Assembly (NCBI GenBank): GCA_958413985.1
Contig: CATYVZ010000008.1
Span: 5,842 to 69,841, forward strand
Direction: 5' to 3'
DNA from: an uncultured Bacilli bacterium
GTDB lineage: Bacteria; Bacillota_I; Bacilli_A; RF39; UBA660
DNA: 64,000 nucleotides
The translations under genes were made by a program, and so were the position numbers. The notes beneath the pieces were generated by a model. It did no database searches. It worked only from the letters and a program-made list of their open reading frames with translations, and had not been told where the DNA came from. Below, in pieces: positions 1 to 64,000 of this stretch (position 1 is its first letter; every line of letters begins with the position of its first letter).

Positions 1-28
1 TCTAAATTATAATAAGATCCTTTACGAT

Positions 29-616
29 GTGTTTGAATGGAATAAAGATGATAAAATATCACATGTAAGAAAAATACCTGTTTTTTTGTTAAGCACTAAC
101 GATCTATATAATATGATTAATAATCGTGTAGTAATTTCTAAAGATCTTTTAACGAAATTGTATCGTAGAACTGAAGTTTTTGCTTCGCGGGGCATTCAAT
201 ATTTAGATTATTGTTTTCTTGCTACTGATAGAAATGATGTAGTCGCCTTTAAAATGAATAAAAGTGGTCTTATTACAGGTTATAGTAGACTATTATTAGA
301 AGGTGAAGTTGAAGTTATCGATTATAGTAGAACGTTATCGTTACAAACTATCGATTATAAAATTTTAGAAAAAAACAATCTTCAAAAGTTTAAAACACGT
401 AATGAGATTTATATAAAAAAGTTTATTTGTGAAGAAATATACAAAATGTTAGAAAATAAAGAATTTCATAAAGTTAAATTTTTGTATTTAGAATTTTTTA
501 ATAAAGAAGTTGATATTAATGAAATTAAAGATATCTATCAAGAATTAGAAAATAATTGGGAAAATGTTTATATTAAGTTATATGAATTTTTGAAAAAGAT
601 GACCATTAAAAGATAA
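29..616 (+). CDS. hypothetical protein (195 aa), no recognisable motif
   Basis: Intact ORF at the window edge, Lys/Glu-rich. No motif identified by eye. Confidence 0.35.
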   Translation: MFEWNKDDKISHVRKIPVFLLSTNDLYNMINNRVVISKDLLTKLYRRTEVFASRGIQYLDYCFLATDRNDVVAFKMNKSGLITGYSRLLLEGEVEVIDYSRTLSLQTIDYKILEKNNLQKFKTRNEIYIKKFICEEIYKMLENKEFHKVKFLYLEFFNKEVDINEIKDIYQELENNWENVYIKLYEFLKKMTIKR

Positions 617-668
617 AAAATAGCTTTTTTTATCTTTTTTTGTTATAATTGATAGGGAGGTAATAATT

Positions 669-1382
669 ATGGATTATCAATTTACGATCGACAAATTTTC
701 TGGTCCACTTGATTTATTACTTCACTTGATCAAACAATCAAATATTGATATATATGATATACAAATTAAAGATATTACAGATCAATATTTAGATTATATT
801 AATCGGATGGAAGAGCTTAATTTAAATATTGCAAGCTCATATTTGGTTATGGCAGCTGAGTTAATAGAAATGAAAGCCGCTATGCTTTTGCCTAAGCCTG
901 AACTTGACAATGATGAATATGAAGAAGATCCAAAAGAACGGTTAATAAAAAGGTTATTAGATTATCAAAATTATAAAGAAATAACCTCTAAATTTCATGA
1001 GTTAGAATTGGATAGACAACAATATTTTACTAGATGTTCGAATGATTTAGAAGAATTTCAGACTAGTTCTTCGCTTTCTCAAGATATCGATTTAAATGAT
1101 CTAATTAAGGCGTTTGAAAATTTCCTAAATAGAAAAGAGGAAAGCAAACCGTTAAATACTAAAGTAACGACTAAAGAGTATTCTATATCTTTAAGAAGTA
1201 AGGAAATAAAAGATATAGTTTTAAAAAATAAAAAAGTTAATTTTGTCGATTTATTCAATATTAAGACTAAGAGTTATATCGTTGTCACTTTTTTATCGAT
1301 TTTGGTTTTAGCTAAGAATAATGAAATAAGAATTATCCAAGATAATAATTTTGAGAATATATTATTGTGCGGGGTGAACTGA
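669..1382 (+). CDS. scpA: segregation and condensation protein A (ScpA kleisin)
   Basis: N-terminal FSGPLDLLLHLI motif is typical of ScpA. RBS GGGAGG upstream. Overlaps scpB in the classic arrangement. Confidence 0.85.
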   Translation: MDYQFTIDKFSGPLDLLLHLIKQSNIDIYDIQIKDITDQYLDYINRMEELNLNIASSYLVMAAELIEMKAAMLLPKPELDNDEYEEDPKERLIKRLLDYQNYKEITSKFHELELDRQQYFTRCSNDLEEFQTSSSLSQDIDLNDLIKAFENFLNRKEESKPLNTKVTTKEYSISLRSKEIKDIVLKNKKVNFVDLFNIKTKSYIVVTFLSILVLAKNNEIRIIQDNNFENILLCGVN

Positions 1383-1942
1383 TGAATCTAGAATCTGTTT
1401 TAGAGAGTTTATTATTTGTTGTTGGTGAGGAAGGATTAAGTTATGAAGAAATAGCGGCAATCCTTGAAGTTGAGCCAGATAAATTATCTTCTATTATTGA
1501 ACAATTAGAGCAATCATATCTTAAAGAGAATAGAGGAATTGAAGTTGCTGTGTTGGGTAACAGATTGAAGTTGATCACAAAAAAAAGTAATCGAGAATAT
1601 ATTCAAAAATTAGTTGATTTAACGGATAATGATACTTTATCTGAAGCTGCTTTGGAAACTTTGGCTATCATCGCTTATAATCAACCAGTTACTAGATTGA
1701 CTATCGATGAAATAAGAGGTGTAAGTAGTTCTCATGTGGTTAGAAAGTTGGTTTCTAAAAACCTTATTTGTGAAATAGGAAGAAGCGAAACTGCCGGTAG
1801 ACCAATATTATATGGGACAACTTCGTTATTTTTAGATTATTTTGGTTTGAAATCAATTAAAGATTTACCTAAAATAGAAGTCAATGTTGATGATAGTGAG
1901 AAGGATTTGTATAATTCTAAATATAATGAAGAAAATTTATAA
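1367..1942 (+). CDS. scpB: segregation and condensation protein B (ScpB)
   Basis: LESLLFVVGEEGLSYEEIA winged-helix N-terminus characteristic of ScpB. Lies immediately downstream of and overlapping scpA. Confidence 0.85.
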   Translation: MRGELMNLESVLESLLFVVGEEGLSYEEIAAILEVEPDKLSSIIEQLEQSYLKENRGIEVAVLGNRLKLITKKSNREYIQKLVDLTDNDTLSEAALETLAIIAYNQPVTRLTIDEIRGVSSSHVVRKLVSKNLICEIGRSETAGRPILYGTTSLFLDYFGLKSIKDLPKIEVNVDDSEKDLYNSKYNEENL

Positions 1943-1987
1943 AATATATTTAAAAAAATAAGATTATATGATATAATCTTATTACTT

Positions 1988-2073
1988 GCTTGTGTGGCGG
2001 AATTGGTAGACGCGCACGACTCAAAATCGTGTGGCTTATGGTCATGTGGGTTCGATTCCCACCACAAGCACCA
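1988..2073 (+). tRNA. tRNA-Leu (anticodon CAA), type II with long variable arm, encoded CCA
   Basis: Acceptor stem GCTTGTG/CACAAGC. D-arm GCGGAATTGGTAGACGC. Anticodon stem CACGA/TCGTG with loop CTCAAAA. T-arm GGTTCGATTCC. Followed by hairpin terminator. Confidence 0.85.
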
Positions 2074-2084
2074 GATTGATACCA

Positions 2085-2112
2085 AACTCGAACTTTTATG
2101 GTTCGAGTTTTA
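2085..2112 (+). terminator. rho-independent terminator of tRNA-Leu(CAA)
   Basis: CTCGAAC-ttttatg-GTTCGAG stem-loop followed by TTTT. Confidence 0.6.
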
Positions 2113-2285
2113 AAATACCAAAAAAGAGTCCGTTTTTTATATAACGTTATTAATAATCTTCAAAAAATATATTTGATTTAATTATAGAAGTTCAAAAATG
2201 GAAAGTTAATAAATAATTAAATATAGCAAATTATAAGAAAAATTGTGAGAATTGGTGTATAATAAAAGATAAACAAATTGGAGGT

Positions 2286-2702
2286 ATGCTAATGAATGAA
2301 GATAAAAGATTATATTTACAGTTAATACAAAATATTATTGATAGAATGGCTGATAATTCTTTTAAAGTAAAAGGATGGGCAATTGGAGTTATGTTAGCCA
2401 TATTTTCTTTTGCTAGTAATCAGGGGGATAAGAGATGTATTTTATTTACCGTTGTTCCATTATTTGTATTATGGTTTCTAGATACTTATTATTTGCAATT
2501 AGAAAGAAAGTACAGATTATTCTATAATATAAAAAGAAATTTGAAAAATGATGAAAACTTGTATGATATGAATTACAATAATATTAAAATTGAAATGGAG
2601 GAAACAAACAAAATTTGTTTTATAAGATGTATGTTTTCATTAACAGAAGTTTTATTTTATATAACTTGCATTGCTACAAGTGTAGTAGTTTATTTGATTT
2701 AG
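2286..2702 (+). CDS. small multi-TM protein (138 aa), candidate SLATT-like membrane effector partnered with TIR-like gene
   Basis: N-terminal amphipathic helix, two closely spaced TM helices (AIGVMLAIFSFAS; ILFTVVPLFVLWFL) and a third C-terminal hydrophobic helix. Stop is 10 nt before the next start, with an AGGAGG RBS inside the 3' end. Confidence 0.5.
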   Translation: MLMNEDKRLYLQLIQNIIDRMADNSFKVKGWAIGVMLAIFSFASNQGDKRCILFTVVPLFVLWFLDTYYLQLERKYRLFYNIKRNLKNDENLYDMNYNNIKIEMEETNKICFIRCMFSLTEVLFYITCIATSVVVYLI

Positions 2703-2712
2703 GAGGCAATAT

Positions 2713-3306
2713 ATGTCAAGGAAAGTATTTATTTCATTTAGATATAGTGATGGAAACAAGTATAAGGAACTTTTAACTGAAATATTTGATAAGAATAATG
2801 ATGTTATTAATTGTTCTGAAAATATAGATAGATCGATGATGTCGGAAGCTACAATAAAAAAATACTTATATGATAAGTTGAAAAATACCAGTGTTACTAT
2901 TGTTCTTTTAACACCGGAAGCGATTAATTATAGAAAAGATTGGTATGGAAATATTAATGATTGGATTTATGATGAAGTTAGATATTCATTAGAAGATCGT
3001 GAAAATAATAGATGTAATGGTTTAATCGCAGTATATACTCCTGAAGTTAAAGATATATTAGTAAGTAAATCTTCTAGTGGCTCAACTATTATAAATGACT
3101 TTAATAATTTAGTTAGAAAAAATATGTTTAATATTTTCTCGGCATATAAAAATAATAAAGAAGAAGGTTATTATAATGCTAATTTGGATCACTATTGTTC
3201 ATTAGTATCTTGGGATGATTTTATTGAAAATTTCAATATGTATATTGAAATTGCCGAGAAAAAGAGAGAAGAAAAATACAAGTATGATGTACATAAAAAA
3301 ATGTAA
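2713..3306 (+). CDS. TIR-like domain protein (DUF1863/ThsB-like fold)
   Basis: N-terminus KVFISFRYSDG matches the canonical TIR/DUF1863 start (VFISYSxxD). Downstream SVTIVLLTPEAINYRKDWYGNINDWIYDEVRYSLE matches the TIR alphaC/betaD region with conserved W and E. Confidence 0.55.
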   Translation: MSRKVFISFRYSDGNKYKELLTEIFDKNNDVINCSENIDRSMMSEATIKKYLYDKLKNTSVTIVLLTPEAINYRKDWYGNINDWIYDEVRYSLEDRENNRCNGLIAVYTPEVKDILVSKSSSGSTIINDFNNLVRKNMFNIFSAYKNNKEEGYYNANLDHYCSLVSWDDFIENFNMYIEIAEKKREEKYKYDVHKKM

Positions 3307-3612
3307 TAAGTAGATTTTAATTATGGTAAATTGCATATCCAAAAATGCCCAGAAACTGTCCAAAAGTGATATAAAAAGTGTTCTAATTCCTTGGACACTA
3401 TGATAAGATTGGTACTAAGTGAGAAGCAAAAATTGGCTTTTAGAGCTAATTTGAAAGCTGATTACTTATGATCACAGATTGCGGAACTTGAACTTTTTAT
3501 TTGAGATTAAAATATAAAAGATATCAGATTGATTTTTCTGATATCTTTTGTCATTTTAGAAACACACTTGCATATTGACATAATCAATAAGCGTGTGCAA
3601 TAGAAAAATTCT

Positions 3613-4152
3613 TTATTTTATTGTTGCTAATATTTCCTCTATTTTATTAAACTCATTTGTGTAAAAGGTAATTCCAAAATCATATGTTGTATAATTATCA
3701 TAATTTCCCAATTCATTTTTTTGATACCTATAAAAAGTTAAAAAAATTTTGATATTTTCAGGAGATAATGCATCAGATTGTTTGTCCTCTTTTTTACTTA
3801 ATTTTGAAACCAGTTTTCGTACTATTTTTTTTGCTTCTTCAATATTTTCCTCTCTTGTATAAATTTCTCTTTTTGTTTCAATTCGATCTATTAATATAGT
3901 AGCTGAACTAGATAAATATTGTGCTAATAGTGAATCATCAATATAAATACTATCCTCTGTTATTCCTTCAAGGCAATCTTGAACAAAATCTTTATAATCA
4001 TTAGTTTCAACAACTTTATTTTCTTCAATGTTTTCATTTTCATTCTGATTATTTACAGAAGATTTATATTCTTCTTTAGTACTATTATCACTACAACCAG
4101 TAATTAAAAATAATGCAAACATTATTATTAATATTGTACTTGACTTTTTCAT
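3613..4152 (-). CDS. lipoprotein (179 aa)
   Basis: Signal peptide with lipobox LITGC (MKKSSTILIIMFALFLITGCSD). Asn/Glu-rich mature part. Hairpin AGATATCAG..CTGATATCT downstream acts as terminator. Confidence 0.5.
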   Translation of the reverse strand: MKKSSTILIIMFALFLITGCSDNSTKEEYKSSVNNQNENENIEENKVVETNDYKDFVQDCLEGITEDSIYIDDSLLAQYLSSSATILIDRIETKREIYTREENIEEAKKIVRKLVSKLSKKEDKQSDALSPENIKIFLTFYRYQKNELGNYDNYTTYDFGITFYTNEFNKIEEILATIK

Positions 4153-4322
4153 TTAAAATATCACTCAACTATCTTAACATTTTAATTATAACATAATTTT
4201 TTAATTTTTGAAATTTAAAAAATAGAAAACTTGGACAATAAAATAGAAAACTGGACAATAAACTATGCTTTTATTTACTTATATGATATAATAAAAAACA
4301 AGACTTAAAAGTAGGTGTTAAT

Positions 4323-5054
4323 ATGAGCGAGCAAAAACAAGTTATTTATATATTTATGGATGATTCTGGTAAAATGTCACATGCCGATAAATGTTGTTCA
4401 TATGGTGGTGTATATTTTAAAAATCGTTCTGATAGGGATAATTTTAAACGACATTATATGGATATAATAAATAGTAATAAATGTAGGTTTTGTGATTATG
4501 ATAGTGATTCTTGTTCTAAAAATTGTCCAGAAATAAAATCAAATAACACTAACACAAAATTTAGAAGAAGAATTGTTAATTTAATTAGAAATAGTGAATA
4601 TGCTAACTCATTTGCTACTACTATTTATAACAGGGATATTCCACTAGAAGTTTTAAATGTAAAACATTCTCGTGGAAGAAGAACTGATTATTATCAAAAA
4701 AGAATAATAAAAGAAATTGTAAAAAAACTTATTATTGATAAAGTTATTGACCCTAATAAACATCTAACCCTAATTATTAGAATAGATGAAAGTCCACAAG
4801 CAACTAATGGAAAATACAATTTGGAAGAAAGTATAATTGAAGAATTATTATATGGAATTACAAATTATGATTATGGTTGTACTTTTCCTCCAATCTTGTT
4901 TGGGGGATTAAAAGTAGATTTAAAATATGTTGATTCTAAAATTACTCCACTAGTTCAAGCATCTGATTTTTTTGTTGGGTATGTTAACTCTACATTGTTG
5001 TGGAAACCTAAAAGAGAAATGCTAGATTTTGTAGATGTTCAATTGTTTTTTTAA
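4323..5054 (+). CDS. DUF3800-like protein (243 aa)
   Basis: N-terminal IYIFMDDSG resembles the DUF3800 signature (YIDESG). Cys-rich CxxC pairs are present. Assigned by memory of the family only. Confidence 0.35.
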   Translation: MSEQKQVIYIFMDDSGKMSHADKCCSYGGVYFKNRSDRDNFKRHYMDIINSNKCRFCDYDSDSCSKNCPEIKSNNTNTKFRRRIVNLIRNSEYANSFATTIYNRDIPLEVLNVKHSRGRRTDYYQKRIIKEIVKKLIIDKVIDPNKHLTLIIRIDESPQATNGKYNLEESIIEELLYGITNYDYGCTFPPILFGGLKVDLKYVDSKITPLVQASDFFVGYVNSTLLWKPKREMLDFVDVQLFF

Positions 5055-5508
5055 CATTAACAAATTATATAAGAAAAAAGAACTAGCTATGCTAGTTCTT
5101 TCCAATTAAGGCGACGCACCACAAGTACGCTTAAACTTTCGTTCGCAACTTAATTGTACACCAGTCGAGGTAAATCCCTCCGGTAATACAATACTATCAC
5201 AATTGAATTGAAATGTCAAATAGTATTGCATTAATATTATATGTATAAAATTAAAAATAATGTAAGTTAAAACATCTATACTTTAAGAGTATTTATAAAA
5301 TTATAAAAATATGTTATACTATAACTAGTTAATGATTATTACTTACTATTTATTTTGCCTAAAAAGTTGTTGTACTTCTTCCTTTAGGGCACCAGATTGA
5401 TTGTTACTCGAACTTTGTAAAAGTTCGAGTTTTTAAGTATAATATAAAGGAAAAAGAAAAGTTATAGTGTATAATATTATTAGGAGGCACTAAAAATTAT
5501 GGATAATA

Positions 5509-6069
5509 AATTAGCCCTTTTTGAAGAAAAAGAAATTAGAAAAACTTGGGAAGAAAATAAATGGTATTTTAGCATAGTAGATGTGGTATATGCACTTACA
5601 GATTCCAAAGATCCAAAGCAATATATAAAAAAAGTTGAAATTTAGAGATTATGAGTTGCAAAATAACTGGGGTACAATTTGTACCCTGCTTGGAATGCCA
5701 ACTAAAGATGGTAAAATGAGAAAAATACAAATGAGTGATACAGAAGGAATATTAAGAATTATTCAATCAATTCCATCTCCTAAAGCAGAACCTTTTAAAA
5801 GATGGCTTGCTAGAGTTGGTAGTGAAAGAATAGAAGAAATTAATAATCCTGAACTTGCTCTTACGAATTTAGGTGAAGCAACCGCAGTAGAATTTCACAA
5901 AAAGAATAATAGTCAAGGATTAGAAGAATTAAAAAAAGATATGAACAAGGCAGGTAAAGTATTAAATAAAGCCAAACAAGAAATTGAAAATGAATTAGAA
6001 AGACCTGTTGTCACCTCGGAAAATTATATTGAATTAACGCAAAAAGAAGAATTATTAGATATAAAATAA
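5509..6069 (+). pseudogene. Bro-N / DinD-like (phage antirepressor family) gene disrupted by frameshift at an A7 run
   Basis: The frame starting at 5509 encodes MDNKLALFEEKEIRKTWEENKWYFSIVDVVYALTDSKDPKQYIKKVEI-stop, a Bro-N N-terminus. The family C-terminus (ILRIIQSIPSPKAEPFKRWLARVGSERIEE) continues in another frame as ORF 5635..6069. The break coincides with AAAAAAA at 5628-5634. Confidence 0.5.
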
Positions 6070-6295
6070 GAAAAACATGGTATACTTGTTATAGAAATTA
6101 ACCTTAATAAAGATTTCCAGACGTCGCCTAAGACACCAGATTGATTGTTACTCGAACTTTTAGAGTTTAAGTAATAAATGCTAACTAGAAATAGTTAATT
6201 TCAGACTGTTGACAAATAGGTAAAAATAATACCTATTTGTCTTTTATTATGAAATTTTATAGATAAATACAATAATACTTAATATATTTTATATA

Positions 6296-6523
6296 TTAAG
6301 CATAATGATGTAATGAGAATTTTTTCAGATTCATACACGCAAAAAGAAGGGTTAACTCTCGGTGGACCCTTTCTTTTGTTCTAAAGTATGTATTCCTTAA
6401 TCCATACTTCATTTTCCCATCTGCAAAAACTCGCTCTATATGTTGAGGTCTTTGCCCATATATTTCTTTTACATCTAACTGATGCCTATAATCATTTACC
6501 ATTTCTTTATATCCTTCCCACAC
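6296..6523 (-). mobile_element. IS1182/IS5-type transposase C-terminal remnant (75 aa)
   Basis: ERVFADGKMKYGLRNTYFRTKERVHRELTLLFACMNLKKF matches the conserved C-terminal tail of IS1182-family DDE transposases. No upstream catalytic domain, so truncated. Inverted repeat GATTTAGGTCA..TGACCTAAATC lies at 6580-6615. Confidence 0.5.
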
Positions 6524-6816
6524 ATGTCTTAATATTTGTTTATTTTTGCTTTTTGTACATTGCTCTTTAAATGGACATTTTGAACAATTAGATTTAGGTC
6601 ATAAAAACTTGACCTAAATCCATTTTACAAAAGAGAGCTTACGAAAACTACAAGATAAGATGAGAACACTTTGTATTGAATCATTTAACAAAGAATATAA
6701 TCTAATTAACTCTTTAAAGATAAAGAAAAAAGGTAGAAATATGAAGTGATATTATAAAAGTAGACAACTACAAAAAAGGTAGAAGTCTACTTTTACTTGA
6801 CTAGTTCAAATATGGT

Positions 6817-7125
6817 CTAACATTTTTTACTATAAAGAGTTTCGATCATTTTGTTAATTGTGTCTTTATCCGATTCACACAAAGAATAATATTTAGAAAT
6901 AATATTATTTTCATCAACTAAACCTTCAACGCTTGTTCCTAATGCCTCTGCAATTTTAAAAGCAACGGGAAGTGATGGTGTTCTTGTGCTAGTTTCATAA
7001 TAAGTAATACTTTGTTGTGAAACTCCTACCATAATACTAAGTTTAACTTGTGTTATGTTTTTCTTTTCTCTTAGTTTTTGCATACTAGTAAAGTCTAATT
7101 TATCTTTCTTTGACATAAATACCAC
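6817..7125 (-). CDS. XRE-family helix-turn-helix transcriptional regulator
   Basis: ITQVKLSIMVGVSQQSITYYETSTRTPSLPVAFKIAEALGTSVEGL is a Cro/CI-type HTH. 102 aa. Confidence 0.7.
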   Translation of the reverse strand: MVFMSKKDKLDFTSMQKLREKKNITQVKLSIMVGVSQQSITYYETSTRTPSLPVAFKIAEALGTSVEGLVDENNIISKYYSLCESDKDTINKMIETLYSKKC

Positions 7126-7195
7126 CTCTAGTTTTATTATCCTTTAAATTTGGCAACAAAACTTTTACTAAAAGTGGTAATTTAGGTATGAATTT

Positions 7196-8362
7196 TTGAA
7201 GTTTTATGATATAATTATTTTTGAAAGTATGGTATTTGTGAAAAAAAAGATTATGTTAATTGGAATAGGAATAGGTTTAATTTTTGTTTCAAGTATATTA
7301 TTAAGTTTGATTATGACTGATTCTGATTTAGCAATCCGAATTTCAATGGGGATAGGTATTGCATATTTTATACTATTAACAATAATTTCATATATTAAAA
7401 ATATTTCTAAATATATTAAAACAGGAGAAATACCTAATACATCAAGTTTGGCAATATGGTCTATTGCTTTATTAGGTCATGCTAGTGGAAAAGGATTTGG
7501 AACTTCGTTAACATTATTGCGAGGTGCACAAGCTGCAACAAATGAATTTTCTAATACTAGCAAAAAATTAGGAATGGTAGTTTATACTTTAATAAATATA
7601 GCATTGTGGAGTTTTCTTTGCTTTATAAGTTACTTCTTTGTATTTGGTGAAACCAATTCATCTATTGTTACAGATATTTTACTTTACATTATAACTATAA
7701 GTTTATTTTTAGCTATTATCATAATACTTATAGTTGGAATAAAAGTTATTTCATATAAGAAAGAATCAGCAAAAGAAAGTTTATCAAGACATATGGGAGA
7801 ATTGCAAGAGAAAAATCCTTTACAATTTAGTTTTAAATCATTTATTCTTCACTATGGTATTGTTTATGTTATATTAGCAGTTTTAGGAATAATAGCAACT
7901 ATTTTTATGGTATGGTGTGTTAGTCAAGGTTTTAATGTACAAGAATTTATGACAGTAATTTTTGGAGAAACTTTAGGGTTAATTTTTGTATTCATTTGTG
8001 GCTTATTATTCTTATATGTTTTAGTAGGAATACCTGTTGTTCTGTTAGTTGTAATTCAAAATTTGCAACTTCAAACTATTATTTTTAATCCATTAGAAAT
8101 TAAGATGATTACTAAGAATGGCTATGATGGGTATGGAACTTACGAAAAAGTTGAAAAGAACTATTTTGTAAATGAGATAGAATCTTATTCAATAACTAAT
8201 AGATGGTTTATAATAAATGGGCAAATAGAATCTGTTATTCACAAAACTGTAAATAACTCAACAAAAGAAAAAAATAAGACACTAAATAAATTAAAGATTC
8301 CTCGCGTTTTCAACAACGAAAATATTTTCATAGAATATTTAGAAAAATCTTTGAAAAAATAG
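7196..8362 (+). CDS. polytopic membrane protein (388 aa), unknown function
   Basis: Eight or more hydrophobic helices. Divergent from the XRE regulator gene. Confidence 0.45.
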   Translation: MKFYDIIIFESMVFVKKKIMLIGIGIGLIFVSSILLSLIMTDSDLAIRISMGIGIAYFILLTIISYIKNISKYIKTGEIPNTSSLAIWSIALLGHASGKGFGTSLTLLRGAQAATNEFSNTSKKLGMVVYTLINIALWSFLCFISYFFVFGETNSSIVTDILLYIITISLFLAIIIILIVGIKVISYKKESAKESLSRHMGELQEKNPLQFSFKSFILHYGIVYVILAVLGIIATIFMVWCVSQGFNVQEFMTVIFGETLGLIFVFICGLLFLYVLVGIPVVLLVVIQNLQLQTIIFNPLEIKMITKNGYDGYGTYEKVEKNYFVNEIESYSITNRWFIINGQIESVIHKTVNNSTKEKNKTLNKLKIPRVFNNENIFIEYLEKSLKK

Positions 8363-8486
8363 AAAAATATAATGTATTTAGAGATCGATCCTAATTTCAA
8401 TCGTCCTTGTGTAAAAGTTGTAGATTACTACGACACTCATACCATAAAAAATTAGTCGAACTAATCGACTTTAAATAAAGAAAGGG

Positions 8487-8924
8487 TTAATTTTTGTTAA
8501 ACCTTATTTTCATGTTTTTGCTTAAAGTATAAGTGTTTTTTTCAACCTTATTTTCTTTTTGTAATTCGTTAATATTCAAATAAAAATTGACTTTAGCGTT
8601 ATCATCTAATTTTCCTTTTTCTTCTTCATATACTTTTGCCATAGAAAGTGCGATAAATTTGGCCTTTTCTTCAGGTGAAATAGGAAATGGTAATTCTAAA
8701 GAACAAAAACAAATATAAGTCATTTTACCTAGCATTTTAATATCATTTGAAATAAATTGATTATTTTCATAAATTAAACAATATTCTTTTTTAGTAAGCT
8801 CTAAATATACTATCAAATCTTGGTTTCTTTCAAACCAATCAGCAAGAGGTTGATAGTAATTAATAATTTTTTCTAAATATTCGTAATTACTAAAGTTTTT
8901 ATCTAATTTCATAAAACATCCCAT
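8487..8924 (-). CDS. hypothetical protein (145 aa)
   Basis: Intact ORF. Bidirectional hairpin AGTCGA-actaa-TCGACT at 8450-8466 lies downstream. Confidence 0.35.
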   Translation of the reverse strand: MGCFMKLDKNFSNYEYLEKIINYYQPLADWFERNQDLIVYLELTKKEYCLIYENNQFISNDIKMLGKMTYICFCSLELPFPISPEEKAKFIALSMAKVYEEEKGKLDDNAKVNFYLNINELQKENKVEKNTYTLSKNMKIRFNKN

Positions 8925-9170
8925 CCATTATCAATATTATACTATATTATTTTAAAGAAAAACAATAATTTCATAAGTTGTCTTAAGTATTAACAAAATA
9001 GAGCAATATGAAGTATTAAATTATTTAAAAAATATGAATCAAAAATCTTTAATTGTGTTTTTATTCTAAAATTAAAAATTATCTAATATAATTAACTGGA
9101 GTTATGTAAATTCATAGTTGTCAAAAAAAACATTAAATGATATAATTACATATGAAAGGAGTAGGTAGGG

Positions 9171-9599
9171 ATGTATAGATATAATCAAATTTCAAGTTCT
9201 TTTTCTGGATATGCTGTTTGGAGTATAGTCGCATTAATTTTAGCAGTTATTGGAGGAATATTAGCTTATTTTCTATTTGTTAAAGGTAATTTAAAATTAA
9301 ATGATAAACTAAAGAAATTAAAAAATCTTTTAGACTTCAAAGTTATGCTAATTGAGCCAATTTTAAAAATTCTTTACTTAATTAGTACAATTTTTGTAAT
9401 TTTAATTTCATTTAACCTTATCTCAGTTAATTTTATATCTTTCCTTTTAACTTTAATTTTAGGCCCAGTAGTTATTAGAATTGCTTATGAAGGAATGCTA
9501 ATTTTAGTTATGATTTGGAAAAACACAAAATCTATAAGCGAAAATACCTCTAATAGTAAAGCAAAAAATTCAAAAAGTTCAGAAAACGAAAAAAACTAG
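9171..9599 (+). CDS. small membrane protein (142 aa)
   Basis: Three TM helices. RBS GGAGTAGGTAGGG upstream. Confidence 0.4.
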   Translation: MYRYNQISSSFSGYAVWSIVALILAVIGGILAYFLFVKGNLKLNDKLKKLKNLLDFKVMLIEPILKILYLISTIFVILISFNLISVNFISFLLTLILGPVVIRIAYEGMLILVMIWKNTKSISENTSNSKAKNSKSSENEKN

Positions 9600-9720
9600 C
9601 AATAGTTTTTTTAATATCTAAACATTTATTGACATGACAAAGATTTTTTAATATAAAAACCACCCAACTTATTATTTTTTGTGATATACTAATATTGTTA
9701 AGTTCCAAGGAGGAAGTAAG

Positions 9721-11943
9721 ATGGAAGCATGGACTAACTTTAAAGGTGAAAACTGGAAAAATAAAATTGATGTCGAAGATTTCATTATAAATAATTATAA
9801 AGAATATTTGGGGGACGATAGTTTTCTTGAGACAATAAGTGATAAAACAAAACAAATTTTAAACCGTGTCGAAAGTTTGACTAAAGAGGAATTAAGAAAA
9901 GGTGTTCTTGACGTTGAAACCAATATAATTTCTGGTATCGACAATTTCAAGCCTGGATATATTGATAAAGATAATGAAGTTATTGTTGGATTACAAACTG
10001 ATCAACCATTAAAAAGAATCGTTAATTTATATGGCGGGATCAGAATGGCGCACGCATCTTTGGAAGCTTACGGATATAAACTTAATCCTGAAATTGATCA
10101 ACATTTCAAAGAATACCGTAAATCACATAACGATGGTGTTTTTGATGTCTATACTGATGAAATTAGAAAAGCTAGAAGTGCTGGGTTATTAACCGGGTTA
10201 CCTGATGCTTATGGTCGAGGTAGAATTATTGGTGATTATCGAAGAATTGCTTTATATGGAATCGATTATTTGATTGCTGAAAAGAAAAAAGATTTAAGCA
10301 ATATAACTAAAATCGACGAAAATACTATTAGATTAAGGGAAGAAGTTAGTGAACAGATTAAAGCTTTAAACGAAATAAAAAGTATGGCTTTAAAATATGA
10401 ATATGATATATCTAAACCAGCTATGAATGCTAAAGAAGCAACCCAATGGCTATATTTTGGTTATTTAGCGGCAATTAAAGAAAACAATGGTGCCGCTATG
10501 AGTTTAGGTAGAACTTCCACCTTTTTAGATATTTACATTGAAAGAGATTTAGAGCAGGGAATTATTACTGAAAAGGAAGCCCAGGAAATAATCGATCAAT
10601 TTGTTATTAAATTAAGAATAGCTAGACATTTAAGAACACCTGAATATAATGAATTATTTGCAGGCGATCCTACTTGGGTAACTGAATCAGTTGGCGGTAT
10701 GGCATTAAATGGTAAAAGTTTAGTAACTAAAAATAGTTTTCGATATTTACACACGTTAATTAATTTAGGATCTTCACCAGAGCCTAATTTAACTATCTTG
10801 TGGTCTAATAAATTGCCAGAAAACTTCAGAAAATATTGCGCTAAAATATCTATTCTGACTGATGCTATCCAATATGAAAATGATGATGTTATGCGTCCAA
10901 TTTATAGTGATGATTATGCTATTGCTTGTTGTGTATCAGCCATGAAAGTTGGAAAACAGATGCAATTTTTCGGTGCTAGATGTAATTTAGCGAAAGCTCT
11001 TTTGTACGCTATAAATGGTGGTTATGACGAAATAACTGGCAAATTAGTTATCGAAGGCTTAGAAAAAATTACTGATGAAATTTTAGATTATGAAAAAGTT
11101 AAAAATGCATATTATAATACTTTAGAAAAAATAGCTAAAATCTATGTTGATGCTATGAACATAATTCACTATATGCACGATAAATATGCTTATGAAAAGT
11201 CACAAATGGCTTTACACGATACTGATGTTGAACATTTAATGGCTTTTGGAGTGGCGGGATTATCAGTCGCCACAGATTCCTTATCTGCGATTAAATATGC
11301 TAAGGTAAAACCTGTTTATAATGCTGAAGGTTTAGCGGTCGATTTTATAATTGATGGTGATTATTCAGCTTATGGTAATGATGATGATGCAGTTGATAGT
11401 ATTGCTGTTGATATCGTTAAAAAATTTATTAAAGAATTGAAAAAATATCCATTGTACAAAAACGCTAAACATACTTTATCAGTATTAACGATAACTTCCA
11501 ATGTTGTCTATGGTAAAAAAACAGGCACTACACCTGATGGTCGTAAAAGAGGTGTTGCATTTGCGCCAGGCGCTAATCCAATGCATGGCCGTGATAAAAG
11601 CGGTGCCTTAGCATCTTTAAACTCAGTTGCTAAAATACCATACAAAGATGTATGCGAGGATGGTGTATCTAATACCTTTTCTATCGTACCTGGTGCTTTA
11701 GGTCATACGGCTGAGGAAAGAATAAATAACTTAGTCAACATTTTAGATGGCTATTTTAAGCAAGGTGCTCATCATTTAAATGTCAATGTTTTAAATCGTG
11801 AAAAGTTGATCGAGGCAATGGCTGATCCTAACAAGTATCCTAATTTAACAATTAGAGTATCTGGTTATGCGGTCCGTTTTAATAGATTAAATAAAGAACA
11901 GCAATTAGAAGTTATAAATAGAACATTTCACGAGGTAATTTAA
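9721..11943 (+). CDS. pflB: formate C-acetyltransferase (pyruvate formate-lyase)
   Basis: 740 aa. C-terminal glycyl-radical motif RVSGYAVRF. Active-site Cys-Cys ([10 protein letters not shown]). RBS AGGAGG. Confidence 0.9.
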
Positions 11944-12644
11944 TGAAGGGCTACATTAATTCGATCGAAACGATGGGCCTAGTTGATGGTCCTGGCATTA
12001 GGTTTGTCGTATTTATGCAGGGATGCAAATTAAGATGCTTATTTTGCCACAACCCAGAAACGTGGCAATTAAATAAAGGGATAGAAATCAGTTCGGATGA
12101 ATTAATTAAACAAATTTTAAAATACAAGAACTATTATGGTAAAGAGGGAGGGGTAACTTTCTCGGGAGGTGAACCCCTTCTTCAATCTTCCTTTTTGCTT
12201 GATATTTTAAAGAAATGTCAAAAAAACAATATCCATACTTGTCTAGATACTGCTGGTTTTGGTGGGACAAATAATGAAGAAATTTTAAAGTATATCGATT
12301 TAGTTATGATGGATATAAAAGCTTTAAAACCTGATAAATATTTTGAAATAGTCGGTCAGAAAATAGATCAATCTTTAGAATTTTTAAAACTATGTCAAAA
12401 ATTAAAAAAAAGACTGTGGATAAGACAAGTAATAATACCTGGTATTAATGATAATGAGGAGTATATTAGAGAATTAAAAAAATTTTTAAGCGATTATGAG
12501 GTTGAAAAAATTGAATTTTTAGCGTATACTACTATTGGTGTTCCTAAATATGAAAAGTTAGGGATACCTTATCGCTTAAGCAACATCGAAGCGATGAATA
12601 AAGAAAAGTGTGAAGAATTATACAAATTATATCAATCAATATAA
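11943..12644 (+). CDS. pflA: pyruvate formate-lyase activating enzyme (radical SAM)
   Basis: CKLRCLFCHNPETW radical-SAM CxxxCxxC cluster. N-terminal GxxDGPGIR motif. ATG overlaps the pflB stop. Confidence 0.9.
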   Translation: MKGYINSIETMGLVDGPGIRFVVFMQGCKLRCLFCHNPETWQLNKGIEISSDELIKQILKYKNYYGKEGGVTFSGGEPLLQSSFLLDILKKCQKNNIHTCLDTAGFGGTNNEEILKYIDLVMMDIKALKPDKYFEIVGQKIDQSLEFLKLCQKLKKRLWIRQVIIPGINDNEEYIRELKKFLSDYEVEKIEFLAYTTIGVPKYEKLGIPYRLSNIEAMNKEKCEELYKLYQSI

Positions 12645-12653
12645 TTTGTACAT

Positions 12654-12728
12654 TGCCCTATGGCCAAGCGGTAAGGCGACGGACTCTGACTCCGTTATTC
12701 ACTAGTTCGAATCTAGTTAGGGCAGCCA
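12654..12728 (+). tRNA. tRNA-Gln (anticodon CTG), encoded CCA
   Basis: Close to Bacillus tRNA-Gln: TGCCCTA acceptor stem, GCCAAGCGGTAAGGC D-arm, anticodon loop with CTG, GTTCGAATC T-loop, TAGGGCA-G-CCA 3' end. Confidence 0.85.
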
Positions 12729-12729
12729 T

Positions 12730-12806
12730 GAGTGATTAGCTCAGTTGGTTAGAGCGTTACGTTGACATCGTAGAGGTCGTAGGTTCGAGTCCTATATCAC
12801 TCACCA
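12730..12806 (+). tRNA. tRNA-Val (anticodon GAC), encoded CCA
   Basis: Acceptor GAGTGAT/ATCACTC. D-arm GCTCAGTTGGTTAGAGC. Anticodon loop TTGACAT. T-arm GGTTCGAGTCC. Starts 1 nt after tRNA-Gln. Confidence 0.8.
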
Positions 12807-12857
12807 TATTAAGTTTTTATTGGCTTTCAAATTTATAATATTATTGAAAGTCTTAAC

Positions 12858-12887
12858 AGCGATTAAAATATCGCTTTTTTTATTTGT
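12858..12887 (+). terminator. rho-independent terminator after the tRNA pair
   Basis: AGCGAT-taaaat-ATCGCT followed by TTTTTTT. Confidence 0.6.
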
Positions 12888-12996
12888 TTTTTCATAAAAT
12901 ATTGCTTTTGATAGATAAATGATATATAATGAAAATGTAGAAAGTAGGTGTAGTTAGATGTTAAGAAAGAGAAATAAATTAGCAAATAGCACACAT

Positions 12997-13005
12997 GGGG
13001 GGGGG
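12997..13005. repeat. G9 homopolymeric tract (C9 on minus strand) in the promoter region of the pilus/T4SS cluster
   Basis: ACACATGGGGGGGGGCATAACC, 9 consecutive G in a ~28% GC genome. Immediately upstream of a TTTACAA-18nt-TAAAAT promoter-like element. About 113 nt before the 13118 start. Confidence 0.9.
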
Positions 13006-13117
13006 CATAACCCTTTACAAAATAAATAGCTATCTGCCTAAAATAAAACCAATTCCTCACATCAAAAATATCACATATTATTAGAATATTAAAATGATAT
13101 AAAAAAAGATATGTGAA

Positions 13118-14074
13118 ATGGAGGAAATTAAAATGAAAAAAAATGAAATGAAAAAAGGATTAACATTAATAGAATTTTTATTTGGGATCATCATTTTGGC
13201 TGTTATCGGTTTAGGTGGTTATATAATATATGATAAGGTTATCAAAGAACAACCTAATGTTGAAGAACCTGCTAATCCAGATGATCAACAACAAACGGAG
13301 AAACCTACTGAACCAGAAACACCTGATAAAGTAGAAGCAATAAGTTTAAATGATAAGATAGTTACAGACTTACTAGACAAATATAATTTAGAAGGTTCTG
13401 CAACAGATGAGTTTTATACGAACAAAAATATAACTGAAGATTATATACCTAATGATTTTATTCTTGGATTAACTGGAGGATTTTTTGTTTATTTTCAAGA
13501 AGAAGTTGATACAAGCAACACATGTGATGCTGAATTTAGTATTAAAGAGGAAGCTTTTGATGACATTGTAGAATACTTATTTAGTGATATAAATTATAAA
13601 CATGGGTCATTTACCCCGTTTATTAACTTTACAAATGATTTTGTTTTTGGAGAAGGTTCGTATTATCTATACAGTGATGTTGTTACATACGGTTCCGGCG
13701 AATATAGGTTTTGCGTAAATGCTTCTGACAATCCTTATAGTAATAATATTTTTGATGGTTTTATTTATCAAATTCCATATAAAGCCGAAATGATTAATGA
13801 TGGTGAGAAAATAAATATTTATTTCAAAACAATTTTTGCAAAAGTAGTTTATCTTAATGATTCTTTGTATTACGAATATTATCGTGATTATAATAAAACC
13901 AAATATATAGGTGATTGGTTTAATATGAACTTGGATGCTCTTTCATCATCTGAGATAGATCAGCTTGATAGTTATGTTTATAGTTTTGAAAAAAGAAGTG
14001 ATGTTTCAGACTATATAGCTGAAAAACAAAGCGATGGATCATATTATTTAAGTGGCTTTAAAAAAGCTGATTAA
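13118..14074 (+). CDS. prepilin-type (class III signal) pilin-like protein, 318 aa
   Basis: N-terminus KKGLTLIEFLFGIIILAVIG is a perfect match to the prepilin peptidase cleavage/methylation motif (K-G-[FL]-T-L-[IL]-E), followed by a hydrophobic helix and a ~280 aa globular domain. Confidence 0.6.
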   Translation: MEEIKMKKNEMKKGLTLIEFLFGIIILAVIGLGGYIIYDKVIKEQPNVEEPANPDDQQQTEKPTEPETPDKVEAISLNDKIVTDLLDKYNLEGSATDEFYTNKNITEDYIPNDFILGLTGGFFVYFQEEVDTSNTCDAEFSIKEEAFDDIVEYLFSDINYKHGSFTPFINFTNDFVFGEGSYYLYSDVVTYGSGEYRFCVNASDNPYSNNIFDGFIYQIPYKAEMINDGEKINIYFKTIFAKVVYLNDSLYYEYYRDYNKTKYIGDWFNMNLDALSSSEIDQLDSYVYSFEKRSDVSDYIAEKQSDGSYYLSGFKKAD

Positions 14075-14301
14075 AATTCGATAAATTAATAAATCATTTA
14101 GAATAAAACTTATCATGAAATATACTAAAATGTCCAAATTAGCGATATTTAATGTTAAGATAGACATAATAAGAGGATCAAAAAGAATAAAATAAGTATT
14201 CTTTTTGATTTTTTAATTTTACGAAAAATATTTCAATAGTTAATAATTTCAGTTTGGTATTGTAAAAATACCAATAATAAGGTATAATTTATTTATAATA
14301 A

Positions 14302-15912
14302 GTGGGTGGCAATATGATTCTAAGAAAACCTTATGCGTTTTTTATTAAACACTTTAAGCTAATTCACATAATATTAGCTGTTTTAGTATTTTATTCTATC
14401 TATAAAACAAAATTATTGTTAGACTTTTTTAACGAATATAGCTTAGCAACTATAAATGTTGCTGGTCAAGATTTAGTTACACCTTTATTACCCACCTTAT
14501 TTCAGATTATTCCCATTTTAATTATAATTTTTGCCACCATTGTTTTATTCGTCATGGCTTACAAAAAAAAACCATATCTTTTTTACATCATAACTATTAT
14601 CGTATATATATATGTTTTAATTATAACTCAAGTTTCTAAAGGAACCTTAAATACATTATATACGACATTAGTCGATGTTAGAACAATTCGATTAATTAGA
14701 GATTTAATTACGATAGCTTTTGCCACTCAGCTATTTAGTTTGATTATAATTTTAGTTAGAGCCACAGGTTTTGATGTTAAAAAATTCGATTTTAAAAGCG
14801 ATTTAAAAGAGTTAGAAATCAGTGAAGAAGATCGGGAAGAAGTTGAAGTTCAAATCAATTTTGACCCTAATAAAAAACTAAGAACTTTAAGAAAAAAAAT
14901 TCGTTATCTAAAATATAGCTATAAAGAAAACCGTTTGTTTTTCAATTCGATTTTTGTAGTAGCTGTCGTTTCATTAGTATTAGTTATAACTTTGTCGATT
15001 TTTAGTGGCGACAAAATTATTAAACAAAATGTTTATTTTTCTGGCAATAATTTTACAGTTAATCTAACTGATAGTTATTTAGTAAACACAGATTATAAAG
15101 GCAAACTAATCAATGAAGACTATTATTACCTTTTAGTAAAACTACAAATCAAAAATAATACTAATCGCATTTTTGGTTTAGATATTGCTACTACTAAAAT
15201 AATAATTGGGAATTATTCTTATGTTCCAACTACAAAAAACAAAAGCAGTTTCTTTGATTTTGGAACAATCTATCAAAATGAAAACATCGGTCAAGAATTT
15301 GAAACTAAAGTTTTGGTTTATGAAATACCTAAAGAATTAATTGACGAAGATATAATCTTTTCCTTTGTCGATAAAAATACAGTTGATAAAAACGGCAATT
15401 TTACTAGTACCAAAGTTAAAATTGAATACCAAGATTTAACTGGTATTACATCACTGGAAACAGCAAAATTACAAGAAGAACTATCATTTGAAAATAGTAT
15501 TTTAAAAGATTATAAAATTAATATAACTTCCTTTGATATTCAAAACAACTATAAACTTCAATATAATTTCTGCATTTCTAACGAATGTTACCCATCTTAC
15601 GAATATTTAAAACCTAGTATTACTAGCAATTATGATAAAGTACTGTTAAAAATAACCGGTTCCTTAACTAAACAAAATAGTATAGATAATATATATGATT
15701 TATACGACTTTATCGATTATTTTGGCAATTTATATTATGTGATCGATGGTGAAAGAAAAGTCCAATCAATTCAATTTAAAGAAGTAAAAAGTAAAAAAGT
15801 CAATCAAGAAAATACTTACTATATCGAGATTTTAAAAGAAGTCGAAAATGCATCTTCCATATCATTAGTATTTACAATTCGGAATAGAAATTATGAATAT
15901 GTTTTAAAATAG
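14302..15912 (+). CDS. membrane protein, about 5 N-terminal TM helices plus ~300 aa extracytoplasmic domain
   Basis: Likely true start at ATG 14314 (GGTGG RBS). Contains an in-frame A9 run (14562-14570, encoding KKK). No catalytic motif recognised. Confidence 0.45.
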   Translation: MGGNMILRKPYAFFIKHFKLIHIILAVLVFYSIYKTKLLLDFFNEYSLATINVAGQDLVTPLLPTLFQIIPILIIIFATIVLFVMAYKKKPYLFYIITIIVYIYVLIITQVSKGTLNTLYTTLVDVRTIRLIRDLITIAFATQLFSLIIILVRATGFDVKKFDFKSDLKELEISEEDREEVEVQINFDPNKKLRTLRKKIRYLKYSYKENRLFFNSIFVVAVVSLVLVITLSIFSGDKIIKQNVYFSGNNFTVNLTDSYLVNTDYKGKLINEDYYYLLVKLQIKNNTNRIFGLDIATTKIIIGNYSYVPTTKNKSSFFDFGTIYQNENIGQEFETKVLVYEIPKELIDEDIIFSFVDKNTVDKNGNFTSTKVKIEYQDLTGITSLETAKLQEELSFENSILKDYKINITSFDIQNNYKLQYNFCISNECYPSYEYLKPSITSNYDKVLLKITGSLTKQNSIDNIYDLYDFIDYFGNLYYVIDGERKVQSIQFKEVKSKKVNQENTYYIEILKEVENASSISLVFTIRNRNYEYVLK

Positions 15913-15963
15913 TATTTCAAAAAAATTTTATTTATGCTATAATTATATAATGGAGGAGTAAAC

Positions 15964-16614
15964 ATGAAGAAGATAATTACCATATTAGTCTTGATATTAC
16001 TTATTCCAACTGTAAAAGTAAAAGCATTGTCTTGTAGTTACAATGAATTAGCAAATTTAAAAAAATTAGCTTCCAATGTCAATATTAGTTACGATTATAT
16101 TGAACAAGGCAACAATGTGACTTTTACAGTAACCTTAAATAATCTTAATGAAAAAATTTATTTTGTCGACATGACAGATTATCGAACTTATAATTATGAA
16201 AACGATGAAATAACCATTTCTGGATACCGAAGTGGCGAAACCGTTAAATATGTGTTTTATGCAACTGATTCTAATTGTAGTAAGGAAGCTTTGTATACGA
16301 CAAGAGTTTCTTTTCCTAGTTACAATCCATACTATAAAGATGAAGTGTGCAAAGGAATCGAAAATTACAGTTTATGTCAAAAATGGTCTAGTCAACCATT
16401 ATCGTATGAAAACTTTTTAAAAAAAGTCAATGAATATAAAGAAGGACTTAATCAAGATGATAATGAAGAACCGACACCAACTGTAAACGAGGTATCTTGG
16501 ATTCAGTTGATAGTCAACTTTTTACTTGATTACTACATAATTATAGTCGTTATTTTAGCGTTAGGGTTGGTTGGTTTATATTTTCTTAGCAAAAAAGATG
16601 ACGTTTATAGTTAG
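15964..16614 (+). CDS. secreted, C-terminally membrane-anchored protein (216 aa)
   Basis: Signal peptide MKKIITILVLILLIPTVKVKALS. Several Cys in the mature domain. C-terminal TM helix followed by KKDD. Confidence 0.45.
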   Translation: MKKIITILVLILLIPTVKVKALSCSYNELANLKKLASNVNISYDYIEQGNNVTFTVTLNNLNEKIYFVDMTDYRTYNYENDEITISGYRSGETVKYVFYATDSNCSKEALYTTRVSFPSYNPYYKDEVCKGIENYSLCQKWSSQPLSYENFLKKVNEYKEGLNQDDNEEPTPTVNEVSWIQLIVNFLLDYYIIIVVILALGLVGLYFLSKKDDVYS

Positions 16615-16625
16615 GAGGTACTGTT

Positions 16626-17036
16626 GTGAAAGAATCATATTGGGGAGCTGCCGTAGTTGCTCTTGGAATATTGGCAATTTTCTTTATCTTCTTCTTTCAA
16701 TCAATCACCAATACCGACGAGCACAATTACCATTTGCTCAAAGAAGCTACTGAAGGAGCAATGTATGACGCCTTAGATTTGGCTGCTTATCGTGAAGATG
16801 GGGTGATTAGAATTGATCGCGAAAAATTTGTAGAAAACTTTTTAAGAAGATTTGCTGAAAGCGCTTTACTTTCTAACACTTATAAAATCGAGATATACGA
16901 TGTGAACGAAACACCACCTAAAGTTAGTTTGTTAGTTAGTAGTACTGAATCGACTAGTATGACAGGTGAAATTATGGAGTTTAGCATTCAAAATCGTTTA
17001 GATGCTATACTAGAGACACCTGATGTCGACGAATAA
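16626..17036 (+). CDS. small N-terminally anchored protein (136 aa)
   Basis: GTG start after an AGGAGG RBS. Single N-terminal TM (AAVVALGILAIFFIFFF) then an acidic soluble domain. Confidence 0.4.
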   Translation: MKESYWGAAVVALGILAIFFIFFFQSITNTDEHNYHLLKEATEGAMYDALDLAAYREDGVIRIDREKFVENFLRRFAESALLSNTYKIEIYDVNETPPKVSLLVSSTESTSMTGEIMEFSIQNRLDAILETPDVDE

Positions 17037-17054
17037 AGAAAGGGATGAATTTTT

Positions 17055-17885
17055 ATGAATAATTTTTTAGTATCATTAAAGAAATTTTTTACTAACAAGA
17101 ATACAGTTACTGTTATCGGCATTATTGCCATTTTAGGACTTTTATATTGGGGCTATACTTCAACTATAAATAGTCAAGTAAAACCGGTTAGGGTACCGGT
17201 AGCTTCTACGACCATTCAACCGAGAACTTTGATAACTGATGATATGATCAAGTGGATTGAGATGCCTGCTGCATCGATCAGTAATGACGTAGTTAGAAGT
17301 CAAACTTTGATCGTCGGTAAATATAGTGATGTCAACACTGTCATACCAGCTGGTAGCATGTTTTATGGCACAGTTTTAATCGACAAAACTGAGTTGCCAG
17401 ATTCAGCTTTTACAGCTGTTAAAGATGGTGAAAGACCTTATGCTTTATCAGTTACGACAGCATCTACTTATGGTAATTCCATTTATCCAGGAAATAAAAT
17501 CGATGTCTTCATGAAAGCTCTTGATGAAAATGGGCAAGTCATGGTAGGAAGATTATTAGCGCAAGTCGATGTACTAGCAGTTAAAGACAGTTCTGGAAAC
17601 AATGTTTTTGAGGACACTTCATCTAACAGAATCCCAGCAACTTTATTGTTCGGTGTTCCAGAAGATGTTTATATTTTATTGAAAAAAGCCGAGTATTTAA
17701 GTGGCTATGGAGTAGAACTTTTCCCAGTTCCTTATGGTGGAACAACGCCAGTTGAAGGCGATTTAGTTGTAGACCGTGAAGAATTAGTTAATTTCATCGA
17801 AAGTAATACAGTCGTTTTCAGTGACTCAACTGATAATCCTAACGATAATATTCCGGGTGGAGATATAGGAAACGAGACTGAGTAG
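17055..17885 (+). CDS. CpaB/RcpC-like pilus assembly protein (SAF domain)
   Basis: N-terminal TM. Then the PRTLITDDMIKWIEMPAASISNDVV region resembles the SAF domain of Flp pilus assembly protein CpaB. Sits immediately upstream of the secretion ATPase, as in tad loci. Confidence 0.5.
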   Translation: MNNFLVSLKKFFTNKNTVTVIGIIAILGLLYWGYTSTINSQVKPVRVPVASTTIQPRTLITDDMIKWIEMPAASISNDVVRSQTLIVGKYSDVNTVIPAGSMFYGTVLIDKTELPDSAFTAVKDGERPYALSVTTASTYGNSIYPGNKIDVFMKALDENGQVMVGRLLAQVDVLAVKDSSGNNVFEDTSSNRIPATLLFGVPEDVYILLKKAEYLSGYGVELFPVPYGGTTPVEGDLVVDREELVNFIESNTVVFSDSTDNPNDNIPGGDIGNETE

Positions 17886-17887
17886 TT

Positions 17888-19003
17888 ATGAATGATAATT
17901 TGTTTTCCCAAATAGATTTCGGACCACTAGTAGAATATTTAAGAAACGATGATATAACTGATATATCTTACAGTAATAACGGTCAAATTTGGCTAAAAAC
18001 TTTATCACATGGTATTTTTAGGATCGATAATCCTAATATTAATAATGCCTTTATGGAAAAATTAGCTTTTCAATGTTCTAATGTAATGGGTAGATCATTT
18101 AATGCAGCTCATCCATTTCTCGATTCTGAAAGCGCTGAGCTAAGAATGAATTTTATCCATGATTCGATTGCCAGCAATGGTATTGCTTGTGTTATAAGAA
18201 AGACACCAGCTAAGATAAGATTAGAAAAAGATAAGATTATTGCTGAAAAATATATTACTCTAGATATTCATGATTTTTTAGTTCAATGTGTTTTAGCGCA
18301 TTGTAATATTCTTGTTTGTGGCGAGACTGGTTCTGGGAAGACAGAATTTGTCAAATACTTAGCTTCTAAAACAAGAGAAAACGAAAAAATTATCACAATC
18401 GAAGATACATTAGAATTACACTTAGATAAAATATTTCCGCATCGTGATATTGTAGCGATGAAAACTAACAATGTCGCATCTTATACTGATGTATTAGTTA
18501 CTTGTATGCGACAAAATCCTAAGTGGATATTATTATCCGAGGTTCGTAGTGCAGAGGCAGTCATGGCTGTTCGTAACTCGATTTCTTCAGGACATTATAT
18601 TTTATCGACTATCCATGCTGATAAAGCTTCCTCTATTCCAACTCGTATGTATAGCTTGTTAGAAACAAGTCAAGATATCGATCAATTTTTAAAATCGATC
18701 CATCGATATGTTCAACTGGGCGTATTAGTTAGAGGACGCCAAGACCGTGAAACTAAGAGATTTATAAGAGAAATTGGCGAGGTTACAGAGTTTTATGTAA
18801 CCGAAGATAACGAAGCCAAATATAATATTATTTATCGTAAAACCCCGGAAGGAAAAGTATTCAGAAATAATCCGAGTAAGTATTTAATCGATTATATAGA
18901 AGGACAAGGAGTAAGTTTACCAGCAGGTTTTATTAATCCTGCTTTCGATCAGGAAAAAGAACTTATCTCACCTTCTCCTGTCACCCCAATTAACGAAATT
19001 TAA
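17888..19003 (+). CDS. CpaF/TadA/VirB11-family secretion ATPase
   Basis: Walker A ILVCGETGSGKTEF. Asp box IITIEDTLEL. His box region LSTIHAD. At 371 aa, typical of Tad/VirB11 hexameric ATPases. Confidence 0.8.
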   Translation: MNDNLFSQIDFGPLVEYLRNDDITDISYSNNGQIWLKTLSHGIFRIDNPNINNAFMEKLAFQCSNVMGRSFNAAHPFLDSESAELRMNFIHDSIASNGIACVIRKTPAKIRLEKDKIIAEKYITLDIHDFLVQCVLAHCNILVCGETGSGKTEFVKYLASKTRENEKIITIEDTLELHLDKIFPHRDIVAMKTNNVASYTDVLVTCMRQNPKWILLSEVRSAEAVMAVRNSISSGHYILSTIHADKASSIPTRMYSLLETSQDIDQFLKSIHRYVQLGVLVRGRQDRETKRFIREIGEVTEFYVTEDNEAKYNIIYRKTPEGKVFRNNPSKYLIDYIEGQGVSLPAGFINPAFDQEKELISPSPVTPINEI

Positions 19004-19015
19004 AGGAGGTATGAA

Positions 19016-19918
19016 ATGATAACTGTAATATTTGTTCTTATTGCTATTATTTTGTTATTTATATTCATATATCGAATCAACACTGGCGAAAATGTCTATA
19101 AATTCATCGTAAATAATGTCAATAATGTTTATGAAAAATATGCTCCCTATTCATTTAAAGTTGTAAGAGAAAAGGTTAAAGAATTAGGACAAGAATTTAC
19201 GCCAAAACAATATTTTATTCAAATAGTTGTCTTTTCTGTTGGATCAGCTGTTGTTTCATATCTTTATTTTTACAGTTTAATTTGGTGTATAGTTTATATA
19301 ATAATTGCCATTTTGATAATACCTTATCTATCATATTTGCGTTGCAAAAGATTATATAGTGAGTTTATTTTTGAACAAATTCAAGTTTATACCACTAATA
19401 CAATCATGGAATTTGCTACGACACAAAGCTTTGTTAAATCACTAGAGGGAGTTTATGAATCTGGAATATTAGAAGATCCCGTTAAAAGTGATGTTAAGAC
19501 GATGATCGATATGGCATATCGTAATGGAACAATTAATGAATCGATCAACTTTATGAACGAAAAATACGATTATTATATCGTTCGAAATATGCATCAATTA
19601 TTTTTACAAATCACTAATGAAGGAGCTAGAGATGCTTCTGGATCATTAGAAAATATGTCACAAGATATAGATATGCTTGTAGAAGGGGTATATCGCGATC
19701 GTATCGATCGTGCTACATTCCATAAAAAATTTTTACAATTTGGTATTGTTTTATATTTGATGGTAATGTTAGTTCAATTTTTATTAGGTACAGAAACTTA
19801 TTTAGAAATGCTTAAAATTTGGTATGTTCAGTTATTATTGCACGCCATAGTAATTATAAATACTTATTTCTTGTTGAGTGGCGAAAAATTTTATAATGAG
19901 AATGTGGGGGCTGAATAA
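19016..19918 (+). CDS. TadB-like (GspF-domain) inner membrane platform protein
   Basis: One N-terminal TM, a cytoplasmic helical domain, and paired TM helices mid-protein and at the C-terminus. This topology and size (300 aa) follow a Tad ATPase gene. Confidence 0.5.
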   Translation: MITVIFVLIAIILLFIFIYRINTGENVYKFIVNNVNNVYEKYAPYSFKVVREKVKELGQEFTPKQYFIQIVVFSVGSAVVSYLYFYSLIWCIVYIIIAILIIPYLSYLRCKRLYSEFIFEQIQVYTTNTIMEFATTQSFVKSLEGVYESGILEDPVKSDVKTMIDMAYRNGTINESINFMNEKYDYYIVRNMHQLFLQITNEGARDASGSLENMSQDIDMLVEGVYRDRIDRATFHKKFLQFGIVLYLMVMLVQFLLGTETYLEMLKIWYVQLLLHAIVIINTYFLLSGEKFYNENVGAE

Positions 19919-20700
19919 TGATTTTTGTATTAATAGGAATAATTTTGTTTTTTATCGTTATCTATAATAGATTTGTCGAACCTAATCAGTTTCTAAAAGA
20001 AACACAACCGATTTTTAAATTTTTACGAGAATCAGATTATGAATTTTTGTTAAAACTTAAATATGGTCCTGATGTCGATGTCGACAAAATGTTTGGCAAA
20101 AGAGTTCGCAATGGCTTGATTGCAATCGTTATTATGTTTTTTATATTTTTATCAAATTTACAATTTATCTATGTTTTATTTGCTATTATCGTCGGATTTG
20201 TTATTTTCAAACAACCTTATACGGCATTAAGGTCATATTACAAAAGAAACCTACACAACATCAATTTGATGTTACCGTATTATTTAAAAAGTTTAGAAAT
20301 TTTAGTCCAACATTATACTGTACCGGTAGCTTTGTCGCGTTCAATCGAACAAGCTCCCGAAATATTCAAACCAGGATTAAGAACATTAGTTGCTAGAATC
20401 GAAGCGGGCGATATGACGGTCGATCCTTACATGGAATTTGCCAAAGAATATCCTGTTCGTGATTCGATGAGAATGATGCGTCTTTTGTATCGTTTAAGCC
20501 TTGGTAGCCAAGAAAAAAAACAGGAACAATTAATGATGTTTTCACGAACTGTTTCTAGTTTGCAAAATAAATCTCGTGAACAGAAATATGCTGAAAGATT
20601 GGCTAACATGGAACAAAGAACGATGATTATGTTGTTTGTTACTGGTGGTGGTATCATGTTATTGATGTTATTATCGATGATGATGCTAATGAATTTTTAG
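19918..20700 (+). CDS. TadC-like (GspF-domain) inner membrane platform protein
   Basis: Same topology as the preceding ORF (260 aa). Its ATG overlaps the upstream stop (ATAATG). Confidence 0.5.
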   Translation: MIFVLIGIILFFIVIYNRFVEPNQFLKETQPIFKFLRESDYEFLLKLKYGPDVDVDKMFGKRVRNGLIAIVIMFFIFLSNLQFIYVLFAIIVGFVIFKQPYTALRSYYKRNLHNINLMLPYYLKSLEILVQHYTVPVALSRSIEQAPEIFKPGLRTLVARIEAGDMTVDPYMEFAKEYPVRDSMRMMRLLYRLSLGSQEKKQEQLMMFSRTVSSLQNKSREQKYAERLANMEQRTMIMLFVTGGGIMLLMLLSMMMLMNF

Positions 20701-20753
20701 ATAATTGAGTAAAAATGTGATATAATAAATATATTGTGTAAGGTGGTGAAAGA

Positions 20754-20978
20754 ATGAAAGAAGCAGCTGGAGAAGCTAATATGACAGTAATTACGATCAT
20801 CTTAATTGGTGTTATTGCTGCCATTGCTATTCCATTAGTAACTAATTTGATGAGTAGTACCGCTGAAAGAACTTGCTGTACAGATGCTGGTGGAACTTGG
20901 GAAGGAGGAGCTTGCCAAGCTACTGCGGTGTTTGATCAAAACAGTTACAACACATGTGTTCAAAACGCAAACTCTTAA
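20754..20978 (+). CDS. small pilin-like protein (74 aa, Flp-like size)
   Basis: Short polar leader MKEAAGEANM, then a 25-residue hydrophobic helix and a short Cys-rich C-terminus (CCTDAGGTWEGGAC...C). Not a canonical GxxxxEY Flp motif. Confidence 0.4.
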   Translation: MKEAAGEANMTVITIILIGVIAAIAIPLVTNLMSSTAERTCCTDAGGTWEGGACQATAVFDQNSYNTCVQNANS

Positions 20979-20980
20979 AA

Positions 20981-21002
20981 TGGGATAAATTTTTATCCTT
21001 TT
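20981..21002 (+). terminator. rho-independent terminator (GGATAAA..TTTATCC + T-run) closing the pilus module
   Basis: GGGATAAATTTTTATCCTTTTT. Confidence 0.55.
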
Positions 21003-21070
21003 TAATTTGCAAAAAATTTGCATTTAAACAGACATTATGATATTATATATGACAAATTTGGAGGTCTTTT

Positions 21071-22318
21071 ATGGAAGGAAAATATTTAGTTATCAATGCT
21101 GGTAGTTCATCATTAAAATTTTCGCTATATGAAATGCCAGAAGCAAAAGAATTAGTAAATGGATTGGTTGAAAAGATTGGCGAAGGTGATAGTCGTTTTA
21201 TCTTAAGATTTAATGACAACAAAATCGAAGATTTTTGTAATGCTAATAATCATATCGACGCTGTAAATATCATGCTTAACGGATTAACTAAAAATAATTT
21301 TATTTCAAATATCGATGAAATAAAAGGTATAGGTCATAGAGTTTTGCACGGTGGAGAAAAATATAATGATTCTGTTGTGATTGATGAAAATGTAATAAAT
21401 GATATTAAAAAACTAACTAAGTTAGGTCCCCTTCATCATCCGGGACAGATAGCAGGAATTGAAAGTATGAAACTTATTTTGCCAAATGTTTTACAAGTGG
21501 CGGTCTTTGATACGGCATTTCATCAAACAATGCCAGAAGAAAATTATCTATATGCTGTACCTTATGACTGGTATGCAAAAAATGGTGTCAGAAAATATGG
21601 CTTTCATGGAACCAGCCATAAATATATAACGGAATGTTTAAAGAAACGTTATTCAAAAGATAATGTAAATGCAATTATTTGTCATATAGGTAGTGGTGCA
21701 AGTATTTCGTGCATAAAGGATGGAAAATGTTACGATACATCGATGGGTTTAACACCTTTAGATGGTCTAATAATGGGGACAAGAAGTGGCTCGATTGATC
21801 CATCGATAATAGAATATATTTCAAATGAAAGAAATTTAAATGTACAAGAAATAAATCAAATTTTAAACAAAAACAGTGGTCTGATCGGTATAGCTGGCAA
21901 AAACGATTTTAGAGATCTGACAGCTTTGGCAGAAGCAGGAAATCGAAAAGCTCAATTAGCCATTTTGATGATGAGAAAATCTATAATTAAATATATTGCT
22001 CAATATTATTTTGAACTTAACGGAAACATAGATGCCATAGTTTTTACAGCAGGAATTGGCGAAAATAGAGTTGAATTAAGAGAAAAAATAATTGAAGACA
22101 TTTCTAAACCAATGGGAATATCTTTAAATAAAGAAGCCAATGATAACATTTCGCGTTCTAAAGCTAATCGTTCTGGTAAAATATCAACAGACAATTCAAA
22201 AATAGAAGTATTAGTAATTCCAACAGATGAAGAATATATTATTTTAAAAGATACATACAATTTAAGTAAAACTGTCACTATCGAAAATAGTAAAGTTTTG
22301 AAAAATATATTAAAATAA
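21071..22318 (+). CDS. ackA: acetate kinase
   Basis: Canonical N-terminus MEGKYLVINAGSSSLKFSLYE. Motifs VLHGGEKYNDSVVIDENV and HIGSGASISCIKDGKCYDTSMG. 415 aa. TTGCAT-17-TATTAT promoter upstream. Confidence 0.9.
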   Translation: MEGKYLVINAGSSSLKFSLYEMPEAKELVNGLVEKIGEGDSRFILRFNDNKIEDFCNANNHIDAVNIMLNGLTKNNFISNIDEIKGIGHRVLHGGEKYNDSVVIDENVINDIKKLTKLGPLHHPGQIAGIESMKLILPNVLQVAVFDTAFHQTMPEENYLYAVPYDWYAKNGVRKYGFHGTSHKYITECLKKRYSKDNVNAIICHIGSGASISCIKDGKCYDTSMGLTPLDGLIMGTRSGSIDPSIIEYISNERNLNVQEINQILNKNSGLIGIAGKNDFRDLTALAEAGNRKAQLAILMMRKSIIKYIAQYYFELNGNIDAIVFTAGIGENRVELREKIIEDISKPMGISLNKEANDNISRSKANRSGKISTDNSKIEVLVIPTDEEYIILKDTYNLSKTVTIENSKVLKNILK

Positions 22319-22333
22319 TATAAGGAGCTTTAA

Positions 22334-22981
22334 ATGAAAAAAGTAGTTTTAAAAGAAAAATATTGTCTTGAATATATTAAAGATGCTTTTAATAATTTCA
22401 AAAAAAATCGACATGAAGTCGAAAAAGCAGATTATCATCATAATTGTAGCTATGATTCGATTTTATCGATTTTAGAAAATGGGATCTTACCTATAAAACA
22501 ATTACACTCTAAAAAAATCAGAAATTTTTCCCATGAAGAATTACTTATATGCTCAGATGTCGAATCGCATGCAAACGGTTTTGATGGAATTTCACTATCA
22601 AAGGTTGGACTAGATGATTTATATCATAATGAATATGTATATAATCCCTTACGGTGTGGCTATATTGATTTAATAATTTCTAATTGTGTTAAGGCTTTTA
22701 GATATACAGTAAACTATGGAAATGAATTTATAACTTATCAAAAAATACCTGTTGATTATATAAAATCAATAGATATAAGATTATTAGAATATATTGCTAA
22801 TTATAAAAAGGGAAATGGTCTTAACAATATAGTTGAAAAATATAATAGTTTAATAAGAATTTCACAAAAAATCATCGACGATAGTAGTAACGTAACAGTT
22901 AGAGAAATGAGTGATGATAATAATTGTGAGTTAGATGTTGATGGTTTATCAAAATCACCAATATTAGTACTAAAAAGATAA
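22334..22981 (+). CDS. hypothetical cytoplasmic protein (215 aa)
   Basis: Co-directional, 15 nt after ackA. No motif recognised. Confidence 0.35.
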   Translation: MKKVVLKEKYCLEYIKDAFNNFKKNRHEVEKADYHHNCSYDSILSILENGILPIKQLHSKKIRNFSHEELLICSDVESHANGFDGISLSKVGLDDLYHNEYVYNPLRCGYIDLIISNCVKAFRYTVNYGNEFITYQKIPVDYIKSIDIRLLEYIANYKKGNGLNNIVEKYNSLIRISQKIIDDSSNVTVREMSDDNNCELDVDGLSKSPILVLKR

Positions 22982-23090
22982 TGAATATTTAAAATAACAA
23001 AGGATATTTTATCCTTTTTAATTTGCAATTAGATAAAAACATTGCAATAAAAATTAAAATATAGTATAATTATTTTAATGTGAAAGTAAG

Positions 23091-23543
23091 GTGTTATTTA
23101 TGAGCGGTCCAATAGGTCATACATTTATTTATAATTTAGTTATTATATTTATTGTGATTGTTTTTGCTTTCTTATCAGGGACACTTAGCTATTATAAAGC
23201 ATTTAAAGTCAATAATAGAATCGTTCACGCCATAGAAAAATACGAGGGTTATAACGATTTATCGAAAGCAGAAATCGATATTGTTTTGGGCAATTTAGGC
23301 TACTCATTAGAAAATGCTAATTGTAAACAGGAATACAAAAATATGTATTTGATCGATTCATTACAAGAAAACTATAAATACTGTATTTATATCGATAATT
23401 TGAATCCACAAAAAGGTAGCTATTATACCTATGGCATTTTAACCTATATGAATTTAGATTTGCCATTTATCAATATCATCGATATACCAGTTTTTTCTAG
23501 AACTAACCGTCTTTATAAATTTACTACTGATGAATCCTTATAG
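23091..23543 (+). CDS. small N-terminally anchored protein, paralog 1 (150 aa), possible TadE/pseudopilin-like
   Basis: N-terminal hydrophobic helix (FIYNLVIIFIVIVFAFLSG) followed by ...YYKAFKVNNRIVHAIEKYEGYND. Shares architecture and many positions with the next ORF. Confidence 0.4.
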   Translation: MLFMSGPIGHTFIYNLVIIFIVIVFAFLSGTLSYYKAFKVNNRIVHAIEKYEGYNDLSKAEIDIVLGNLGYSLENANCKQEYKNMYLIDSLQENYKYCIYIDNLNPQKGSYYTYGILTYMNLDLPFINIIDIPVFSRTNRLYKFTTDESL

Positions 23544-23620
23544 GATTTTTTTAATTTCAAAACTATTGTAGTATTTTTTAAAATATAGTATAATTATTAC
23601 AGGATAAGAGGAGGCTAAAT

Positions 23621-24046
23621 ATGAAAGAAGCTATTGGAACATCGATGGTATTTAATCTTATTATGATTTTTTTAGGTGTCTTTATCATTCTTTACGTTAG
23701 TTCAATCGCTTATTCTAAAGGTTTTAAAGTACGAAACAGATTGATCGATATAATTGAAAAATATGATGGCTATACTGAAGAAGCAAAAGATGAAATAGCT
23801 GAAAATTTAGCAGCAATCGGCTATCGAATTGTCGATAAAGAATGTGGTGATCATAATGGGGTTCAACCTATTGCTAATGATAGTGCATATCACTACTGTG
23901 TTTATCAATACAATACAAATAAAGGTAACTATTATGGAGTAAAAGTTTTTATTCATTTTGATTTTCCAATCATCAATGGTTTTTTCGAAATACCGATTTA
24001 TGGTGAGACACGTATTTTATTTGAAAAAAGTGAGGTGCAAGGATAA
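23621..24046 (+). CDS. small N-terminally anchored protein, paralog 2 (141 aa)
   Basis: MVFNLIMIFLGVFIILYVSSIAYSKGFKVRNRLIDIIEKYDGYTEE aligns with paralog 1. Both end in ...YYxxxxxIHFDFPIIN / YMNLDLPFINIID-like motifs. Confidence 0.4.
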   Translation: MKEAIGTSMVFNLIMIFLGVFIILYVSSIAYSKGFKVRNRLIDIIEKYDGYTEEAKDEIAENLAAIGYRIVDKECGDHNGVQPIANDSAYHYCVYQYNTNKGNYYGVKVFIHFDFPIINGFFEIPIYGETRILFEKSEVQG

Positions 24047-25035
24047 TGAATGTAATCATTGTTAATCAAAGAAAAGAATTATTAAATTCACTTAGTATCG
24101 ATGTTATTAAATCGATTGAAGGTCAATTTGAAGTCGAAGAAATAATCGAAATGTTTAAAAATTTTTATTATCAACGAATGATTTTAGATGTCACGGCTTT
24201 AAAAAACTACCAAGACATTAGAACTCTTCAAAAATTATCTATTTCTTTAGATATGGATAAATTAATTTTGTTGTTAGATGACAGTGAAGAATCATCTTCA
24301 CCTAATTATCTTTCTAAATTAATTTCGATGGGAATTTATAATTTCACTAGAAATGTTGAAGGAATTCTTTATTTATATAATAACCCTAATAGCTATCGCG
24401 ATGTTGCGCAATATCATCAATTAGAAAATGTCGAAACCCAACCACAGATAGTTTATCAAAATGTCGAAGCTAATTATTGCAGAATTATCGGTGTTAAAAA
24501 TGTGACCGATGAAACAGGAGCTACAACTTTTTGTTATATGATGGTTAAACAGTTAAAGAAAAATTACGATGTTATTGGTGTCGAAGTCGATGCTAACGAT
24601 TTTAACTATTTTAACGACAAATCTTTGCATAGTGTTAGCAGTAAAGATTTAGGTAGTTTTATCGAAAAGAATAACGATCGTGATGTAATAATTATCGATA
24701 TGAATAATAGTGCTATCGCATCAGGCTTAGTTCAAGAAATAATTTATTTAGTTGAACCTTCAACGATCAAATTAAATAAATTAATGAATATTAAAAGAAA
24801 TATTTTTAAAGAATTAGAAGATAGAAAAATAATTTTAAATCAGAGTTTACTTAGTTCTAAAGATGTTTTAGAACTTCAGTATGAGGCTCGAACAAAATTC
24901 TTTTTTAACATGCCACCTTTGAACGAACGTGATCAAGATATTATGATTATGGATACGTTCTTGGCTAAATTAGGTTTTGCTAAGCAACAAACAGGAGAAG
25001 TTGAAAAAAGAAAGAAAATTTTAGGTTTATTTTAA
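24046..25035 (+). CDS. TadZ/CpaE-like protein (receiver-like N-domain + degenerate ParA/MinD-like domain)
   Basis: The N-terminal ~100 aa has receiver-like alternating beta/alpha periodicity. The segment CRIIGVKNVTDETGATTFCYMMVKQLKKNYDVIGVEVD resembles a deviant Walker A/MinD region with the P-loop lysines replaced. Confidence 0.35.
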   Translation: MNVIIVNQRKELLNSLSIDVIKSIEGQFEVEEIIEMFKNFYYQRMILDVTALKNYQDIRTLQKLSISLDMDKLILLLDDSEESSSPNYLSKLISMGIYNFTRNVEGILYLYNNPNSYRDVAQYHQLENVETQPQIVYQNVEANYCRIIGVKNVTDETGATTFCYMMVKQLKKNYDVIGVEVDANDFNYFNDKSLHSVSSKDLGSFIEKNNDRDVIIIDMNNSAIASGLVQEIIYLVEPSTIKLNKLMNIKRNIFKELEDRKIILNQSLLSSKDVLELQYEARTKFFFNMPPLNERDQDIMIMDTFLAKLGFAKQQTGEVEKRKKILGLF

Positions 25036-25046
25036 GGGGGATTTGC

Positions 25047-25943
25047 GTGAAAAAGTATTTTGGAATTTTAATGGTTGTTTTATTGATTTTTTTAGCAAGT
25101 CCGATCAAGGCTTTAGCTATCGGTCAAGAAAACTTTTTGCTGTTGGATACTTATCAAAAATTAGTCTGTGGCGATACTGAGGTACCATATGTAGCTGCTC
25201 AAATTACTCAAACAGTATATATGATTTTACAAATTGCGACACCTATTATTATTATATTATTGGGTATGATCGATTTATTAAAAGCAGTAATGGCCCAAAA
25301 AGAAGATGAAATTAAAAAAAGTCAGCAAACTTTTGTTAGAAGATTATTAATTGGAGCAGCAGTTTTCTTAGTTTTTGTTCTGGTTAAGGTAATTATTGGT
25401 TTTGTCCAACCACAAAGCGATAATCCTAATATGTGGAATTGCGTCGATTGCTTTATTAGTGGTGAAAATTGTAACATAAAACAAGATGCTACTACTGTTG
25501 CTACTAATAATGGACTTAATTTAATCAATAATATCAATGTTGGTAGTAAGGTTAGTCAAGTAGATAAAATTTTAGGAGTAGATTGTTATATTGATCCGGT
25601 TACAATTAACTATGCCATTGGTGAATACGTGTGTGAATGGCAATATGGTGATGGTATTACCTATAAAAGTATTGTTGATAGAGAAGACAATATAAAAGAC
25701 ATCGAAATTGAAGTTGACGAGGCGATATTAAAATCAGCTTTAAAAAATAAAGTGGCTGAATTTCCGGCATATGATACTAATTTAGAAAATACATATGCTG
25801 ATTATAACCAACGTGTATCAGCATATGGAGTTGAAGGGACATTGATTTATAAAGGAACTTATAACATATATGTTTGGGTTGATAAAGGCGGTTATATGAA
25901 GACTGTTAAATGTGAACAAGATAAATGTTATCAGATTAATTAA
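25047..25943 (+). CDS. VirB2/TrbC-like secreted membrane protein, long paralog (298 aa)
   Basis: Signal peptide (cleavage after KALA). Two-TM hairpin PIIIILLGMIDLLKAVMAQKEDEIKKSQQTFVRRLLIGAAVFLVFVLVKVIIGFV. Then CVDCFISGENC and a 170-aa C-terminal extracellular domain. Confidence 0.4.
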   Translation: MKKYFGILMVVLLIFLASPIKALAIGQENFLLLDTYQKLVCGDTEVPYVAAQITQTVYMILQIATPIIIILLGMIDLLKAVMAQKEDEIKKSQQTFVRRLLIGAAVFLVFVLVKVIIGFVQPQSDNPNMWNCVDCFISGENCNIKQDATTVATNNGLNLINNINVGSKVSQVDKILGVDCYIDPVTINYAIGEYVCEWQYGDGITYKSIVDREDNIKDIEIEVDEAILKSALKNKVAEFPAYDTNLENTYADYNQRVSAYGVEGTLIYKGTYNIYVWVDKGGYMKTVKCEQDKCYQIN

Positions 25944-26016
25944 AAATAATCTAAAATAGATAATTGACAAATATAGGGAAATATAGTATTATTAAATTTA
26001 GTTAGGAGGATATATT

Positions 26017-26370
26017 ATGTTTATATTAGAAACCGTTACATGTGGAGGACTTGAAAATTTTAACGTTGATTCATTGATTCCACAATTAACATCTACTGCT
26101 GTTACTATTATTAAGATCGGTATTCCACTTATATTAATTTTTCTTGGAATGTTAGATTTAGGTAAAGCAGTAATGGCACAAAAAGAAGATGAAATCAAAA
26201 AAAGTCAACAACTTTTTGTAAAACGATTAATTTCTGCCGTTTTAGTATTCCTAGTAGTGTTTATAGTCCAATTAGTTATTGGTTTGGTCGCAGGTGATGA
26301 TCAAACTAGTATAACAAATTGTATTGATTGTTTCTTAAATGGCGTAGAAAATTGTGAACCATCGAAGTAA
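26017..26370 (+). CDS. VirB2/TrbC-like small membrane protein, short paralog (117 aa)
   Basis: Hairpin PLILIFLGMLDLGKAVMAQKEDEIKKSQQLFVKRLISAVLVFLVVFIVQLVIGLV, nearly identical loop to the upstream paralog. Ends with CIDCFLNGVENC. Confidence 0.4.
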   Translation: MFILETVTCGGLENFNVDSLIPQLTSTAVTIIKIGIPLILIFLGMLDLGKAVMAQKEDEIKKSQQLFVKRLISAVLVFLVVFIVQLVIGLVAGDDQTSITNCIDCFLNGVENCEPSK

Positions 26371-26464
26371 ACATTGAACAAAAGATAATAAAACTATTTA
26401 TTATCTTTTTTTTTTATGATATAATATAGACGATATATTTTATTTCAGGAATTGGGGTCAGATT

Positions 26465-28441
26465 ATGTTAGATTGGATAGTTGACTTATTAAGAAGTATT
26501 TTTTTCTTCATTGACAACTTAATTTATACTTTTATCGTTACTTTATATAATCTACTTGTTGATATAGCTGAGACAAGTATTTTTACCGAAGAAGTAATTG
26601 ATCTTTTTGCTTCAAAAGTCTATGCACTTTTAGGTATTTTTATGTTATTTAAAGTATCTTTTTCTATCATTTCATATATAGTCAATCCTGATGAATTTTT
26701 AGACAAATCTAAGGGAGTTGGCAAGTTAATTGGCAATATTATTGTCACACTTGTCCTACTAATAGCTACCCCTTGGATATTTTCGCAAGCAATGGATATC
26801 CAAAGAATTGTTTTAAGAGATAATGTTCTTGGTAAAATCTTTTCTACTCAAGAAATTAATACCCAGGTAGTTACTGATCCTGGTAATACCATGTCTTATG
26901 AAACTTTTAAAGCATTTTATCACTTGAATTATGATAGCCATCCTGAATGTGAAGGAATTGAAACCTATGGTGAAAAAAGTGAAGGAAATTATAATGCTGA
27001 TAATTGCAAAACACAAGCATTTAACGGCGATGAGGGTTTTGCAGCTTATGCCGAAGTGTTAAAATATGCCAAAGCTACTAACAGTATTTCAATTTATATG
27101 AATTCAAATTTGGTCAATGTTAGAGATCAAAATGATGAATATGTTATGAGTTATATTCCTTTTATTTCAACTTTAGCTGGTGGAGCTTGTGCATTATTGT
27201 TAATCGTATTCTGTTTTGACGTTGCTGTAAGAAGCGTTAAGTTAGGCTTTATGAGAATGATAGCGCCAATTCCTATCGTATCAAGGATCGATCCAAAAAA
27301 AGGCAAAGATACCTTTGATAAATGGGTTAAGGTATGTCTTAATACATATTTAGATCTATTTATCAGATTATTAGCTATTTATTTTGCTGTTTTCGTTATT
27401 ACTCAAATGATCGATTTACAATTTGTCGATACTGTAACTGGTATAAGTAAAGACGTTAATGCTTTTGTTAAAGTATTTATCATATTAGGAGCTTTGTTAT
27501 TTGCTAAGCAGTTACCTAAATTACTTGAAGATTTAGGCTTTAAGTTAGGTGGAGGCAAGTTCACATTAAATCCTGTTAAAAAATTAGGAGAAGTTCCTTT
27601 AGCTTCAGCAGCGGTTGGAGCCGCTGGAGCAGCAGTTGGTGGAGCTTTAGCTAATACATATGCTGGAATTAAAAATGGTCGTGGCTTTAAAACAGTTGGA
27701 AGTGCTTTTGGTGGAGCTGCTGGTGGTCTTTTTAGAGGTGCTAAGGCCGGGCTTACTGGCAAAGAAAAAGATAATGTACTGAAAGCTACTAGCACTGGCT
27801 TTAAGGAAACTGTTAGTGCTAGAAACTTAAGAGATAGTCGCCGTTTGGCTGGTGATAGTGGACTTAGTGGAGCAACTAGAAGATTTGGTGCTTCAATTAA
27901 TGACTTAGCTGGTGTACAATCAGGAGCATCTAAATTTGAACGTCAAATTTCTGCTTATGATAGTTTCCTAAAAGAGCATTCCGCATTAGAAGATTATGTT
28001 GCTGGTGAAATAGAAAAAAATAAATTAATTGGCAATACTAATTTCGAATGGAAAGATGTTAATGGAAATTCATTTAGATCAAGCGGTAATGTAACTTTAT
28101 TAAAGCAAGCAATGGAATCATTAAAAACAGATCCTAATGCTAGCCCATTAGCTCGTAGAAATGCTGAATTAATGTATTCAGCAGCTTTAGATCAAGCTAA
28201 ACAAGATTACATTACTAACAACATAAATACTGATGCAACGATTTCTAGTATAGTATCTAATATGAATTATATCAAAGATACCAACTCATCTTATGAAGGC
28301 TTTAATGAAATTAGCGAGATAAAAGATGGCGCTTCTTGGAATGCTGCTAAAAAACCAGTTAAGAAAGCTAAATCTGAAACTGTCTCTAGTCCTGAATATA
28401 GACAAGCACAAGTTAATAAAAGAACTGATCAAAAAAAATAA
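26465..28441 (+). CDS. VirB6/TrbL-like polytopic membrane protein with Gly/Ala-rich C-terminal region
   Basis: 658 aa. Six or more TM helices in the first 400 aa. Then a GGGKFTLNPVKKLGEVPLASAAVGAAGAAVGGALANTYAGIKNGRGFKTVGSAFGGAAGG low-complexity segment, as seen in TrbL/VirB6 homologs. Confidence 0.45.
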   Translation: MLDWIVDLLRSIFFFIDNLIYTFIVTLYNLLVDIAETSIFTEEVIDLFASKVYALLGIFMLFKVSFSIISYIVNPDEFLDKSKGVGKLIGNIIVTLVLLIATPWIFSQAMDIQRIVLRDNVLGKIFSTQEINTQVVTDPGNTMSYETFKAFYHLNYDSHPECEGIETYGEKSEGNYNADNCKTQAFNGDEGFAAYAEVLKYAKATNSISIYMNSNLVNVRDQNDEYVMSYIPFISTLAGGACALLLIVFCFDVAVRSVKLGFMRMIAPIPIVSRIDPKKGKDTFDKWVKVCLNTYLDLFIRLLAIYFAVFVITQMIDLQFVDTVTGISKDVNAFVKVFIILGALLFAKQLPKLLEDLGFKLGGGKFTLNPVKKLGEVPLASAAVGAAGAAVGGALANTYAGIKNGRGFKTVGSAFGGAAGGLFRGAKAGLTGKEKDNVLKATSTGFKETVSARNLRDSRRLAGDSGLSGATRRFGASINDLAGVQSGASKFERQISAYDSFLKEHSALEDYVAGEIEKNKLIGNTNFEWKDVNGNSFRSSGNVTLLKQAMESLKTDPNASPLARRNAELMYSAALDQAKQDYITNNINTDATISSIVSNMNYIKDTNSSYEGFNEISEIKDGASWNAAKKPVKKAKSETVSSPEYRQAQVNKRTDQKK

Positions 28442-28458
28442 AAAGGGTGTGATACTAA

Positions 28459-28776
28459 ATGAACAGTTATTTAATACCGGCTAATACTAAAAAATCAATG
28501 TTAATATTTGGTTTATTTACCAAATTTGATCTGATTTTATTTGGTATTGGAGTTGGATTATCTTTGATTTTATTACTAGCATTACCAGTAGAGCAGATCG
28601 TATATGCAATAATTGCTCTATTACCAGCTTTGATCACTGGTTTCTTGGTAATGCCAGTACCTAATTATTACAATATGCGTACTTTACTTAGTTCAGTAAT
28701 ATCATTTTTCATGAATCAAAGAAAGTTTAAATGGAAAGGTTGGTGTGTTCCACATGGCGAAGAAGAAGGGAAGTAA
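28459..28776 (+). CDS. VirB3-like small two-TM protein
   Basis: 105 aa, two adjacent TM helices. Overlaps the start of the VirB4 N-terminal ORF, as virB3-virB4 pairs usually do. Confidence 0.4.
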   Translation: MNSYLIPANTKKSMLIFGLFTKFDLILFGIGVGLSLILLLALPVEQIVYAIIALLPALITGFLVMPVPNYYNMRTLLSSVISFFMNQRKFKWKGWCVPHGEEEGK

Positions 28777-29299
28777 TTATACTAACGATAATATCCCTGT
28801 CAAAGAGATAAAAAATGGTTATATCATATTGGATAATGGTTTGAAAGTAACCGGAGTTAAAATAATGCCAAGAAATATCTTCATTTTAGATCAACAGACA
28901 CAGGATAGCATTATTGCGAATTTAAGGACAGTTTACAATACCATAGATTATGAATTTTGGATTATTGCCGCTGATAGACCTGTCGATATTAATATTTACA
29001 TGTCACAATTAGAATTGTTATACAATAATGTCAGTAGTCCAGTTAAAAGAAAATTAATTATGGAAGATATCAATAAAGGAAATATGTTTATGAATAATAA
29101 CATTGTCGATACGGAATATTATCTACTTTTTAAAGATAAAAACGATGATATTATTCAAAAAAGAATCAGGACTTTAATAAATACTTTGGCAGGCGCTGGG
29201 TTAGTTGCATATCAGACAACTAACGATGATTTAAGAATGATTTTGGATAACTTTTTAAATGGTGGAGTTACCACGACGTTTGGGACGGTGTTAGGATAA
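28745..29299 (+). CDS. VirB4 (TraE/TcpF-type) N-terminal segment, separate ORF (184 aa)
   Basis: The KNGYIILDNGLKVTGVKIMPRNIFILDQQTQ and YEFWIIAADRPVDI pattern matches the N-terminal domain of Gram-positive VirB4 ATPases. Its stop overlaps the next start (ATAATGG). Confidence 0.55.
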   Translation: MFHMAKKKGSNYTNDNIPVKEIKNGYIILDNGLKVTGVKIMPRNIFILDQQTQDSIIANLRTVYNTIDYEFWIIAADRPVDINIYMSQLELLYNNVSSPVKRKLIMEDINKGNMFMNNNIVDTEYYLLFKDKNDDIIQKRIRTLINTLAGAGLVAYQTTNDDLRMILDNFLNGGVTTTFGTVLG

Positions 29300-31083
29300 T
29301 GGATATAAAAAGTCAAATAGCTCCTAAAGGGCTAGAATTTAGAACAAGTGATTTTGTTATAAGCGATAAATATGCTACTATCTTAACGGTCATATCTTAT
29401 CCTAAATTTATTTCGCCTGGATATTTAGCTAATTTAACTAGTATGTCTGGTGTTAAAGTAGTAATCAAACATATTCCTTTACCATTTAACGTTATTAGAA
29501 GAATGTTAAATAAAGAAATAGCTGATTTAAAAGCTCGTTATCAAGAAGAAAACGATAAAACAATTCAAGAAAGAATTAGACAAGATTATGAATCATTAGA
29601 GTTTTTCATTTCTCAGTTGGTTAGTACTCAATCAAAAATATTTGATTTTCAAATGCATGTGATGGTTACTGCTGATTCTGAAGAAGAATTATCAGCTAAA
29701 AAATTACAAGTTAAAAGTTATCTAGAAGCATTAGAAATGCGAGCATTCCCACTTAGATTTGAACAAGAAAAAGTTCTAAAATCTATACTTCCTATCTTTC
29801 CTAAACAACCGATCGAAGATCGGATTGGAACACCAATCCCAGCTCCGACGATTGCAGCGATGTTTCCTTTCATTTTTGACAGTATTAAAGATCCGGGATT
29901 ATCATGTCTATTAGGTGTAGATTTTTCCGGTGGTGTTATTTTATTTAATCAATTCTTATATCAAATAAAAAAAGAACACAATCGTAACAATGCTAATGTA
30001 ATTATTCTAGGAACATCAGGTTCTGGTAAATCGACAGCTGCAAAATTGTTGTTACGAACACATATTAGAAACGATATTCAAATTGTAGTTATCGACCCTG
30101 AAGGTGAACTAGAAGATATGGCTAGACTCTATGGTGGTGATTTTATCGATTTAGGTAAAGGTGGCGAATTTGGAATGGTTAATCCATTAGAAATTGTCAT
30201 GGATGCCGATGAGGATGAAATTAAACAAGGTCTAGGCTATACAGTTTTAACAAGAACATTACAAACTTTAAAAGCTTTTATCAAGTATTATGATCCTAGT
30301 ATCGAGGAAGATACGACTAATATGTTTAGTGAAATTGTCCAAGACACATATCGTCGTTTTGGAATAGATTTCACAACCGATTTTTCTAAGTTGAATTCTA
30401 ATGATTACCCAACTTTTAAAGATGTTTATGCAACAGTAAGAGGTAAGTTATTGTCTATCCCTGAAAAAACTCACGAAAAAGATATCTTAGAAAAATTAGA
30501 ATTAAAAATAAGACCATTAGTCAAAGAATTACGTTATTATTTTGATGGTCATACGACTATTCAACCACAAAGTAATTTTATCGTATTTAATATTAAAGAG
30601 TTAATGAATAGTGATAAAAACATAAGAAATGCATTGTTTTTCAACATATTAAAATATGCTTGGAGTCTAACTTTAAATCCCGACACCAACACAGTTTTGA
30701 CAGTTGACGAAGCTCATGTTTTGATCTCTGGTAGCAATGTTTTAGGAGCTGATTTCTTAGGACAGATCCAAAGACGTGCGCGTAAATATAACACAGGAAC
30801 TATCATTATAACTCAACAACCTTCAGATTTTAGTGATCCTTCTGTCATTACTCAGGGTAAAGCTATATTTGATAATGCTTCTTATTACTTAGTAATGGGA
30901 TTAAAAAAACAGGCAGTCGAGGATTTATCTAAATTAATCGATTTAAACGACAACGAAAAAGAAAGTATCAAACGATATAATCAAGGAGAAGCCTTGTTTG
31001 TCTGTGGTAGCCGTAGAATGCGAATAAATATTATTGCCACAGAACAAGAATTAGATTCTTTTGGAAGCGGTGGCGGATTATAA
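29299..31083 (+). CDS. VirB4-family conjugal transfer ATPase, ATPase domain (594 aa)
   Basis: Walker A ILGTSGSGKSTAA. VirB4 signature VVIDPEGELED. Walker B LTVDEAHVLI. C-terminal motif TQQPSDF. Confidence 0.85.
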   Translation: MDIKSQIAPKGLEFRTSDFVISDKYATILTVISYPKFISPGYLANLTSMSGVKVVIKHIPLPFNVIRRMLNKEIADLKARYQEENDKTIQERIRQDYESLEFFISQLVSTQSKIFDFQMHVMVTADSEEELSAKKLQVKSYLEALEMRAFPLRFEQEKVLKSILPIFPKQPIEDRIGTPIPAPTIAAMFPFIFDSIKDPGLSCLLGVDFSGGVILFNQFLYQIKKEHNRNNANVIILGTSGSGKSTAAKLLLRTHIRNDIQIVVIDPEGELEDMARLYGGDFIDLGKGGEFGMVNPLEIVMDADEDEIKQGLGYTVLTRTLQTLKAFIKYYDPSIEEDTTNMFSEIVQDTYRRFGIDFTTDFSKLNSNDYPTFKDVYATVRGKLLSIPEKTHEKDILEKLELKIRPLVKELRYYFDGHTTIQPQSNFIVFNIKELMNSDKNIRNALFFNILKYAWSLTLNPDTNTVLTVDEAHVLISGSNVLGADFLGQIQRRARKYNTGTIIITQQPSDFSDPSVITQGKAIFDNASYYLVMGLKKQAVEDLSKLIDLNDNEKESIKRYNQGEALFVCGSRRMRINIIATEQELDSFGSGGGL

Positions 31084-31103
31084 AGTAATTGGTGGTGATG
31101 TAG

Positions 31104-33386
31104 ATGCCTAACGAACAGAACAATGGTTACAACTCTAAAAACATCCAAAATAGTCAAAAAGAAAACAGTAAGATTCCTACACAAAGGAATTTTTCTGCAT
31201 TGCCAAAAAACAATAATCAAATTAACAAGGGATACAATCCTAATTTGGTGAACCATAAATACCGCCTTCGCCAAAATAATTTAACAAATAATGTTTTAAG
31301 AAAAAACAATTTAGTCGAACAAACTAAAATTAATCAAACAAGACAAGATAATCAGACAGTAGCTGATAATCAAAATTTAGAAGAAATTAACGAAAAAAAT
31401 TCGCCCAAAGAATCTATTAGTAATATATCTGATCAAATTTCAAATAAAGTTAACCCCTTAAAAAGATTTAATCCCTTTGGTTTATTTGGCAAAAAAAACA
31501 AAGTTGAAGCCGAAGGTAGTGGGGAATATGCTGTTAATTTAGGAAAAAAAGTAGTTTTATTTGGAACTGGAGCAACGTTTGGTTTAGGGGGCTGTTTTTC
31601 TTTCCTTGTCTTAGTTTGTGTTATAGCTATTATTATGGCACCTTTGTTCTTTGTTGCCGAATTAATTGACGACGTTGGTGATGGTCTTTCAAGCTTTGGT
31701 GAAAAATTAGGTAATTTTTTAACCTTTAGAGGTTGGTGTAGCGATGAAGAATGCCAAGAACAAGAGCAAGACAACTTTTATGAATCAATCAAAGAAGTTT
31801 ATGAAGACTATCGTTCAGATAAAAATGTCACTTTAAATACGTCATTATTAACTGCCACTCTTACTTATATAGATCCATATAATACGACCAACGAAGATGA
31901 CGACAATGAAAAAATTGAAGATTGGGAAGATATGGCTTCATCTAGTCTTATCGACTTTAAAAAGAGCGAAAAGAAAGTAACAGAACTAGCTAAAAAAATG
32001 GTTAAAAAAAATGATGATGGCATTTGGGAACTCGATCTAGACGGTTATCGTGAATATCTGGAAACAGATTTTATCCGTAAGTTTTATTATGACAATAAGG
32101 AAGGTAGTGCTGTCGATAATAAAGTCAAACAGACAGTTAATGAAATTTTTGCAAGAGCAGAAGCTTTTGAAGGATTAGAGCCTGAATTTGTTTATACCAA
32201 AACATATGCTTATTGCCCCGGAGTAACAGTTACTAGCCGTGATGGTACGGTTGAAGGTACTTATTCTCTTGAAGATTATATTGCGGGAGTTGTCAGTGCT
32301 GAAGCTATGGCTGGTTTAAATAAAGAAGCCTTAAAAGCGCAAGCCGTGGCTGCTCGAACTGCCACTTTAAAATTTACTAATAATTGTTCAAAACCGATTG
32401 AAAATAGTACCCGTAACCAAGTTTTCAGGTGGCCTGCTTCTGATTATGGTATCGAAGCAGCTGAAGCAACTAAAGGTCAAGTATTAATTTATGATGGAGC
32501 TATTTTTGATACAATGTATGACTCTTATTGCTATGATGACAAAGATTGTCAATATGGCGATGAGGATGGCCGTCACTACGTTATCTATACAAAATTACCT
32601 GGCAATGAAACACATAAGGTTTATTTGAGCCCAGAGTATTATAAATATGTCAATGGTGGTCATGGTTTTGGTATGAGTCAGGCTGTCTCTTATGAAATGG
32701 CCGATAATGGTGCAACTTATGAAGAAATACTAAAATTTTTCTATTCTGATGGTGCTTCTTTAGCCAACATGATTACCATCATAGGTGGTGAATACATTAG
32801 TAGTAGTTCTATTATTGCCGATAAAGATGAATTATCTAGACGTTCTGATTACTATAATCAAATCGGAACAATTAAAATTGGCGGTGAGTCGTTTAATTTA
32901 GGGACAATTTATTCTAAAAGTGCAGGTAATTTAGGTCAATGTGTTTGGTATGCTCAATCTCGAGCATTAGAATTAATATATAGCTCTAATATGGACGACT
33001 TCCAAAAAATTAAAGCTTTAAAAGCAATTAGCTCTACTTATCGTAATGGTGAAGGATGGTATGAAGCTTCTACTTTAGATATTTTTCCAAAGGAAAGCGA
33101 TTACACATTACCTGTTGCTGGCGCGATTGTTTCATGGACTAGTAGTACTAGCCTAGGCGCTAGTCATAATTACGGTCACGTTGCAATAATCGAAAGTGTC
33201 GATTATGAAAAACAAGAAGTAGTTATATCTGATGGTTGGAATAAATATGGTCCTCATGGTGAAGAAAGTTGGGAAAACGTTCAATATCGTACTAGAACTT
33301 TGTCTTTTGATAAGATATTAAATTATCAGACAGGTTATACTTTTAATGGTTATGTATATATTTTAGGGCAAGGTGAATCATTATGA
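31104..33386 (+). CDS. VirB1-like cell-wall hydrolase: Asn/Gln-rich N-terminal region, TM, SpoIID/LytB domain and C-terminal CHAP domain
   Basis: The SpoIID part shows YIAGVVSAEAMAGLNKEALKAQAVAARTATLKF and GMSQAVSYEMADNG. The CHAP part shows GQCVWYAQSRALE and NYGHVAIIESV (Cys/His). A single TM lies around residue 175. Confidence 0.8.
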   Translation: MPNEQNNGYNSKNIQNSQKENSKIPTQRNFSALPKNNNQINKGYNPNLVNHKYRLRQNNLTNNVLRKNNLVEQTKINQTRQDNQTVADNQNLEEINEKNSPKESISNISDQISNKVNPLKRFNPFGLFGKKNKVEAEGSGEYAVNLGKKVVLFGTGATFGLGGCFSFLVLVCVIAIIMAPLFFVAELIDDVGDGLSSFGEKLGNFLTFRGWCSDEECQEQEQDNFYESIKEVYEDYRSDKNVTLNTSLLTATLTYIDPYNTTNEDDDNEKIEDWEDMASSSLIDFKKSEKKVTELAKKMVKKNDDGIWELDLDGYREYLETDFIRKFYYDNKEGSAVDNKVKQTVNEIFARAEAFEGLEPEFVYTKTYAYCPGVTVTSRDGTVEGTYSLEDYIAGVVSAEAMAGLNKEALKAQAVAARTATLKFTNNCSKPIENSTRNQVFRWPASDYGIEAAEATKGQVLIYDGAIFDTMYDSYCYDDKDCQYGDEDGRHYVIYTKLPGNETHKVYLSPEYYKYVNGGHGFGMSQAVSYEMADNGATYEEILKFFYSDGASLANMITIIGGEYISSSSIIADKDELSRRSDYYNQIGTIKIGGESFNLGTIYSKSAGNLGQCVWYAQSRALELIYSSNMDDFQKIKALKAISSTYRNGEGWYEASTLDIFPKESDYTLPVAGAIVSWTSSTSLGASHNYGHVAIIESVDYEKQEVVISDGWNKYGPHGEESWENVQYRTRTLSFDKILNYQTGYTFNGYVYILGQGESL

Positions 33387-34054
33387 AAAAATTTATAGTA
33401 CTTATTTTAGTATTATTTCTAACCGGTTGTGACGTTACATATAAGTTGGAATTTATTGATGATGATTTAACAGAAACGATTTCTTTAACGATTCCAACTA
33501 GTGAAGAAAATAAAATTGAACAATTAAAAAATGCCAAGATCTATGCGATTAACAACAGCATTAGTCAACAACTATATAATGCAACTTATGATGAGGGACT
33601 ATTTAATTTTAATGCAAAATATGTTTATACATATAGTAAAGAAAGCTTTAGACATGCTCTTTATGCTACTGAGTGCTTTGATGCTTTTGGCTTTACTAGT
33701 CAAGATGATAATTATATTTTATCGACTAGTGAAGGATTTAAATGTATGTCTTTATATTACTATTTTGCCGATAATGTTAATATCGAAATTAAGACAAACC
33801 ATTTAGTTATTGAAAATAATGCTGACCAAGTTATCGATAATAAATATATTTGGAATATCAATAATGAAAACGCTGATACAAAAAAAATATATATTAAATT
33901 TGGTGAAGTTCAAACAAGAAGTTTTTTACAAAAAATAATTAATTTTATCAAAGAAAATAAAATTGCTGTAATTATCGGTGGATCTGTTGTCTTAATAGGT
34001 TCTACAATAGTTATTTATATCGTTATAGTTAGTAAAAAAAATAATGAAATTTAA
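33383..34054 (+). CDS. lipoprotein with C-terminal TM anchor (223 aa)
   Basis: Lipobox LTGC in MKKFIVLILVLFLTGCD. C-terminal hydrophobic helix. Its position between hydrolase and coupling protein suggests a T4SS accessory or VirB8-like role, but there is no motif support. Confidence 0.45.
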   Translation: MKKFIVLILVLFLTGCDVTYKLEFIDDDLTETISLTIPTSEENKIEQLKNAKIYAINNSISQQLYNATYDEGLFNFNAKYVYTYSKESFRHALYATECFDAFGFTSQDDNYILSTSEGFKCMSLYYYFADNVNIEIKTNHLVIENNADQVIDNKYIWNINNENADTKKIYIKFGEVQTRSFLQKIINFIKENKIAVIIGGSVVLIGSTIVIYIVIVSKKNNEI

Positions 34055-34062
34055 TCGATAAT

Positions 34063-36183
34063 GTGTTATACTGTTATGTAGTGAGTAATTATGAGGTGAA
34101 TAATATGAAACTAAAGTTTAAAGCAAGTGCAAAGGATTATTTAATTTTCGTTATTTTTGCCATATTTTTATTGTATTTTGTGGCAATCGCAGTACTTAAT
34201 TTGGCAAGTTTTGCTTCTGATGGTGTTTTTCACGGCTTAAATCCGATGCTAGCCTTTTCTAAAGAATATATAGTTCCCACTATCGTCGGTTATGTTTTTG
34301 CTTTAGTTTTTATCATAACTAGTGTTTCATCTTATTTCTTTGAACGTGATAAAGGTATTGGCATCAGTACTGGAACTAAAGAAGAAAAAGGTTATTCTAG
34401 ATGGGCTGATGAGAAAGAATTTAAAAAACAAAAAGATATTCATAAAATTTTACCTAATCAAGAAACAAGTGAATACGCTGGTATCCCGCTTATAAATAAT
34501 GGTAAAGAAATTTGGGTCGATTCTGGTGAGTACCACAATCTTATATTAGGTGCTACCGGTTCTGGTAAAACACAAACTATGGTTCAACCAATGGTGCGTA
34601 TTTTAGCTAAAAAAGGCGAGACCATGATCATTACCGATCCTAAAGGTGAAATTTACGAAAACAATGCCGAAATGTTAAAAGAAAAGGGTTATAATGTTGT
34701 TTTGTTAAACTTCCGTGATCCACAAAAAGGTAGTGCTTGGAATCCTTTAAGCTTACCATATGAACTTTATAAAAATGGTAATAAAGATAAAGCTAATGAG
34801 TTGTTAGACGACTTAGCGATGAATATTCTTTACGATGAAAAAGCTCAAAATCAAGATCCGTTCTGGGAAAAAACATCAGCTGATTATTTTACAGGTTTAG
34901 CATTAGCTTTATTTGAAGATGCAAAAGAAGAAGAAATAAACTTAAATACGATCAATTTAATGACGACAGTTGGCGAAGATAAACTTGGCAATACTACTTA
35001 TATAAAAGAATATTTTAATTATAAAGATAAAGCTAGTCCAGCTTACATTAATGTTTCTTCGACCATCATGGCACCTAGCGATACAAAAAGTAGTATTTTA
35101 TCCGTTTTTAAACAAAAAATAAAACTATTTTCTTCTAGAGAAAATTTATCTGAAATGTTAAGTCATAGCGATTTTGATTTAAAAGATATTGGAAGAAAGA
35201 AAACTGCTGTTTTCTTAGTTATTCAAGATGAGAAGAAAACTTATCATTCATTGGTTACTATTTTCATTAAACAATGTTATGAAACTTTAATCGACATCGC
35301 TCAAGAATCAGGTGGGAAATTACCTTTTAAAACCAACTTTATTTTGGATGAGTTTGCCAATATGCCACCTTTAAAAGATGTCACTACAATGGTTACTGCT
35401 GCACGAAGTAGAAATATTAGATTTACGTTTATAATCCAAAACTTTGCACAATTATATCAAGTTTATGGTAAAGAAAACGGCGAAACAATTAAAGGAAATT
35501 GTGGTAATATTGTCTATCTTATCAGTAGTGAATTAGCTTCCCTAGAAGAAATTAGTAAATTATGTGGCGAAGTTAAATCTAAAGAAAAAGATAAAACGGC
35601 AAGTACACCTTTGGTTACAGTTAGTGATTTACAAAGGTTACCAGAAAATACAATTATTGTTTTAAGAATTAGATCGATGCCATTTAAAACGCGAGTCGTT
35701 CCTGATTGGAAAATTCAGAAAGAAGGTAAATGGGGTAAATCTTATCCTAAAGCTTCTTATCCTGAAAGAGAAAAACAGGAAATCAAATTGTTTGATTTAA
35801 AGGCTTATGTCGATCAAAAAAGAGAAGCAAAATTAAATGATATGATATCTTCATTTGGCGCTTCTCCGGTTGTTCCAAAACAAGATAGAACTAGTAAAGA
35901 ACAACCAAAAATGGCGCCACCTATTAAAGAAGACAGTTTTGATATCGATGCTTTAGTCAAAAGAATAGATGCGAAGATAGCAGAATTAGAAGAACAAGAA
36001 AAATTAGAACAGTTGGCTAAAAGTCAAAATGTTGATCAACCACTTCCTTTTGAAAACAACGATTCTACTGTTTTGCAATCTACTGAACCAAAAATTGAAT
36101 TAAAAGAAGAAGAAGAAAAAGTAATCAATGGTGTGACTGACGATCAATTCTTTGATGATTTCTTTAATGATGAAGATGATTAA
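34063..36183 (+). CDS. VirD4/TraG/TcpA-type type IV coupling protein
   Basis: Two N-terminal TM helices. Walker A LILGATGSGKTQTMV. Walker B FILDEFANMPPL. At 706 aa, with an acidic C-terminal tail (DDFFNDEDD) typical of substrate-recruiting T4CPs. Confidence 0.8.
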   Translation: MLYCYVVSNYEVNNMKLKFKASAKDYLIFVIFAIFLLYFVAIAVLNLASFASDGVFHGLNPMLAFSKEYIVPTIVGYVFALVFIITSVSSYFFERDKGIGISTGTKEEKGYSRWADEKEFKKQKDIHKILPNQETSEYAGIPLINNGKEIWVDSGEYHNLILGATGSGKTQTMVQPMVRILAKKGETMIITDPKGEIYENNAEMLKEKGYNVVLLNFRDPQKGSAWNPLSLPYELYKNGNKDKANELLDDLAMNILYDEKAQNQDPFWEKTSADYFTGLALALFEDAKEEEINLNTINLMTTVGEDKLGNTTYIKEYFNYKDKASPAYINVSSTIMAPSDTKSSILSVFKQKIKLFSSRENLSEMLSHSDFDLKDIGRKKTAVFLVIQDEKKTYHSLVTIFIKQCYETLIDIAQESGGKLPFKTNFILDEFANMPPLKDVTTMVTAARSRNIRFTFIIQNFAQLYQVYGKENGETIKGNCGNIVYLISSELASLEEISKLCGEVKSKEKDKTASTPLVTVSDLQRLPENTIIVLRIRSMPFKTRVVPDWKIQKEGKWGKSYPKASYPEREKQEIKLFDLKAYVDQKREAKLNDMISSFGASPVVPKQDRTSKEQPKMAPPIKEDSFDIDALVKRIDAKIAELEEQEKLEQLAKSQNVDQPLPFENNDSTVLQSTEPKIELKEEEEKVINGVTDDQFFDDFFNDEDD

Positions 36184-36185
36184 AA

Positions 36186-36216
36186 ATAACCCTTTAAATA
36201 TTTAAAGGGTTGTTTT
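36186..36216 (+). terminator. rho-independent terminator ending the T4SS-like module
   Basis: AACCCTTTAAATATTTAAAGGGTT perfect palindrome followed by a T-rich run. Confidence 0.6.
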
Positions 36217-36394
36217 ATATAAGCAAGCTTGGCGGCACCCATCATAAATTGTCTTTAAAACAATAGTCATTTTCTAACATATGAATAAAATTATTTATAA
36301 GAAGATACAATCAAAAACTTATTTTTCATTTTGTTCTAGATATATAACCTTTATCGATTAATACCTATCACATATAATGTTGTAGGGTGGTTAT

Positions 36395-36682
36395 ATGGTA
36401 ATGAATATCACAGTAAAAGAATTACTAGCCAAAGGTGACATCAATATAATTGATATTCGTAGTGTAGAGAAATATAATGATAATCATATTCCTAGAGCTA
36501 AAAATATCCCCATGCTTCTTTTGTTAAGCGATCCAGGTAAATACATAAATAAAAATGAAGAATACTATATATATTGCCAGTATGGAAAAAGTAGCCTTAA
36601 AGTATGCCGGATCCTAGCTAGCAAGGGATATAAAGTTTATAATGTAGTGCGTGGTTATGAGGGATGGTTATTAGAAAAATAA
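36395..36682 (+). CDS. single-domain rhodanese (sulfurtransferase)
   Basis: 95 aa. Active-site loop CQYGKSS. Followed by terminator AAACTGC-atata-GCAGTTT. Confidence 0.7.
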   Translation: MVMNITVKELLAKGDINIIDIRSVEKYNDNHIPRAKNIPMLLLLSDPGKYINKNEEYYIYCQYGKSSLKVCRILASKGYKVYNVVRGYEGWLLEK

Positions 36683-36750
36683 AACTGCATATAGCAGTTT
36701 TTGTTTGACCTTTATTAGCTGATATAGTATAATTAAACTGGTGAATTACT

Positions 36751-37815
36751 ATGGAATATATCATAATAGGATTGTTAATAATAATATTAGTTATCAGTAT
36801 TTTTTCATTAACCAAAAACATCAATGAATCACACATTACAGAAAGACTTGGAAAATTAGAAACTAATGTAGTAAAAGAGATCGGCGAATTTAAATCATCA
36901 TTTAGTCGCGATTTAGGTAATGATTTTGAAAGATTAAATGAAAAGTTAGATAATAAATTAACTCTAATCAACAATAAAGTTAATGAAAGACTCGATGAAA
37001 ATTTTGAAAAGACAAATAAGACATTTACCAATGTGTTAGAAAGATTATCAAAAATTGATGAAGCACAAAAGAAAATAGATAATTTATCAAATGATATTAT
37101 ATCTTTACAGAGTGTTTTAACAGACAAAAAAACAAGAGGTGTCTTTGGTGAAGTAAATTTAAAAAACATTATGTATAATATCTTTGGCGAAAATGACAAA
37201 ATATATCAAATGCAATATAAGTTTAACAACGATACTATTGCTGATTGCGTTTTGTTCGCCCCTATGCCACTAGGTTTAATTGCGATCGATTCAAAATTTC
37301 CATTAGAGCATTATCAAGCTATGGTAGATAAAAAAAATGATCTTACAGTAAGAGAACAAGCGGAAAAATTATTTAGAAGTGATATGAAAAAACATATTGA
37401 TGCCATTGCTAGTAAATATATAATCGATGGCGTAACTAGTGATCAAGCGATACTTTTTTTGCCAGCTGAAGCTATATTTGCTGAGGTTAATGCATATCAT
37501 AGTGATATAATAGAATATGCATACAAAAAAAGAGTATGGTTAACTAGCCCTACAACATTAATAAGTACCTTGACGACGATTCAAATAATCATGAAAAATA
37601 TCGAAAGAGATAAATATACGACAGTCATTCATAACGAACTTAAACTTTTAAGTACAGAGTTCAATCGTTATAAAGAAAGATGGGATCGTTTATATAAGAA
37701 TATTGAAACAGTAAGTAGGGATGTTAAAGATATTCATACAACAACAGATAAAATTACTAAAAGATTTAATACAATTAATCAAGTAGAAATGGATGGATTA
37801 GATGAAATTGAATAA
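36751..37815 (+). CDS. rmuC: DNA recombination protein RmuC
   Basis: N-terminal TM, long coiled-coil, and C-terminal RmuC nuclease-like region (AILFLPAEAIFAEV). 354 aa. Confidence 0.7.
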   Translation: MEYIIIGLLIIILVISIFSLTKNINESHITERLGKLETNVVKEIGEFKSSFSRDLGNDFERLNEKLDNKLTLINNKVNERLDENFEKTNKTFTNVLERLSKIDEAQKKIDNLSNDIISLQSVLTDKKTRGVFGEVNLKNIMYNIFGENDKIYQMQYKFNNDTIADCVLFAPMPLGLIAIDSKFPLEHYQAMVDKKNDLTVREQAEKLFRSDMKKHIDAIASKYIIDGVTSDQAILFLPAEAIFAEVNAYHSDIIEYAYKKRVWLTSPTTLISTLTTIQIIMKNIERDKYTTVIHNELKLLSTEFNRYKERWDRLYKNIETVSRDVKDIHTTTDKITKRFNTINQVEMDGLDEIE

Positions 37816-38365
37816 AATAAATGCTGTAATAGCTTTTGTTTTATGTTGTTTAGTAGTATTCTTCTCTATATTTTATAAAGACATTACATTATTATTATTT
37901 TGTATATATTTAGTTTTTCCTTTTGTTTTTAAGATAAAGCCAGTTATTACTTTATTGTATTTAATATTTGGCTTTATAGCTATTTTCTTAGGATCACAAC
38001 TACATCTATACAAAATAACTAGTTGGTTCGATGCTATGACACACTTCATTTGGGGCATGTTGTCAGGGCTTTTTGGTCTATTTATTTTAAAGAAACTAAA
38101 GATGTTTGAACAAAAGAATGTCATTTTTAATGTTCTATTTGTCTTTCTTTTTTCTTTAGCAACTTCAGGTTTATGGGAAATATTTGAATTTACTATTGAT
38201 AGTCTATTAGGTGCGGATATGCAAAGACGAGCGACTGGTGTTTACGATACGATGAAAGATATTATTGTTACCTTGTTTGGTAATGTCTTGTTTATCTTAA
38301 GTTTTTGTTTTGAATATAAGGAGAATAAAGAACTTTTAATTAAGAAGTTTATGAAAAAGATTTAG
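37802..38365 (+). CDS. polytopic membrane protein (187 aa)
   Basis: Five TM helices. No motif recognised. Confidence 0.4.
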   Translation: MKLNKINAVIAFVLCCLVVFFSIFYKDITLLLFCIYLVFPFVFKIKPVITLLYLIFGFIAIFLGSQLHLYKITSWFDAMTHFIWGMLSGLFGLFILKKLKMFEQKNVIFNVLFVFLFSLATSGLWEIFEFTIDSLLGADMQRRATGVYDTMKDIIVTLFGNVLFILSFCFEYKENKELLIKKFMKKI

Positions 38366-38374
38366 GTGGTTTGA

Positions 38375-39103
38375 ATGGATAACATGGAAAAAGAAGCTTT
38401 AAAAACGATTTGGGATTATATGTTTTTAAAGCAAAAAATAACAAAATGTGATTTGATAATTGGTTGTGGTTGCTACGATAAGCAAATTCCTGTTCTTTGT
38501 GCAGAACTGTTAAAAAAAGGATATGCGTCAAAGATTATTTTTACTGGAGGTTTAGGCAAAATTACTCAAAATGTTTTTACTAAATCCGAGGCTGAAACTT
38601 ATAAGGATATTGCGATTGCTTGTGGTGTTGAAGCTGAAAAAATTTTAATTGAAAATAAATCTACTAATACAGGTGACAATTTTAAATTTTCAGCGAAATT
38701 GATTGCGGAAAATCAACTTAAGGCTGACAAAGTTTTGATTGTTCATCGTGGTATTTATCAAAGACGAACTTTAAATGTGGCGAAAACAGTTTTGAAAAAT
38801 AGTGAAGTTTTTATTACTGCTCCGCCTGTAACTTTTGACGAATTTGTTACATTTCTTGAAAATAGTCCTGAAGATGAAGTTGAACGTTCAATTGCAGTTA
38901 TCGTCGGTAATATCCAAAGATTGATAATTTATCCACAATTTGGATGGCAGACAGAAGAACAAATTCCTATCAATGTATTGAAAGCTTATGAATTTTTGAA
39001 AAGTGTAGGTTACGATCAATATATTTATAAAAAAGAAGATATAAAAAAACTTATTAAAAAACATGGACTAGAAAAAGGCAAAGAACCTAATTATTTTAAT
39101 TGA
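38375..39103 (+). CDS. DUF218 (YdcF/ElyC-like) domain protein
   Basis: KIIFTGG...SEAETYKDIAIACGV...ENKSTNTGDNFKFS matches the DUF218 core (SGG...sEA...S.nT.eN). Confidence 0.55.
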   Translation: MDNMEKEALKTIWDYMFLKQKITKCDLIIGCGCYDKQIPVLCAELLKKGYASKIIFTGGLGKITQNVFTKSEAETYKDIAIACGVEAEKILIENKSTNTGDNFKFSAKLIAENQLKADKVLIVHRGIYQRRTLNVAKTVLKNSEVFITAPPVTFDEFVTFLENSPEDEVERSIAVIVGNIQRLIIYPQFGWQTEEQIPINVLKAYEFLKSVGYDQYIYKKEDIKKLIKKHGLEKGKEPNYFN

Positions 39104-39107
39104 TGTA

Positions 39108-41228
39108 ATGGAGGAATTTATGTTGGAAGATAAGATATTAGAAATATTAAAAAATGTAGATAAAGCATTATCTGTTTATGAAATAAATGATGCTTTAGGA
39201 TTAACAACTGTCGATGAATTAAAAGAACTATTAAAAACTTTGAATGGAATGGAAGACAATTTAAAAATTTATCGCACTAATAAAAATAGATATCTATTAT
39301 TTTCCAATAGTCATTTAAAGCTAGGAACGATGATCGCTAATAAAAAAGGTTATGGCTTTGTCGATATCGAAGGCGATCAAGATGTTTTTATTCCGCCCAA
39401 TAATATCAATGGCGCAATTCATGGTGATAGGGTAATCGTTGAGATAACGTCGCCTAAAGGAATCGATTTAGAAGGGCGAATTGTCAAGATAGTCGATCGT
39501 AAATTTAAACAGATGGTTGGTGAAATTTATTATAAAAAAAATCAACCTTATTTAAAATTGGACGATGAACGTATCAATATTACTATCGAAATAGATAAGA
39601 AAAATACCAAAGGTGCGATGCCAGGACACAAGGTTTTAGTTAAAATCACTAACAAATTAAAAGATAATAACTATAAAGGTGAAGTAGTAAAAATTTTAGG
39701 TCATAAAAATGATCCTGGAGTCGATATATTATCGATTACAAATGAAATGGGCATTCCTGATACATTTAGCGAGAATGTCATGAACGAATTAGATAATATA
39801 CCTGATGAAGTATTGCCTAGCCAATTAACTGATCGAGTCGACTTAAGAGATGAAATAATCTTTACTATCGATGGCGATGATACTAAAGATATCGATGATG
39901 CTATTAGTATTGAAAAGATCGCCGATAATTATAAATTGGGTGTTCATATTGCCGATGTTAGCTATTATGTTAGACCTAATACCGCATTAGATAGCGAAGC
40001 ATTTGAACGTGGGACAAGTGTCTATTTAGCCGATAGAGTAATTCCGATGTTACCTCATAAACTGTCAAATGGTATTTGTTCCTTAAATCCTAATGTTGAT
40101 CGATTAGCGATCTCCTGCATTATGGAAATAGATAAAAATGGTAATGTAGTTAATTATGATATTTTAAAGACAGTTATCAGATCCAAAATTCAGATGACTT
40201 ATAAAAAAGTTAATCAAGTTTTAGAAGATAATGTTATTCCTGAAGGTTATGAAGAATACGTTGACAAATTAAAAATGATGGCTGATCTAGCTAAGATTCT
40301 TCGTCAAAATAAAGAAAATAGAGGTTATATTGATTTTGATATCGATGAATCAAAAATCATCGTCGATGATAAGGGGAAGGTTATCGATATAACATTACGC
40401 AATAGAGGTACCGGTGAAAAGTTAATCGAAGATTTTATGATTGCAGCCAATGAAACAGTTGCTAGTCATATTTATTACATGCAATTACCTTTTATTTATC
40501 GAGTTCATGGTCAACCTGATGAAGACAAAATAAATAATTTCATGAGATTTTTAAATATTTTAGGCTATAAAGTTAAAGAAGATATAAAAAAACTTTCTCC
40601 TAAGACTATGCAGAATATTTTAAAGCAATTAAAGGACAAAAAAGAATTTCATTTATTATCAGCTTTACTTTTAAGAAGTATGCAAAAGGCAATCTATGAC
40701 ACTAATAACATTGGTCATTTTGGAATTGCAAGTAAATGCTATACTCATTTTACCTCACCGATTAGAAGGTATCCCGATACGACGGTTCATAGATTATTAC
40801 ATACATATTTGTTTGATAATAATATAAATAGCGATATAATTGATTATTATGAAAGGGAACTACCTTTTGTAGCAGAACATACATCTAATACTGAACGAAG
40901 AAGTATTGAATGTGAAAGAGCGGTCGACGATATGAAAAAAGCAGAATATATGATGGATCATATCGGCGAAGAATTCACCGGTATTATTAGTTCAGTTATG
41001 AATTTTGGAATGTTTGTCGAATTACCTAATCTAGTTGAAGGATTAGTGCGATTGGATAGTTTAAAAGGTGACTATTATACTTATGATGAGACTACATTCA
41101 CTATCCGTGGCAATAAAGATAAAAGGGGTTATAGATTAGGGGATAGTGTTAAAGTAAGAGTAATTGCTGCTGATAAGGAAAAAAGGACAATCGATTTTGA
41201 GGTGATTAAAGATGGAAATTCAAAATAG
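39108..41228 (+). CDS. rnr: ribonuclease R
   Basis: 706 aa. The RNB catalytic region (DIDDAIS, RVIPMLP, HFGIASKCYTHFTSPIRRYPD) and a C-terminal S1 domain are present. Confidence 0.9.
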   Translation: MEEFMLEDKILEILKNVDKALSVYEINDALGLTTVDELKELLKTLNGMEDNLKIYRTNKNRYLLFSNSHLKLGTMIANKKGYGFVDIEGDQDVFIPPNNINGAIHGDRVIVEITSPKGIDLEGRIVKIVDRKFKQMVGEIYYKKNQPYLKLDDERINITIEIDKKNTKGAMPGHKVLVKITNKLKDNNYKGEVVKILGHKNDPGVDILSITNEMGIPDTFSENVMNELDNIPDEVLPSQLTDRVDLRDEIIFTIDGDDTKDIDDAISIEKIADNYKLGVHIADVSYYVRPNTALDSEAFERGTSVYLADRVIPMLPHKLSNGICSLNPNVDRLAISCIMEIDKNGNVVNYDILKTVIRSKIQMTYKKVNQVLEDNVIPEGYEEYVDKLKMMADLAKILRQNKENRGYIDFDIDESKIIVDDKGKVIDITLRNRGTGEKLIEDFMIAANETVASHIYYMQLPFIYRVHGQPDEDKINNFMRFLNILGYKVKEDIKKLSPKTMQNILKQLKDKKEFHLLSALLLRSMQKAIYDTNNIGHFGIASKCYTHFTSPIRRYPDTTVHRLLHTYLFDNNINSDIIDYYERELPFVAEHTSNTERRSIECERAVDDMKKAEYMMDHIGEEFTGIISSVMNFGMFVELPNLVEGLVRLDSLKGDYYTYDETTFTIRGNKDKRGYRLGDSVKVRVIAADKEKRTIDFEVIKDGNSK

Positions 41229-41649
41229 AAAAGTCAACTTTGATTATGAAATAGTTGAAACATTTGAAACAGGAATCGTTTTAACTGGAACTGAGATCAA
41301 ATCAATTCGACAAGGACAGGCTAATTTAAAAGATAGTTATGCTATTATTAGAAATAGTGAAATATATTTATTAAATATGCATATTAGTAAGTATGATCAA
41401 GGAAATATCTTTAATCATGATGAAACTAGAACGAGAAAACTATTGATGCATAAAAAAGAAATATTAAAACTAAAAGATAAACTAGATTTAGAAGGTTTTA
41501 CTTTGGTTCCTATCAAGCTATATTTTAAAGGTAGTAAAGCTAAAATTTTATTAGGTCTAGCTAAGGGTAAAAAAAATTATGATAAAAGAGAGGCAATTAA
41601 GAAAAAAGATGTAACAAGACAAATGGCTAAAGATCTTAAGAATTATTAA
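41212..41649 (+). CDS. smpB: SsrA-binding protein
   Basis: VLTGTEIKSIRQG...ANLKDSYA...LLMHKKEI are SmpB hallmarks. Directly upstream of tmRNA. Confidence 0.9.
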   Translation: MEIQNRKVNFDYEIVETFETGIVLTGTEIKSIRQGQANLKDSYAIIRNSEIYLLNMHISKYDQGNIFNHDETRTRKLLMHKKEILKLKDKLDLEGFTLVPIKLYFKGSKAKILLGLAKGKKNYDKREAIKKKDVTRQMAKDLKNY

Positions 41650-41711
41650 TTTTTGACGAGAAAAATTTGTATTTACAAAAAGTTAAAAATGTGGTATTAT
41701 ATATACCACAT

Positions 41712-42055
41712 GGGGTCGTCTAGTTTCGACGGAAACACTATTTTTAAAGGGCAAGTCGTCAAGGTATGACGTTATAATCCAAATTAAAAATAACTGGAAA
41801 CAGAAATCAATTAGCTTTCGCTTAATAATTTAGAAGGCTGCTTCTTTATTTCTTTACTTACGAGAAATAAAAGAGGCTCGATTAGTGAGTTATATCGATA
41901 GTTTTTTTTCTAGGATTATCGATGAATTTAATAGAAATTACTGAGTGAAATTTTGATAGTTTATTATCACTTAGGACAACAACAAATTATCTAAACTTGT
42001 AGAACTTTAATCTTGGTATTTTCGGACAGGGGTGCGATTCCCCTCGACTCCACCA
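41712..42055 (+). ncRNA. ssrA: tmRNA (ssrA)
   Basis: 5' GGGGTCG pairs with 3' CGACTCCACCA. tRNA-like T-arm GGACAGGGGTGCGATTCCCCTC. Internal reading frame ending GCT TTC GCT TAA TAA (tag ending ...LAFA-stop-stop). Length 344 nt. Confidence 0.8.
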
Positions 42056-42637
42056 ATTAGTAATTAGTTGCTAACTATAATAGTTAGTAATTTTTATTTA
42101 TCTAAAATTTGATACAATCTTTCAAAATAGAAATTGTCTTGCTAAAAATTTAAATGATTGATTTTCTTTAAAAATTATGTTATATTAAATATGTCAGGGA
42201 AACTTGCATATAATAAAAAAGAATACATTTGATTGTTGCAAATCAAATGCATTCCCTTGTTGGATATGGCATCTGAAATCACATTGTTGTGAAATCAGAT
42301 GCTTTTATTATTTAAATAGTAAGGTGATTACTACAAAAAATAATAGTAGAATTATAATAAATAGAGAAAATTTTCTTTTTGTCATAATTAACCACCAACT
42401 TTCTTAAAGAAGAAAGGGAAAGCATCTGATATTTTCAAATGTATCCAAAAAATATTATGCCAAACAATACGATTTCAAGTAATACTTACTATTTTTTCTA
42501 ATACTTTGAAAATACAGAATAAAATCATTACTGGTAATTTGTTGTAATAATCACCTAACTTAATAAAATAAAAAAGAAATCATATAAATTAGAGTAGCAA
42601 ACTCAAATATTAATGATTTTCTTTTTTTGAATATAAA

Positions 42638-43258
42638 TTATTGTTTATCTAGTTGTTCTATTGAATAAGTGTTATAACCCTCATATTGATAGCTTATATC
42701 AATACCTTTCATATAGACAATTCTATCATTGACTTTATCTGTTAGTGCTGATTCAAGTAACAATCTAATTTCGATATCTTTTACTGGGCTTCTTTCCATA
42801 GCAAGCAAATATGCTTCTTTATCAACTTTACTCCAATCAATAACTTTTCCTATTTCTTTCTTTAATATCATATCGAGCCAAATACGAGTACTTCTTCCAT
42901 TCCCTTCTCTAAAAGGATGGGCAATGTTCATTTCAACATATTTCTTTATGATGTTTTCAAAATTATCTTGCGGCATTGCATCAATCTTAGATAAAACTTC
43001 TTCTAAATACATTACAGAAGCAAATCTAAAATTACCTTTAGCAATATTTTCATTCCTTATACTACCTGCAAAATCGTAAATATCAGAAAATAAATACTCA
43101 TGTATTTTAGCTAGGCCATTAAATGTTCCAATTTCAAATTCATTAATTTTATTTGTATCAAACAATTCTAATGCTTTTATTTTCGTTATACGTTCTTCTT
43201 CGTTTGCGAGTAAAATTTCACTAGTAATTCCAAGTTTATTAGTCAACATTATAATCAC
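42638..43258 (-). CDS. Fic family protein
   Basis: Fic motif HPFREGNGRSTR (HPFx[DE]GNGR). 206 aa. Confidence 0.8.
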   Translation of the reverse strand: MIIMLTNKLGITSEILLANEEERITKIKALELFDTNKINEFEIGTFNGLAKIHEYLFSDIYDFAGSIRNENIAKGNFRFASVMYLEEVLSKIDAMPQDNFENIIKKYVEMNIAHPFREGNGRSTRIWLDMILKKEIGKVIDWSKVDKEAYLLAMERSPVKDIEIRLLLESALTDKVNDRIVYMKGIDISYQYEGYNTYSIEQLDKQ

Positions 43259-43480
43259 CTCGTTTAATACATATATTATACCATATTAACAGGTAAATAC
43301 ATAATTAAAAAACCATAAAATTGTAACACTACAAAATAGCCTAATAATAATTAATAATTATATTGACTTTATGTTTTAATAATGTTAAAATAATATTTAT
43401 ATTTCGATAAACGTTTATTTTATTCTTTTTTATATAATAATCGATTTTTAGAAATAATAATTATATGAGGAGGAATAAAG

Positions 43481-43696
43481 ATGAACACTGGAATTGTAAA
43501 ATTATTCAAAGACGATAAAGGTTATGGATTTATTACAGATAGCAAAACTCAAAAAGACATATTTGTCCATTTTTCCGCATTACAGGGTGACGGTTTTAAA
43601 ACCCTTAAAGCAGGACAGACAGTTTCTTATGATGTTGAAAAAGATCCAAAGAATACTGATAAGTCAAGAGCTGTTAATGTTGTAGTTATAAAATAA
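43481..43696 (+). CDS. cold-shock protein (CspA family)
   Basis: [16 protein letters not shown] (RNP1-like) and FVHFSA (RNP2-like). 71 aa. Confidence 0.85.
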
Positions 43697-43853
43697 AACA
43701 TAAACCAAGATTAAAAAGTTGAACAATTTAATTATTTAAGGATTGTAACCTATGATTAGGTAACAGTCCTTTTATTTTAAAGATTATTTAAGATGTGAAA
43801 GTAATCTACCCACAATAAAAATAAATTTTATAATTGAAACTATCAATAAAGTA

Positions 43854-44384
43854 TTGTATACTATAATCAAGGTGATAATAATGGATTATGATATTGAGAA
43901 AATAGAATTAAGCAAATTACTAAACTTAGTAAATATGAATGATGCAGATATTTCAACACCAGATAAACCAATTATTGGTACTCAATCTTTAGCTACTTGC
44001 TTTGGAGTTTTGTTATATGATGAAGACCAAAAAATTGGAATTGTGGCCCATTTTACGCATAACATTGAAGATACTATTATCAAAATATTAAAATTATTCG
44101 ATTTTGATCAGGAATATAAATTTAAATATATAATATTTCCAGGATATTATTCAAAAGATCAAGACCCATATAATACCCAACCCCGTTTAGAGCATTTCTT
44201 TCAAGATTTTAAAATGGATAATTTACAGTTCATCCCATTTGATAAGAAAGACCTATCCGATCAAGCGATATCCGAGGGCTATCTTTCTTATCAGTTTGCG
44301 TTTGATACTAGAACTGGTCAGTTTGTAACTGATAAAGTTTTGTTTGGTCAAGATTATATTGAGACATCTCAAAAAAACAGATAA
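43854..44384 (+). CDS. hypothetical protein (176 aa)
   Basis: Intact ORF with RBS. No motif recognised. Confidence 0.35.
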   Translation: MYTIIKVIIMDYDIEKIELSKLLNLVNMNDADISTPDKPIIGTQSLATCFGVLLYDEDQKIGIVAHFTHNIEDTIIKILKLFDFDQEYKFKYIIFPGYYSKDQDPYNTQPRLEHFFQDFKMDNLQFIPFDKKDLSDQAISEGYLSYQFAFDTRTGQFVTDKVLFGQDYIETSQKNR

Positions 44385-44444
44385 AACTTTTTTTGACAAA
44401 TACAAATCGAAATGTTATAATTAAATAGCTTAAGAGGTGATTTA

Positions 44445-45026
44445 ATGAAAATTAGCTCGGTTAATTTAGAAATAAGTGCGGTTAGACGTAGTCAATATCC
44501 AACTGATAATAAACCAGAATTTCTATTAGTAGGGCGCTCTAATGTTGGCAAAAGTAGTTTTATCAATACATTGATCAATCGAAAGAACTATGCTAGAACT
44601 TCAGCTACCCCCGGCAAGACTCAAACAATTAATTTTTATTTAGTAAATGAACAATTTTATTTAGTCGATGCTCCGGGTTATGGATATGCTGATGTTAATA
44701 AAAAGAAGCAAAAAAAATTCGGTTTGATGATGGAAGATTATTTAACTAGCCGTGAAAACTTAAAACAGGTTTTCATGTTAGTTGATTTTAGACATAAACT
44801 ATCAAATGATGACATTATGATGTATAACTTTCTCAAGTATTATAAATTACCTGTTACCATAATTGCTACTAAAGTAGATAAAATTCCTATAACTAAACAA
44901 CAACAACAACGCAATGTTTTACTTGAAGATCTAGATTTAGTTATCGGTGATGAATTTATAATGTTTAGCAACATAACTAAAGTTGGTAAAGATGAAATTA
45001 TGCAAAAAATAGAAAGAACAATATAA
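44445..45026 (+). CDS. engB: ribosome biogenesis GTPase YihA/EngB
   Basis: G1 GRSNVGKSS. G3 DAPGYGYA. G4 TKVDK. 193 aa. Confidence 0.85.
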   Translation: MKISSVNLEISAVRRSQYPTDNKPEFLLVGRSNVGKSSFINTLINRKNYARTSATPGKTQTINFYLVNEQFYLVDAPGYGYADVNKKKQKKFGLMMEDYLTSRENLKQVFMLVDFRHKLSNDDIMMYNFLKYYKLPVTIIATKVDKIPITKQQQQRNVLLEDLDLVIGDEFIMFSNITKVGKDEIMQKIERTI

Positions 45027-45073
45027 CTTATTACATTTTGATAACAATTTCATAAACTATTTTAGGTGATTAA

Positions 45074-45553
45074 ATGAAATTGATTGTTGACAATAATAAA
45101 TTTATTGTTTTTTTAAATAAAGATAAAAATATTGATTTTGATAACAAATTGAAAATGGAAAAATACTTTAAAGATCTGTTTTCTAAAATAAAAAATAAAT
45201 ATAACATCGATATTAGTGGTTATTATAATATCGATATATATATCGATAAATACTATGGTAGTATTATTGAAATCGAAGATGAACAACTAGATTATTATGA
45301 TTATTTTAATCAAATTGATATGGAGATTAACGTTTTAAAAAACAGCTTATTTTTATATGAGATCAACTATGAATTTCTCGATAAGAAGATTTTAGACAAA
45401 GTTATCTGTTATAAAATAAATGATAAAATATATTTACAGATAATTTCTGATATTGACGATTTATTGTTAGCTAAAATAACAGAATATGGCCATATTTTAT
45501 ATGGTAAAGAAGTAGATAAAATAATAAAACAAGGAAAGAAGGTGAAACTATGA
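45074..45553 (+). CDS. hypothetical protein (159 aa)
   Basis: Asp/Tyr/Ile-rich. Overlaps the der start. Confidence 0.35.
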   Translation: MKLIVDNNKFIVFLNKDKNIDFDNKLKMEKYFKDLFSKIKNKYNIDISGYYNIDIYIDKYYGSIIEIEDEQLDYYDYFNQIDMEINVLKNSLFLYEINYEFLDKKILDKVICYKINDKIYLQIISDIDDLLLAKITEYGHILYGKEVDKIIKQGKKVKL

Positions 45554-46866
45554 AAAAGCCAGTAGTTGCTTTAGTCGGTCGACCTAATGTTGGTAAAAGT
45601 ACTTTATTTAATAGACTCGTCGGAACAAAAACGGCGATTATTGAAGATGTACCCGGGATAACCAGAGATAGAATCTATGGTGATGCTAAATTTGGTAATT
45701 ATCTTTTTCATTTAGTAGATACAGGTGGTATCGATATTAGTGATGCAGATTTTAACGAGGAAATAAAATTACAAGTTGAAATAGCTATACTAGAAGCAGA
45801 TGTTATTGTTTTTGTCGTCGATGCTAAAGAGGGAATTACGGTCAATGACTTAGTTGTAAAGGACATGCTCTTAAAATCAGGAAAGAAGATAATCGTTGCA
45901 ATCAACAAAATCGACAGTAAATTAGCGAAAGATAATATATACGATTTTTATGAATTAGGTTTTGAAACTTATATTAATATTAGTTCAGAACAAAACGAAG
46001 GTATATATGAATTATTAACAGAAATTACCAGTGACTTTAAAGAGATAGAAGCAGAAGAAGAAAATGTAATCAAGTTTAGTGTGATCGGTCGACCTAATGT
46101 TGGCAAAAGTAGTTTAGTTAATGCTATTTTAAACGAAGAAAGAGTTATCGTTTCATCAGTGGCAGGGACAACTCGCGATGCGATTGACACTCCTTTTATG
46201 TATCACGATCAGAAATTCGTTGTGATCGATACTGCCGGTATGCGTAAAAAAGGAAAAATATATGAAACTGTCGAAAAATATAGTTTGTTAAGGAGTATGA
46301 AAGCAATCGATCGATCTAATGTATGTTTGCTTGTAATCGATGCTAAAGAAGGAATTATCGAGCATGATAAGCATATTGCTGGTTATGCTATCGAGGCTGG
46401 AAAGCCGATCATAATTGTCGTCAACAAATGGGATGTTATCGAAAATAAAGATGAACAAATGAAAAAATTCACAAAAGATATTCGCAATAATTTTCAGTTT
46501 ATGGATTATGCACCGATCGTTTATTTATCTGCTTTAACTCGTAAACGACTACATACTTTAATGCCAGAAGTAATTAAAGTATACCAAAATAGTACTAAAT
46601 TTATTGCAACTAATTTGATCAATGATTGTATTAAAGATGCATATAATCTTAATTTACCTCCTTCTTATAAAGGAAAAAGATTAAAAATATATTTTTGTAA
46701 TCAGACGATGATCCAACCGCCAACTTTTAATATTCAAGTTAATAATAAAAGTTTAGTTCATTTTTCATATCAAAGATACTTAGAAAACAAAATAAGAGAA
46801 TCGTTTGATTTCGAAGGAACGCCAATCGTTCTAAAGTTTAAAAATAAAGGTGAAGAAGAACTTTAA
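45550..46866 (+). CDS. der: ribosome-associated GTPase EngA/Der (double GTPase domain + KH-like)
   Basis: Two P-loops GRPNVGKST and GRPNVGKSS. Two NKxD motifs (INKID, VNKWD). Confidence 0.9.
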   Translation: MKKPVVALVGRPNVGKSTLFNRLVGTKTAIIEDVPGITRDRIYGDAKFGNYLFHLVDTGGIDISDADFNEEIKLQVEIAILEADVIVFVVDAKEGITVNDLVVKDMLLKSGKKIIVAINKIDSKLAKDNIYDFYELGFETYINISSEQNEGIYELLTEITSDFKEIEAEEENVIKFSVIGRPNVGKSSLVNAILNEERVIVSSVAGTTRDAIDTPFMYHDQKFVVIDTAGMRKKGKIYETVEKYSLLRSMKAIDRSNVCLLVIDAKEGIIEHDKHIAGYAIEAGKPIIIVVNKWDVIENKDEQMKKFTKDIRNNFQFMDYAPIVYLSALTRKRLHTLMPEVIKVYQNSTKFIATNLINDCIKDAYNLNLPPSYKGKRLKIYFCNQTMIQPPTFNIQVNNKSLVHFSYQRYLENKIRESFDFEGTPIVLKFKNKGEEEL

Positions 46867-47011
46867 ATTAGATTTTTTTATCTAATTTTTTTATTAAGCT
46901 TGTTTTTATGTGAACCTAATTTTATTCTTGAAAAATATTTAGTAATCTAGTATAATTAATTTAGAAAGATCGGTATAATAAGTAGAAAGGGAATCTAGTT
47001 ATTAGATTTGC

Positions 47012-48277
47012 GTGAACAAAATGAAAGTAAAAATCGATAAACATAGATTGACAAATGATGAATTAATTGTCTATAACAAACCGCAGAAGGTTTATATCCC
47101 TTTGATTAGCGGTAATGACACAGATATAACTATCCTTGTTAATAAAGGTGAATACGTTTATAAAGGCAGTATCGTCGGAAAGAGAAAAGGTAATTTTAGA
47201 ATTCCGATTTATTCTAGTGTCAGTGGTACAGTTTTAGATTTTGAAGAAAAAGTTTGTTTTAATGGTCAAAATGTTAAATGTGTAGTAATTGAAAATGATT
47301 TTAAAGAAAAAATCGAACAAAAAGTCAGCGTAAAACGAAGCATTAACAAATATACTAAAGAAGAATTCATCGAAATCTTAAAAGAAAATGGTATCGTTGG
47401 TTTAGGGGGAGCAGGTTTTCCGACCTACGTTAAATATGAACCAAAGAAAATTAATACTTTAATCGTTAACGCTGTCGAATGTGAACCCTATATTACAGCT
47501 GATCACATATTAGCTAAACAAAAGTGTGAGGAGATATTAGAAGCAATCGACGCTATTTTAGAGATTAATAAAATCGATGAAGCAATCATTGCCATTAAAA
47601 AAGAAAATAGCGATTTAAAACAAATCTTTGATAATTTTATTGGAACTTATTTGAAAATTAAAATTAAGTTAGTTCCTAATGTTTATCCATTAGGATGGGA
47701 AAGAACCTTAATAAAAGAAGTGTTAGGGAAAACATACGATAAATATCCAAGCGAAGAAGGAATTGTCGTCAACAATATTTCTACTATCTATGCAATCTAT
47801 GAAGCTTTGAAATATAATAAACCACTAATCGAAAGAATCGTTACTTTTTCTGGTGAAAATTTAGAACAACGTCATAATGTTTTAGTTAAGGTCGGTACGC
47901 AAGCATCAGAAGTATTAGAACAATTAAAAATGAAACCTAATAGTATTGTTGTTGCTGGTGGTCCAATGATGGGTACAAAAGTTGATGACCTGGTCATTTC
48001 TGCTAATTTAAATTGTGTTTTAGCTTTAGAAGATAAATTAAATTTTTCGACTCCTTGTTTAGAGTGTGGAAAATGTGTCAGTGTTTGTCCTGTTAAGTTA
48101 AGTCCTGTTTTAATTATGAAAAGTCGACAAAAAAAAGAAAAGGATATTAAAAAGTTAGAAAAACTTCATCCTGAAAAATGTATCGAATGTGGTCTATGCT
48201 CTTATATATGTCCGGCTAAATTATTTGTAAGAGAAAGAGTCAAAGATGCTAAGAACATAATCAAGGAGGGAAAATAA
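47012..48277 (+). CDS. rnfC: RnfC/NqrA-like electron transport complex subunit
   Basis: GIVGLGGAGFPT nucleotide-binding motif. Two C-terminal 4Fe-4S ferredoxin motifs (CLECGKCVSVCP; CIECGLCSYICP). Confidence 0.7.
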   Translation: MNKMKVKIDKHRLTNDELIVYNKPQKVYIPLISGNDTDITILVNKGEYVYKGSIVGKRKGNFRIPIYSSVSGTVLDFEEKVCFNGQNVKCVVIENDFKEKIEQKVSVKRSINKYTKEEFIEILKENGIVGLGGAGFPTYVKYEPKKINTLIVNAVECEPYITADHILAKQKCEEILEAIDAILEINKIDEAIIAIKKENSDLKQIFDNFIGTYLKIKIKLVPNVYPLGWERTLIKEVLGKTYDKYPSEEGIVVNNISTIYAIYEALKYNKPLIERIVTFSGENLEQRHNVLVKVGTQASEVLEQLKMKPNSIVVAGGPMMGTKVDDLVISANLNCVLALEDKLNFSTPCLECGKCVSVCPVKLSPVLIMKSRQKKEKDIKKLEKLHPEKCIECGLCSYICPAKLFVRERVKDAKNIIKEGK

Positions 48278-49656
48278 TGGGACCTTTTGTTAGAAGTAAA
48301 AATTCAACTAATAAAATGATGCTTCATCTTTTATTAGCACTTGTTCCAATTATCATCTTTTCTATTTATAAAAATGGTTATATTCCATATAGTCATGGGC
48401 TCATTAGTTTCATCGAAATTTTTGATCCCCTTGTCAAAATTTTTATCGGTGCTTTAACTTCTTTCGTGATCGAAAGCATTTATGCATTAATTTTTAGAAA
48501 AAAGAATTACCTTAAAAATTCTTATGCTTTTTTCCCAGGACTTTTTTTAGCTTTAATCTTACCTTTACACATTCCGCTTTATATATTAGTCATCGCTAGT
48601 TGTGTTGCTAGCATAAGTAAACTAGTGTGTGGTGGCTTTGGAAAAAATATTTTTAATCCGGCTTTAATTGGTTATCTATTTGTAGTTTTAGTATTTTCTA
48701 GCGTTTTAACGACTGATAACTATTTTAACGCTTATGAATTAGATACTATTAGTAAACCTACTCCTTTAACTAACGCTTCAATGGTATCTGGCATCGGCGA
48801 TTATGATCAATTAGTAAAACCTTATGGTAGTTTATCTAATTTCCTAATTGGAACCATACCGGGTAGTTTAGCTGAAACTAGCGCTTTGTTATGTATTGTA
48901 GCGTTTATTTATTTAACAGCCACAGGTACAATAAAATGGCGTATCCCATTGGTTTATATAACGACAGTCTTTTTAATTACTTTTGGTATTGGAAGATTAT
49001 TAGGAGAAGGGATTTATTACCCATTATTTCATCTTTTTAGTGGTGGATTAATGTTTGGCGCTGTTTTTATGGCAACAGATCCTGTAACTAGTGCTGTAAC
49101 ACCGATTGGCCAAATTTTACAAGGATTTTTATTAGGTATCATAACAGTCGTTTTCCGATTTGTCGGTGTCGAAGGTGTAGCTTATAGTATTTTAATCGTA
49201 AACGCAGTGGTATTTTTCTTAGATAAAATTGGAATGACATCACGATTTAATTTTATAAGGTCGTTAATTTGGTTTATTTTAGTTTGGGTAATAATTATCG
49301 GTGTTACGATCGGCTTAGCTCTAACAAGAAAAACTGATGATGATAAAGACCCTAACTTTGAAATTATCGATAAAAACAAACAAGAAAACACCACTATATA
49401 TACAGTTACACAAAAAGGTTATGGTGGTAAGATAGAAGCAGTAGTTAAAATTGAAAATGATCGTATTATATCAGTAGAGATAACTTCTCATCATGAAACA
49501 ACCAATCGTTATCAATTAATAATCGATGATAATTATATTGGTAAATTAATTGCAAATCAAGATGATTTAGCTAATATCGATACGGTAAGTAGTGCTACTG
49601 TGACTTCTAATGCCTTAAAACGTATGCTGATTAATGTTATAGATGATTATAAGTAA
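48277..49656 (+). CDS. rnfD: RnfD-like membrane subunit fused to a C-terminal RnfG-like FMN-binding domain
   Basis: Polytopic, with the RnfD/NqrB FMN-attachment motif FMATDPVTS. The C-terminal ~100 aa carry YGGKIEAVVKI...VDTVSSATVTSNALK, typical of the FMN_bind/RnfG domain. Confidence 0.65.
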   Translation: MGPFVRSKNSTNKMMLHLLLALVPIIIFSIYKNGYIPYSHGLISFIEIFDPLVKIFIGALTSFVIESIYALIFRKKNYLKNSYAFFPGLFLALILPLHIPLYILVIASCVASISKLVCGGFGKNIFNPALIGYLFVVLVFSSVLTTDNYFNAYELDTISKPTPLTNASMVSGIGDYDQLVKPYGSLSNFLIGTIPGSLAETSALLCIVAFIYLTATGTIKWRIPLVYITTVFLITFGIGRLLGEGIYYPLFHLFSGGLMFGAVFMATDPVTSAVTPIGQILQGFLLGIITVVFRFVGVEGVAYSILIVNAVVFFLDKIGMTSRFNFIRSLIWFILVWVIIIGVTIGLALTRKTDDDKDPNFEIIDKNKQENTTIYTVTQKGYGGKIEAVVKIENDRIISVEITSHHETTNRYQLIIDDNYIGKLIANQDDLANIDTVSSATVTSNALKRMLINVIDDYK

Positions 49657-49716
49657 AATTGTTATGTTGAATTAATAAACTGGTATTTTGCCAGTTTTTT
49701 AATCGATAAAGATTTT

Positions 49717-50292
49717 ATGTTAATTTTAAAAATAAAATCATATAATTTCTTAGGTGAAATTATGATAAAAAAAACTACTGCTATTAAGTTCTTAATCTTA
49801 TTAGGTTTGACAATCTTAGCTATTATAGTCTTAAAATTCAAACCACAATATAAAGAGAGTTTTTATGAACAAGTTTATCAAGATAACATATCGTTTGCTA
49901 AAATAAACAGTTGGTATAAATCAAAGTTTGGATCTAATTTACCGTTTAGTGATTATTTTGACGATACTGTACCTGTTTTTAAAGAATCGTTAAAATATAG
50001 TGAAGCAAATAAATATAAAAATGGTGTATCTTTAACCGTCGGTTATGACTATCTAGTTCCGGCTCTAGATTCTGGAATAGTAATTTTTGTTGGCGAGAAA
50101 GAAGGATATGGTAATACAGTTATCGTACAACAGGAAAACGGAATCGATATCTGGTATTCAAATTTAAAAGAAATCAACTTAAAACTTTACGATTATATCC
50201 AAGAAGGTACCTTGATAGGAGTAGTAGATTCCAATTTATATTTGGTTTTTATTAAAGACGGTGAGGTAATTGATTACCAAGAATATATTTAA
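49717..50292 (+). CDS. membrane-anchored M23/LytM-like (SpoIVFA-like) protein, probably non-catalytic
   Basis: N-terminal TM. C-terminal beta-rich LytM-like fold cues (GIVIFVGEKEGYGNTVIVQQENGIDIWYSNL) but no HxxxD/HxH metal ligands obvious. Sits in the spoIVFA position upstream of an M50 protease and rplU. Confidence 0.4.
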   Translation: MLILKIKSYNFLGEIMIKKTTAIKFLILLGLTILAIIVLKFKPQYKESFYEQVYQDNISFAKINSWYKSKFGSNLPFSDYFDDTVPVFKESLKYSEANKYKNGVSLTVGYDYLVPALDSGIVIFVGEKEGYGNTVIVQQENGIDIWYSNLKEINLKLYDYIQEGTLIGVVDSNLYLVFIKDGEVIDYQEYI

Positions 50293-50998
50293 GATTCATA
50301 TACTTTATTATGTTGTAGCATTCGTATCTTTTCTAACTGGTAATTTTAAAAATTTTATTATTTTTAGTTCTATTATAGTCGTTCATGAAACTGGTCATAT
50401 CATTGGTGCTTGTATTTTTAAATGGAAAATCGACAAAGTAATTTTACTTCCGTTTGGTGGGATTACAATCTTTAAAGAACTTATCGATAAACCATTAAAA
50501 CAAGAATTTATAATCACAATTTTAGGACCGCTATTTCAATTAGTATTTTACTTAATTTTTAAAGATAATAGCGTTTTTAATCATTACAACATAGCTATTT
50601 TACTGTTTAATTTGTTGCCAATTTATCCACTAGATGGCAGTAAAATATTAAATGTTTTTCTAAATAAATTTATTTCTTTTAAAAACAGTCATATACTAAC
50701 TATTGTAGTATCTAGTATAACGGTAACAATTTTACTGTTTAAAATCAGATACAATTTACTATTGTTATTAATTTTATTTTTTTTAATCGTTGAAATCATC
50801 AAAGAAATAGGTAAACATAAGTATTATTTCAACCGTTTTTTATTGGAAAGATATTTATATAATTATGACTATCGTAAAAGAAAAACCATCACCAAATTAA
50901 CTCAAATGAAAAAGCAGACGAAACATCTTTTTAAAATTGGAAATAATTATTTTCTAGAAAAGGAAATTATAAACAAATTGTTTGACAAAAAAGCATAA
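50270..50998 (+). CDS. M50 family site-2 protease (SpoIVFB-like)
   Basis: HETGH zinc motif inside TM helix. Second ligand region NLLPIYPLDGSKIL. Polytopic. 242 aa. Confidence 0.65.
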   Translation: MITKNIFKIHILYYVVAFVSFLTGNFKNFIIFSSIIVVHETGHIIGACIFKWKIDKVILLPFGGITIFKELIDKPLKQEFIITILGPLFQLVFYLIFKDNSVFNHYNIAILLFNLLPIYPLDGSKILNVFLNKFISFKNSHILTIVVSSITVTILLFKIRYNLLLLLILFFLIVEIIKEIGKHKYYFNRFLLERYLYNYDYRKRKTITKLTQMKKQTKHLFKIGNNYFLEKEIINKLFDKKA

Positions 50999-51017
50999 AT
51001 GTGTTAGAATTAGAAAC

Positions 51018-51100
51018 TGTGTAGAGACCTCTCTACAACCGCACTGAAAAGGTTTAAAAGTTCAATCACCTTAAAGGCGAGTCTTAGATCAAAGGAGGTA
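51018..51100 (+). promoter_or_regulatory. candidate rplU (L21) leader structure
   Basis: Hairpin GTAGAG-acct-CTCTAC plus downstream pairing segments between a promoter-like TTAGAAT and the RBS AGGAGG. In the position of the Firmicutes L21 leader. Confidence 0.3.
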
Positions 51101-51105
51101 TATAA

Positions 51106-51408
51106 ATGAAAGCAGTTATTGAAACTGGTGGTAAGCAATATTACGTTGAAGAAGGAACAGTTATCTACGTTGAAAAATTGGATGCTGAAGTAGGACAAAA
51201 GATTAATTTTGATCGTGTTTTAATGGTCAATGGTAATCCAGGACGTCCATATTTATCTAATGTCGAAGTTGTCGGTGAAGTTTTAAAACAGGGAAAAGAT
51301 AAAAAGATAAAAATCTTCAAGTATAATGCTAAGAAAAAATATCGTAAAACTCAAGGCCATCGTCAACCATACACTAAAATAGAAATAAAGAAAATAGTTG
51401 AAAAATAA
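51106..51408 (+). CDS. rplU: 50S ribosomal protein L21
   Basis: [17 protein letters not shown] is the canonical L21 N-terminus. 100 aa. Confidence 0.9.
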
Positions 51409-51707
51409 TGGTAAAAGTTAGTTTGAAAGGGACCCCAATTAAAGAAGTTTTAATTACGGGGCATGCTTTATACGATATATCTGGTAAAGATATTGTCTGT
51501 GCCGCTTTATCTTCGATCGTTATAACTAGCATTAATGCTATTATTCGAATCGATAATGAAGCGATCAATTACGAAGATAAAAACGGTATTAAAATCGAAG
51601 TTTTGAAACATGATAATATTATCGATAGTTTAATTGATAACTTAATCGATTTATTAACTCAGTTGGAAGAAAAATATCCTAAATATATAGAAATAAGGAG
51701 GTGTTAA
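51408..51707 (+). CDS. prp: ribosomal-processing cysteine protease Prp (YsxB)
   Basis: GHA...[11 protein letters not shown] catalytic Cys/His pattern. Lies between rplU and rpmA. Confidence 0.8.
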
Positions 51708-52000
51708 TTGTGTTAAAATTGATGCAATTAAATATACAATTATTTGCTCACAAAAAAGGACAAGGTTCAACAAAAAATGGCCGTGATTCTATTGCTAAAA
51801 GATTAGGTGCTAAAGCAGCTGATGGTGAGTTTGTAACAGGCGGTTCAATTTTGTATCGTCAAAGAGGTACTAAAGTATATCCAGGAACTAATGTTGGTAT
51901 TGGTTCTGATGATACTGTATATGCTAAAATTGATGGCTATGTAAAATTTGAAAGAGTTGGAAAAGATAGAAAACAAGTAAGTGTTTATACTGCTAAATAA
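51701..52000 (+). CDS. rpmA: 50S ribosomal protein L27 with N-terminal propeptide
   Basis: [21 protein letters not shown]. The propeptide ends at the LF/AHKKG Prp cleavage site. The more likely start is the GTG at 51710 (MLKLMQ...), 9 nt after AGGAGG. Confidence 0.85.
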
Positions 52001-52099
52001 TCTATCTTTTTTTGTTTTTGGTGTGTTATCTGCAAACATTTTATTAAAAGTATTTATTTTTTTAAAAAATGTGATATAATTAAGGTAGAGGTAGATGAT

Positions 52100-52483
52100 A
52101 TGGGAGACAAAATACTATTGGTAGTTGATGATTCAGCTGTAATTACAAATTTTGTAGATCGAGTATTTAAAGAGAATTATTTAGTTTTAAAAGCAAAAGA
52201 TGGAATCGAAGCCATCGAATTAATTAGAAACAACTTCAGTAAAGATTTTATAGGAATGTTTCTTGACTTAAACATGCCTAATTTTAACGGCTTTCAAGTC
52301 CTAGAAATTTTTAAGAAAAATAATTTATTCCAGAAAATACCAGTTTGTATTTTAACCGGCGATGATACCAAAGATTCTATTGACAAAGTATTTAATTATC
52401 CAATAGTTGATGTTTTAAATAAACCATTTAATGAAAATGACCTAAAGAAAAGTTTAGAAAAAATTAAAATAAGGAAAAATTAA
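52100..52483 (+). CDS. single-domain response regulator receiver (CheY/Spo0F-like)
   Basis: LLVVDDS acidic pocket, phospho-acceptor Asp in MFLDLNMP, conserved T and K positions. 127 aa with no output domain. Confidence 0.7.
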   Translation: MGDKILLVVDDSAVITNFVDRVFKENYLVLKAKDGIEAIELIRNNFSKDFIGMFLDLNMPNFNGFQVLEIFKKNNLFQKIPVCILTGDDTKDSIDKVFNYPIVDVLNKPFNENDLKKSLEKIKIRKN

Positions 52484-52667
52484 AGTGTAGGCTTTAATTT
52501 TTTTAATATAAAACTTTAATCGTTATATGAAACACGAAAAGTTTACAATCTAAAATTGGTAAAACTTTAAAAAGTCAATTATCTTTAAGAATAGAATGGC
52601 AAAATTTATTTAGACTTTTGTTAATTGTAATTGGTTTTTAATTAATTTTAAGGTATAATAATTAAAG

Positions 52668-53945
52668 GTGATTTTTATGTTTATCGATGAGGTACAAATC
52701 GAATTAATAGCTGGAGCTGGTGGCGATGGCTGTATGGCATTTAGAAAAGAGAAATTTGTTCAGATGGGAGGACCATATGGTGGCAATGGCGGTAAGGGTT
52801 CAGATATAATTTTTAAAGCAGATGAAGGCCTTAATACTTTAATCGATCTAAGATATCAAAAACAGATTAAAGGAAAAAAAGGCGAAAATGGTTTAGGCAA
52901 AGGAATGAATGGTGCAAAAGCTTTAGATATCGTTGTAAAAGTACCATTAGGAACTATTATTACTGATCTAGATACTGGCTTGATTATTGCCGATTTAACT
53001 AAAAATGATGAGGAAGTTATCGTGGCTAGTGGTGGTCGTGGTGGTCGTGGTAATATTGCGTTTGCTACTAAATCTAATCCTGCTCCTCATTTTGCTGAGA
53101 ATGGTGAACCTGGTGAAATTAGAAATGTTAAAATCGAATTAAAACTTTTAGCTGATGTTGGTTTGGTTGGTATGCCAAGTGTTGGCAAATCGACGATCAT
53201 TTCTCAAATATCTTCTGCCAAACCGAAGATAGCTGCTTATCATTTCACCACCTTAAAACCTAATTTAGGGGTTGTCAAAGTGGATAATACATCTTTTGTC
53301 GTCGCTGATTTACCAGGATTAATAAAGGGAGCTTCAAATGGCGATGGCTTAGGTGACCAATTTTTAAAACATATTGAAAGAACAAGAGTTATTGCTCATG
53401 TGATCGATATGGGGGCCACTGAAGGAAGAGATCCTTATGAAGATTATATGATTATCAATAATGAATTAAAAGAATTTAATCCTAAGATATTAGACAAGCC
53501 ACAAATTATTATCGCTAATAAAATGGATATGCCTAATGCCTTAACTAATTTAGAAGCGTTTAGAAAAAAGGTCAATGTTGAAATTTATCAAGTTGAAGCA
53601 ATCAATGGTAACGGTTTAAAACAAGTAGTCTTAGCTTTAGCTAAAATGTTAGAAAAAATAAAAAAAGAACCTTTATATAATGAAGAAAAGTTTGAAAGTC
53701 ATGTTTTGTATAAATTTAAAGAAGAACAACCATTTACTATCATTAAGACCGATAATGTTTGGTTGGTCAAAGGCGAAAAGGTTGAAAAATTGTTAAAAAT
53801 GACAAAATTTAATACTGATGAAGCCGCTAACAGATTTGCTAACAAGCTAAGAAAATATGGTGTCGATGACAAGTTAAGACAATTAGGAGCTAAAGATGGC
53901 GATACTGTTAGAATTCTAGATTTTGAATTTGAATATAAGGAATAA
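52668..53945 (+). CDS. obg: GTPase Obg/CgtA
   Basis: Gly-rich Obg fold (GGDGC..GGNGGKG..GGRGGRGN). G domain GMPSVGKST, DLPGLI, NKMD. C-terminal TGS-like domain. Probable start at 52677 (MFIDE). Confidence 0.9.
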   Translation: MIFMFIDEVQIELIAGAGGDGCMAFRKEKFVQMGGPYGGNGGKGSDIIFKADEGLNTLIDLRYQKQIKGKKGENGLGKGMNGAKALDIVVKVPLGTIITDLDTGLIIADLTKNDEEVIVASGGRGGRGNIAFATKSNPAPHFAENGEPGEIRNVKIELKLLADVGLVGMPSVGKSTIISQISSAKPKIAAYHFTTLKPNLGVVKVDNTSFVVADLPGLIKGASNGDGLGDQFLKHIERTRVIAHVIDMGATEGRDPYEDYMIINNELKEFNPKILDKPQIIIANKMDMPNALTNLEAFRKKVNVEIYQVEAINGNGLKQVVLALAKMLEKIKKEPLYNEEKFESHVLYKFKEEQPFTIIKTDNVWLVKGEKVEKLLKMTKFNTDEAANRFANKLRKYGVDDKLRQLGAKDGDTVRILDFEFEYKE

Positions 53946-54010
53946 CATATTTAAATAATTTAAGTAAAAATATGGACTTTTTATGTTAGAGTGGTGTAAA
54001 ATAATAATAG

Positions 54011-55330
54011 GTGATGGTAATGAAGTACTTTCTTGTAGGAATAAAAGGAACAGGGATGAGCGCTTTAGCGCAGATACTTAATGATTTAGGTTATGAAGTA
54101 GAAGGTAGTGATAAACCAGATCATTTTTTTACAGAACAAGCATTATTAGATAAAGGCATAAAAATATATAATTTTGATCCTGATAATATTAAAGAAGGCA
54201 TGATTATAGTTCAAGGAAATGCTTTTAAAGATACCCATGAAGAAATAGTTAAAGCTAAAGAAATGAATTTAAAAATCTATTCATATCAAGATATGGTAGG
54301 AAAACTTACTAAAATGTTTAAAACAATTACGGTAGCTGGCTGTCATGGCAAAACGACTACATCAGCGATGTTAAGTCATGTTTTAAAAAATATTACCGGT
54401 TGTAATTATCTAATCGGTGATGGTACGGGGGAAGCTAATAAAGAAAACGAATATTTTGTTTTGGAAGCCTGCGAGTATAAACGCCACTTCTTAGCTTATA
54501 CACCTTATTATGCAATCATTACTAATATTGAATTAGATCATATTGACTATTATAAAGATATCGATGATATTATTTCAGCTTATCAAGAATATGCAAAATT
54601 AGCGGAAAAGATGGTTATTGCATGTGGGGATGACCCTTATACCCATACTTTAGAAACTAACGTTCCAATTTTCTTTTATGGTTTAAATGACGATAATGAT
54701 ATTATTGCCAAAGATGTTGAATTTTCAAATGAAGGAACTAGCTTCGATGTGTTTATAGAAGATAACTATTATGGTCACTTCGATTTGCCACTTTACGGTA
54801 AACATATGTTACTTAATGCTTTAGCGGTTATTGGCGTTTGTTATTATGAAAGATTAGAAGCAAAAGATGTTGCTAAATATCTGAAAACTTTTCAAGGAGC
54901 TAAAAGAAGATTTAAAGAAAAAGTAATTGGTGATATTGTAACTATCGATGATTATGCCCACCATCCAACTGAAGTTAAAGTGACAATTAAAGGGGCAAGA
55001 CAAAAATATCCTGATAAAGAAATTGTGGCGATTTTAAAAACTCATACTTTATCGCGAACCAAAGAAATGGCACAAGAATTTGCTGATGCTTTAAATCTAG
55101 CTGATAAAGCATATGTTATGGATGTTGGTGTCGATCGGGAAGAAATCGGTTATGATGATGTAACATGTCAAGTGATAATCGATAAATTAAATAATGGTGA
55201 GTATATTAATTTAGATATGGTCGACAAATTATTAAAACACAAAAATGCCGTCATGATATTTATGAGTAGTAAAGATATATATGTTTTACAAGATAAATAT
55301 GAAAAATTATTAGAAAAAAAGGTAATTTAA
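54011..55330 (+). CDS. murC: UDP-N-acetylmuramate--L-alanine ligase
   Basis: N-terminal GIKGTGMSALAQ Rossmann motif. ATP site TVAGCHGKTTT. DDYAHHP. 439 aa. Implies a peptidoglycan-bearing organism. Confidence 0.85.
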   Translation: MMVMKYFLVGIKGTGMSALAQILNDLGYEVEGSDKPDHFFTEQALLDKGIKIYNFDPDNIKEGMIIVQGNAFKDTHEEIVKAKEMNLKIYSYQDMVGKLTKMFKTITVAGCHGKTTTSAMLSHVLKNITGCNYLIGDGTGEANKENEYFVLEACEYKRHFLAYTPYYAIITNIELDHIDYYKDIDDIISAYQEYAKLAEKMVIACGDDPYTHTLETNVPIFFYGLNDDNDIIAKDVEFSNEGTSFDVFIEDNYYGHFDLPLYGKHMLLNALAVIGVCYYERLEAKDVAKYLKTFQGAKRRFKEKVIGDIVTIDDYAHHPTEVKVTIKGARQKYPDKEIVAILKTHTLSRTKEMAQEFADALNLADKAYVMDVGVDREEIGYDDVTCQVIIDKLNNGEYINLDMVDKLLKHKNAVMIFMSSKDIYVLQDKYEKLLEKKVI

Positions 55331-55382
55331 ATACCTTTTTCTTTTTTAAAATTTCAGCAGCACCACTTTATTTGTAATTAAA

Positions 55383-55931
55383 TTACCTTTGTGTATTATA
55401 CATGCTATTTTGTTGAACTATCGATCTATAAAATTCATCGACTTTTGCTATTAACTCAATAGAACGAGGATCATTTTGATAATCGGTATCAATGTTATTT
55501 TTAGTATATTTTTGTTGAGCATAGCGAGAATTCACAAACGAATTAGCTAATGAATTAAAAAGATGCGTATACTTTTCTAAAATATATTTTACTGATACTA
55601 AATCATAATCGTTTAACAATGAATACATGATGTATTCAAATTCTTCAAGCGTTAAATCGGGTTGTTCGATACTTTTGCCAGAAGAAAGGATCTGTCTTAC
55701 TCCATTCATTGTTTTAGTAGCTTTAAGTTTTATAATGTTTTTTAATAATTCTGCTTCTGTGATGTCTTTACCAACATTAGCAATGGTAACGCGACCATTA
55801 TTATCTTTCGTAAAATAATTAGCTTGACCAGTTTTAGCAAAGATTGCAAGTGCAGCTTTAGTTTGATCTAATCCATACTTATTAGTTGTACATAAACAAG
55901 CATAATCGATAGCATTTAAATTGTTATTCAT
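55383..55931 (-). CDS. hypothetical protein (182 aa)
   Basis: Intact ORF co-directional with rnhC. No motif recognised. Confidence 0.35.
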   Translation of the reverse strand: MNNNLNAIDYACLCTTNKYGLDQTKAALAIFAKTGQANYFTKDNNGRVTIANVGKDITEAELLKNIIKLKATKTMNGVRQILSSGKSIEQPDLTLEEFEYIMYSLLNDYDLVSVKYILEKYTHLFNSLANSFVNSRYAQQKYTKNNIDTDYQNDPRSIELIAKVDEFYRSIVQQNSMYNTQR

Positions 55932-56911
55932 ATCTTATCATCTCCTAATTTTTCTTTAATTCTAATCGTATTTTTAAAATTTAATTTAGCGATTTCTCTT
56001 AATTTATCAAAGCCATATTTATTGGCAATTTTGATACCTAATTCATCTACTTTATCACTAGCGCCTTTAATTAAAAACACATCTAATTTTTCGCCTAATT
56101 TGTTAAATTCCTTTAAAAATACAAAGCGACTAATCAATGATGCACAAGCAACAGATAAGCATTTATCCTCAGCTTTTGTTAGAAAGGTAATATTTTTAAC
56201 ACAGTTAGTTTCCTTTAGATAGTTATAATAGACATAAGGTTTAGCAAACTGATCGACAACTATGTATTCTGCCTGATATCTAGTTAAAATTTTATTTAAT
56301 ACTTTATTATGTAAAATAGCTTTAACTTTATTCATGTTCATGTCTACACTATAATTGTCGTTGTATTCTTTATTGTTTAAAATGATACATTCATATGGTA
56401 TTTTTTCAATTATTTTGGGAACTATTTCCAAAATTTTTTCATCGGTTAGTTTTTTGGAATCCTTAACACCTAATTGTTCTAAAAAGGCAATATTTTCTTT
56501 AGTTACATAAGTAGCTGCAACAACGATTGGTCCAAAATAATCACCGGTTCCTACCTCATCAGAACCAATGGTGTTAGCATAGTAAATTTTAGGATCTATT
56601 TGTTCTTTAATCTTTTCCTTTTTTTCACCGCTGTTAGTCATTTCGATTTTTTTAGTGGGATTTAAATGCCTTTCCATTTCTTTCCACATATTAGCATCGA
56701 TATCAGCGCTTCTTCCTTGAAAAACCGCTTTTCCTGAGTTATATAGTGTTACCACAGTATCAGCTTCATCAGCTTGGAATATCGCATAATCGGGTGTTTT
56801 AGGTCTTTTTTTATCCTCAAAATACTCGATCATTTTCTCTTTTGTGTTTTCACTAACTTTTAAAGTAATCGTCATGGCATCACCTACTAGTATTTTAGCA
56901 CATTTAACCAT
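55928..56911 (-). CDS. rnhC: ribonuclease HIII
   Basis: N-terminal TBP-like domain plus catalytic GSDEVGTGDYFGP motif typical of RNase HIII. Confidence 0.8.
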   Translation of the reverse strand: MVKCAKILVGDAMTITLKVSENTKEKMIEYFEDKKRPKTPDYAIFQADEADTVVTLYNSGKAVFQGRSADIDANMWKEMERHLNPTKKIEMTNSGEKKEKIKEQIDPKIYYANTIGSDEVGTGDYFGPIVVAATYVTKENIAFLEQLGVKDSKKLTDEKILEIVPKIIEKIPYECIILNNKEYNDNYSVDMNMNKVKAILHNKVLNKILTRYQAEYIVVDQFAKPYVYYNYLKETNCVKNITFLTKAEDKCLSVACASLISRFVFLKEFNKLGEKLDVFLIKGASDKVDELGIKIANKYGFDKLREIAKLNFKNTIRIKEKLGDDKI

Positions 56912-57004
56912 ATATTGTAAATAAATAATAAGGAAAAAAGCTTTGTTAAATATGATTAACTTGAAAAATGAAGATTTTTAAGATATAATGATAAAGGTGA
57001 TATT

Positions 57005-58906
57005 ATGGCATACAATGAGAGTTCGATCAAGATATTAGAGGGATTAGAAGCAGTAAGAAAACGTCCCGGTATGTATATTGGTTCGACTGATAAAAGAGGA
57101 CTACATCACTTAATATGGGAAATTGTCGACAATAGTATCGACGAAGTATTAAATGGTTTTGGCAAAAAAATTAAAATAATCTTACATGCCGATCATTCTG
57201 TCAGCATCGAAGATGAAGGTAGAGGTGTACCAGTTGGTATCCATGCATCAGGTATGAGTACACCAGAGGTAATCTATACAGTCTTGCATGCTGGAGGAAA
57301 ATTTGAAAACTCAGGCTATAAAGTTTCTGGTGGACTACATGGCGTTGGAGCATCAGTTGTCAATGCCTTAAGCGAGTGGATGGAAGTTACGATCAAAAGG
57401 GATGGGTATGTAAATTATATTAGATTCGAAGATGGCGGTAAGGTAAAGATCCCATTAAAAAGAATCGATAAAACTAATAAGACAGGGACTAAAGTACGTT
57501 TTATGCCCGATTCCAAGATATTTAATTCGATTAATTTTTCTTTTACGACAGTCTGTGAAAGAATGCAAGAATCAGCCTTTTTATTAAAAGGACTAACTGT
57601 TGAAGTAATCGATGAAGAAGATAATAAACAAGAAGTATTTTGCTACGAGAATGGTTTAAAATCATTTGTCGAATATTTGAATGAAGGTAAAAGTGAACTT
57701 CATAAAGTTGTACAATTTCAAGGTTCTAAAGAAGGAATCAACATCGAAGTAGCTTTTCAATATACGGATACTTATGCAGAAAATATTATTAGTTTTGCTA
57801 ATAACGTTAAAACTACCGATGGAGGAACTCATGAAGTTGGTTTTAAAACAGCTTTAACTAGAGTATTCAATGATTATGCTAAAGAAAATGGTTATTTAAA
57901 AGCCAAAGATAAAAATTTAGAAGGTTCAGATACTAGGGAAGGCTTAACTGCGATAATTAGTGTTCAAATTCCTGAAGCGCTATTACAGTTTGAGGGACAG
58001 ACCAAGTCTAAATTAGGAACACCAGTAGCTAGAACTTTTGTCGAAGCGGTTATCAGCGAAAAATTACAGTTCTTTTTAGAAGAAAACAAAGAAATTGCCA
58101 CTAACATATTAAATAAAATGGTCAAAAGCAAAATGGTTAGAGAAGCAGCTAGGAAGGCAAGAGACGAAGCTAGAAATGGTAAAGGAAAGAACAAAAAAGA
58201 GCAAGCTTTATCTGGAAAATTAACGCCTGCTCAAGTGAAAAATCCTAACAAAAACGAGTTATTTTTAGTCGAGGGTGAATCAGCTGGTGGATCAGCTAAA
58301 CAAGGACGAGATCGTAAATTTCAAGCTATTTTACCGCTACGAGGAAAAGTTTTAAACTGTGAAAAAACGAGATTAGAAGAAATTCTTAAAAACGAAGAAA
58401 TCAATACGATTATTCATACAGTTGGTGCAGGAGTAGGTAGTGATTTTGATATTAAAGATTGTAATTACGATAAAATTATCATCATGACCGATGCGGATGA
58501 TGATGGAGCTCACATCCAAGTTTTATTACTAACGTTTTTTTATCGATATATGAAACCTTTAATAGAAAATGGTAAATTATATATTGCAATGCCTCCTTTA
58601 TATAAATTGTTTAATGGTAAGACAACTTATTATGCATGGACTGATGAACAACGTAAAGAAATATTAGAAAAAAGTAAAATAAAATTAGAAACGCAACGAT
58701 ACAAAGGATTAGGAGAAATGAATGCGGAACAACTTTGGATAACGACGATGAATCCAGAAACGAGAAGTCTAGTTAAAGTCAACATAACAGATGTTGCTTT
58801 AGCTGAAAAAAGAGTAAACATATTAATGGGAGATAAAGTCGAGCCACGAAAAGAATGGATCGAAGAAAATGTTGATTTTTCTTTACAGGATGATTATCGC
58901 AAATGA
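57005..58906 (+). CDS. parE: type IIA topoisomerase ATPase subunit, most likely topoisomerase IV subunit B (ParE)
   Basis: ILEGLEAVRKRPGMYIGST, GHKL ATPase, Toprim EGESAGGSAKQGRDR, PLRGKVLN. Called ParE because the downstream A subunit is ParC-like. Confidence 0.7.
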   Translation: MAYNESSIKILEGLEAVRKRPGMYIGSTDKRGLHHLIWEIVDNSIDEVLNGFGKKIKIILHADHSVSIEDEGRGVPVGIHASGMSTPEVIYTVLHAGGKFENSGYKVSGGLHGVGASVVNALSEWMEVTIKRDGYVNYIRFEDGGKVKIPLKRIDKTNKTGTKVRFMPDSKIFNSINFSFTTVCERMQESAFLLKGLTVEVIDEEDNKQEVFCYENGLKSFVEYLNEGKSELHKVVQFQGSKEGINIEVAFQYTDTYAENIISFANNVKTTDGGTHEVGFKTALTRVFNDYAKENGYLKAKDKNLEGSDTREGLTAIISVQIPEALLQFEGQTKSKLGTPVARTFVEAVISEKLQFFLEENKEIATNILNKMVKSKMVREAARKARDEARNGKGKNKKEQALSGKLTPAQVKNPNKNELFLVEGESAGGSAKQGRDRKFQAILPLRGKVLNCEKTRLEEILKNEEINTIIHTVGAGVGSDFDIKDCNYDKIIIMTDADDDGAHIQVLLLTFFYRYMKPLIENGKLYIAMPPLYKLFNGKTTYYAWTDEQRKEILEKSKIKLETQRYKGLGEMNAEQLWITTMNPETRSLVKVNITDVALAEKRVNILMGDKVEPRKEWIEENVDFSLQDDYRK

Positions 58907-59448
58907 ATTATTTAACTTTAAAAAGGATATTAGATATAGTTTTATCACTAATATTTATTATTTTAACGTTACCATTAATGTTAATTGTTTTACTCATAAC
59001 GTTATTTAATCTTGGCTTTCCTTTAATCGATATCAGGATACCAAGAGAAGGCAAAAATAAAAAACCATTTTATATGTATAAAATAAGAACTAGAATATAC
59101 GACGAAGACGGTAACAGTCATTATAATAAATTAAGTAAATTTATCGATAATACTGGTTTAAATGAGTTACCGCAACTTTTTAATATTTTAAAAGGCGATA
59201 TGTCTTTAATTGGACCTAGAGCTTTTATTTGTGGTGAGAAGTTACCAGAGGGTGAAATAAGTCCTAAAAGATATATGGTAAAACCAGGATTAATTAGTTT
59301 GTCACAAGTCTATGATGGAAGGAAACTAAGCTATTCAGCCACTTTAAAATGTGATATTGATTATTATGATAATTTAAGTTTAGCCTTAGACATCGAAATA
59401 TTTTTCAAATCGCTGAAAACTATTTTTAAAAGGATATTAGGTAGGTGA
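58903..59448 (+). CDS. bacterial sugar transferase (undecaprenyl-phosphate sugar phosphotransferase C-terminal domain family)
   Basis: One N-terminal TM. Conserved LNELPQLFNILKGDMSLIGPRA motif of the WbaP/EpsL-type family. ATG overlaps the parE stop (ATGA). Confidence 0.65.
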   Translation: MNYLTLKRILDIVLSLIFIILTLPLMLIVLLITLFNLGFPLIDIRIPREGKNKKPFYMYKIRTRIYDEDGNSHYNKLSKFIDNTGLNELPQLFNILKGDMSLIGPRAFICGEKLPEGEISPKRYMVKPGLISLSQVYDGRKLSYSATLKCDIDYYDNLSLALDIEIFFKSLKTIFKRILGR

Positions 59449-59452
59449 AGTT

Positions 59453-61957
59453 ATGCAAGATGTTTTAAAAAAAATATATGATTATTCATTAGAAGATATC
59501 ATGGGTGAAAGATTTGGTAGATATTCTAAAACAATTATTCAAGATCGCGCTTTACCTGATGTAAGAGATGGCTTAAAACCGGTCCAAAGAAGAATTCTAT
59601 ATACGATGTATCAAGAAAAAAATACCTATGATAAACCATATCGTAAATCAGCTAAAACTGTCGGTGATGTCATGGGACACTATCACCCACATGGCGATTC
59701 ATCAATTTATGAAGCGATGGTTAGAATGAGTCAATGGTGGAAGCAAAACACACCATATATAGACATGCATGGAAATAATGGTTCTATGGATGGAGATAGT
59801 CCAGCAGCTTATCGTTATACTGAAGCAAGACTATCAAAGATAAGTAATGAGTTATTGAAAGATATTAATAAAGATACAGTCATCATGACATATAATTATG
59901 ATGACACTTTATTCGAACCAACGGTTTTACCTGCTAAGTTCCCTAATCTTTTAGTTAATGGATCTAATGGAATAAGTGCGGGATATGCCACTAATATACC
60001 TCCTCATAATTTGGGTGAAATAATCGATGCTACAATCAAAAGAATCGATAGTCCCAACTGTCATTTAGATACGATTTTAGATATTGTCAAAGGTCCTGAT
60101 TTTTCTACTGGCGGTATTGCTTGTGGTAAACAAGGAATAATCGATGCCTTTACAACTGGGCGTGGTAAAGTTATTGTTAAGTCAAAGTACGAAGTTGTCA
60201 ATAACAAGGGTAAAACTCAAATAATTATCAACGAGATTCCTTTTGATGTAAATAAAGCTAATTTAGTAAGAAAAATAGATGAAATAAGAATCGATAAAAA
60301 AGTTGATGGTATAGTTGAAGTTAGAGATGAATCAGATTTAGAAAATCCAGCTACTATCGTTATCGACTTAAAAAAAGATGCTAATAGTGAATTGATTGTC
60401 AATTATTTGCTTAAAAATACTGATATGCAAATAGCGTATAATTACAACATGGTTGCAATAGTTAATAATCGACCAATGACTTTAGGAATTATGCCGATTT
60501 TAGATGCTTATATCGCTCATCAAAAAGAAGTTATTCTAAAAAGAACTAACTTTGATTTAGAACATGCTAAAGCAGAAATGCATATTGTCGAAGGTTTGAT
60601 CAAGGCTTTATCAATTTTAGATGCCGTCATTAAAACTATCAGATCTTCCAAAAATAAAATGGATGCTAAAGAGAATTTAGTTAAAGAATTCCAATTTACC
60701 GAAAAACAAGCAGAAGCGATTGTCATGTTACAACTATACAAATTGACTAATACAGATGTTACTGAATTATTAGAAAGAAAAGACAATTTAAAACTAATGA
60801 TCGAGTTTTTAGAAGGTATTTTAAACGATGAAAATAAATTGAAAAATGTAATGAAAGATGAACTTCGAAACATAAAAAAAGAGTATGCAGTGCCTAGAAA
60901 AACTGCGATTGAAGCTGAAGTAAATGAAATAAAAATCGATACCACTTCGATGATTGCTAAAGAAGATTGTGTTGTCGTTGTCACAAAACAAGGGTATGTT
61001 AAAAGAGTATCTTTAAGAAGTTTTAAAGCTAACGACGAAGAAACATTGGTTAAAGAAAAGGATTATTTAATCGGTTTATATCAGATGAATACTTTAGATA
61101 CATTATTATTATTTACTGATTTAGGTAATTATTTATATGTTCCGGTCTATGAGATTCCTGATTTAAAATGGAAAGAATTAGGTAAACATATCAGCAACAT
61201 TATTAAGATCAGTAGTGAAGAAAATATTATTAAAGCTATTCCTGTCGATGATTTTAGTAAGCCACTATATATTACTTTATTTAGTAAAGATGGCCTTGTG
61301 AAAAGAACTAAATTAGATGAGTTTAAGGTTACACGCTATTCAAAGCCGATGACCTGTATGAAATTAAAACAAAACGATAAAATTATCGATGTGACAGATA
61401 ATCAAGGTCAAGAAGTATTTATTACTACTAAAAATGGTTATGGATTACGTTATAAGACTGAAGAAATATCTATCGTTGGTATTAAAGCTAGTGGTGTAAA
61501 AGCGATAAATTTGAAAGATGACGAAGTTGTTAGTGCGTTGTTGTTTGACGAAGGTGATTATATTACTATTATAACTGCTAATGGCACAGGAAAAAGAGTA
61601 AAATTAAAAGAATTTGAACTTTTAACTAGAGCTAGAAAAGGAGTTTTATTAGTAAGAGATGTTAAAACAAATCCTTATCGAATTTTAAAGACATTTATCA
61701 ATGTTAAGAAAATTGGTGTTTTAACATCAGATATATCATATTTAAAAGTAACGGAATTACCGATCGTTGATCGCTATTCAACTGGTACAGTTATCGCAAA
61801 AACCGGTATTCAAGATTGCTTTGAAGAAATAGAATTAGTTAAACAAAGCAAAGAAAAAAAGGAAGAATTTGAGGAAGAAATTATCGATATTTCCTTAGAT
61901 GAAATCGATTCAAAAATGTTGACGATCGATGATTTCTTGGATGATTTAGAAATATAA
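59453..61957 (+). CDS. parC: type IIA topoisomerase subunit A, most likely topoisomerase IV subunit A (ParC)
   Basis: N-terminus GERFGRYSKTIIQDRALPDVRDGLKPVQRRILYTM matches the ParC pattern (FGRYSKYIIQDRALPD). Catalytic Tyr region AAYRYTEARL. No QRRGGKG GyrA-box seen in the C-terminal domain. Confidence 0.7.
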   Translation: MQDVLKKIYDYSLEDIMGERFGRYSKTIIQDRALPDVRDGLKPVQRRILYTMYQEKNTYDKPYRKSAKTVGDVMGHYHPHGDSSIYEAMVRMSQWWKQNTPYIDMHGNNGSMDGDSPAAYRYTEARLSKISNELLKDINKDTVIMTYNYDDTLFEPTVLPAKFPNLLVNGSNGISAGYATNIPPHNLGEIIDATIKRIDSPNCHLDTILDIVKGPDFSTGGIACGKQGIIDAFTTGRGKVIVKSKYEVVNNKGKTQIIINEIPFDVNKANLVRKIDEIRIDKKVDGIVEVRDESDLENPATIVIDLKKDANSELIVNYLLKNTDMQIAYNYNMVAIVNNRPMTLGIMPILDAYIAHQKEVILKRTNFDLEHAKAEMHIVEGLIKALSILDAVIKTIRSSKNKMDAKENLVKEFQFTEKQAEAIVMLQLYKLTNTDVTELLERKDNLKLMIEFLEGILNDENKLKNVMKDELRNIKKEYAVPRKTAIEAEVNEIKIDTTSMIAKEDCVVVVTKQGYVKRVSLRSFKANDEETLVKEKDYLIGLYQMNTLDTLLLFTDLGNYLYVPVYEIPDLKWKELGKHISNIIKISSEENIIKAIPVDDFSKPLYITLFSKDGLVKRTKLDEFKVTRYSKPMTCMKLKQNDKIIDVTDNQGQEVFITTKNGYGLRYKTEEISIVGIKASGVKAINLKDDEVVSALLFDEGDYITIITANGTGKRVKLKEFELLTRARKGVLLVRDVKTNPYRILKTFINVKKIGVLTSDISYLKVTELPIVDRYSTGTVIAKTGIQDCFEEIELVKQSKEKKEEFEEEIIDISLDEIDSKMLTIDDFLDDLEI

Positions 61958-61974
61958 TTTTCAAGGAGTATTGA

Positions 61975-62457
61975 ATGAATAAAGAAACGGTAATTGAAAT
62001 TAGTTTTGATGAAAAGGATGACTATATTAATCAGTTTAATGAAAATAAATTATCAAATAATTTAAGCAATTATATTTTAGATGAGTGTCGAGGTAAATCG
62101 TTGGCTAATCGAATTACTTTGAATGTTAAAGTTAATTTTAAAATTTCTTCTAAAGAAAAAGAAGAGTTTGTAAAAATGGTTCACGAAAATTATAAAAGTG
62201 ATTTGGAAGAATATATGTTAATTTTAAGACATTCTAATTTAAAAAAGGTAATTATTTTCTTTGTTGGTGTAATCTTAATTTATTTATCTTATTTTAAAGA
62301 TATCGGTAATACAAAAGTTATTTCAGAAGTTATACTGGTAATTGGTTGGGTAGCTATTTGGGAGGCAGCATACACTTGGCTTTTCGAAAATAGTCAAAAT
62401 CGGGTTACGATCAAACGATTAAAACAATTAGCTAAATGTAAAATTAATTTTATATAA
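61975..62457 (+). CDS. small membrane protein (160 aa)
   Basis: Two TM helices in the C-terminal half. RBS AAGGAG. Confidence 0.4.
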   Translation: MNKETVIEISFDEKDDYINQFNENKLSNNLSNYILDECRGKSLANRITLNVKVNFKISSKEKEEFVKMVHENYKSDLEEYMLILRHSNLKKVIIFFVGVILIYLSYFKDIGNTKVISEVILVIGWVAIWEAAYTWLFENSQNRVTIKRLKQLAKCKINFI

Positions 62458-62463
62458 AAAAGT

Positions 62464-62498
62464 ACTTGTCAAATTAATGATAATGTTGTATAATTATT
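62464..62498 (+). promoter_or_regulatory. sigma-A type promoter for tRNA-Leu(UAA)
   Basis: TTGTCA - 17 nt - TATAAT. Confidence 0.55.
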
Positions 62499-62521
62499 CT
62501 TGTCATTGTTTGATGGGTCAT

Positions 62522-62610
62522 GCCTGAGTGGCGAAATTGGTAGACGCACAGGACTTAAAATCCTGCGGAAGTCAAATTCCGTGCCGGTTCAAGTCCGGCC
62601 TTAGGCACCA
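62522..62610 (+). tRNA. tRNA-Leu (anticodon TAA), type II, encoded CCA
   Basis: Acceptor GCCTGAG/CTTAGGC (one G-U pair). D-arm GCGAAATTGGTAGACGC. Anticodon loop CTTAAAA. Long variable arm. T-arm GGTTCAAGTCC. Confidence 0.85.
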
Positions 62611-62623
62611 CTTTGATAGAAAG

Positions 62624-62668
62624 CTCAAACTTTTGAAATTAATTCAATGGTTTGAGTTTTATTATGCA
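62624..62668 (+). terminator. rho-independent terminator after tRNA-Leu(UAA)
   Basis: CTCAAAC..GTTTGAG stem with T-run. Confidence 0.5.
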
Positions 62669-62742
62669 CTTGATTTAATTTGACAAATGATAATTATTGT
62701 GTTAGAATATGGGCTGTCAATTTGAAATAAGGAGATAAATAA

Positions 62743-63408
62743 GTGAATAATGGAAGTAAATATGATATATTAGAAAGAAAATATAAAACCAATTCGATTC
62801 TTGCTCTTAATTTAGTTTTAAAACTTTTTAATATAAAAGAAAAAATGAAAACCAAAAATTTAAATCGTTCAAATGATAAGATTGTGAACCTTTTAAACGA
62901 AGTGTTGCCAGTAGTAATAACATTTGCTAATATTGGATATGAGAATGTAAAAGATTTAGGAAGTATCGTCAGTAAAGAGGAACTAACAACATATTTAAAA
63001 AAAGAAAATATTGATCCGGTTGAATTTAGTTCCAACTATTTAAAAAATATTAATAAATATACAAAACTATTGTTGATATTTGCTATTATTGCTAAAGATA
63101 AATCAGCACTACCTAATCTAAGAAATCCACAAACTGCTTTGAATTTACTAGGTGGAGACGAGATAAATGATAGTATATTTGATGATTTGTTTGCTAATTT
63201 AAGTATAGAAAGTATAAATCTTATCAAGGAAGTTTTAACTGAAGAATTTAGTATTGATCAAATGACAAATTATCAAAGAGAATTACTTGAGGAATACCAC
63301 TATAAATACATGAGTCAAAACATTTATAATCAGATTACAAGTGAACAAGAAAAGCCACAGATAGTTATGAAATTAGCTAATTCTTATGCTAAGAAAACTA
63401 AATTTTAA
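62743..63408 (+). CDS. hypothetical protein (221 aa)
   Basis: Intact ORF with RBS AAGGAGA. No motif recognised. Confidence 0.35.
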   Translation: MNNGSKYDILERKYKTNSILALNLVLKLFNIKEKMKTKNLNRSNDKIVNLLNEVLPVVITFANIGYENVKDLGSIVSKEELTTYLKKENIDPVEFSSNYLKNINKYTKLLLIFAIIAKDKSALPNLRNPQTALNLLGGDEINDSIFDDLFANLSIESINLIKEVLTEEFSIDQMTNYQRELLEEYHYKYMSQNIYNQITSEQEKPQIVMKLANSYAKKTKF

Positions 63409-63800
63409 AAGTCATTATTGACTTTTTTTGTTGTGAAATTAAATAACGTATTTTATTTAAAGTATGATTAAGAATTTGATGATAAATTAGTTAATAATAT
63501 TTTTTATATATGAAGTTCGATAAAAAAACTATTTACAAACAAATATTTGTGTGATATAATAAATATTTAAGATGATGGTTATTTATAAATTTTTAGTAAA
63601 CAACAAGAGATTTTAATTTATCTGATAATAGATATATAAGATTTGCCTATAATTATGACCTAACTAAAAAATAGAGTAGCGCCTATTAGGATTTGGTCTT
63701 TAAAGAAAAAACTTTAGGAAATAAACCTTTATAGAATGTCAAAAATTATTTTGACTTTTGTTCTAAAATAGATTTAAAATTAATATCAAGGAGGAATATT

Positions 63801-64000
63801 ATGGCGAAAAAAAGGAATAAGGGGTTTTGGGTAGGGATAATAATTGCAATTTTGGTTATTTTAAGTTGCGTTATTTTATCTTTATATGGAAGAAATCAAA
63901 CAACTCAAGAAATTATATCAATCGATAGTTTGATAACTAGTCAAAGTAAAAAAGAAAAAGATTTTAAAGCGACTGGATATACACTTGAGCATCCCCATGT
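63801..64000 (+). CDS. membrane-anchored protein, 5' partial (runs off window)
   Basis: RBS AAGGAGG. MAKKRNKGFWVGIIIAILVILSCVILSLY N-terminal TM. Confidence 0.3.
   Translation, partial: MAKKRNKGFWVGIIIAILVILSCVILSLYGRNQTTQEIISIDSLITSQSKKEKDFKATGYTLEHPH

What the first reader, a model, noticed from the sequence alone, without database searches (positions are those of the whole stretch)
13118..36183. Chromosomal 23-kb composite of a Tad-like pilus module and a relaxase-less VirB/VirD4 type-IV-secretion module
Module 1 (13118-20978) reads as a Tad/Flp-type pilus set. It holds a large protein with a textbook prepilin cleavage motif, two membrane or secreted proteins, CpaB-like, CpaF/TadA-like ATPase, TadB-like, TadC-like and a 74-aa pilin-like protein. 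Module 2 (23091-36183) holds two pseudopilin-like paralogs, a TadZ/CpaE-like protein, two VirB2/TrbC-like paralogs, VirB6-like and VirB3-like proteins, a split VirB4, a SpoIID+CHAP VirB1-like hydrolase, a lipoprotein and a VirD4 coupling protein. All genes lie on one strand. Only housekeeping ackA and one ORF sit between the modules. The flanks are core genes (pflA plus tRNAs on one side; rhodanese, rmuC and rnr on the other). I can find no integrase, relaxase or oriT-like nick site. No prepilin peptidase or secretin is present either. The mixture of T2SS-F-domain platform proteins with VirB4/VirB6/VirD4 in one co-oriented locus is not a standard ICE, Tad or ComG layout. It could be a chromosomal DNA-uptake or export machine, a protein-secretion T4SS, or a fossilised ICE.
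Basis: partly seen in the sequence, partly recalled or inferred. Interest (0 to 1): 0.8.

Follow-up and report, generated by a model that had tools for sequence, protein, structure and literature searches.

The report
Core chromosomal conjugation-type secretion machine
A 22-kb gene cluster that looks like the DNA-transfer machine of Gram-positive conjugative plasmids, pilus-building part included, sits without any relaxase in the chromosome of a group of uncultured, small-genome gut bacteria, where it is inherited vertically and conserved as strongly as housekeeping genes.

Summary
(1) The two "modules" are one cluster. In every other species examined, ackA plus one ORF are absent and the pilin gene abuts the next cluster gene. 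(2) The 318-aa "textbook prepilin" gene lies in a 1.4-kb lineage-specific insertion and is not part of the system. (3) The Tad-like plus VirB4/VirB6/VirD4 mixture is not unprecedented. The same parts, including the three-way VirB3/VirB4N/VirB4C split, DUF5411-SAF/CpaB, a CpaF/VirB11-like ATPase, two membrane proteins and DUF4320, form the transfer regions of Bacillus plasmids pBMB67 and pAW63/pXO2, of pLS20-type plasmids, and of Enterococcus, Paraclostridium and Mycoplasmatota plasmids. (4) The setting is new. The cluster is syntenic next to rhodanese-rmuC in at least 357 GTDB species representatives of RF39-like gut Mycoplasmatota. All ORFs are intact, VirB4 is 80-97% identical, and its divergence tracks rmuC. 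No relaxase or integrase was found in the window or in the 88 cross-species loci tested. It is therefore neither an ICE nor a fossil, but a domesticated conjugation-type T4SS. The closest concept is the relaxase-less chromosomal T4SS of Patescibacteria. Its substrate is unknown.

The parts
12813..14239 (+). NOT part of the conserved system. Lineage-specific insertion after tRNA-Val. It carries the 318/313-aa protein with a KG|LTLIE prepilin-type N-terminus (13118 or 13133 to 14074).
   Evidence: blastn against sister contigs L093 (86% nt identity) and L094 shows this stretch is missing there. No homolog lies upstream of the first cluster gene in other species. It is present only in same-species contigs. 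N_methyl motif is sub-threshold, and TIGR02532 scores 16.8 against a cut-off of 16.3.
14302..15912 (+). First conserved gene of the cluster. 536-aa polytopic membrane protein with a large extracytoplasmic domain. Family unknown.
   Evidence: Orthologs at 27-49% identity sit at the same position in other species. No Pfam, NCBIfam or PDB hit.
15964..16614 (+). 216-aa secreted protein with a signal peptide and a C-terminal TM anchor. Conserved. In other species a 700-1086-aa secreted protein follows it; that protein is absent here.
16626..17036 (+). DUF5411 protein. It always lies directly upstream of the CpaB/SAF gene, as on plasmids pBMB67 and Priestia.
   Evidence: Pfam DUF5411 176 bits. The pBMB67 134-aa neighbour of SAF hits DUF5411 at 9e-6. 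The Priestia plasmid carries an annotated DUF5411-SAF pair.
17055..17885 (+). CpaB/RcpC-like SAF-domain protein.
   Evidence: Pfam RcpC 33.2 bits (cut-off 28.8) and SAF. TIGR03177 CpaB 9e-14, below its cut-off. HMM against pBMB67 SAF 2e-34 and Priestia SAF 7e-38.
17888..19003 (+). CpaF/TadA/VirB11-family secretion ATPase with an invariant Walker A motif, GETGSGKT.
   Evidence: T2SSE 5e-28. VirB11, TadA and TrbB NCBIfam hits are all below cut-off. Best PDB hit is CpaF at 6e-17. Best plasmid hits are annotated 'CpaF/VirB11 family' in pLS20-like, Enterococcus and Priestia plasmids. Invariant columns.
19016..19918 (+). TadB-position polytopic membrane protein (300 aa). Probable divergent T2SSF-type platform protein.
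19918..20700 (+). TadC-position polytopic membrane protein (260 aa).
   Evidence: HMM hits the Priestia 279-aa protein at 2.5e-17, pBMB67 244-aa at 6e-14, Paraclostridium 240-aa at 1e-8 and pLS20-type 245-aa at 4e-5. Each of these is the second membrane gene after the ATPase.
20754..20978 (+). 74-aa pilin-like protein. The N-terminus MKEAAG|EAN(M/L)TV plus a hydrophobic helix is invariant, and the C-terminal part is Cys-rich.
   Evidence: Ortholog N-termini. Only weak archaeal Pilin_N hits (7 members, best 0.004). No Flp or TadE hit.
21071..22981 (+). NOT part of the system. ackA (21071-22318) plus the 215-aa ORF (22334-22981), inserted inside the cluster in this species only.
   Evidence: Absent between the pilin and the next cluster gene in all other species. 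The gap there is about 25-130 bp.
23091..24046 (+). Two paralogous pseudopilin-like proteins (150 and 141 aa) with an M(K/R)E(A/S)IG leader and a hydrophobic helix. Related to DUF4320.
   Evidence: Paralogy 3e-24. Leaders. HMM against pBMB67 DUF4320 at 3e-4 and 4e-3, and against the Priestia DUF4320 protein at 2-3e-4. These are small-database E-values.
24046..25035 (+). TadZ/CpaE-like two-domain protein: an N-terminal receiver-like domain plus a ParA/MinD-type domain with a degenerate P-loop (KNVTxxxGATT).
   Evidence: AF2 pLDDT 80. Foldseek matches ParA, MinD and HypB at 2e-5 to 1e-3. 3fkq (Eubacterium rectale two-domain protein) is the one hit aligned over both domains, at 2.5e-4. HMM against the pBMB67 AAA_31 ATPase at 6e-4. 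No Pfam hit of its own.
25047..26370 (+). Two paralogous VirB2-like T4SS pilin candidates (298 aa with an extra C-terminal domain, and 117 aa). Each has a two-helix hairpin with a conserved KEDEIKK loop.
   Evidence: Paralogy 3e-28. 28 of 47 orthologs hit PF18895 T4SS_pilin (best 3.9e-5) and 3 hit T4SS_CagC. Weak hit to the Mbov_0395 pilin-like family. No similarity to pZB18 TrbC by hhalign.
26465..28441 (+). VirB6/TrbL-like polytopic channel protein with a long variable C-terminal extension.
   Evidence: TrbL_4 31 bits, cut-off 27. Mbov_0396 family 4.5e-7. HMM against zrk4 408-aa at 1e-6 and pLS20-type extended VirB6 at 4e-4.
28459..31083 (+). VirB3-like gene (28459-28776), VirB4 N-terminal domain (28745-29299) and VirB4 ATPase (29299-31083), present as three overlapping genes. 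This is a conserved split, not a pseudogene.
   Evidence: The three genes match consecutive segments of NF045975. The same geometry is found in all 80 species loci. The same split occurs in pBMB67 (PrgI 7e-6, 227 aa 7e-23, 630 aa 1e-89), pAW63 (CDS 11/10/9) and pLS20-type plasmids. Walker A GTSGSGKST is invariant.
31104..33386 (+). VirB1-type cell-wall hydrolase: TM helix plus SpoIID/LytB plus CHAP. Fast-evolving.
   Evidence: SpoIID 1.6e-15 and CHAP 1.9e-10. TIGR02669 86.5 bits, cut-off 83.3. Orthologs at 25-61% identity.
33383..34054 (+). 223-aa lipoprotein with a C-terminal TM anchor. It sits roughly where VirB8-like proteins sit in related systems. Family not established.
   Evidence: Lipobox LTGC in the sequence. 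Conserved at 25-58% identity. HMM against the zrk4 176-aa protein, which follows the gene after VirB4, at 6e-4.
34063..36183 (+). VirD4-type coupling ATPase. The start called in metagenomes is 34105. Walker A GATGSGKT. Acidic C-terminal tail.
   Evidence: T4SS-DNA_transf 189 bits, TrwB_AAD_bind, TraG-D_C. HMM against pBMB67 VirD4 at 1e-85. Orthologs at 57-87% identity.
36188..36211 (.). Perfect 24-nt palindrome directly after the VirD4 stop. Likely the terminator that closes the cluster.

Best explanation
SHOWN. Positions 14302-36183, minus the ackA/ORF215 insertion, form one operon-like cluster. It is homologous, part by part, to the transfer regions of Gram-positive conjugative plasmids of the pBMB67/pAW63/pXO2 and pLS20 kinds. 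Those regions combine two sets of genes. The first is a T4SS core: VirB2-like pilins, VirB6, VirB3, a split VirB4, a wall hydrolase and VirD4. The second is a Tad-like sub-module: DUF5411, CpaB/SAF, a CpaF/VirB11-like ATPase, two platform-type membrane proteins, small pilin-like proteins and a TadZ/ParA-like protein. In this lineage (uncultured RF39-like gut Mycoplasmatota) the cluster has no relaxase or integrase in the regions examined. It sits at a fixed chromosomal place next to rhodanese-rmuC. It is intact in hundreds of species and diverges in step with housekeeping genes. It is therefore a vertically inherited, domesticated conjugation-type machine, not a mobile element.

INFERRED mechanism.
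1. The hydrolase opens the wall.
2. VirB3, VirB4 and VirB6, and possibly the lipoprotein, form the membrane channel, powered by VirB4.
3. VirD4 selects a cytoplasmic substrate and feeds it outward.
4. The CpaF-like ATPase, with the two platform proteins, CpaB and TadZ, assembles a surface filament from the 74-aa pilin and the two pseudopilins. VirB2-like pilins may also contribute. This filament makes or stabilises contact with another cell.

Most likely role: contact-dependent export of a macromolecule to neighbouring cells as a fixed part of the life style of these small-genome bacteria. This parallels the relaxase-less chromosomal T4SS of Patescibacteria. It is not the transfer of an element of its own. 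Whether the cargo is DNA or protein is not settled.
For: One cluster and vertical inheritance:
- Synteny holds in 80 of 80 species loci, and ackA/ORF215 are absent elsewhere.
- 357 GTDB species representatives and more than 512 metagenome contigs carry close relatives.
- ORF lengths are constant.
- Median identities are VirB4C 83%, VirB4N 73%, TadB-like 73% and ATPase 78%, compared with rmuC 75%.
- VirB4C identity correlates with rmuC identity, rho 0.74, n=52.
- GC content is no different from the flanks.

Homology to plasmid tra regions. Literature: pAW63 CDS 9-11 and 19-23 (PMC1196294), pLS20 genes 36-54 (PMC8557374).

Intact ATPases: invariant Walker A motifs in VirB4C and in the CpaF-like ATPase across orthologs; the VirD4 motif is intact in the window.

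No relaxase: no relaxase, Rep_trans or integrase profile hit in any cluster ORF. tblastn with the pBMB67 MobP3 relaxase and the pLS20-type Rel, Aux1, Aux2 and primase finds nothing at E<=1 in the window or in the 88 VirB4-centred loci L001-L088.

Analogy: the Patescibacteria T4SS is chromosomal, monophyletic, mostly relaxase-less and MPF_FATA-derived, has VirB2-like pilins, and is essential for epibiotic growth in one species (PMC12102498, PMC12857230). RF39 is described as highly genome-reduced and auxotrophic (PMC12306168).
Against: - The function is inferred, not shown. There are no expression, imaging or genetic data.
- Whole RF39 genomes could not be scanned, so a relaxase, a prepilin peptidase or canonical com genes may be encoded elsewhere.
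- Every characterised homolog of this machine moves DNA, which favours the conjugation rival.
- The T2SSF nature of the two membrane proteins and the pilin nature of the small proteins rest on weak or transitive evidence.
- The 80 loci analysed were selected by VirB4 similarity, so the fraction of RF39 species that lack the cluster is unknown.
Confidence: 0.55

Rival explanations
1. It is an active chromosomal conjugation system. The machine still moves DNA, using a relaxase encoded elsewhere or an unconventional initiator. It mediates exchange of chromosomal DNA between RF39 cells, like an Hfr strain or mycoplasma chromosomal transfer.
For: All experimentally studied homologs are conjugative (pAW63, pBT9727, pLS20: PMC1196294, PMC9673590, PMC8557374). 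A conserved VirD4 with TraG-D_C and TrwB DNA-binding-type domains is present. By NCBIfam, the closest named VirB4 family is the Mycoplasma ICE ATPase, at 360 bits. The T4SS review lists VirB4/VirD4-dependent chromosomal transfer (MCT and DCT) (PMC12857230).
Against: No relaxase was found in the cluster, the 64-kb window or the 88 VirB4-centred loci. A machine kept at housekeeping-level conservation in hundreds of species is unusual for a purely sexual function. The Mollicutes ICE survey, which required a relaxase and an integrase, called few elements in uncultured Mollicutes MAGs: 12 in 83 genomes (PMC12205969).
Confidence: 0.25
2. It is a DNA-uptake machine, run in reverse like Helicobacter ComB or the archaeal Ced/Ted systems. 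It would supply nucleotides or genes to an auxotrophic cell.
For: The host is genome-reduced and said to lack many biosynthetic routes (PMC12306168). Both T4SS-derived importers and Tad pili have been linked to DNA uptake in other lineages (reference 73 in PMC11680825; the Ced and ComB cases are from my own knowledge). There is a weak CedD NCBIfam hit for VirB4C, 3.5e-11, far below its cut-off.
Against: A conserved VirD4 coupling protein is a hallmark of substrate export and is absent from ComB (my knowledge). No ComEA- or ComEC-like DNA receptor or channel is present in the cluster. In the Patescibacteria case, ComEC loss did not explain why the T4SS is essential (PMC12857230).
Confidence: 0.1
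3. These are two independent systems that merely sit side by side: a Tad-type adhesive pilus and a separate minimal T4SS.
For: Tad-like loci without a T4SS exist in other reduced gut Firmicutes such as TANB77 (PMC11680825). The two halves have different closest Pfam families.
Against: The two halves are contiguous and co-oriented in every species. The same pairing recurs on unrelated plasmids of Bacillus, Enterococcus, Paraclostridium and Mycoplasmatota. The TadZ-like and pseudopilin genes lie on the T4SS side of the ackA insertion.
Confidence: 0.07
4. It is an ordinary or decaying integrative conjugative element.
For: A tRNA-Val gene lies near the left end. The conjugation-type gene content fits.
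Against: No integrase, relaxase or att-type boundary was found. The only tRNA-adjacent insertion is the 1.4-kb prepilin-motif gene. The cluster keeps the same position and order in at least 80 species, with intact ORFs. Its divergence tracks housekeeping genes.
Confidence: 0.03

Closest known systems
Transfer (tra) regions of pXO2/pAW63/pBT9727 and pBMB67-type Bacillus cereus-group conjugative plasmids
   Same: Ten window proteins match pBMB67 proteins by sequence or profile: SAF/CpaB, the ATPase, the TadB-like and TadC-like proteins, the two DUF4320-type pseudopilins, PrgI/VirB3, VirB4N (227 aa), VirB4C and VirD4. The ParA-type ATPase matches weakly (6e-4). DUF5411 corresponds through shared Pfam hits and position. 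pAW63 has the same 105/223/645-aa VirB3/VirB4N/VirB4 trio and a VirB11 gene followed by 278- and 250-aa proteins (PMC1196294).
   Different: The plasmids carry a relaxase (MobP3 next to VirD4) and replication, partition and intron genes, and they are mobile. Here there is none of that. VirD4 is the last gene and the TadZ-like gene has moved behind the pseudopilins. Identities are only 20-33%.
pLS20-family conjugation operon (Bacillus subtilis group)
   Same: Same order: small protein, VirB11-like ATPase, two membrane proteins, DUF4320 and small ORFs, then VirD4, VirB6, VirB3-size, VirB4N-size, VirB4, VirB8 and VirB1. It is described as an 'expanded' T4SS of about 20 proteins with genes 36-45 of unknown function (PMC8557374).
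   Different: pLS20 has Aux1/Aux2, a relaxase, a primase, quorum-sensing control, exclusion and adhesin genes. Similarity to the window is weaker than for pBMB67. No CpaB/SAF or ParA-like gene is annotated in the pLS20-type stretch.
Chromosomal T4SS of Patescibacteria (CPR)
   Same: A chromosomal, lineage-wide, mostly relaxase-less T4SS of monoderm type in uncultured bacteria with reduced genomes. It has VirB1/3/4/6/8/D4-like parts and VirB2-like (PF18895/PF04956) pilin genes, and is proposed to have been co-opted from conjugation (PMC12102498, PMC12857230).
   Different: It is a different phylum. No Tad-like ATPase/platform/CpaB sub-module is reported as part of that locus. Whether the two VirB4 clades are related was not tested here. 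Essentiality has been shown only for the Patescibacteria case.
Mycoplasma ICE conjugation module (Mbov_0395/0396/0397 = CDS14-17 region)
   Same: By NCBIfam these are the best-scoring named families, and they occur in the same order: pilin-like (weak), TM protein 4.5e-7, and VirB4_plasma 2e-107 with the VirB3-like N-terminus.
   Different: All scores are below the family cut-offs (360 against 590 bits). In mycoplasma ICEs VirB4 is one fused protein, and the elements carry a DDE recombinase and are mobile (PMC6030558). No Tad-like module is known there (my knowledge).
Tad/Flp (type IVc) pilus
   Same: A CpaF-family ATPase, CpaB/RcpC, a TadZ-like two-domain protein, two platform-size membrane proteins, a short pilin and two pseudopilin-like proteins that share a leader ending in Gly.
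   Different: No Flp-type G/XXXXEY motif and no Flp or TadE profile hit. No TadV peptidase in the window. No secretin, as expected for a monoderm. The T2SSF fold is not demonstrated. The set is always tied to a T4SS.

Membership tests
Gram-positive conjugative T4SS of the pXO2/pBMB67/pLS20 type | VirB4 ATPase, here with separate VirB3-like and N-domain genes | tested here: met
   NF045975 segments. PDB 4ag5 at 9e-55. HMM hits to the pBMB67 trio.
Gram-positive conjugative T4SS of the pXO2/pBMB67/pLS20 type | VirD4-type coupling protein | tested here: met
   PF02534 189 bits. 1e-85 against pBMB67 VirD4.
Gram-positive conjugative T4SS of the pXO2/pBMB67/pLS20 type | VirB6/TrbL channel protein and a wall hydrolase | tested here: met
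   TrbL_4 above its cut-off. SpoIID+CHAP.
Gram-positive conjugative T4SS of the pXO2/pBMB67/pLS20 type | Accompanying VirB11/CpaF-like ATPase with two membrane proteins and DUF4320-type small proteins, plus DUF5411 and SAF in the pBMB67 and Priestia forms | tested here: met
Gram-positive conjugative T4SS of the pXO2/pBMB67/pLS20 type | Relaxase (and oriT) linked to the T4SS | tested here: not met
   No relaxase-type profile hit in any cluster ORF. tblastn with the MobP3 and pLS20-type relaxases is negative in the window and the 88 VirB4-centred loci. Other MOB classes and whole genomes were not searched. oriT was not testable.
Gram-positive conjugative T4SS of the pXO2/pBMB67/pLS20 type | Carried on a plasmid or other mobile element | tested here: not met
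   Fixed chromosomal position next to rhodanese-rmuC in 80 species loci. Core-gene flanks.
Tad/Flp type IVc pilus | CpaF/TadA ATPase | tested here: met
   T2SSE. CpaF is the best solved relative, although VirB11 and FlaI are nearly as close.
Tad/Flp type IVc pilus | TadB and TadC platform proteins with a T2SSF domain | tested here: inconclusive
   No PF00482 hit in the window proteins or in distant relatives. hhalign is negative. There is a transitive link through the Priestia 'T2SS F family' protein. The low-confidence model gives only weak GspF-like matches.
Tad/Flp type IVc pilus | CpaB/RcpC | tested here: met
   PF16976 above its cut-off. TIGR03177 is below its cut-off.
Tad/Flp type IVc pilus | TadZ/CpaE: receiver-like domain plus ParA-like domain | tested here: met
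   Fold only. AF2 pLDDT 80. ParA/MinD hits. 3fkq aligned over both domains. That 3fkq is TadZ is recalled from memory, not from the tool output.
Tad/Flp type IVc pilus | Flp pilin (PF04964, G/XXXXEY) and TadE/F pseudopilins | tested here: not met
   No Flp or TadE hit among 52 orthologs. The leader MKEAAG|EAN differs from the Flp motif.
Tad/Flp type IVc pilus | Dedicated prepilin peptidase (TadV/FppA) | tested here: not met
   None among the ORFs of the 64-kb window that were scanned. The rest of the genome could not be searched.
Integrative conjugative element | Integrase or DDE recombinase, relaxase, att repeats, and variable presence | tested here: not met
Mycoplasma ICE T4SS (NCBIfam Mbov_0395/0396/0397) | Scores above the curated cut-offs of the three equivalog models | tested here: not met
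   15.7 against 40, 29.7 against 70, and 360 against 590 bits.
Domesticated chromosomal T4SS (Patescibacteria type) | Chromosomal, lineage-wide, relaxase-less, with VirB2-like pilins | tested here: met
   This is a likeness in kind, not shown common descent.
Domesticated chromosomal T4SS (Patescibacteria type) | VirB4 falls in the Patescibacteria clade, and the system is required for growth | not tested
   No reference sequences or experiments were available here.

The most novel reading that the evidence does not exclude
RF39-like gut Mycoplasmatota depend on this T4SS/Tad-like machine for an obligate contact-dependent life style: attachment to, and macromolecule exchange with, other gut bacteria or host cells. 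This would make them a second, independently evolved case of the Patescibacteria situation, within one of the most prevalent uncultured lineages of the human gut. The machine would then be the reason they resist pure culture and a handle for co-culture.
Probability: 0.2. Interest if true: 0.85.

Novelty: new variant of a known kind. Interest (0 to 1): 0.62.

Why it matters
RF39-type bacteria are widespread and uncultured, and little is known of how they live. A 20-gene envelope machine occupies roughly 2% of a 1.2-Mb genome and is conserved as strongly as housekeeping genes. It is likely to be central to their biology.

The finding would be a second example, outside Patescibacteria, of a conjugation apparatus fixed in a chromosome and kept without a linked relaxase.

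It also gives names (CpaB-like, TadB/TadC-like, TadZ-like, pilin-like) to 'unknown' genes of well-studied plasmids such as pLS20 and pAW63/pXO2. That suggests some Gram-positive conjugation systems build a Tad-like filament, which is testable in Bacillus.

Tried and rejected
- Profile searches of the TadB-like, TadC-like and TadZ-like alignments against PDB sequences found nothing useful.
- hhalign of the shallow RF39 alignments against the zrk4 T2SSF proteins, and against each other, was negative. Neff was about 1.6, too shallow to be informative.
- The TadB-like model built from the permitted homologs was poor, with pLDDT 61. Its Foldseek search gave no significant match.
- The afdb50 library was not available.
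- An exhaustive representative search showed the TadB-like family is tiny: 290 representatives, mostly fragments. Its distant full-length members have no Pfam hit.
- Pfam scans of the pilin and pseudopilin orthologs gave only weak Pilin_N and DUF4320 hits.
- hhalign of the B2 family against a true TrbC pilin was negative.
- Promoter and terminator scans were at chance level in this AT-rich DNA, apart from the palindrome after VirD4.
- Three literature searches pairing RF39 with T4SS, pili, VirB4 or conjugation terms found no description of this locus.
- I considered that the split VirB4 is a frameshifted pseudogene. I rejected this because the split is identical in 80 species and in the plasmids.
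- I considered that the prepilin-motif protein is the major pilin. I rejected this because it is a lineage-specific insertion.

Full report
**What is in the sequence.** The window has about 28% G+C and nearly all genes on the + strand. From 13118 to 36183 there are 25 co-oriented ORFs separated by small gaps or overlaps.

Profile searches confirm these assignments:
- a DUF5411 protein
- a CpaB/RcpC SAF protein
- a T2SSE-family ATPase whose best solved relative is CpaF, with FlaI and VirB11 almost as close
- a TrbL_4/VirB6-like protein
- a SpoIID+CHAP hydrolase
- a VirD4 coupling protein
- a VirB4 encoded as three overlapping genes, which match consecutive segments 2-96, 97-276 and 295-891 of the NCBIfam model for the mycoplasma ICE VirB4. 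The C part matches solved VirB4 4ag5.

Two paralogous pairs are real. Seven of the ORFs had no family hit, or only a partial one.

**Whose genome.** The VirB4 C-part has thousands of close relatives. Sources name them 'Candidatus Faecisoma merdavium', 'Acholeplasma sp.', 'Bacilli bacterium' or 'Mollicutes bacterium'. NCBI files the named genera under Mycoplasmatota incertae sedis. From my own knowledge these MAGs correspond to the GTDB order RF39. RF39 is described as an uncultivated order with highly reduced genomes and many auxotrophies (PMC12306168).

**One cluster, inherited vertically.**
- A scan of one genome per GTDB species found 357 species encoding a close relative. The best 80 loci all show the same gene order.
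- In every other species ackA and the 215-aa ORF are missing. The pilin gene is followed within about 25-130 bp by the first pseudopilin-like gene. The 'two modules' are therefore one cluster that was split in the window's lineage only.
- The three-gene VirB3/VirB4N/VirB4C arrangement has identical geometry everywhere, and ORF lengths are constant.
- Downstream, rhodanese, rmuC and a DUF2238 gene, and often rnr, are conserved neighbours.
- Median identity to the window is 83% for VirB4C, 73% for VirB4N, 78% for the CpaF-like ATPase, 73% for the TadB-like protein and 68% for VirD4. rmuC is at 75%.
- VirB4C identity rises and falls with rmuC identity (Spearman 0.74, n=52).
- Walker A motifs of VirB4 and the CpaF-like ATPase are invariant across orthologs. 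That of VirD4 is intact in the window.
- This is the signature of a core, selected, vertically inherited system, not of an ICE or a relic.

**The left end.**
- A second scan, centred on the ATPase, recovered the upstream half in other species.
- The conserved cluster starts with the 536-aa membrane protein and then the 216-aa secreted protein. In most species a 700-1086-aa secreted protein follows, which is absent here. Then come DUF5411, CpaB and the ATPase.
- The 318-aa protein with the KG|LTLIE prepilin motif is not part of the cluster. Window 12813-14239 is missing from sister contigs with 86% and about 71-79% nucleotide identity.
- No homolog lies upstream of the cluster elsewhere. The gene was found only on same-species contigs.
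- Upstream neighbours vary. In some species ScpA/ScpB are adjacent. In the window they lie 11 kb away, beyond a small TIR/DUF3800 island and pflBA.

**The layout is not unprecedented.** tblastn of VirB4C against plasmids gave two groups of best hits: a Mycoplasmatota plasmid, and about 68-kb Bacillus thuringiensis plasmids such as pBMB67.
- pBMB67 carries, on one strand, MobP3 relaxase, VirD4, a small protein, TrbL, PrgI, a 227-aa protein and a 630-aa DUF87 protein.
- Further on it carries a surface protein, an 851-aa protein, a 134-aa protein, a SAF-domain protein, an AAA ATPase, a T2SS/T4P ATPase, a 305-aa protein, a 244-aa protein, an 89-aa protein and a DUF4320 protein.
- Profiles built from the RF39 orthologs hit these proteins one for one:

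| RF39 protein | pBMB67 counterpart | E-value |
|---|---|---|
| CpaB-like | SAF-domain protein | 2e-34 |
| ATPase | T2SS/T4P ATPase | 2e-36 |
| TadB-like | 305 aa | 2e-11 |
| TadC-like | 244 aa | 6e-14 |
| pseudopilins | DUF4320 | 3e-4 and 4e-3 |
| TadZ-like | AAA_31 ATPase | 6e-4 |
| VirB3-like | PrgI | 7e-6 |
| VirB4N | 227 aa | 7e-23 |
| VirB4C | 630 aa | 1e-89 (blastp) |
| VirD4 | VirD4 | 1e-85 |

- The 134-aa pBMB67 protein is DUF5411-like.
- The pAW63/pXO2 paper lists the same 105/223/645-aa trio and 'VirB11' followed by 278- and 250-aa proteins, all within a proven conjugative tra region (PMC1196294).
- A pLS20-family plasmid has the same order. Its authors list the genes around the VirB11-like ATPase as unknown and call the system an 'expanded' T4SS (PMC8557374).
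- Priestia, Paraclostridium and Enterococcus plasmids repeat the pattern. The Priestia one is annotated DUF5411, SAF, CpaF/VirB11 and 'type II secretion system F family'. The Enterococcus one has a true TrbC/VirB2 pilin gene beside it.

**The unnamed parts.**
- *TadB-like and TadC-like proteins.* The RF39 profile hits the Priestia 'T2SS F family' protein at 6e-14, and the next gene at 2.5e-17. The Priestia protein hits PF00482 just under threshold. The zrk4 plasmid protein at the TadC position hits it above threshold. Direct tests were negative or weak. I call them probable, divergent platform proteins.
- *TadZ-like protein.* The model is confident (pLDDT 80). It has a receiver-like domain plus a ParA/MinD-type domain. 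3fkq, which I recall is TadZ of Eubacterium rectale, is the one structure aligned across both domains. The P-loop is degenerate.
- *VirB2-like pair.* The most consistent match is PF18895 T4SS_pilin, in 28 of 47 orthologs, below threshold.
- *74-aa protein.* It has an invariant MKEAAG|EAN leader. The two pseudopilin-like proteins share an M(K/R)E(A/S)IG leader. This suggests processing by a prepilin-type peptidase that is not encoded in the window. No Flp or TadE profile is matched.

**What is missing.**
- No cluster ORF hits a relaxase, Rep_trans, integrase, DDE, A24 peptidase or secretin profile.
- The rest of the window is housekeeping apart from the small island.
- tblastn with the pBMB67 and pLS20-type relaxases, auxiliary proteins and primase finds nothing in the window or in the 88 VirB4-centred loci.
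- Other MOB classes and whole genomes could not be searched. This is the main gap.

**How it probably works.**
- By homology, the hydrolase, VirB3/VirB4, VirB6 and possibly the lipoprotein form an envelope channel, and VirD4 feeds substrate into it.
- The CpaF-like ATPase with its two membrane partners, CpaB and TadZ, would assemble a filament from the small pilin-like proteins and give cell contact.
- The machine is fixed, core and unlinked to any relaxase. I therefore favour a co-opted, contact-dependent export role that is part of the life style of these reduced bacteria. The parallel is the chromosomal, mostly relaxase-less T4SS of Patescibacteria, which is essential for epibiotic growth in one species (PMC12857230, PMC12102498).
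- Chromosomal conjugation with a relaxase elsewhere is the main rival. DNA uptake is less likely because of the conserved VirD4.

**Novelty.**
- The machine type is known from plasmids, and the idea of a domesticated T4SS is known from Patescibacteria.
- I found no description of this locus in RF39.
- A Mollicutes ICE survey that required a relaxase and an integrase would not have called it.
- I rate it a new variant of a known kind, of moderate to high interest.

Noticed in passing
window 2286-9000: A small variable island lies directly after tRNA-Leu(caa). It holds a ThsB-like TIR protein (2713-3306), a DUF3800 protein (4323-5054), a Bro-N fragment (5635-6069) and a 388-aa ORF. It is probably a defence or mobile islet. 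In other species ScpA/ScpB lie next to the cluster instead.
   Followed up: partly
window 12813-14239 (gene 13118/13133-14074): A lineage-specific 1.4-kb insertion after tRNA-Val encodes a 313-318-aa protein with a canonical type IV prepilin N-terminus (KG|LTLIE). Its origin and function are unknown. A run of eight or nine G lies upstream at about 12997-13005, which is unusual in 28% GC DNA.
   Followed up: partly
window 21071-22981: ackA and a 215-aa ORF with no family hit are inserted inside the cluster in this species only.
   Followed up: yes
L108, L113, L119, L135, L155 (about 5500-8750 in each): Other species carry a 700-1086-aa secreted protein between the 216-aa secreted protein and DUF5411. 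The window lacks it. This parallels the large surface proteins upstream of DUF5411/SAF on pBMB67, Priestia and pZB18.
   Followed up: no
L150 680-964; L165 841-1125: Some species have an extra copy of the 74-aa pilin family (MRQSVGEAN...) upstream of the first cluster gene.
   Followed up: no
L091 10402-13927 (pLS20-family plasmid); L089 28260-34982 (pBMB67): Genes listed as 'unknown' in the pLS20 and pAW63 literature correspond to DUF5411-like, TadB-like, TadC-like and DUF4320 proteins. These well-studied conjugation systems therefore seem to contain an unrecognised Tad-like sub-module.
   Followed up: partly
window 36188-36211: A perfect 24-nt palindrome lies immediately after the VirD4 stop codon.
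   Followed up: no
window 41712-42055 and 42638-43258 (-): A tmRNA gene (tag GNRNQLAFA) is followed by a Fic/DOC-family gene on the opposite strand. This region has locally lower GC skew.
   Followed up: no
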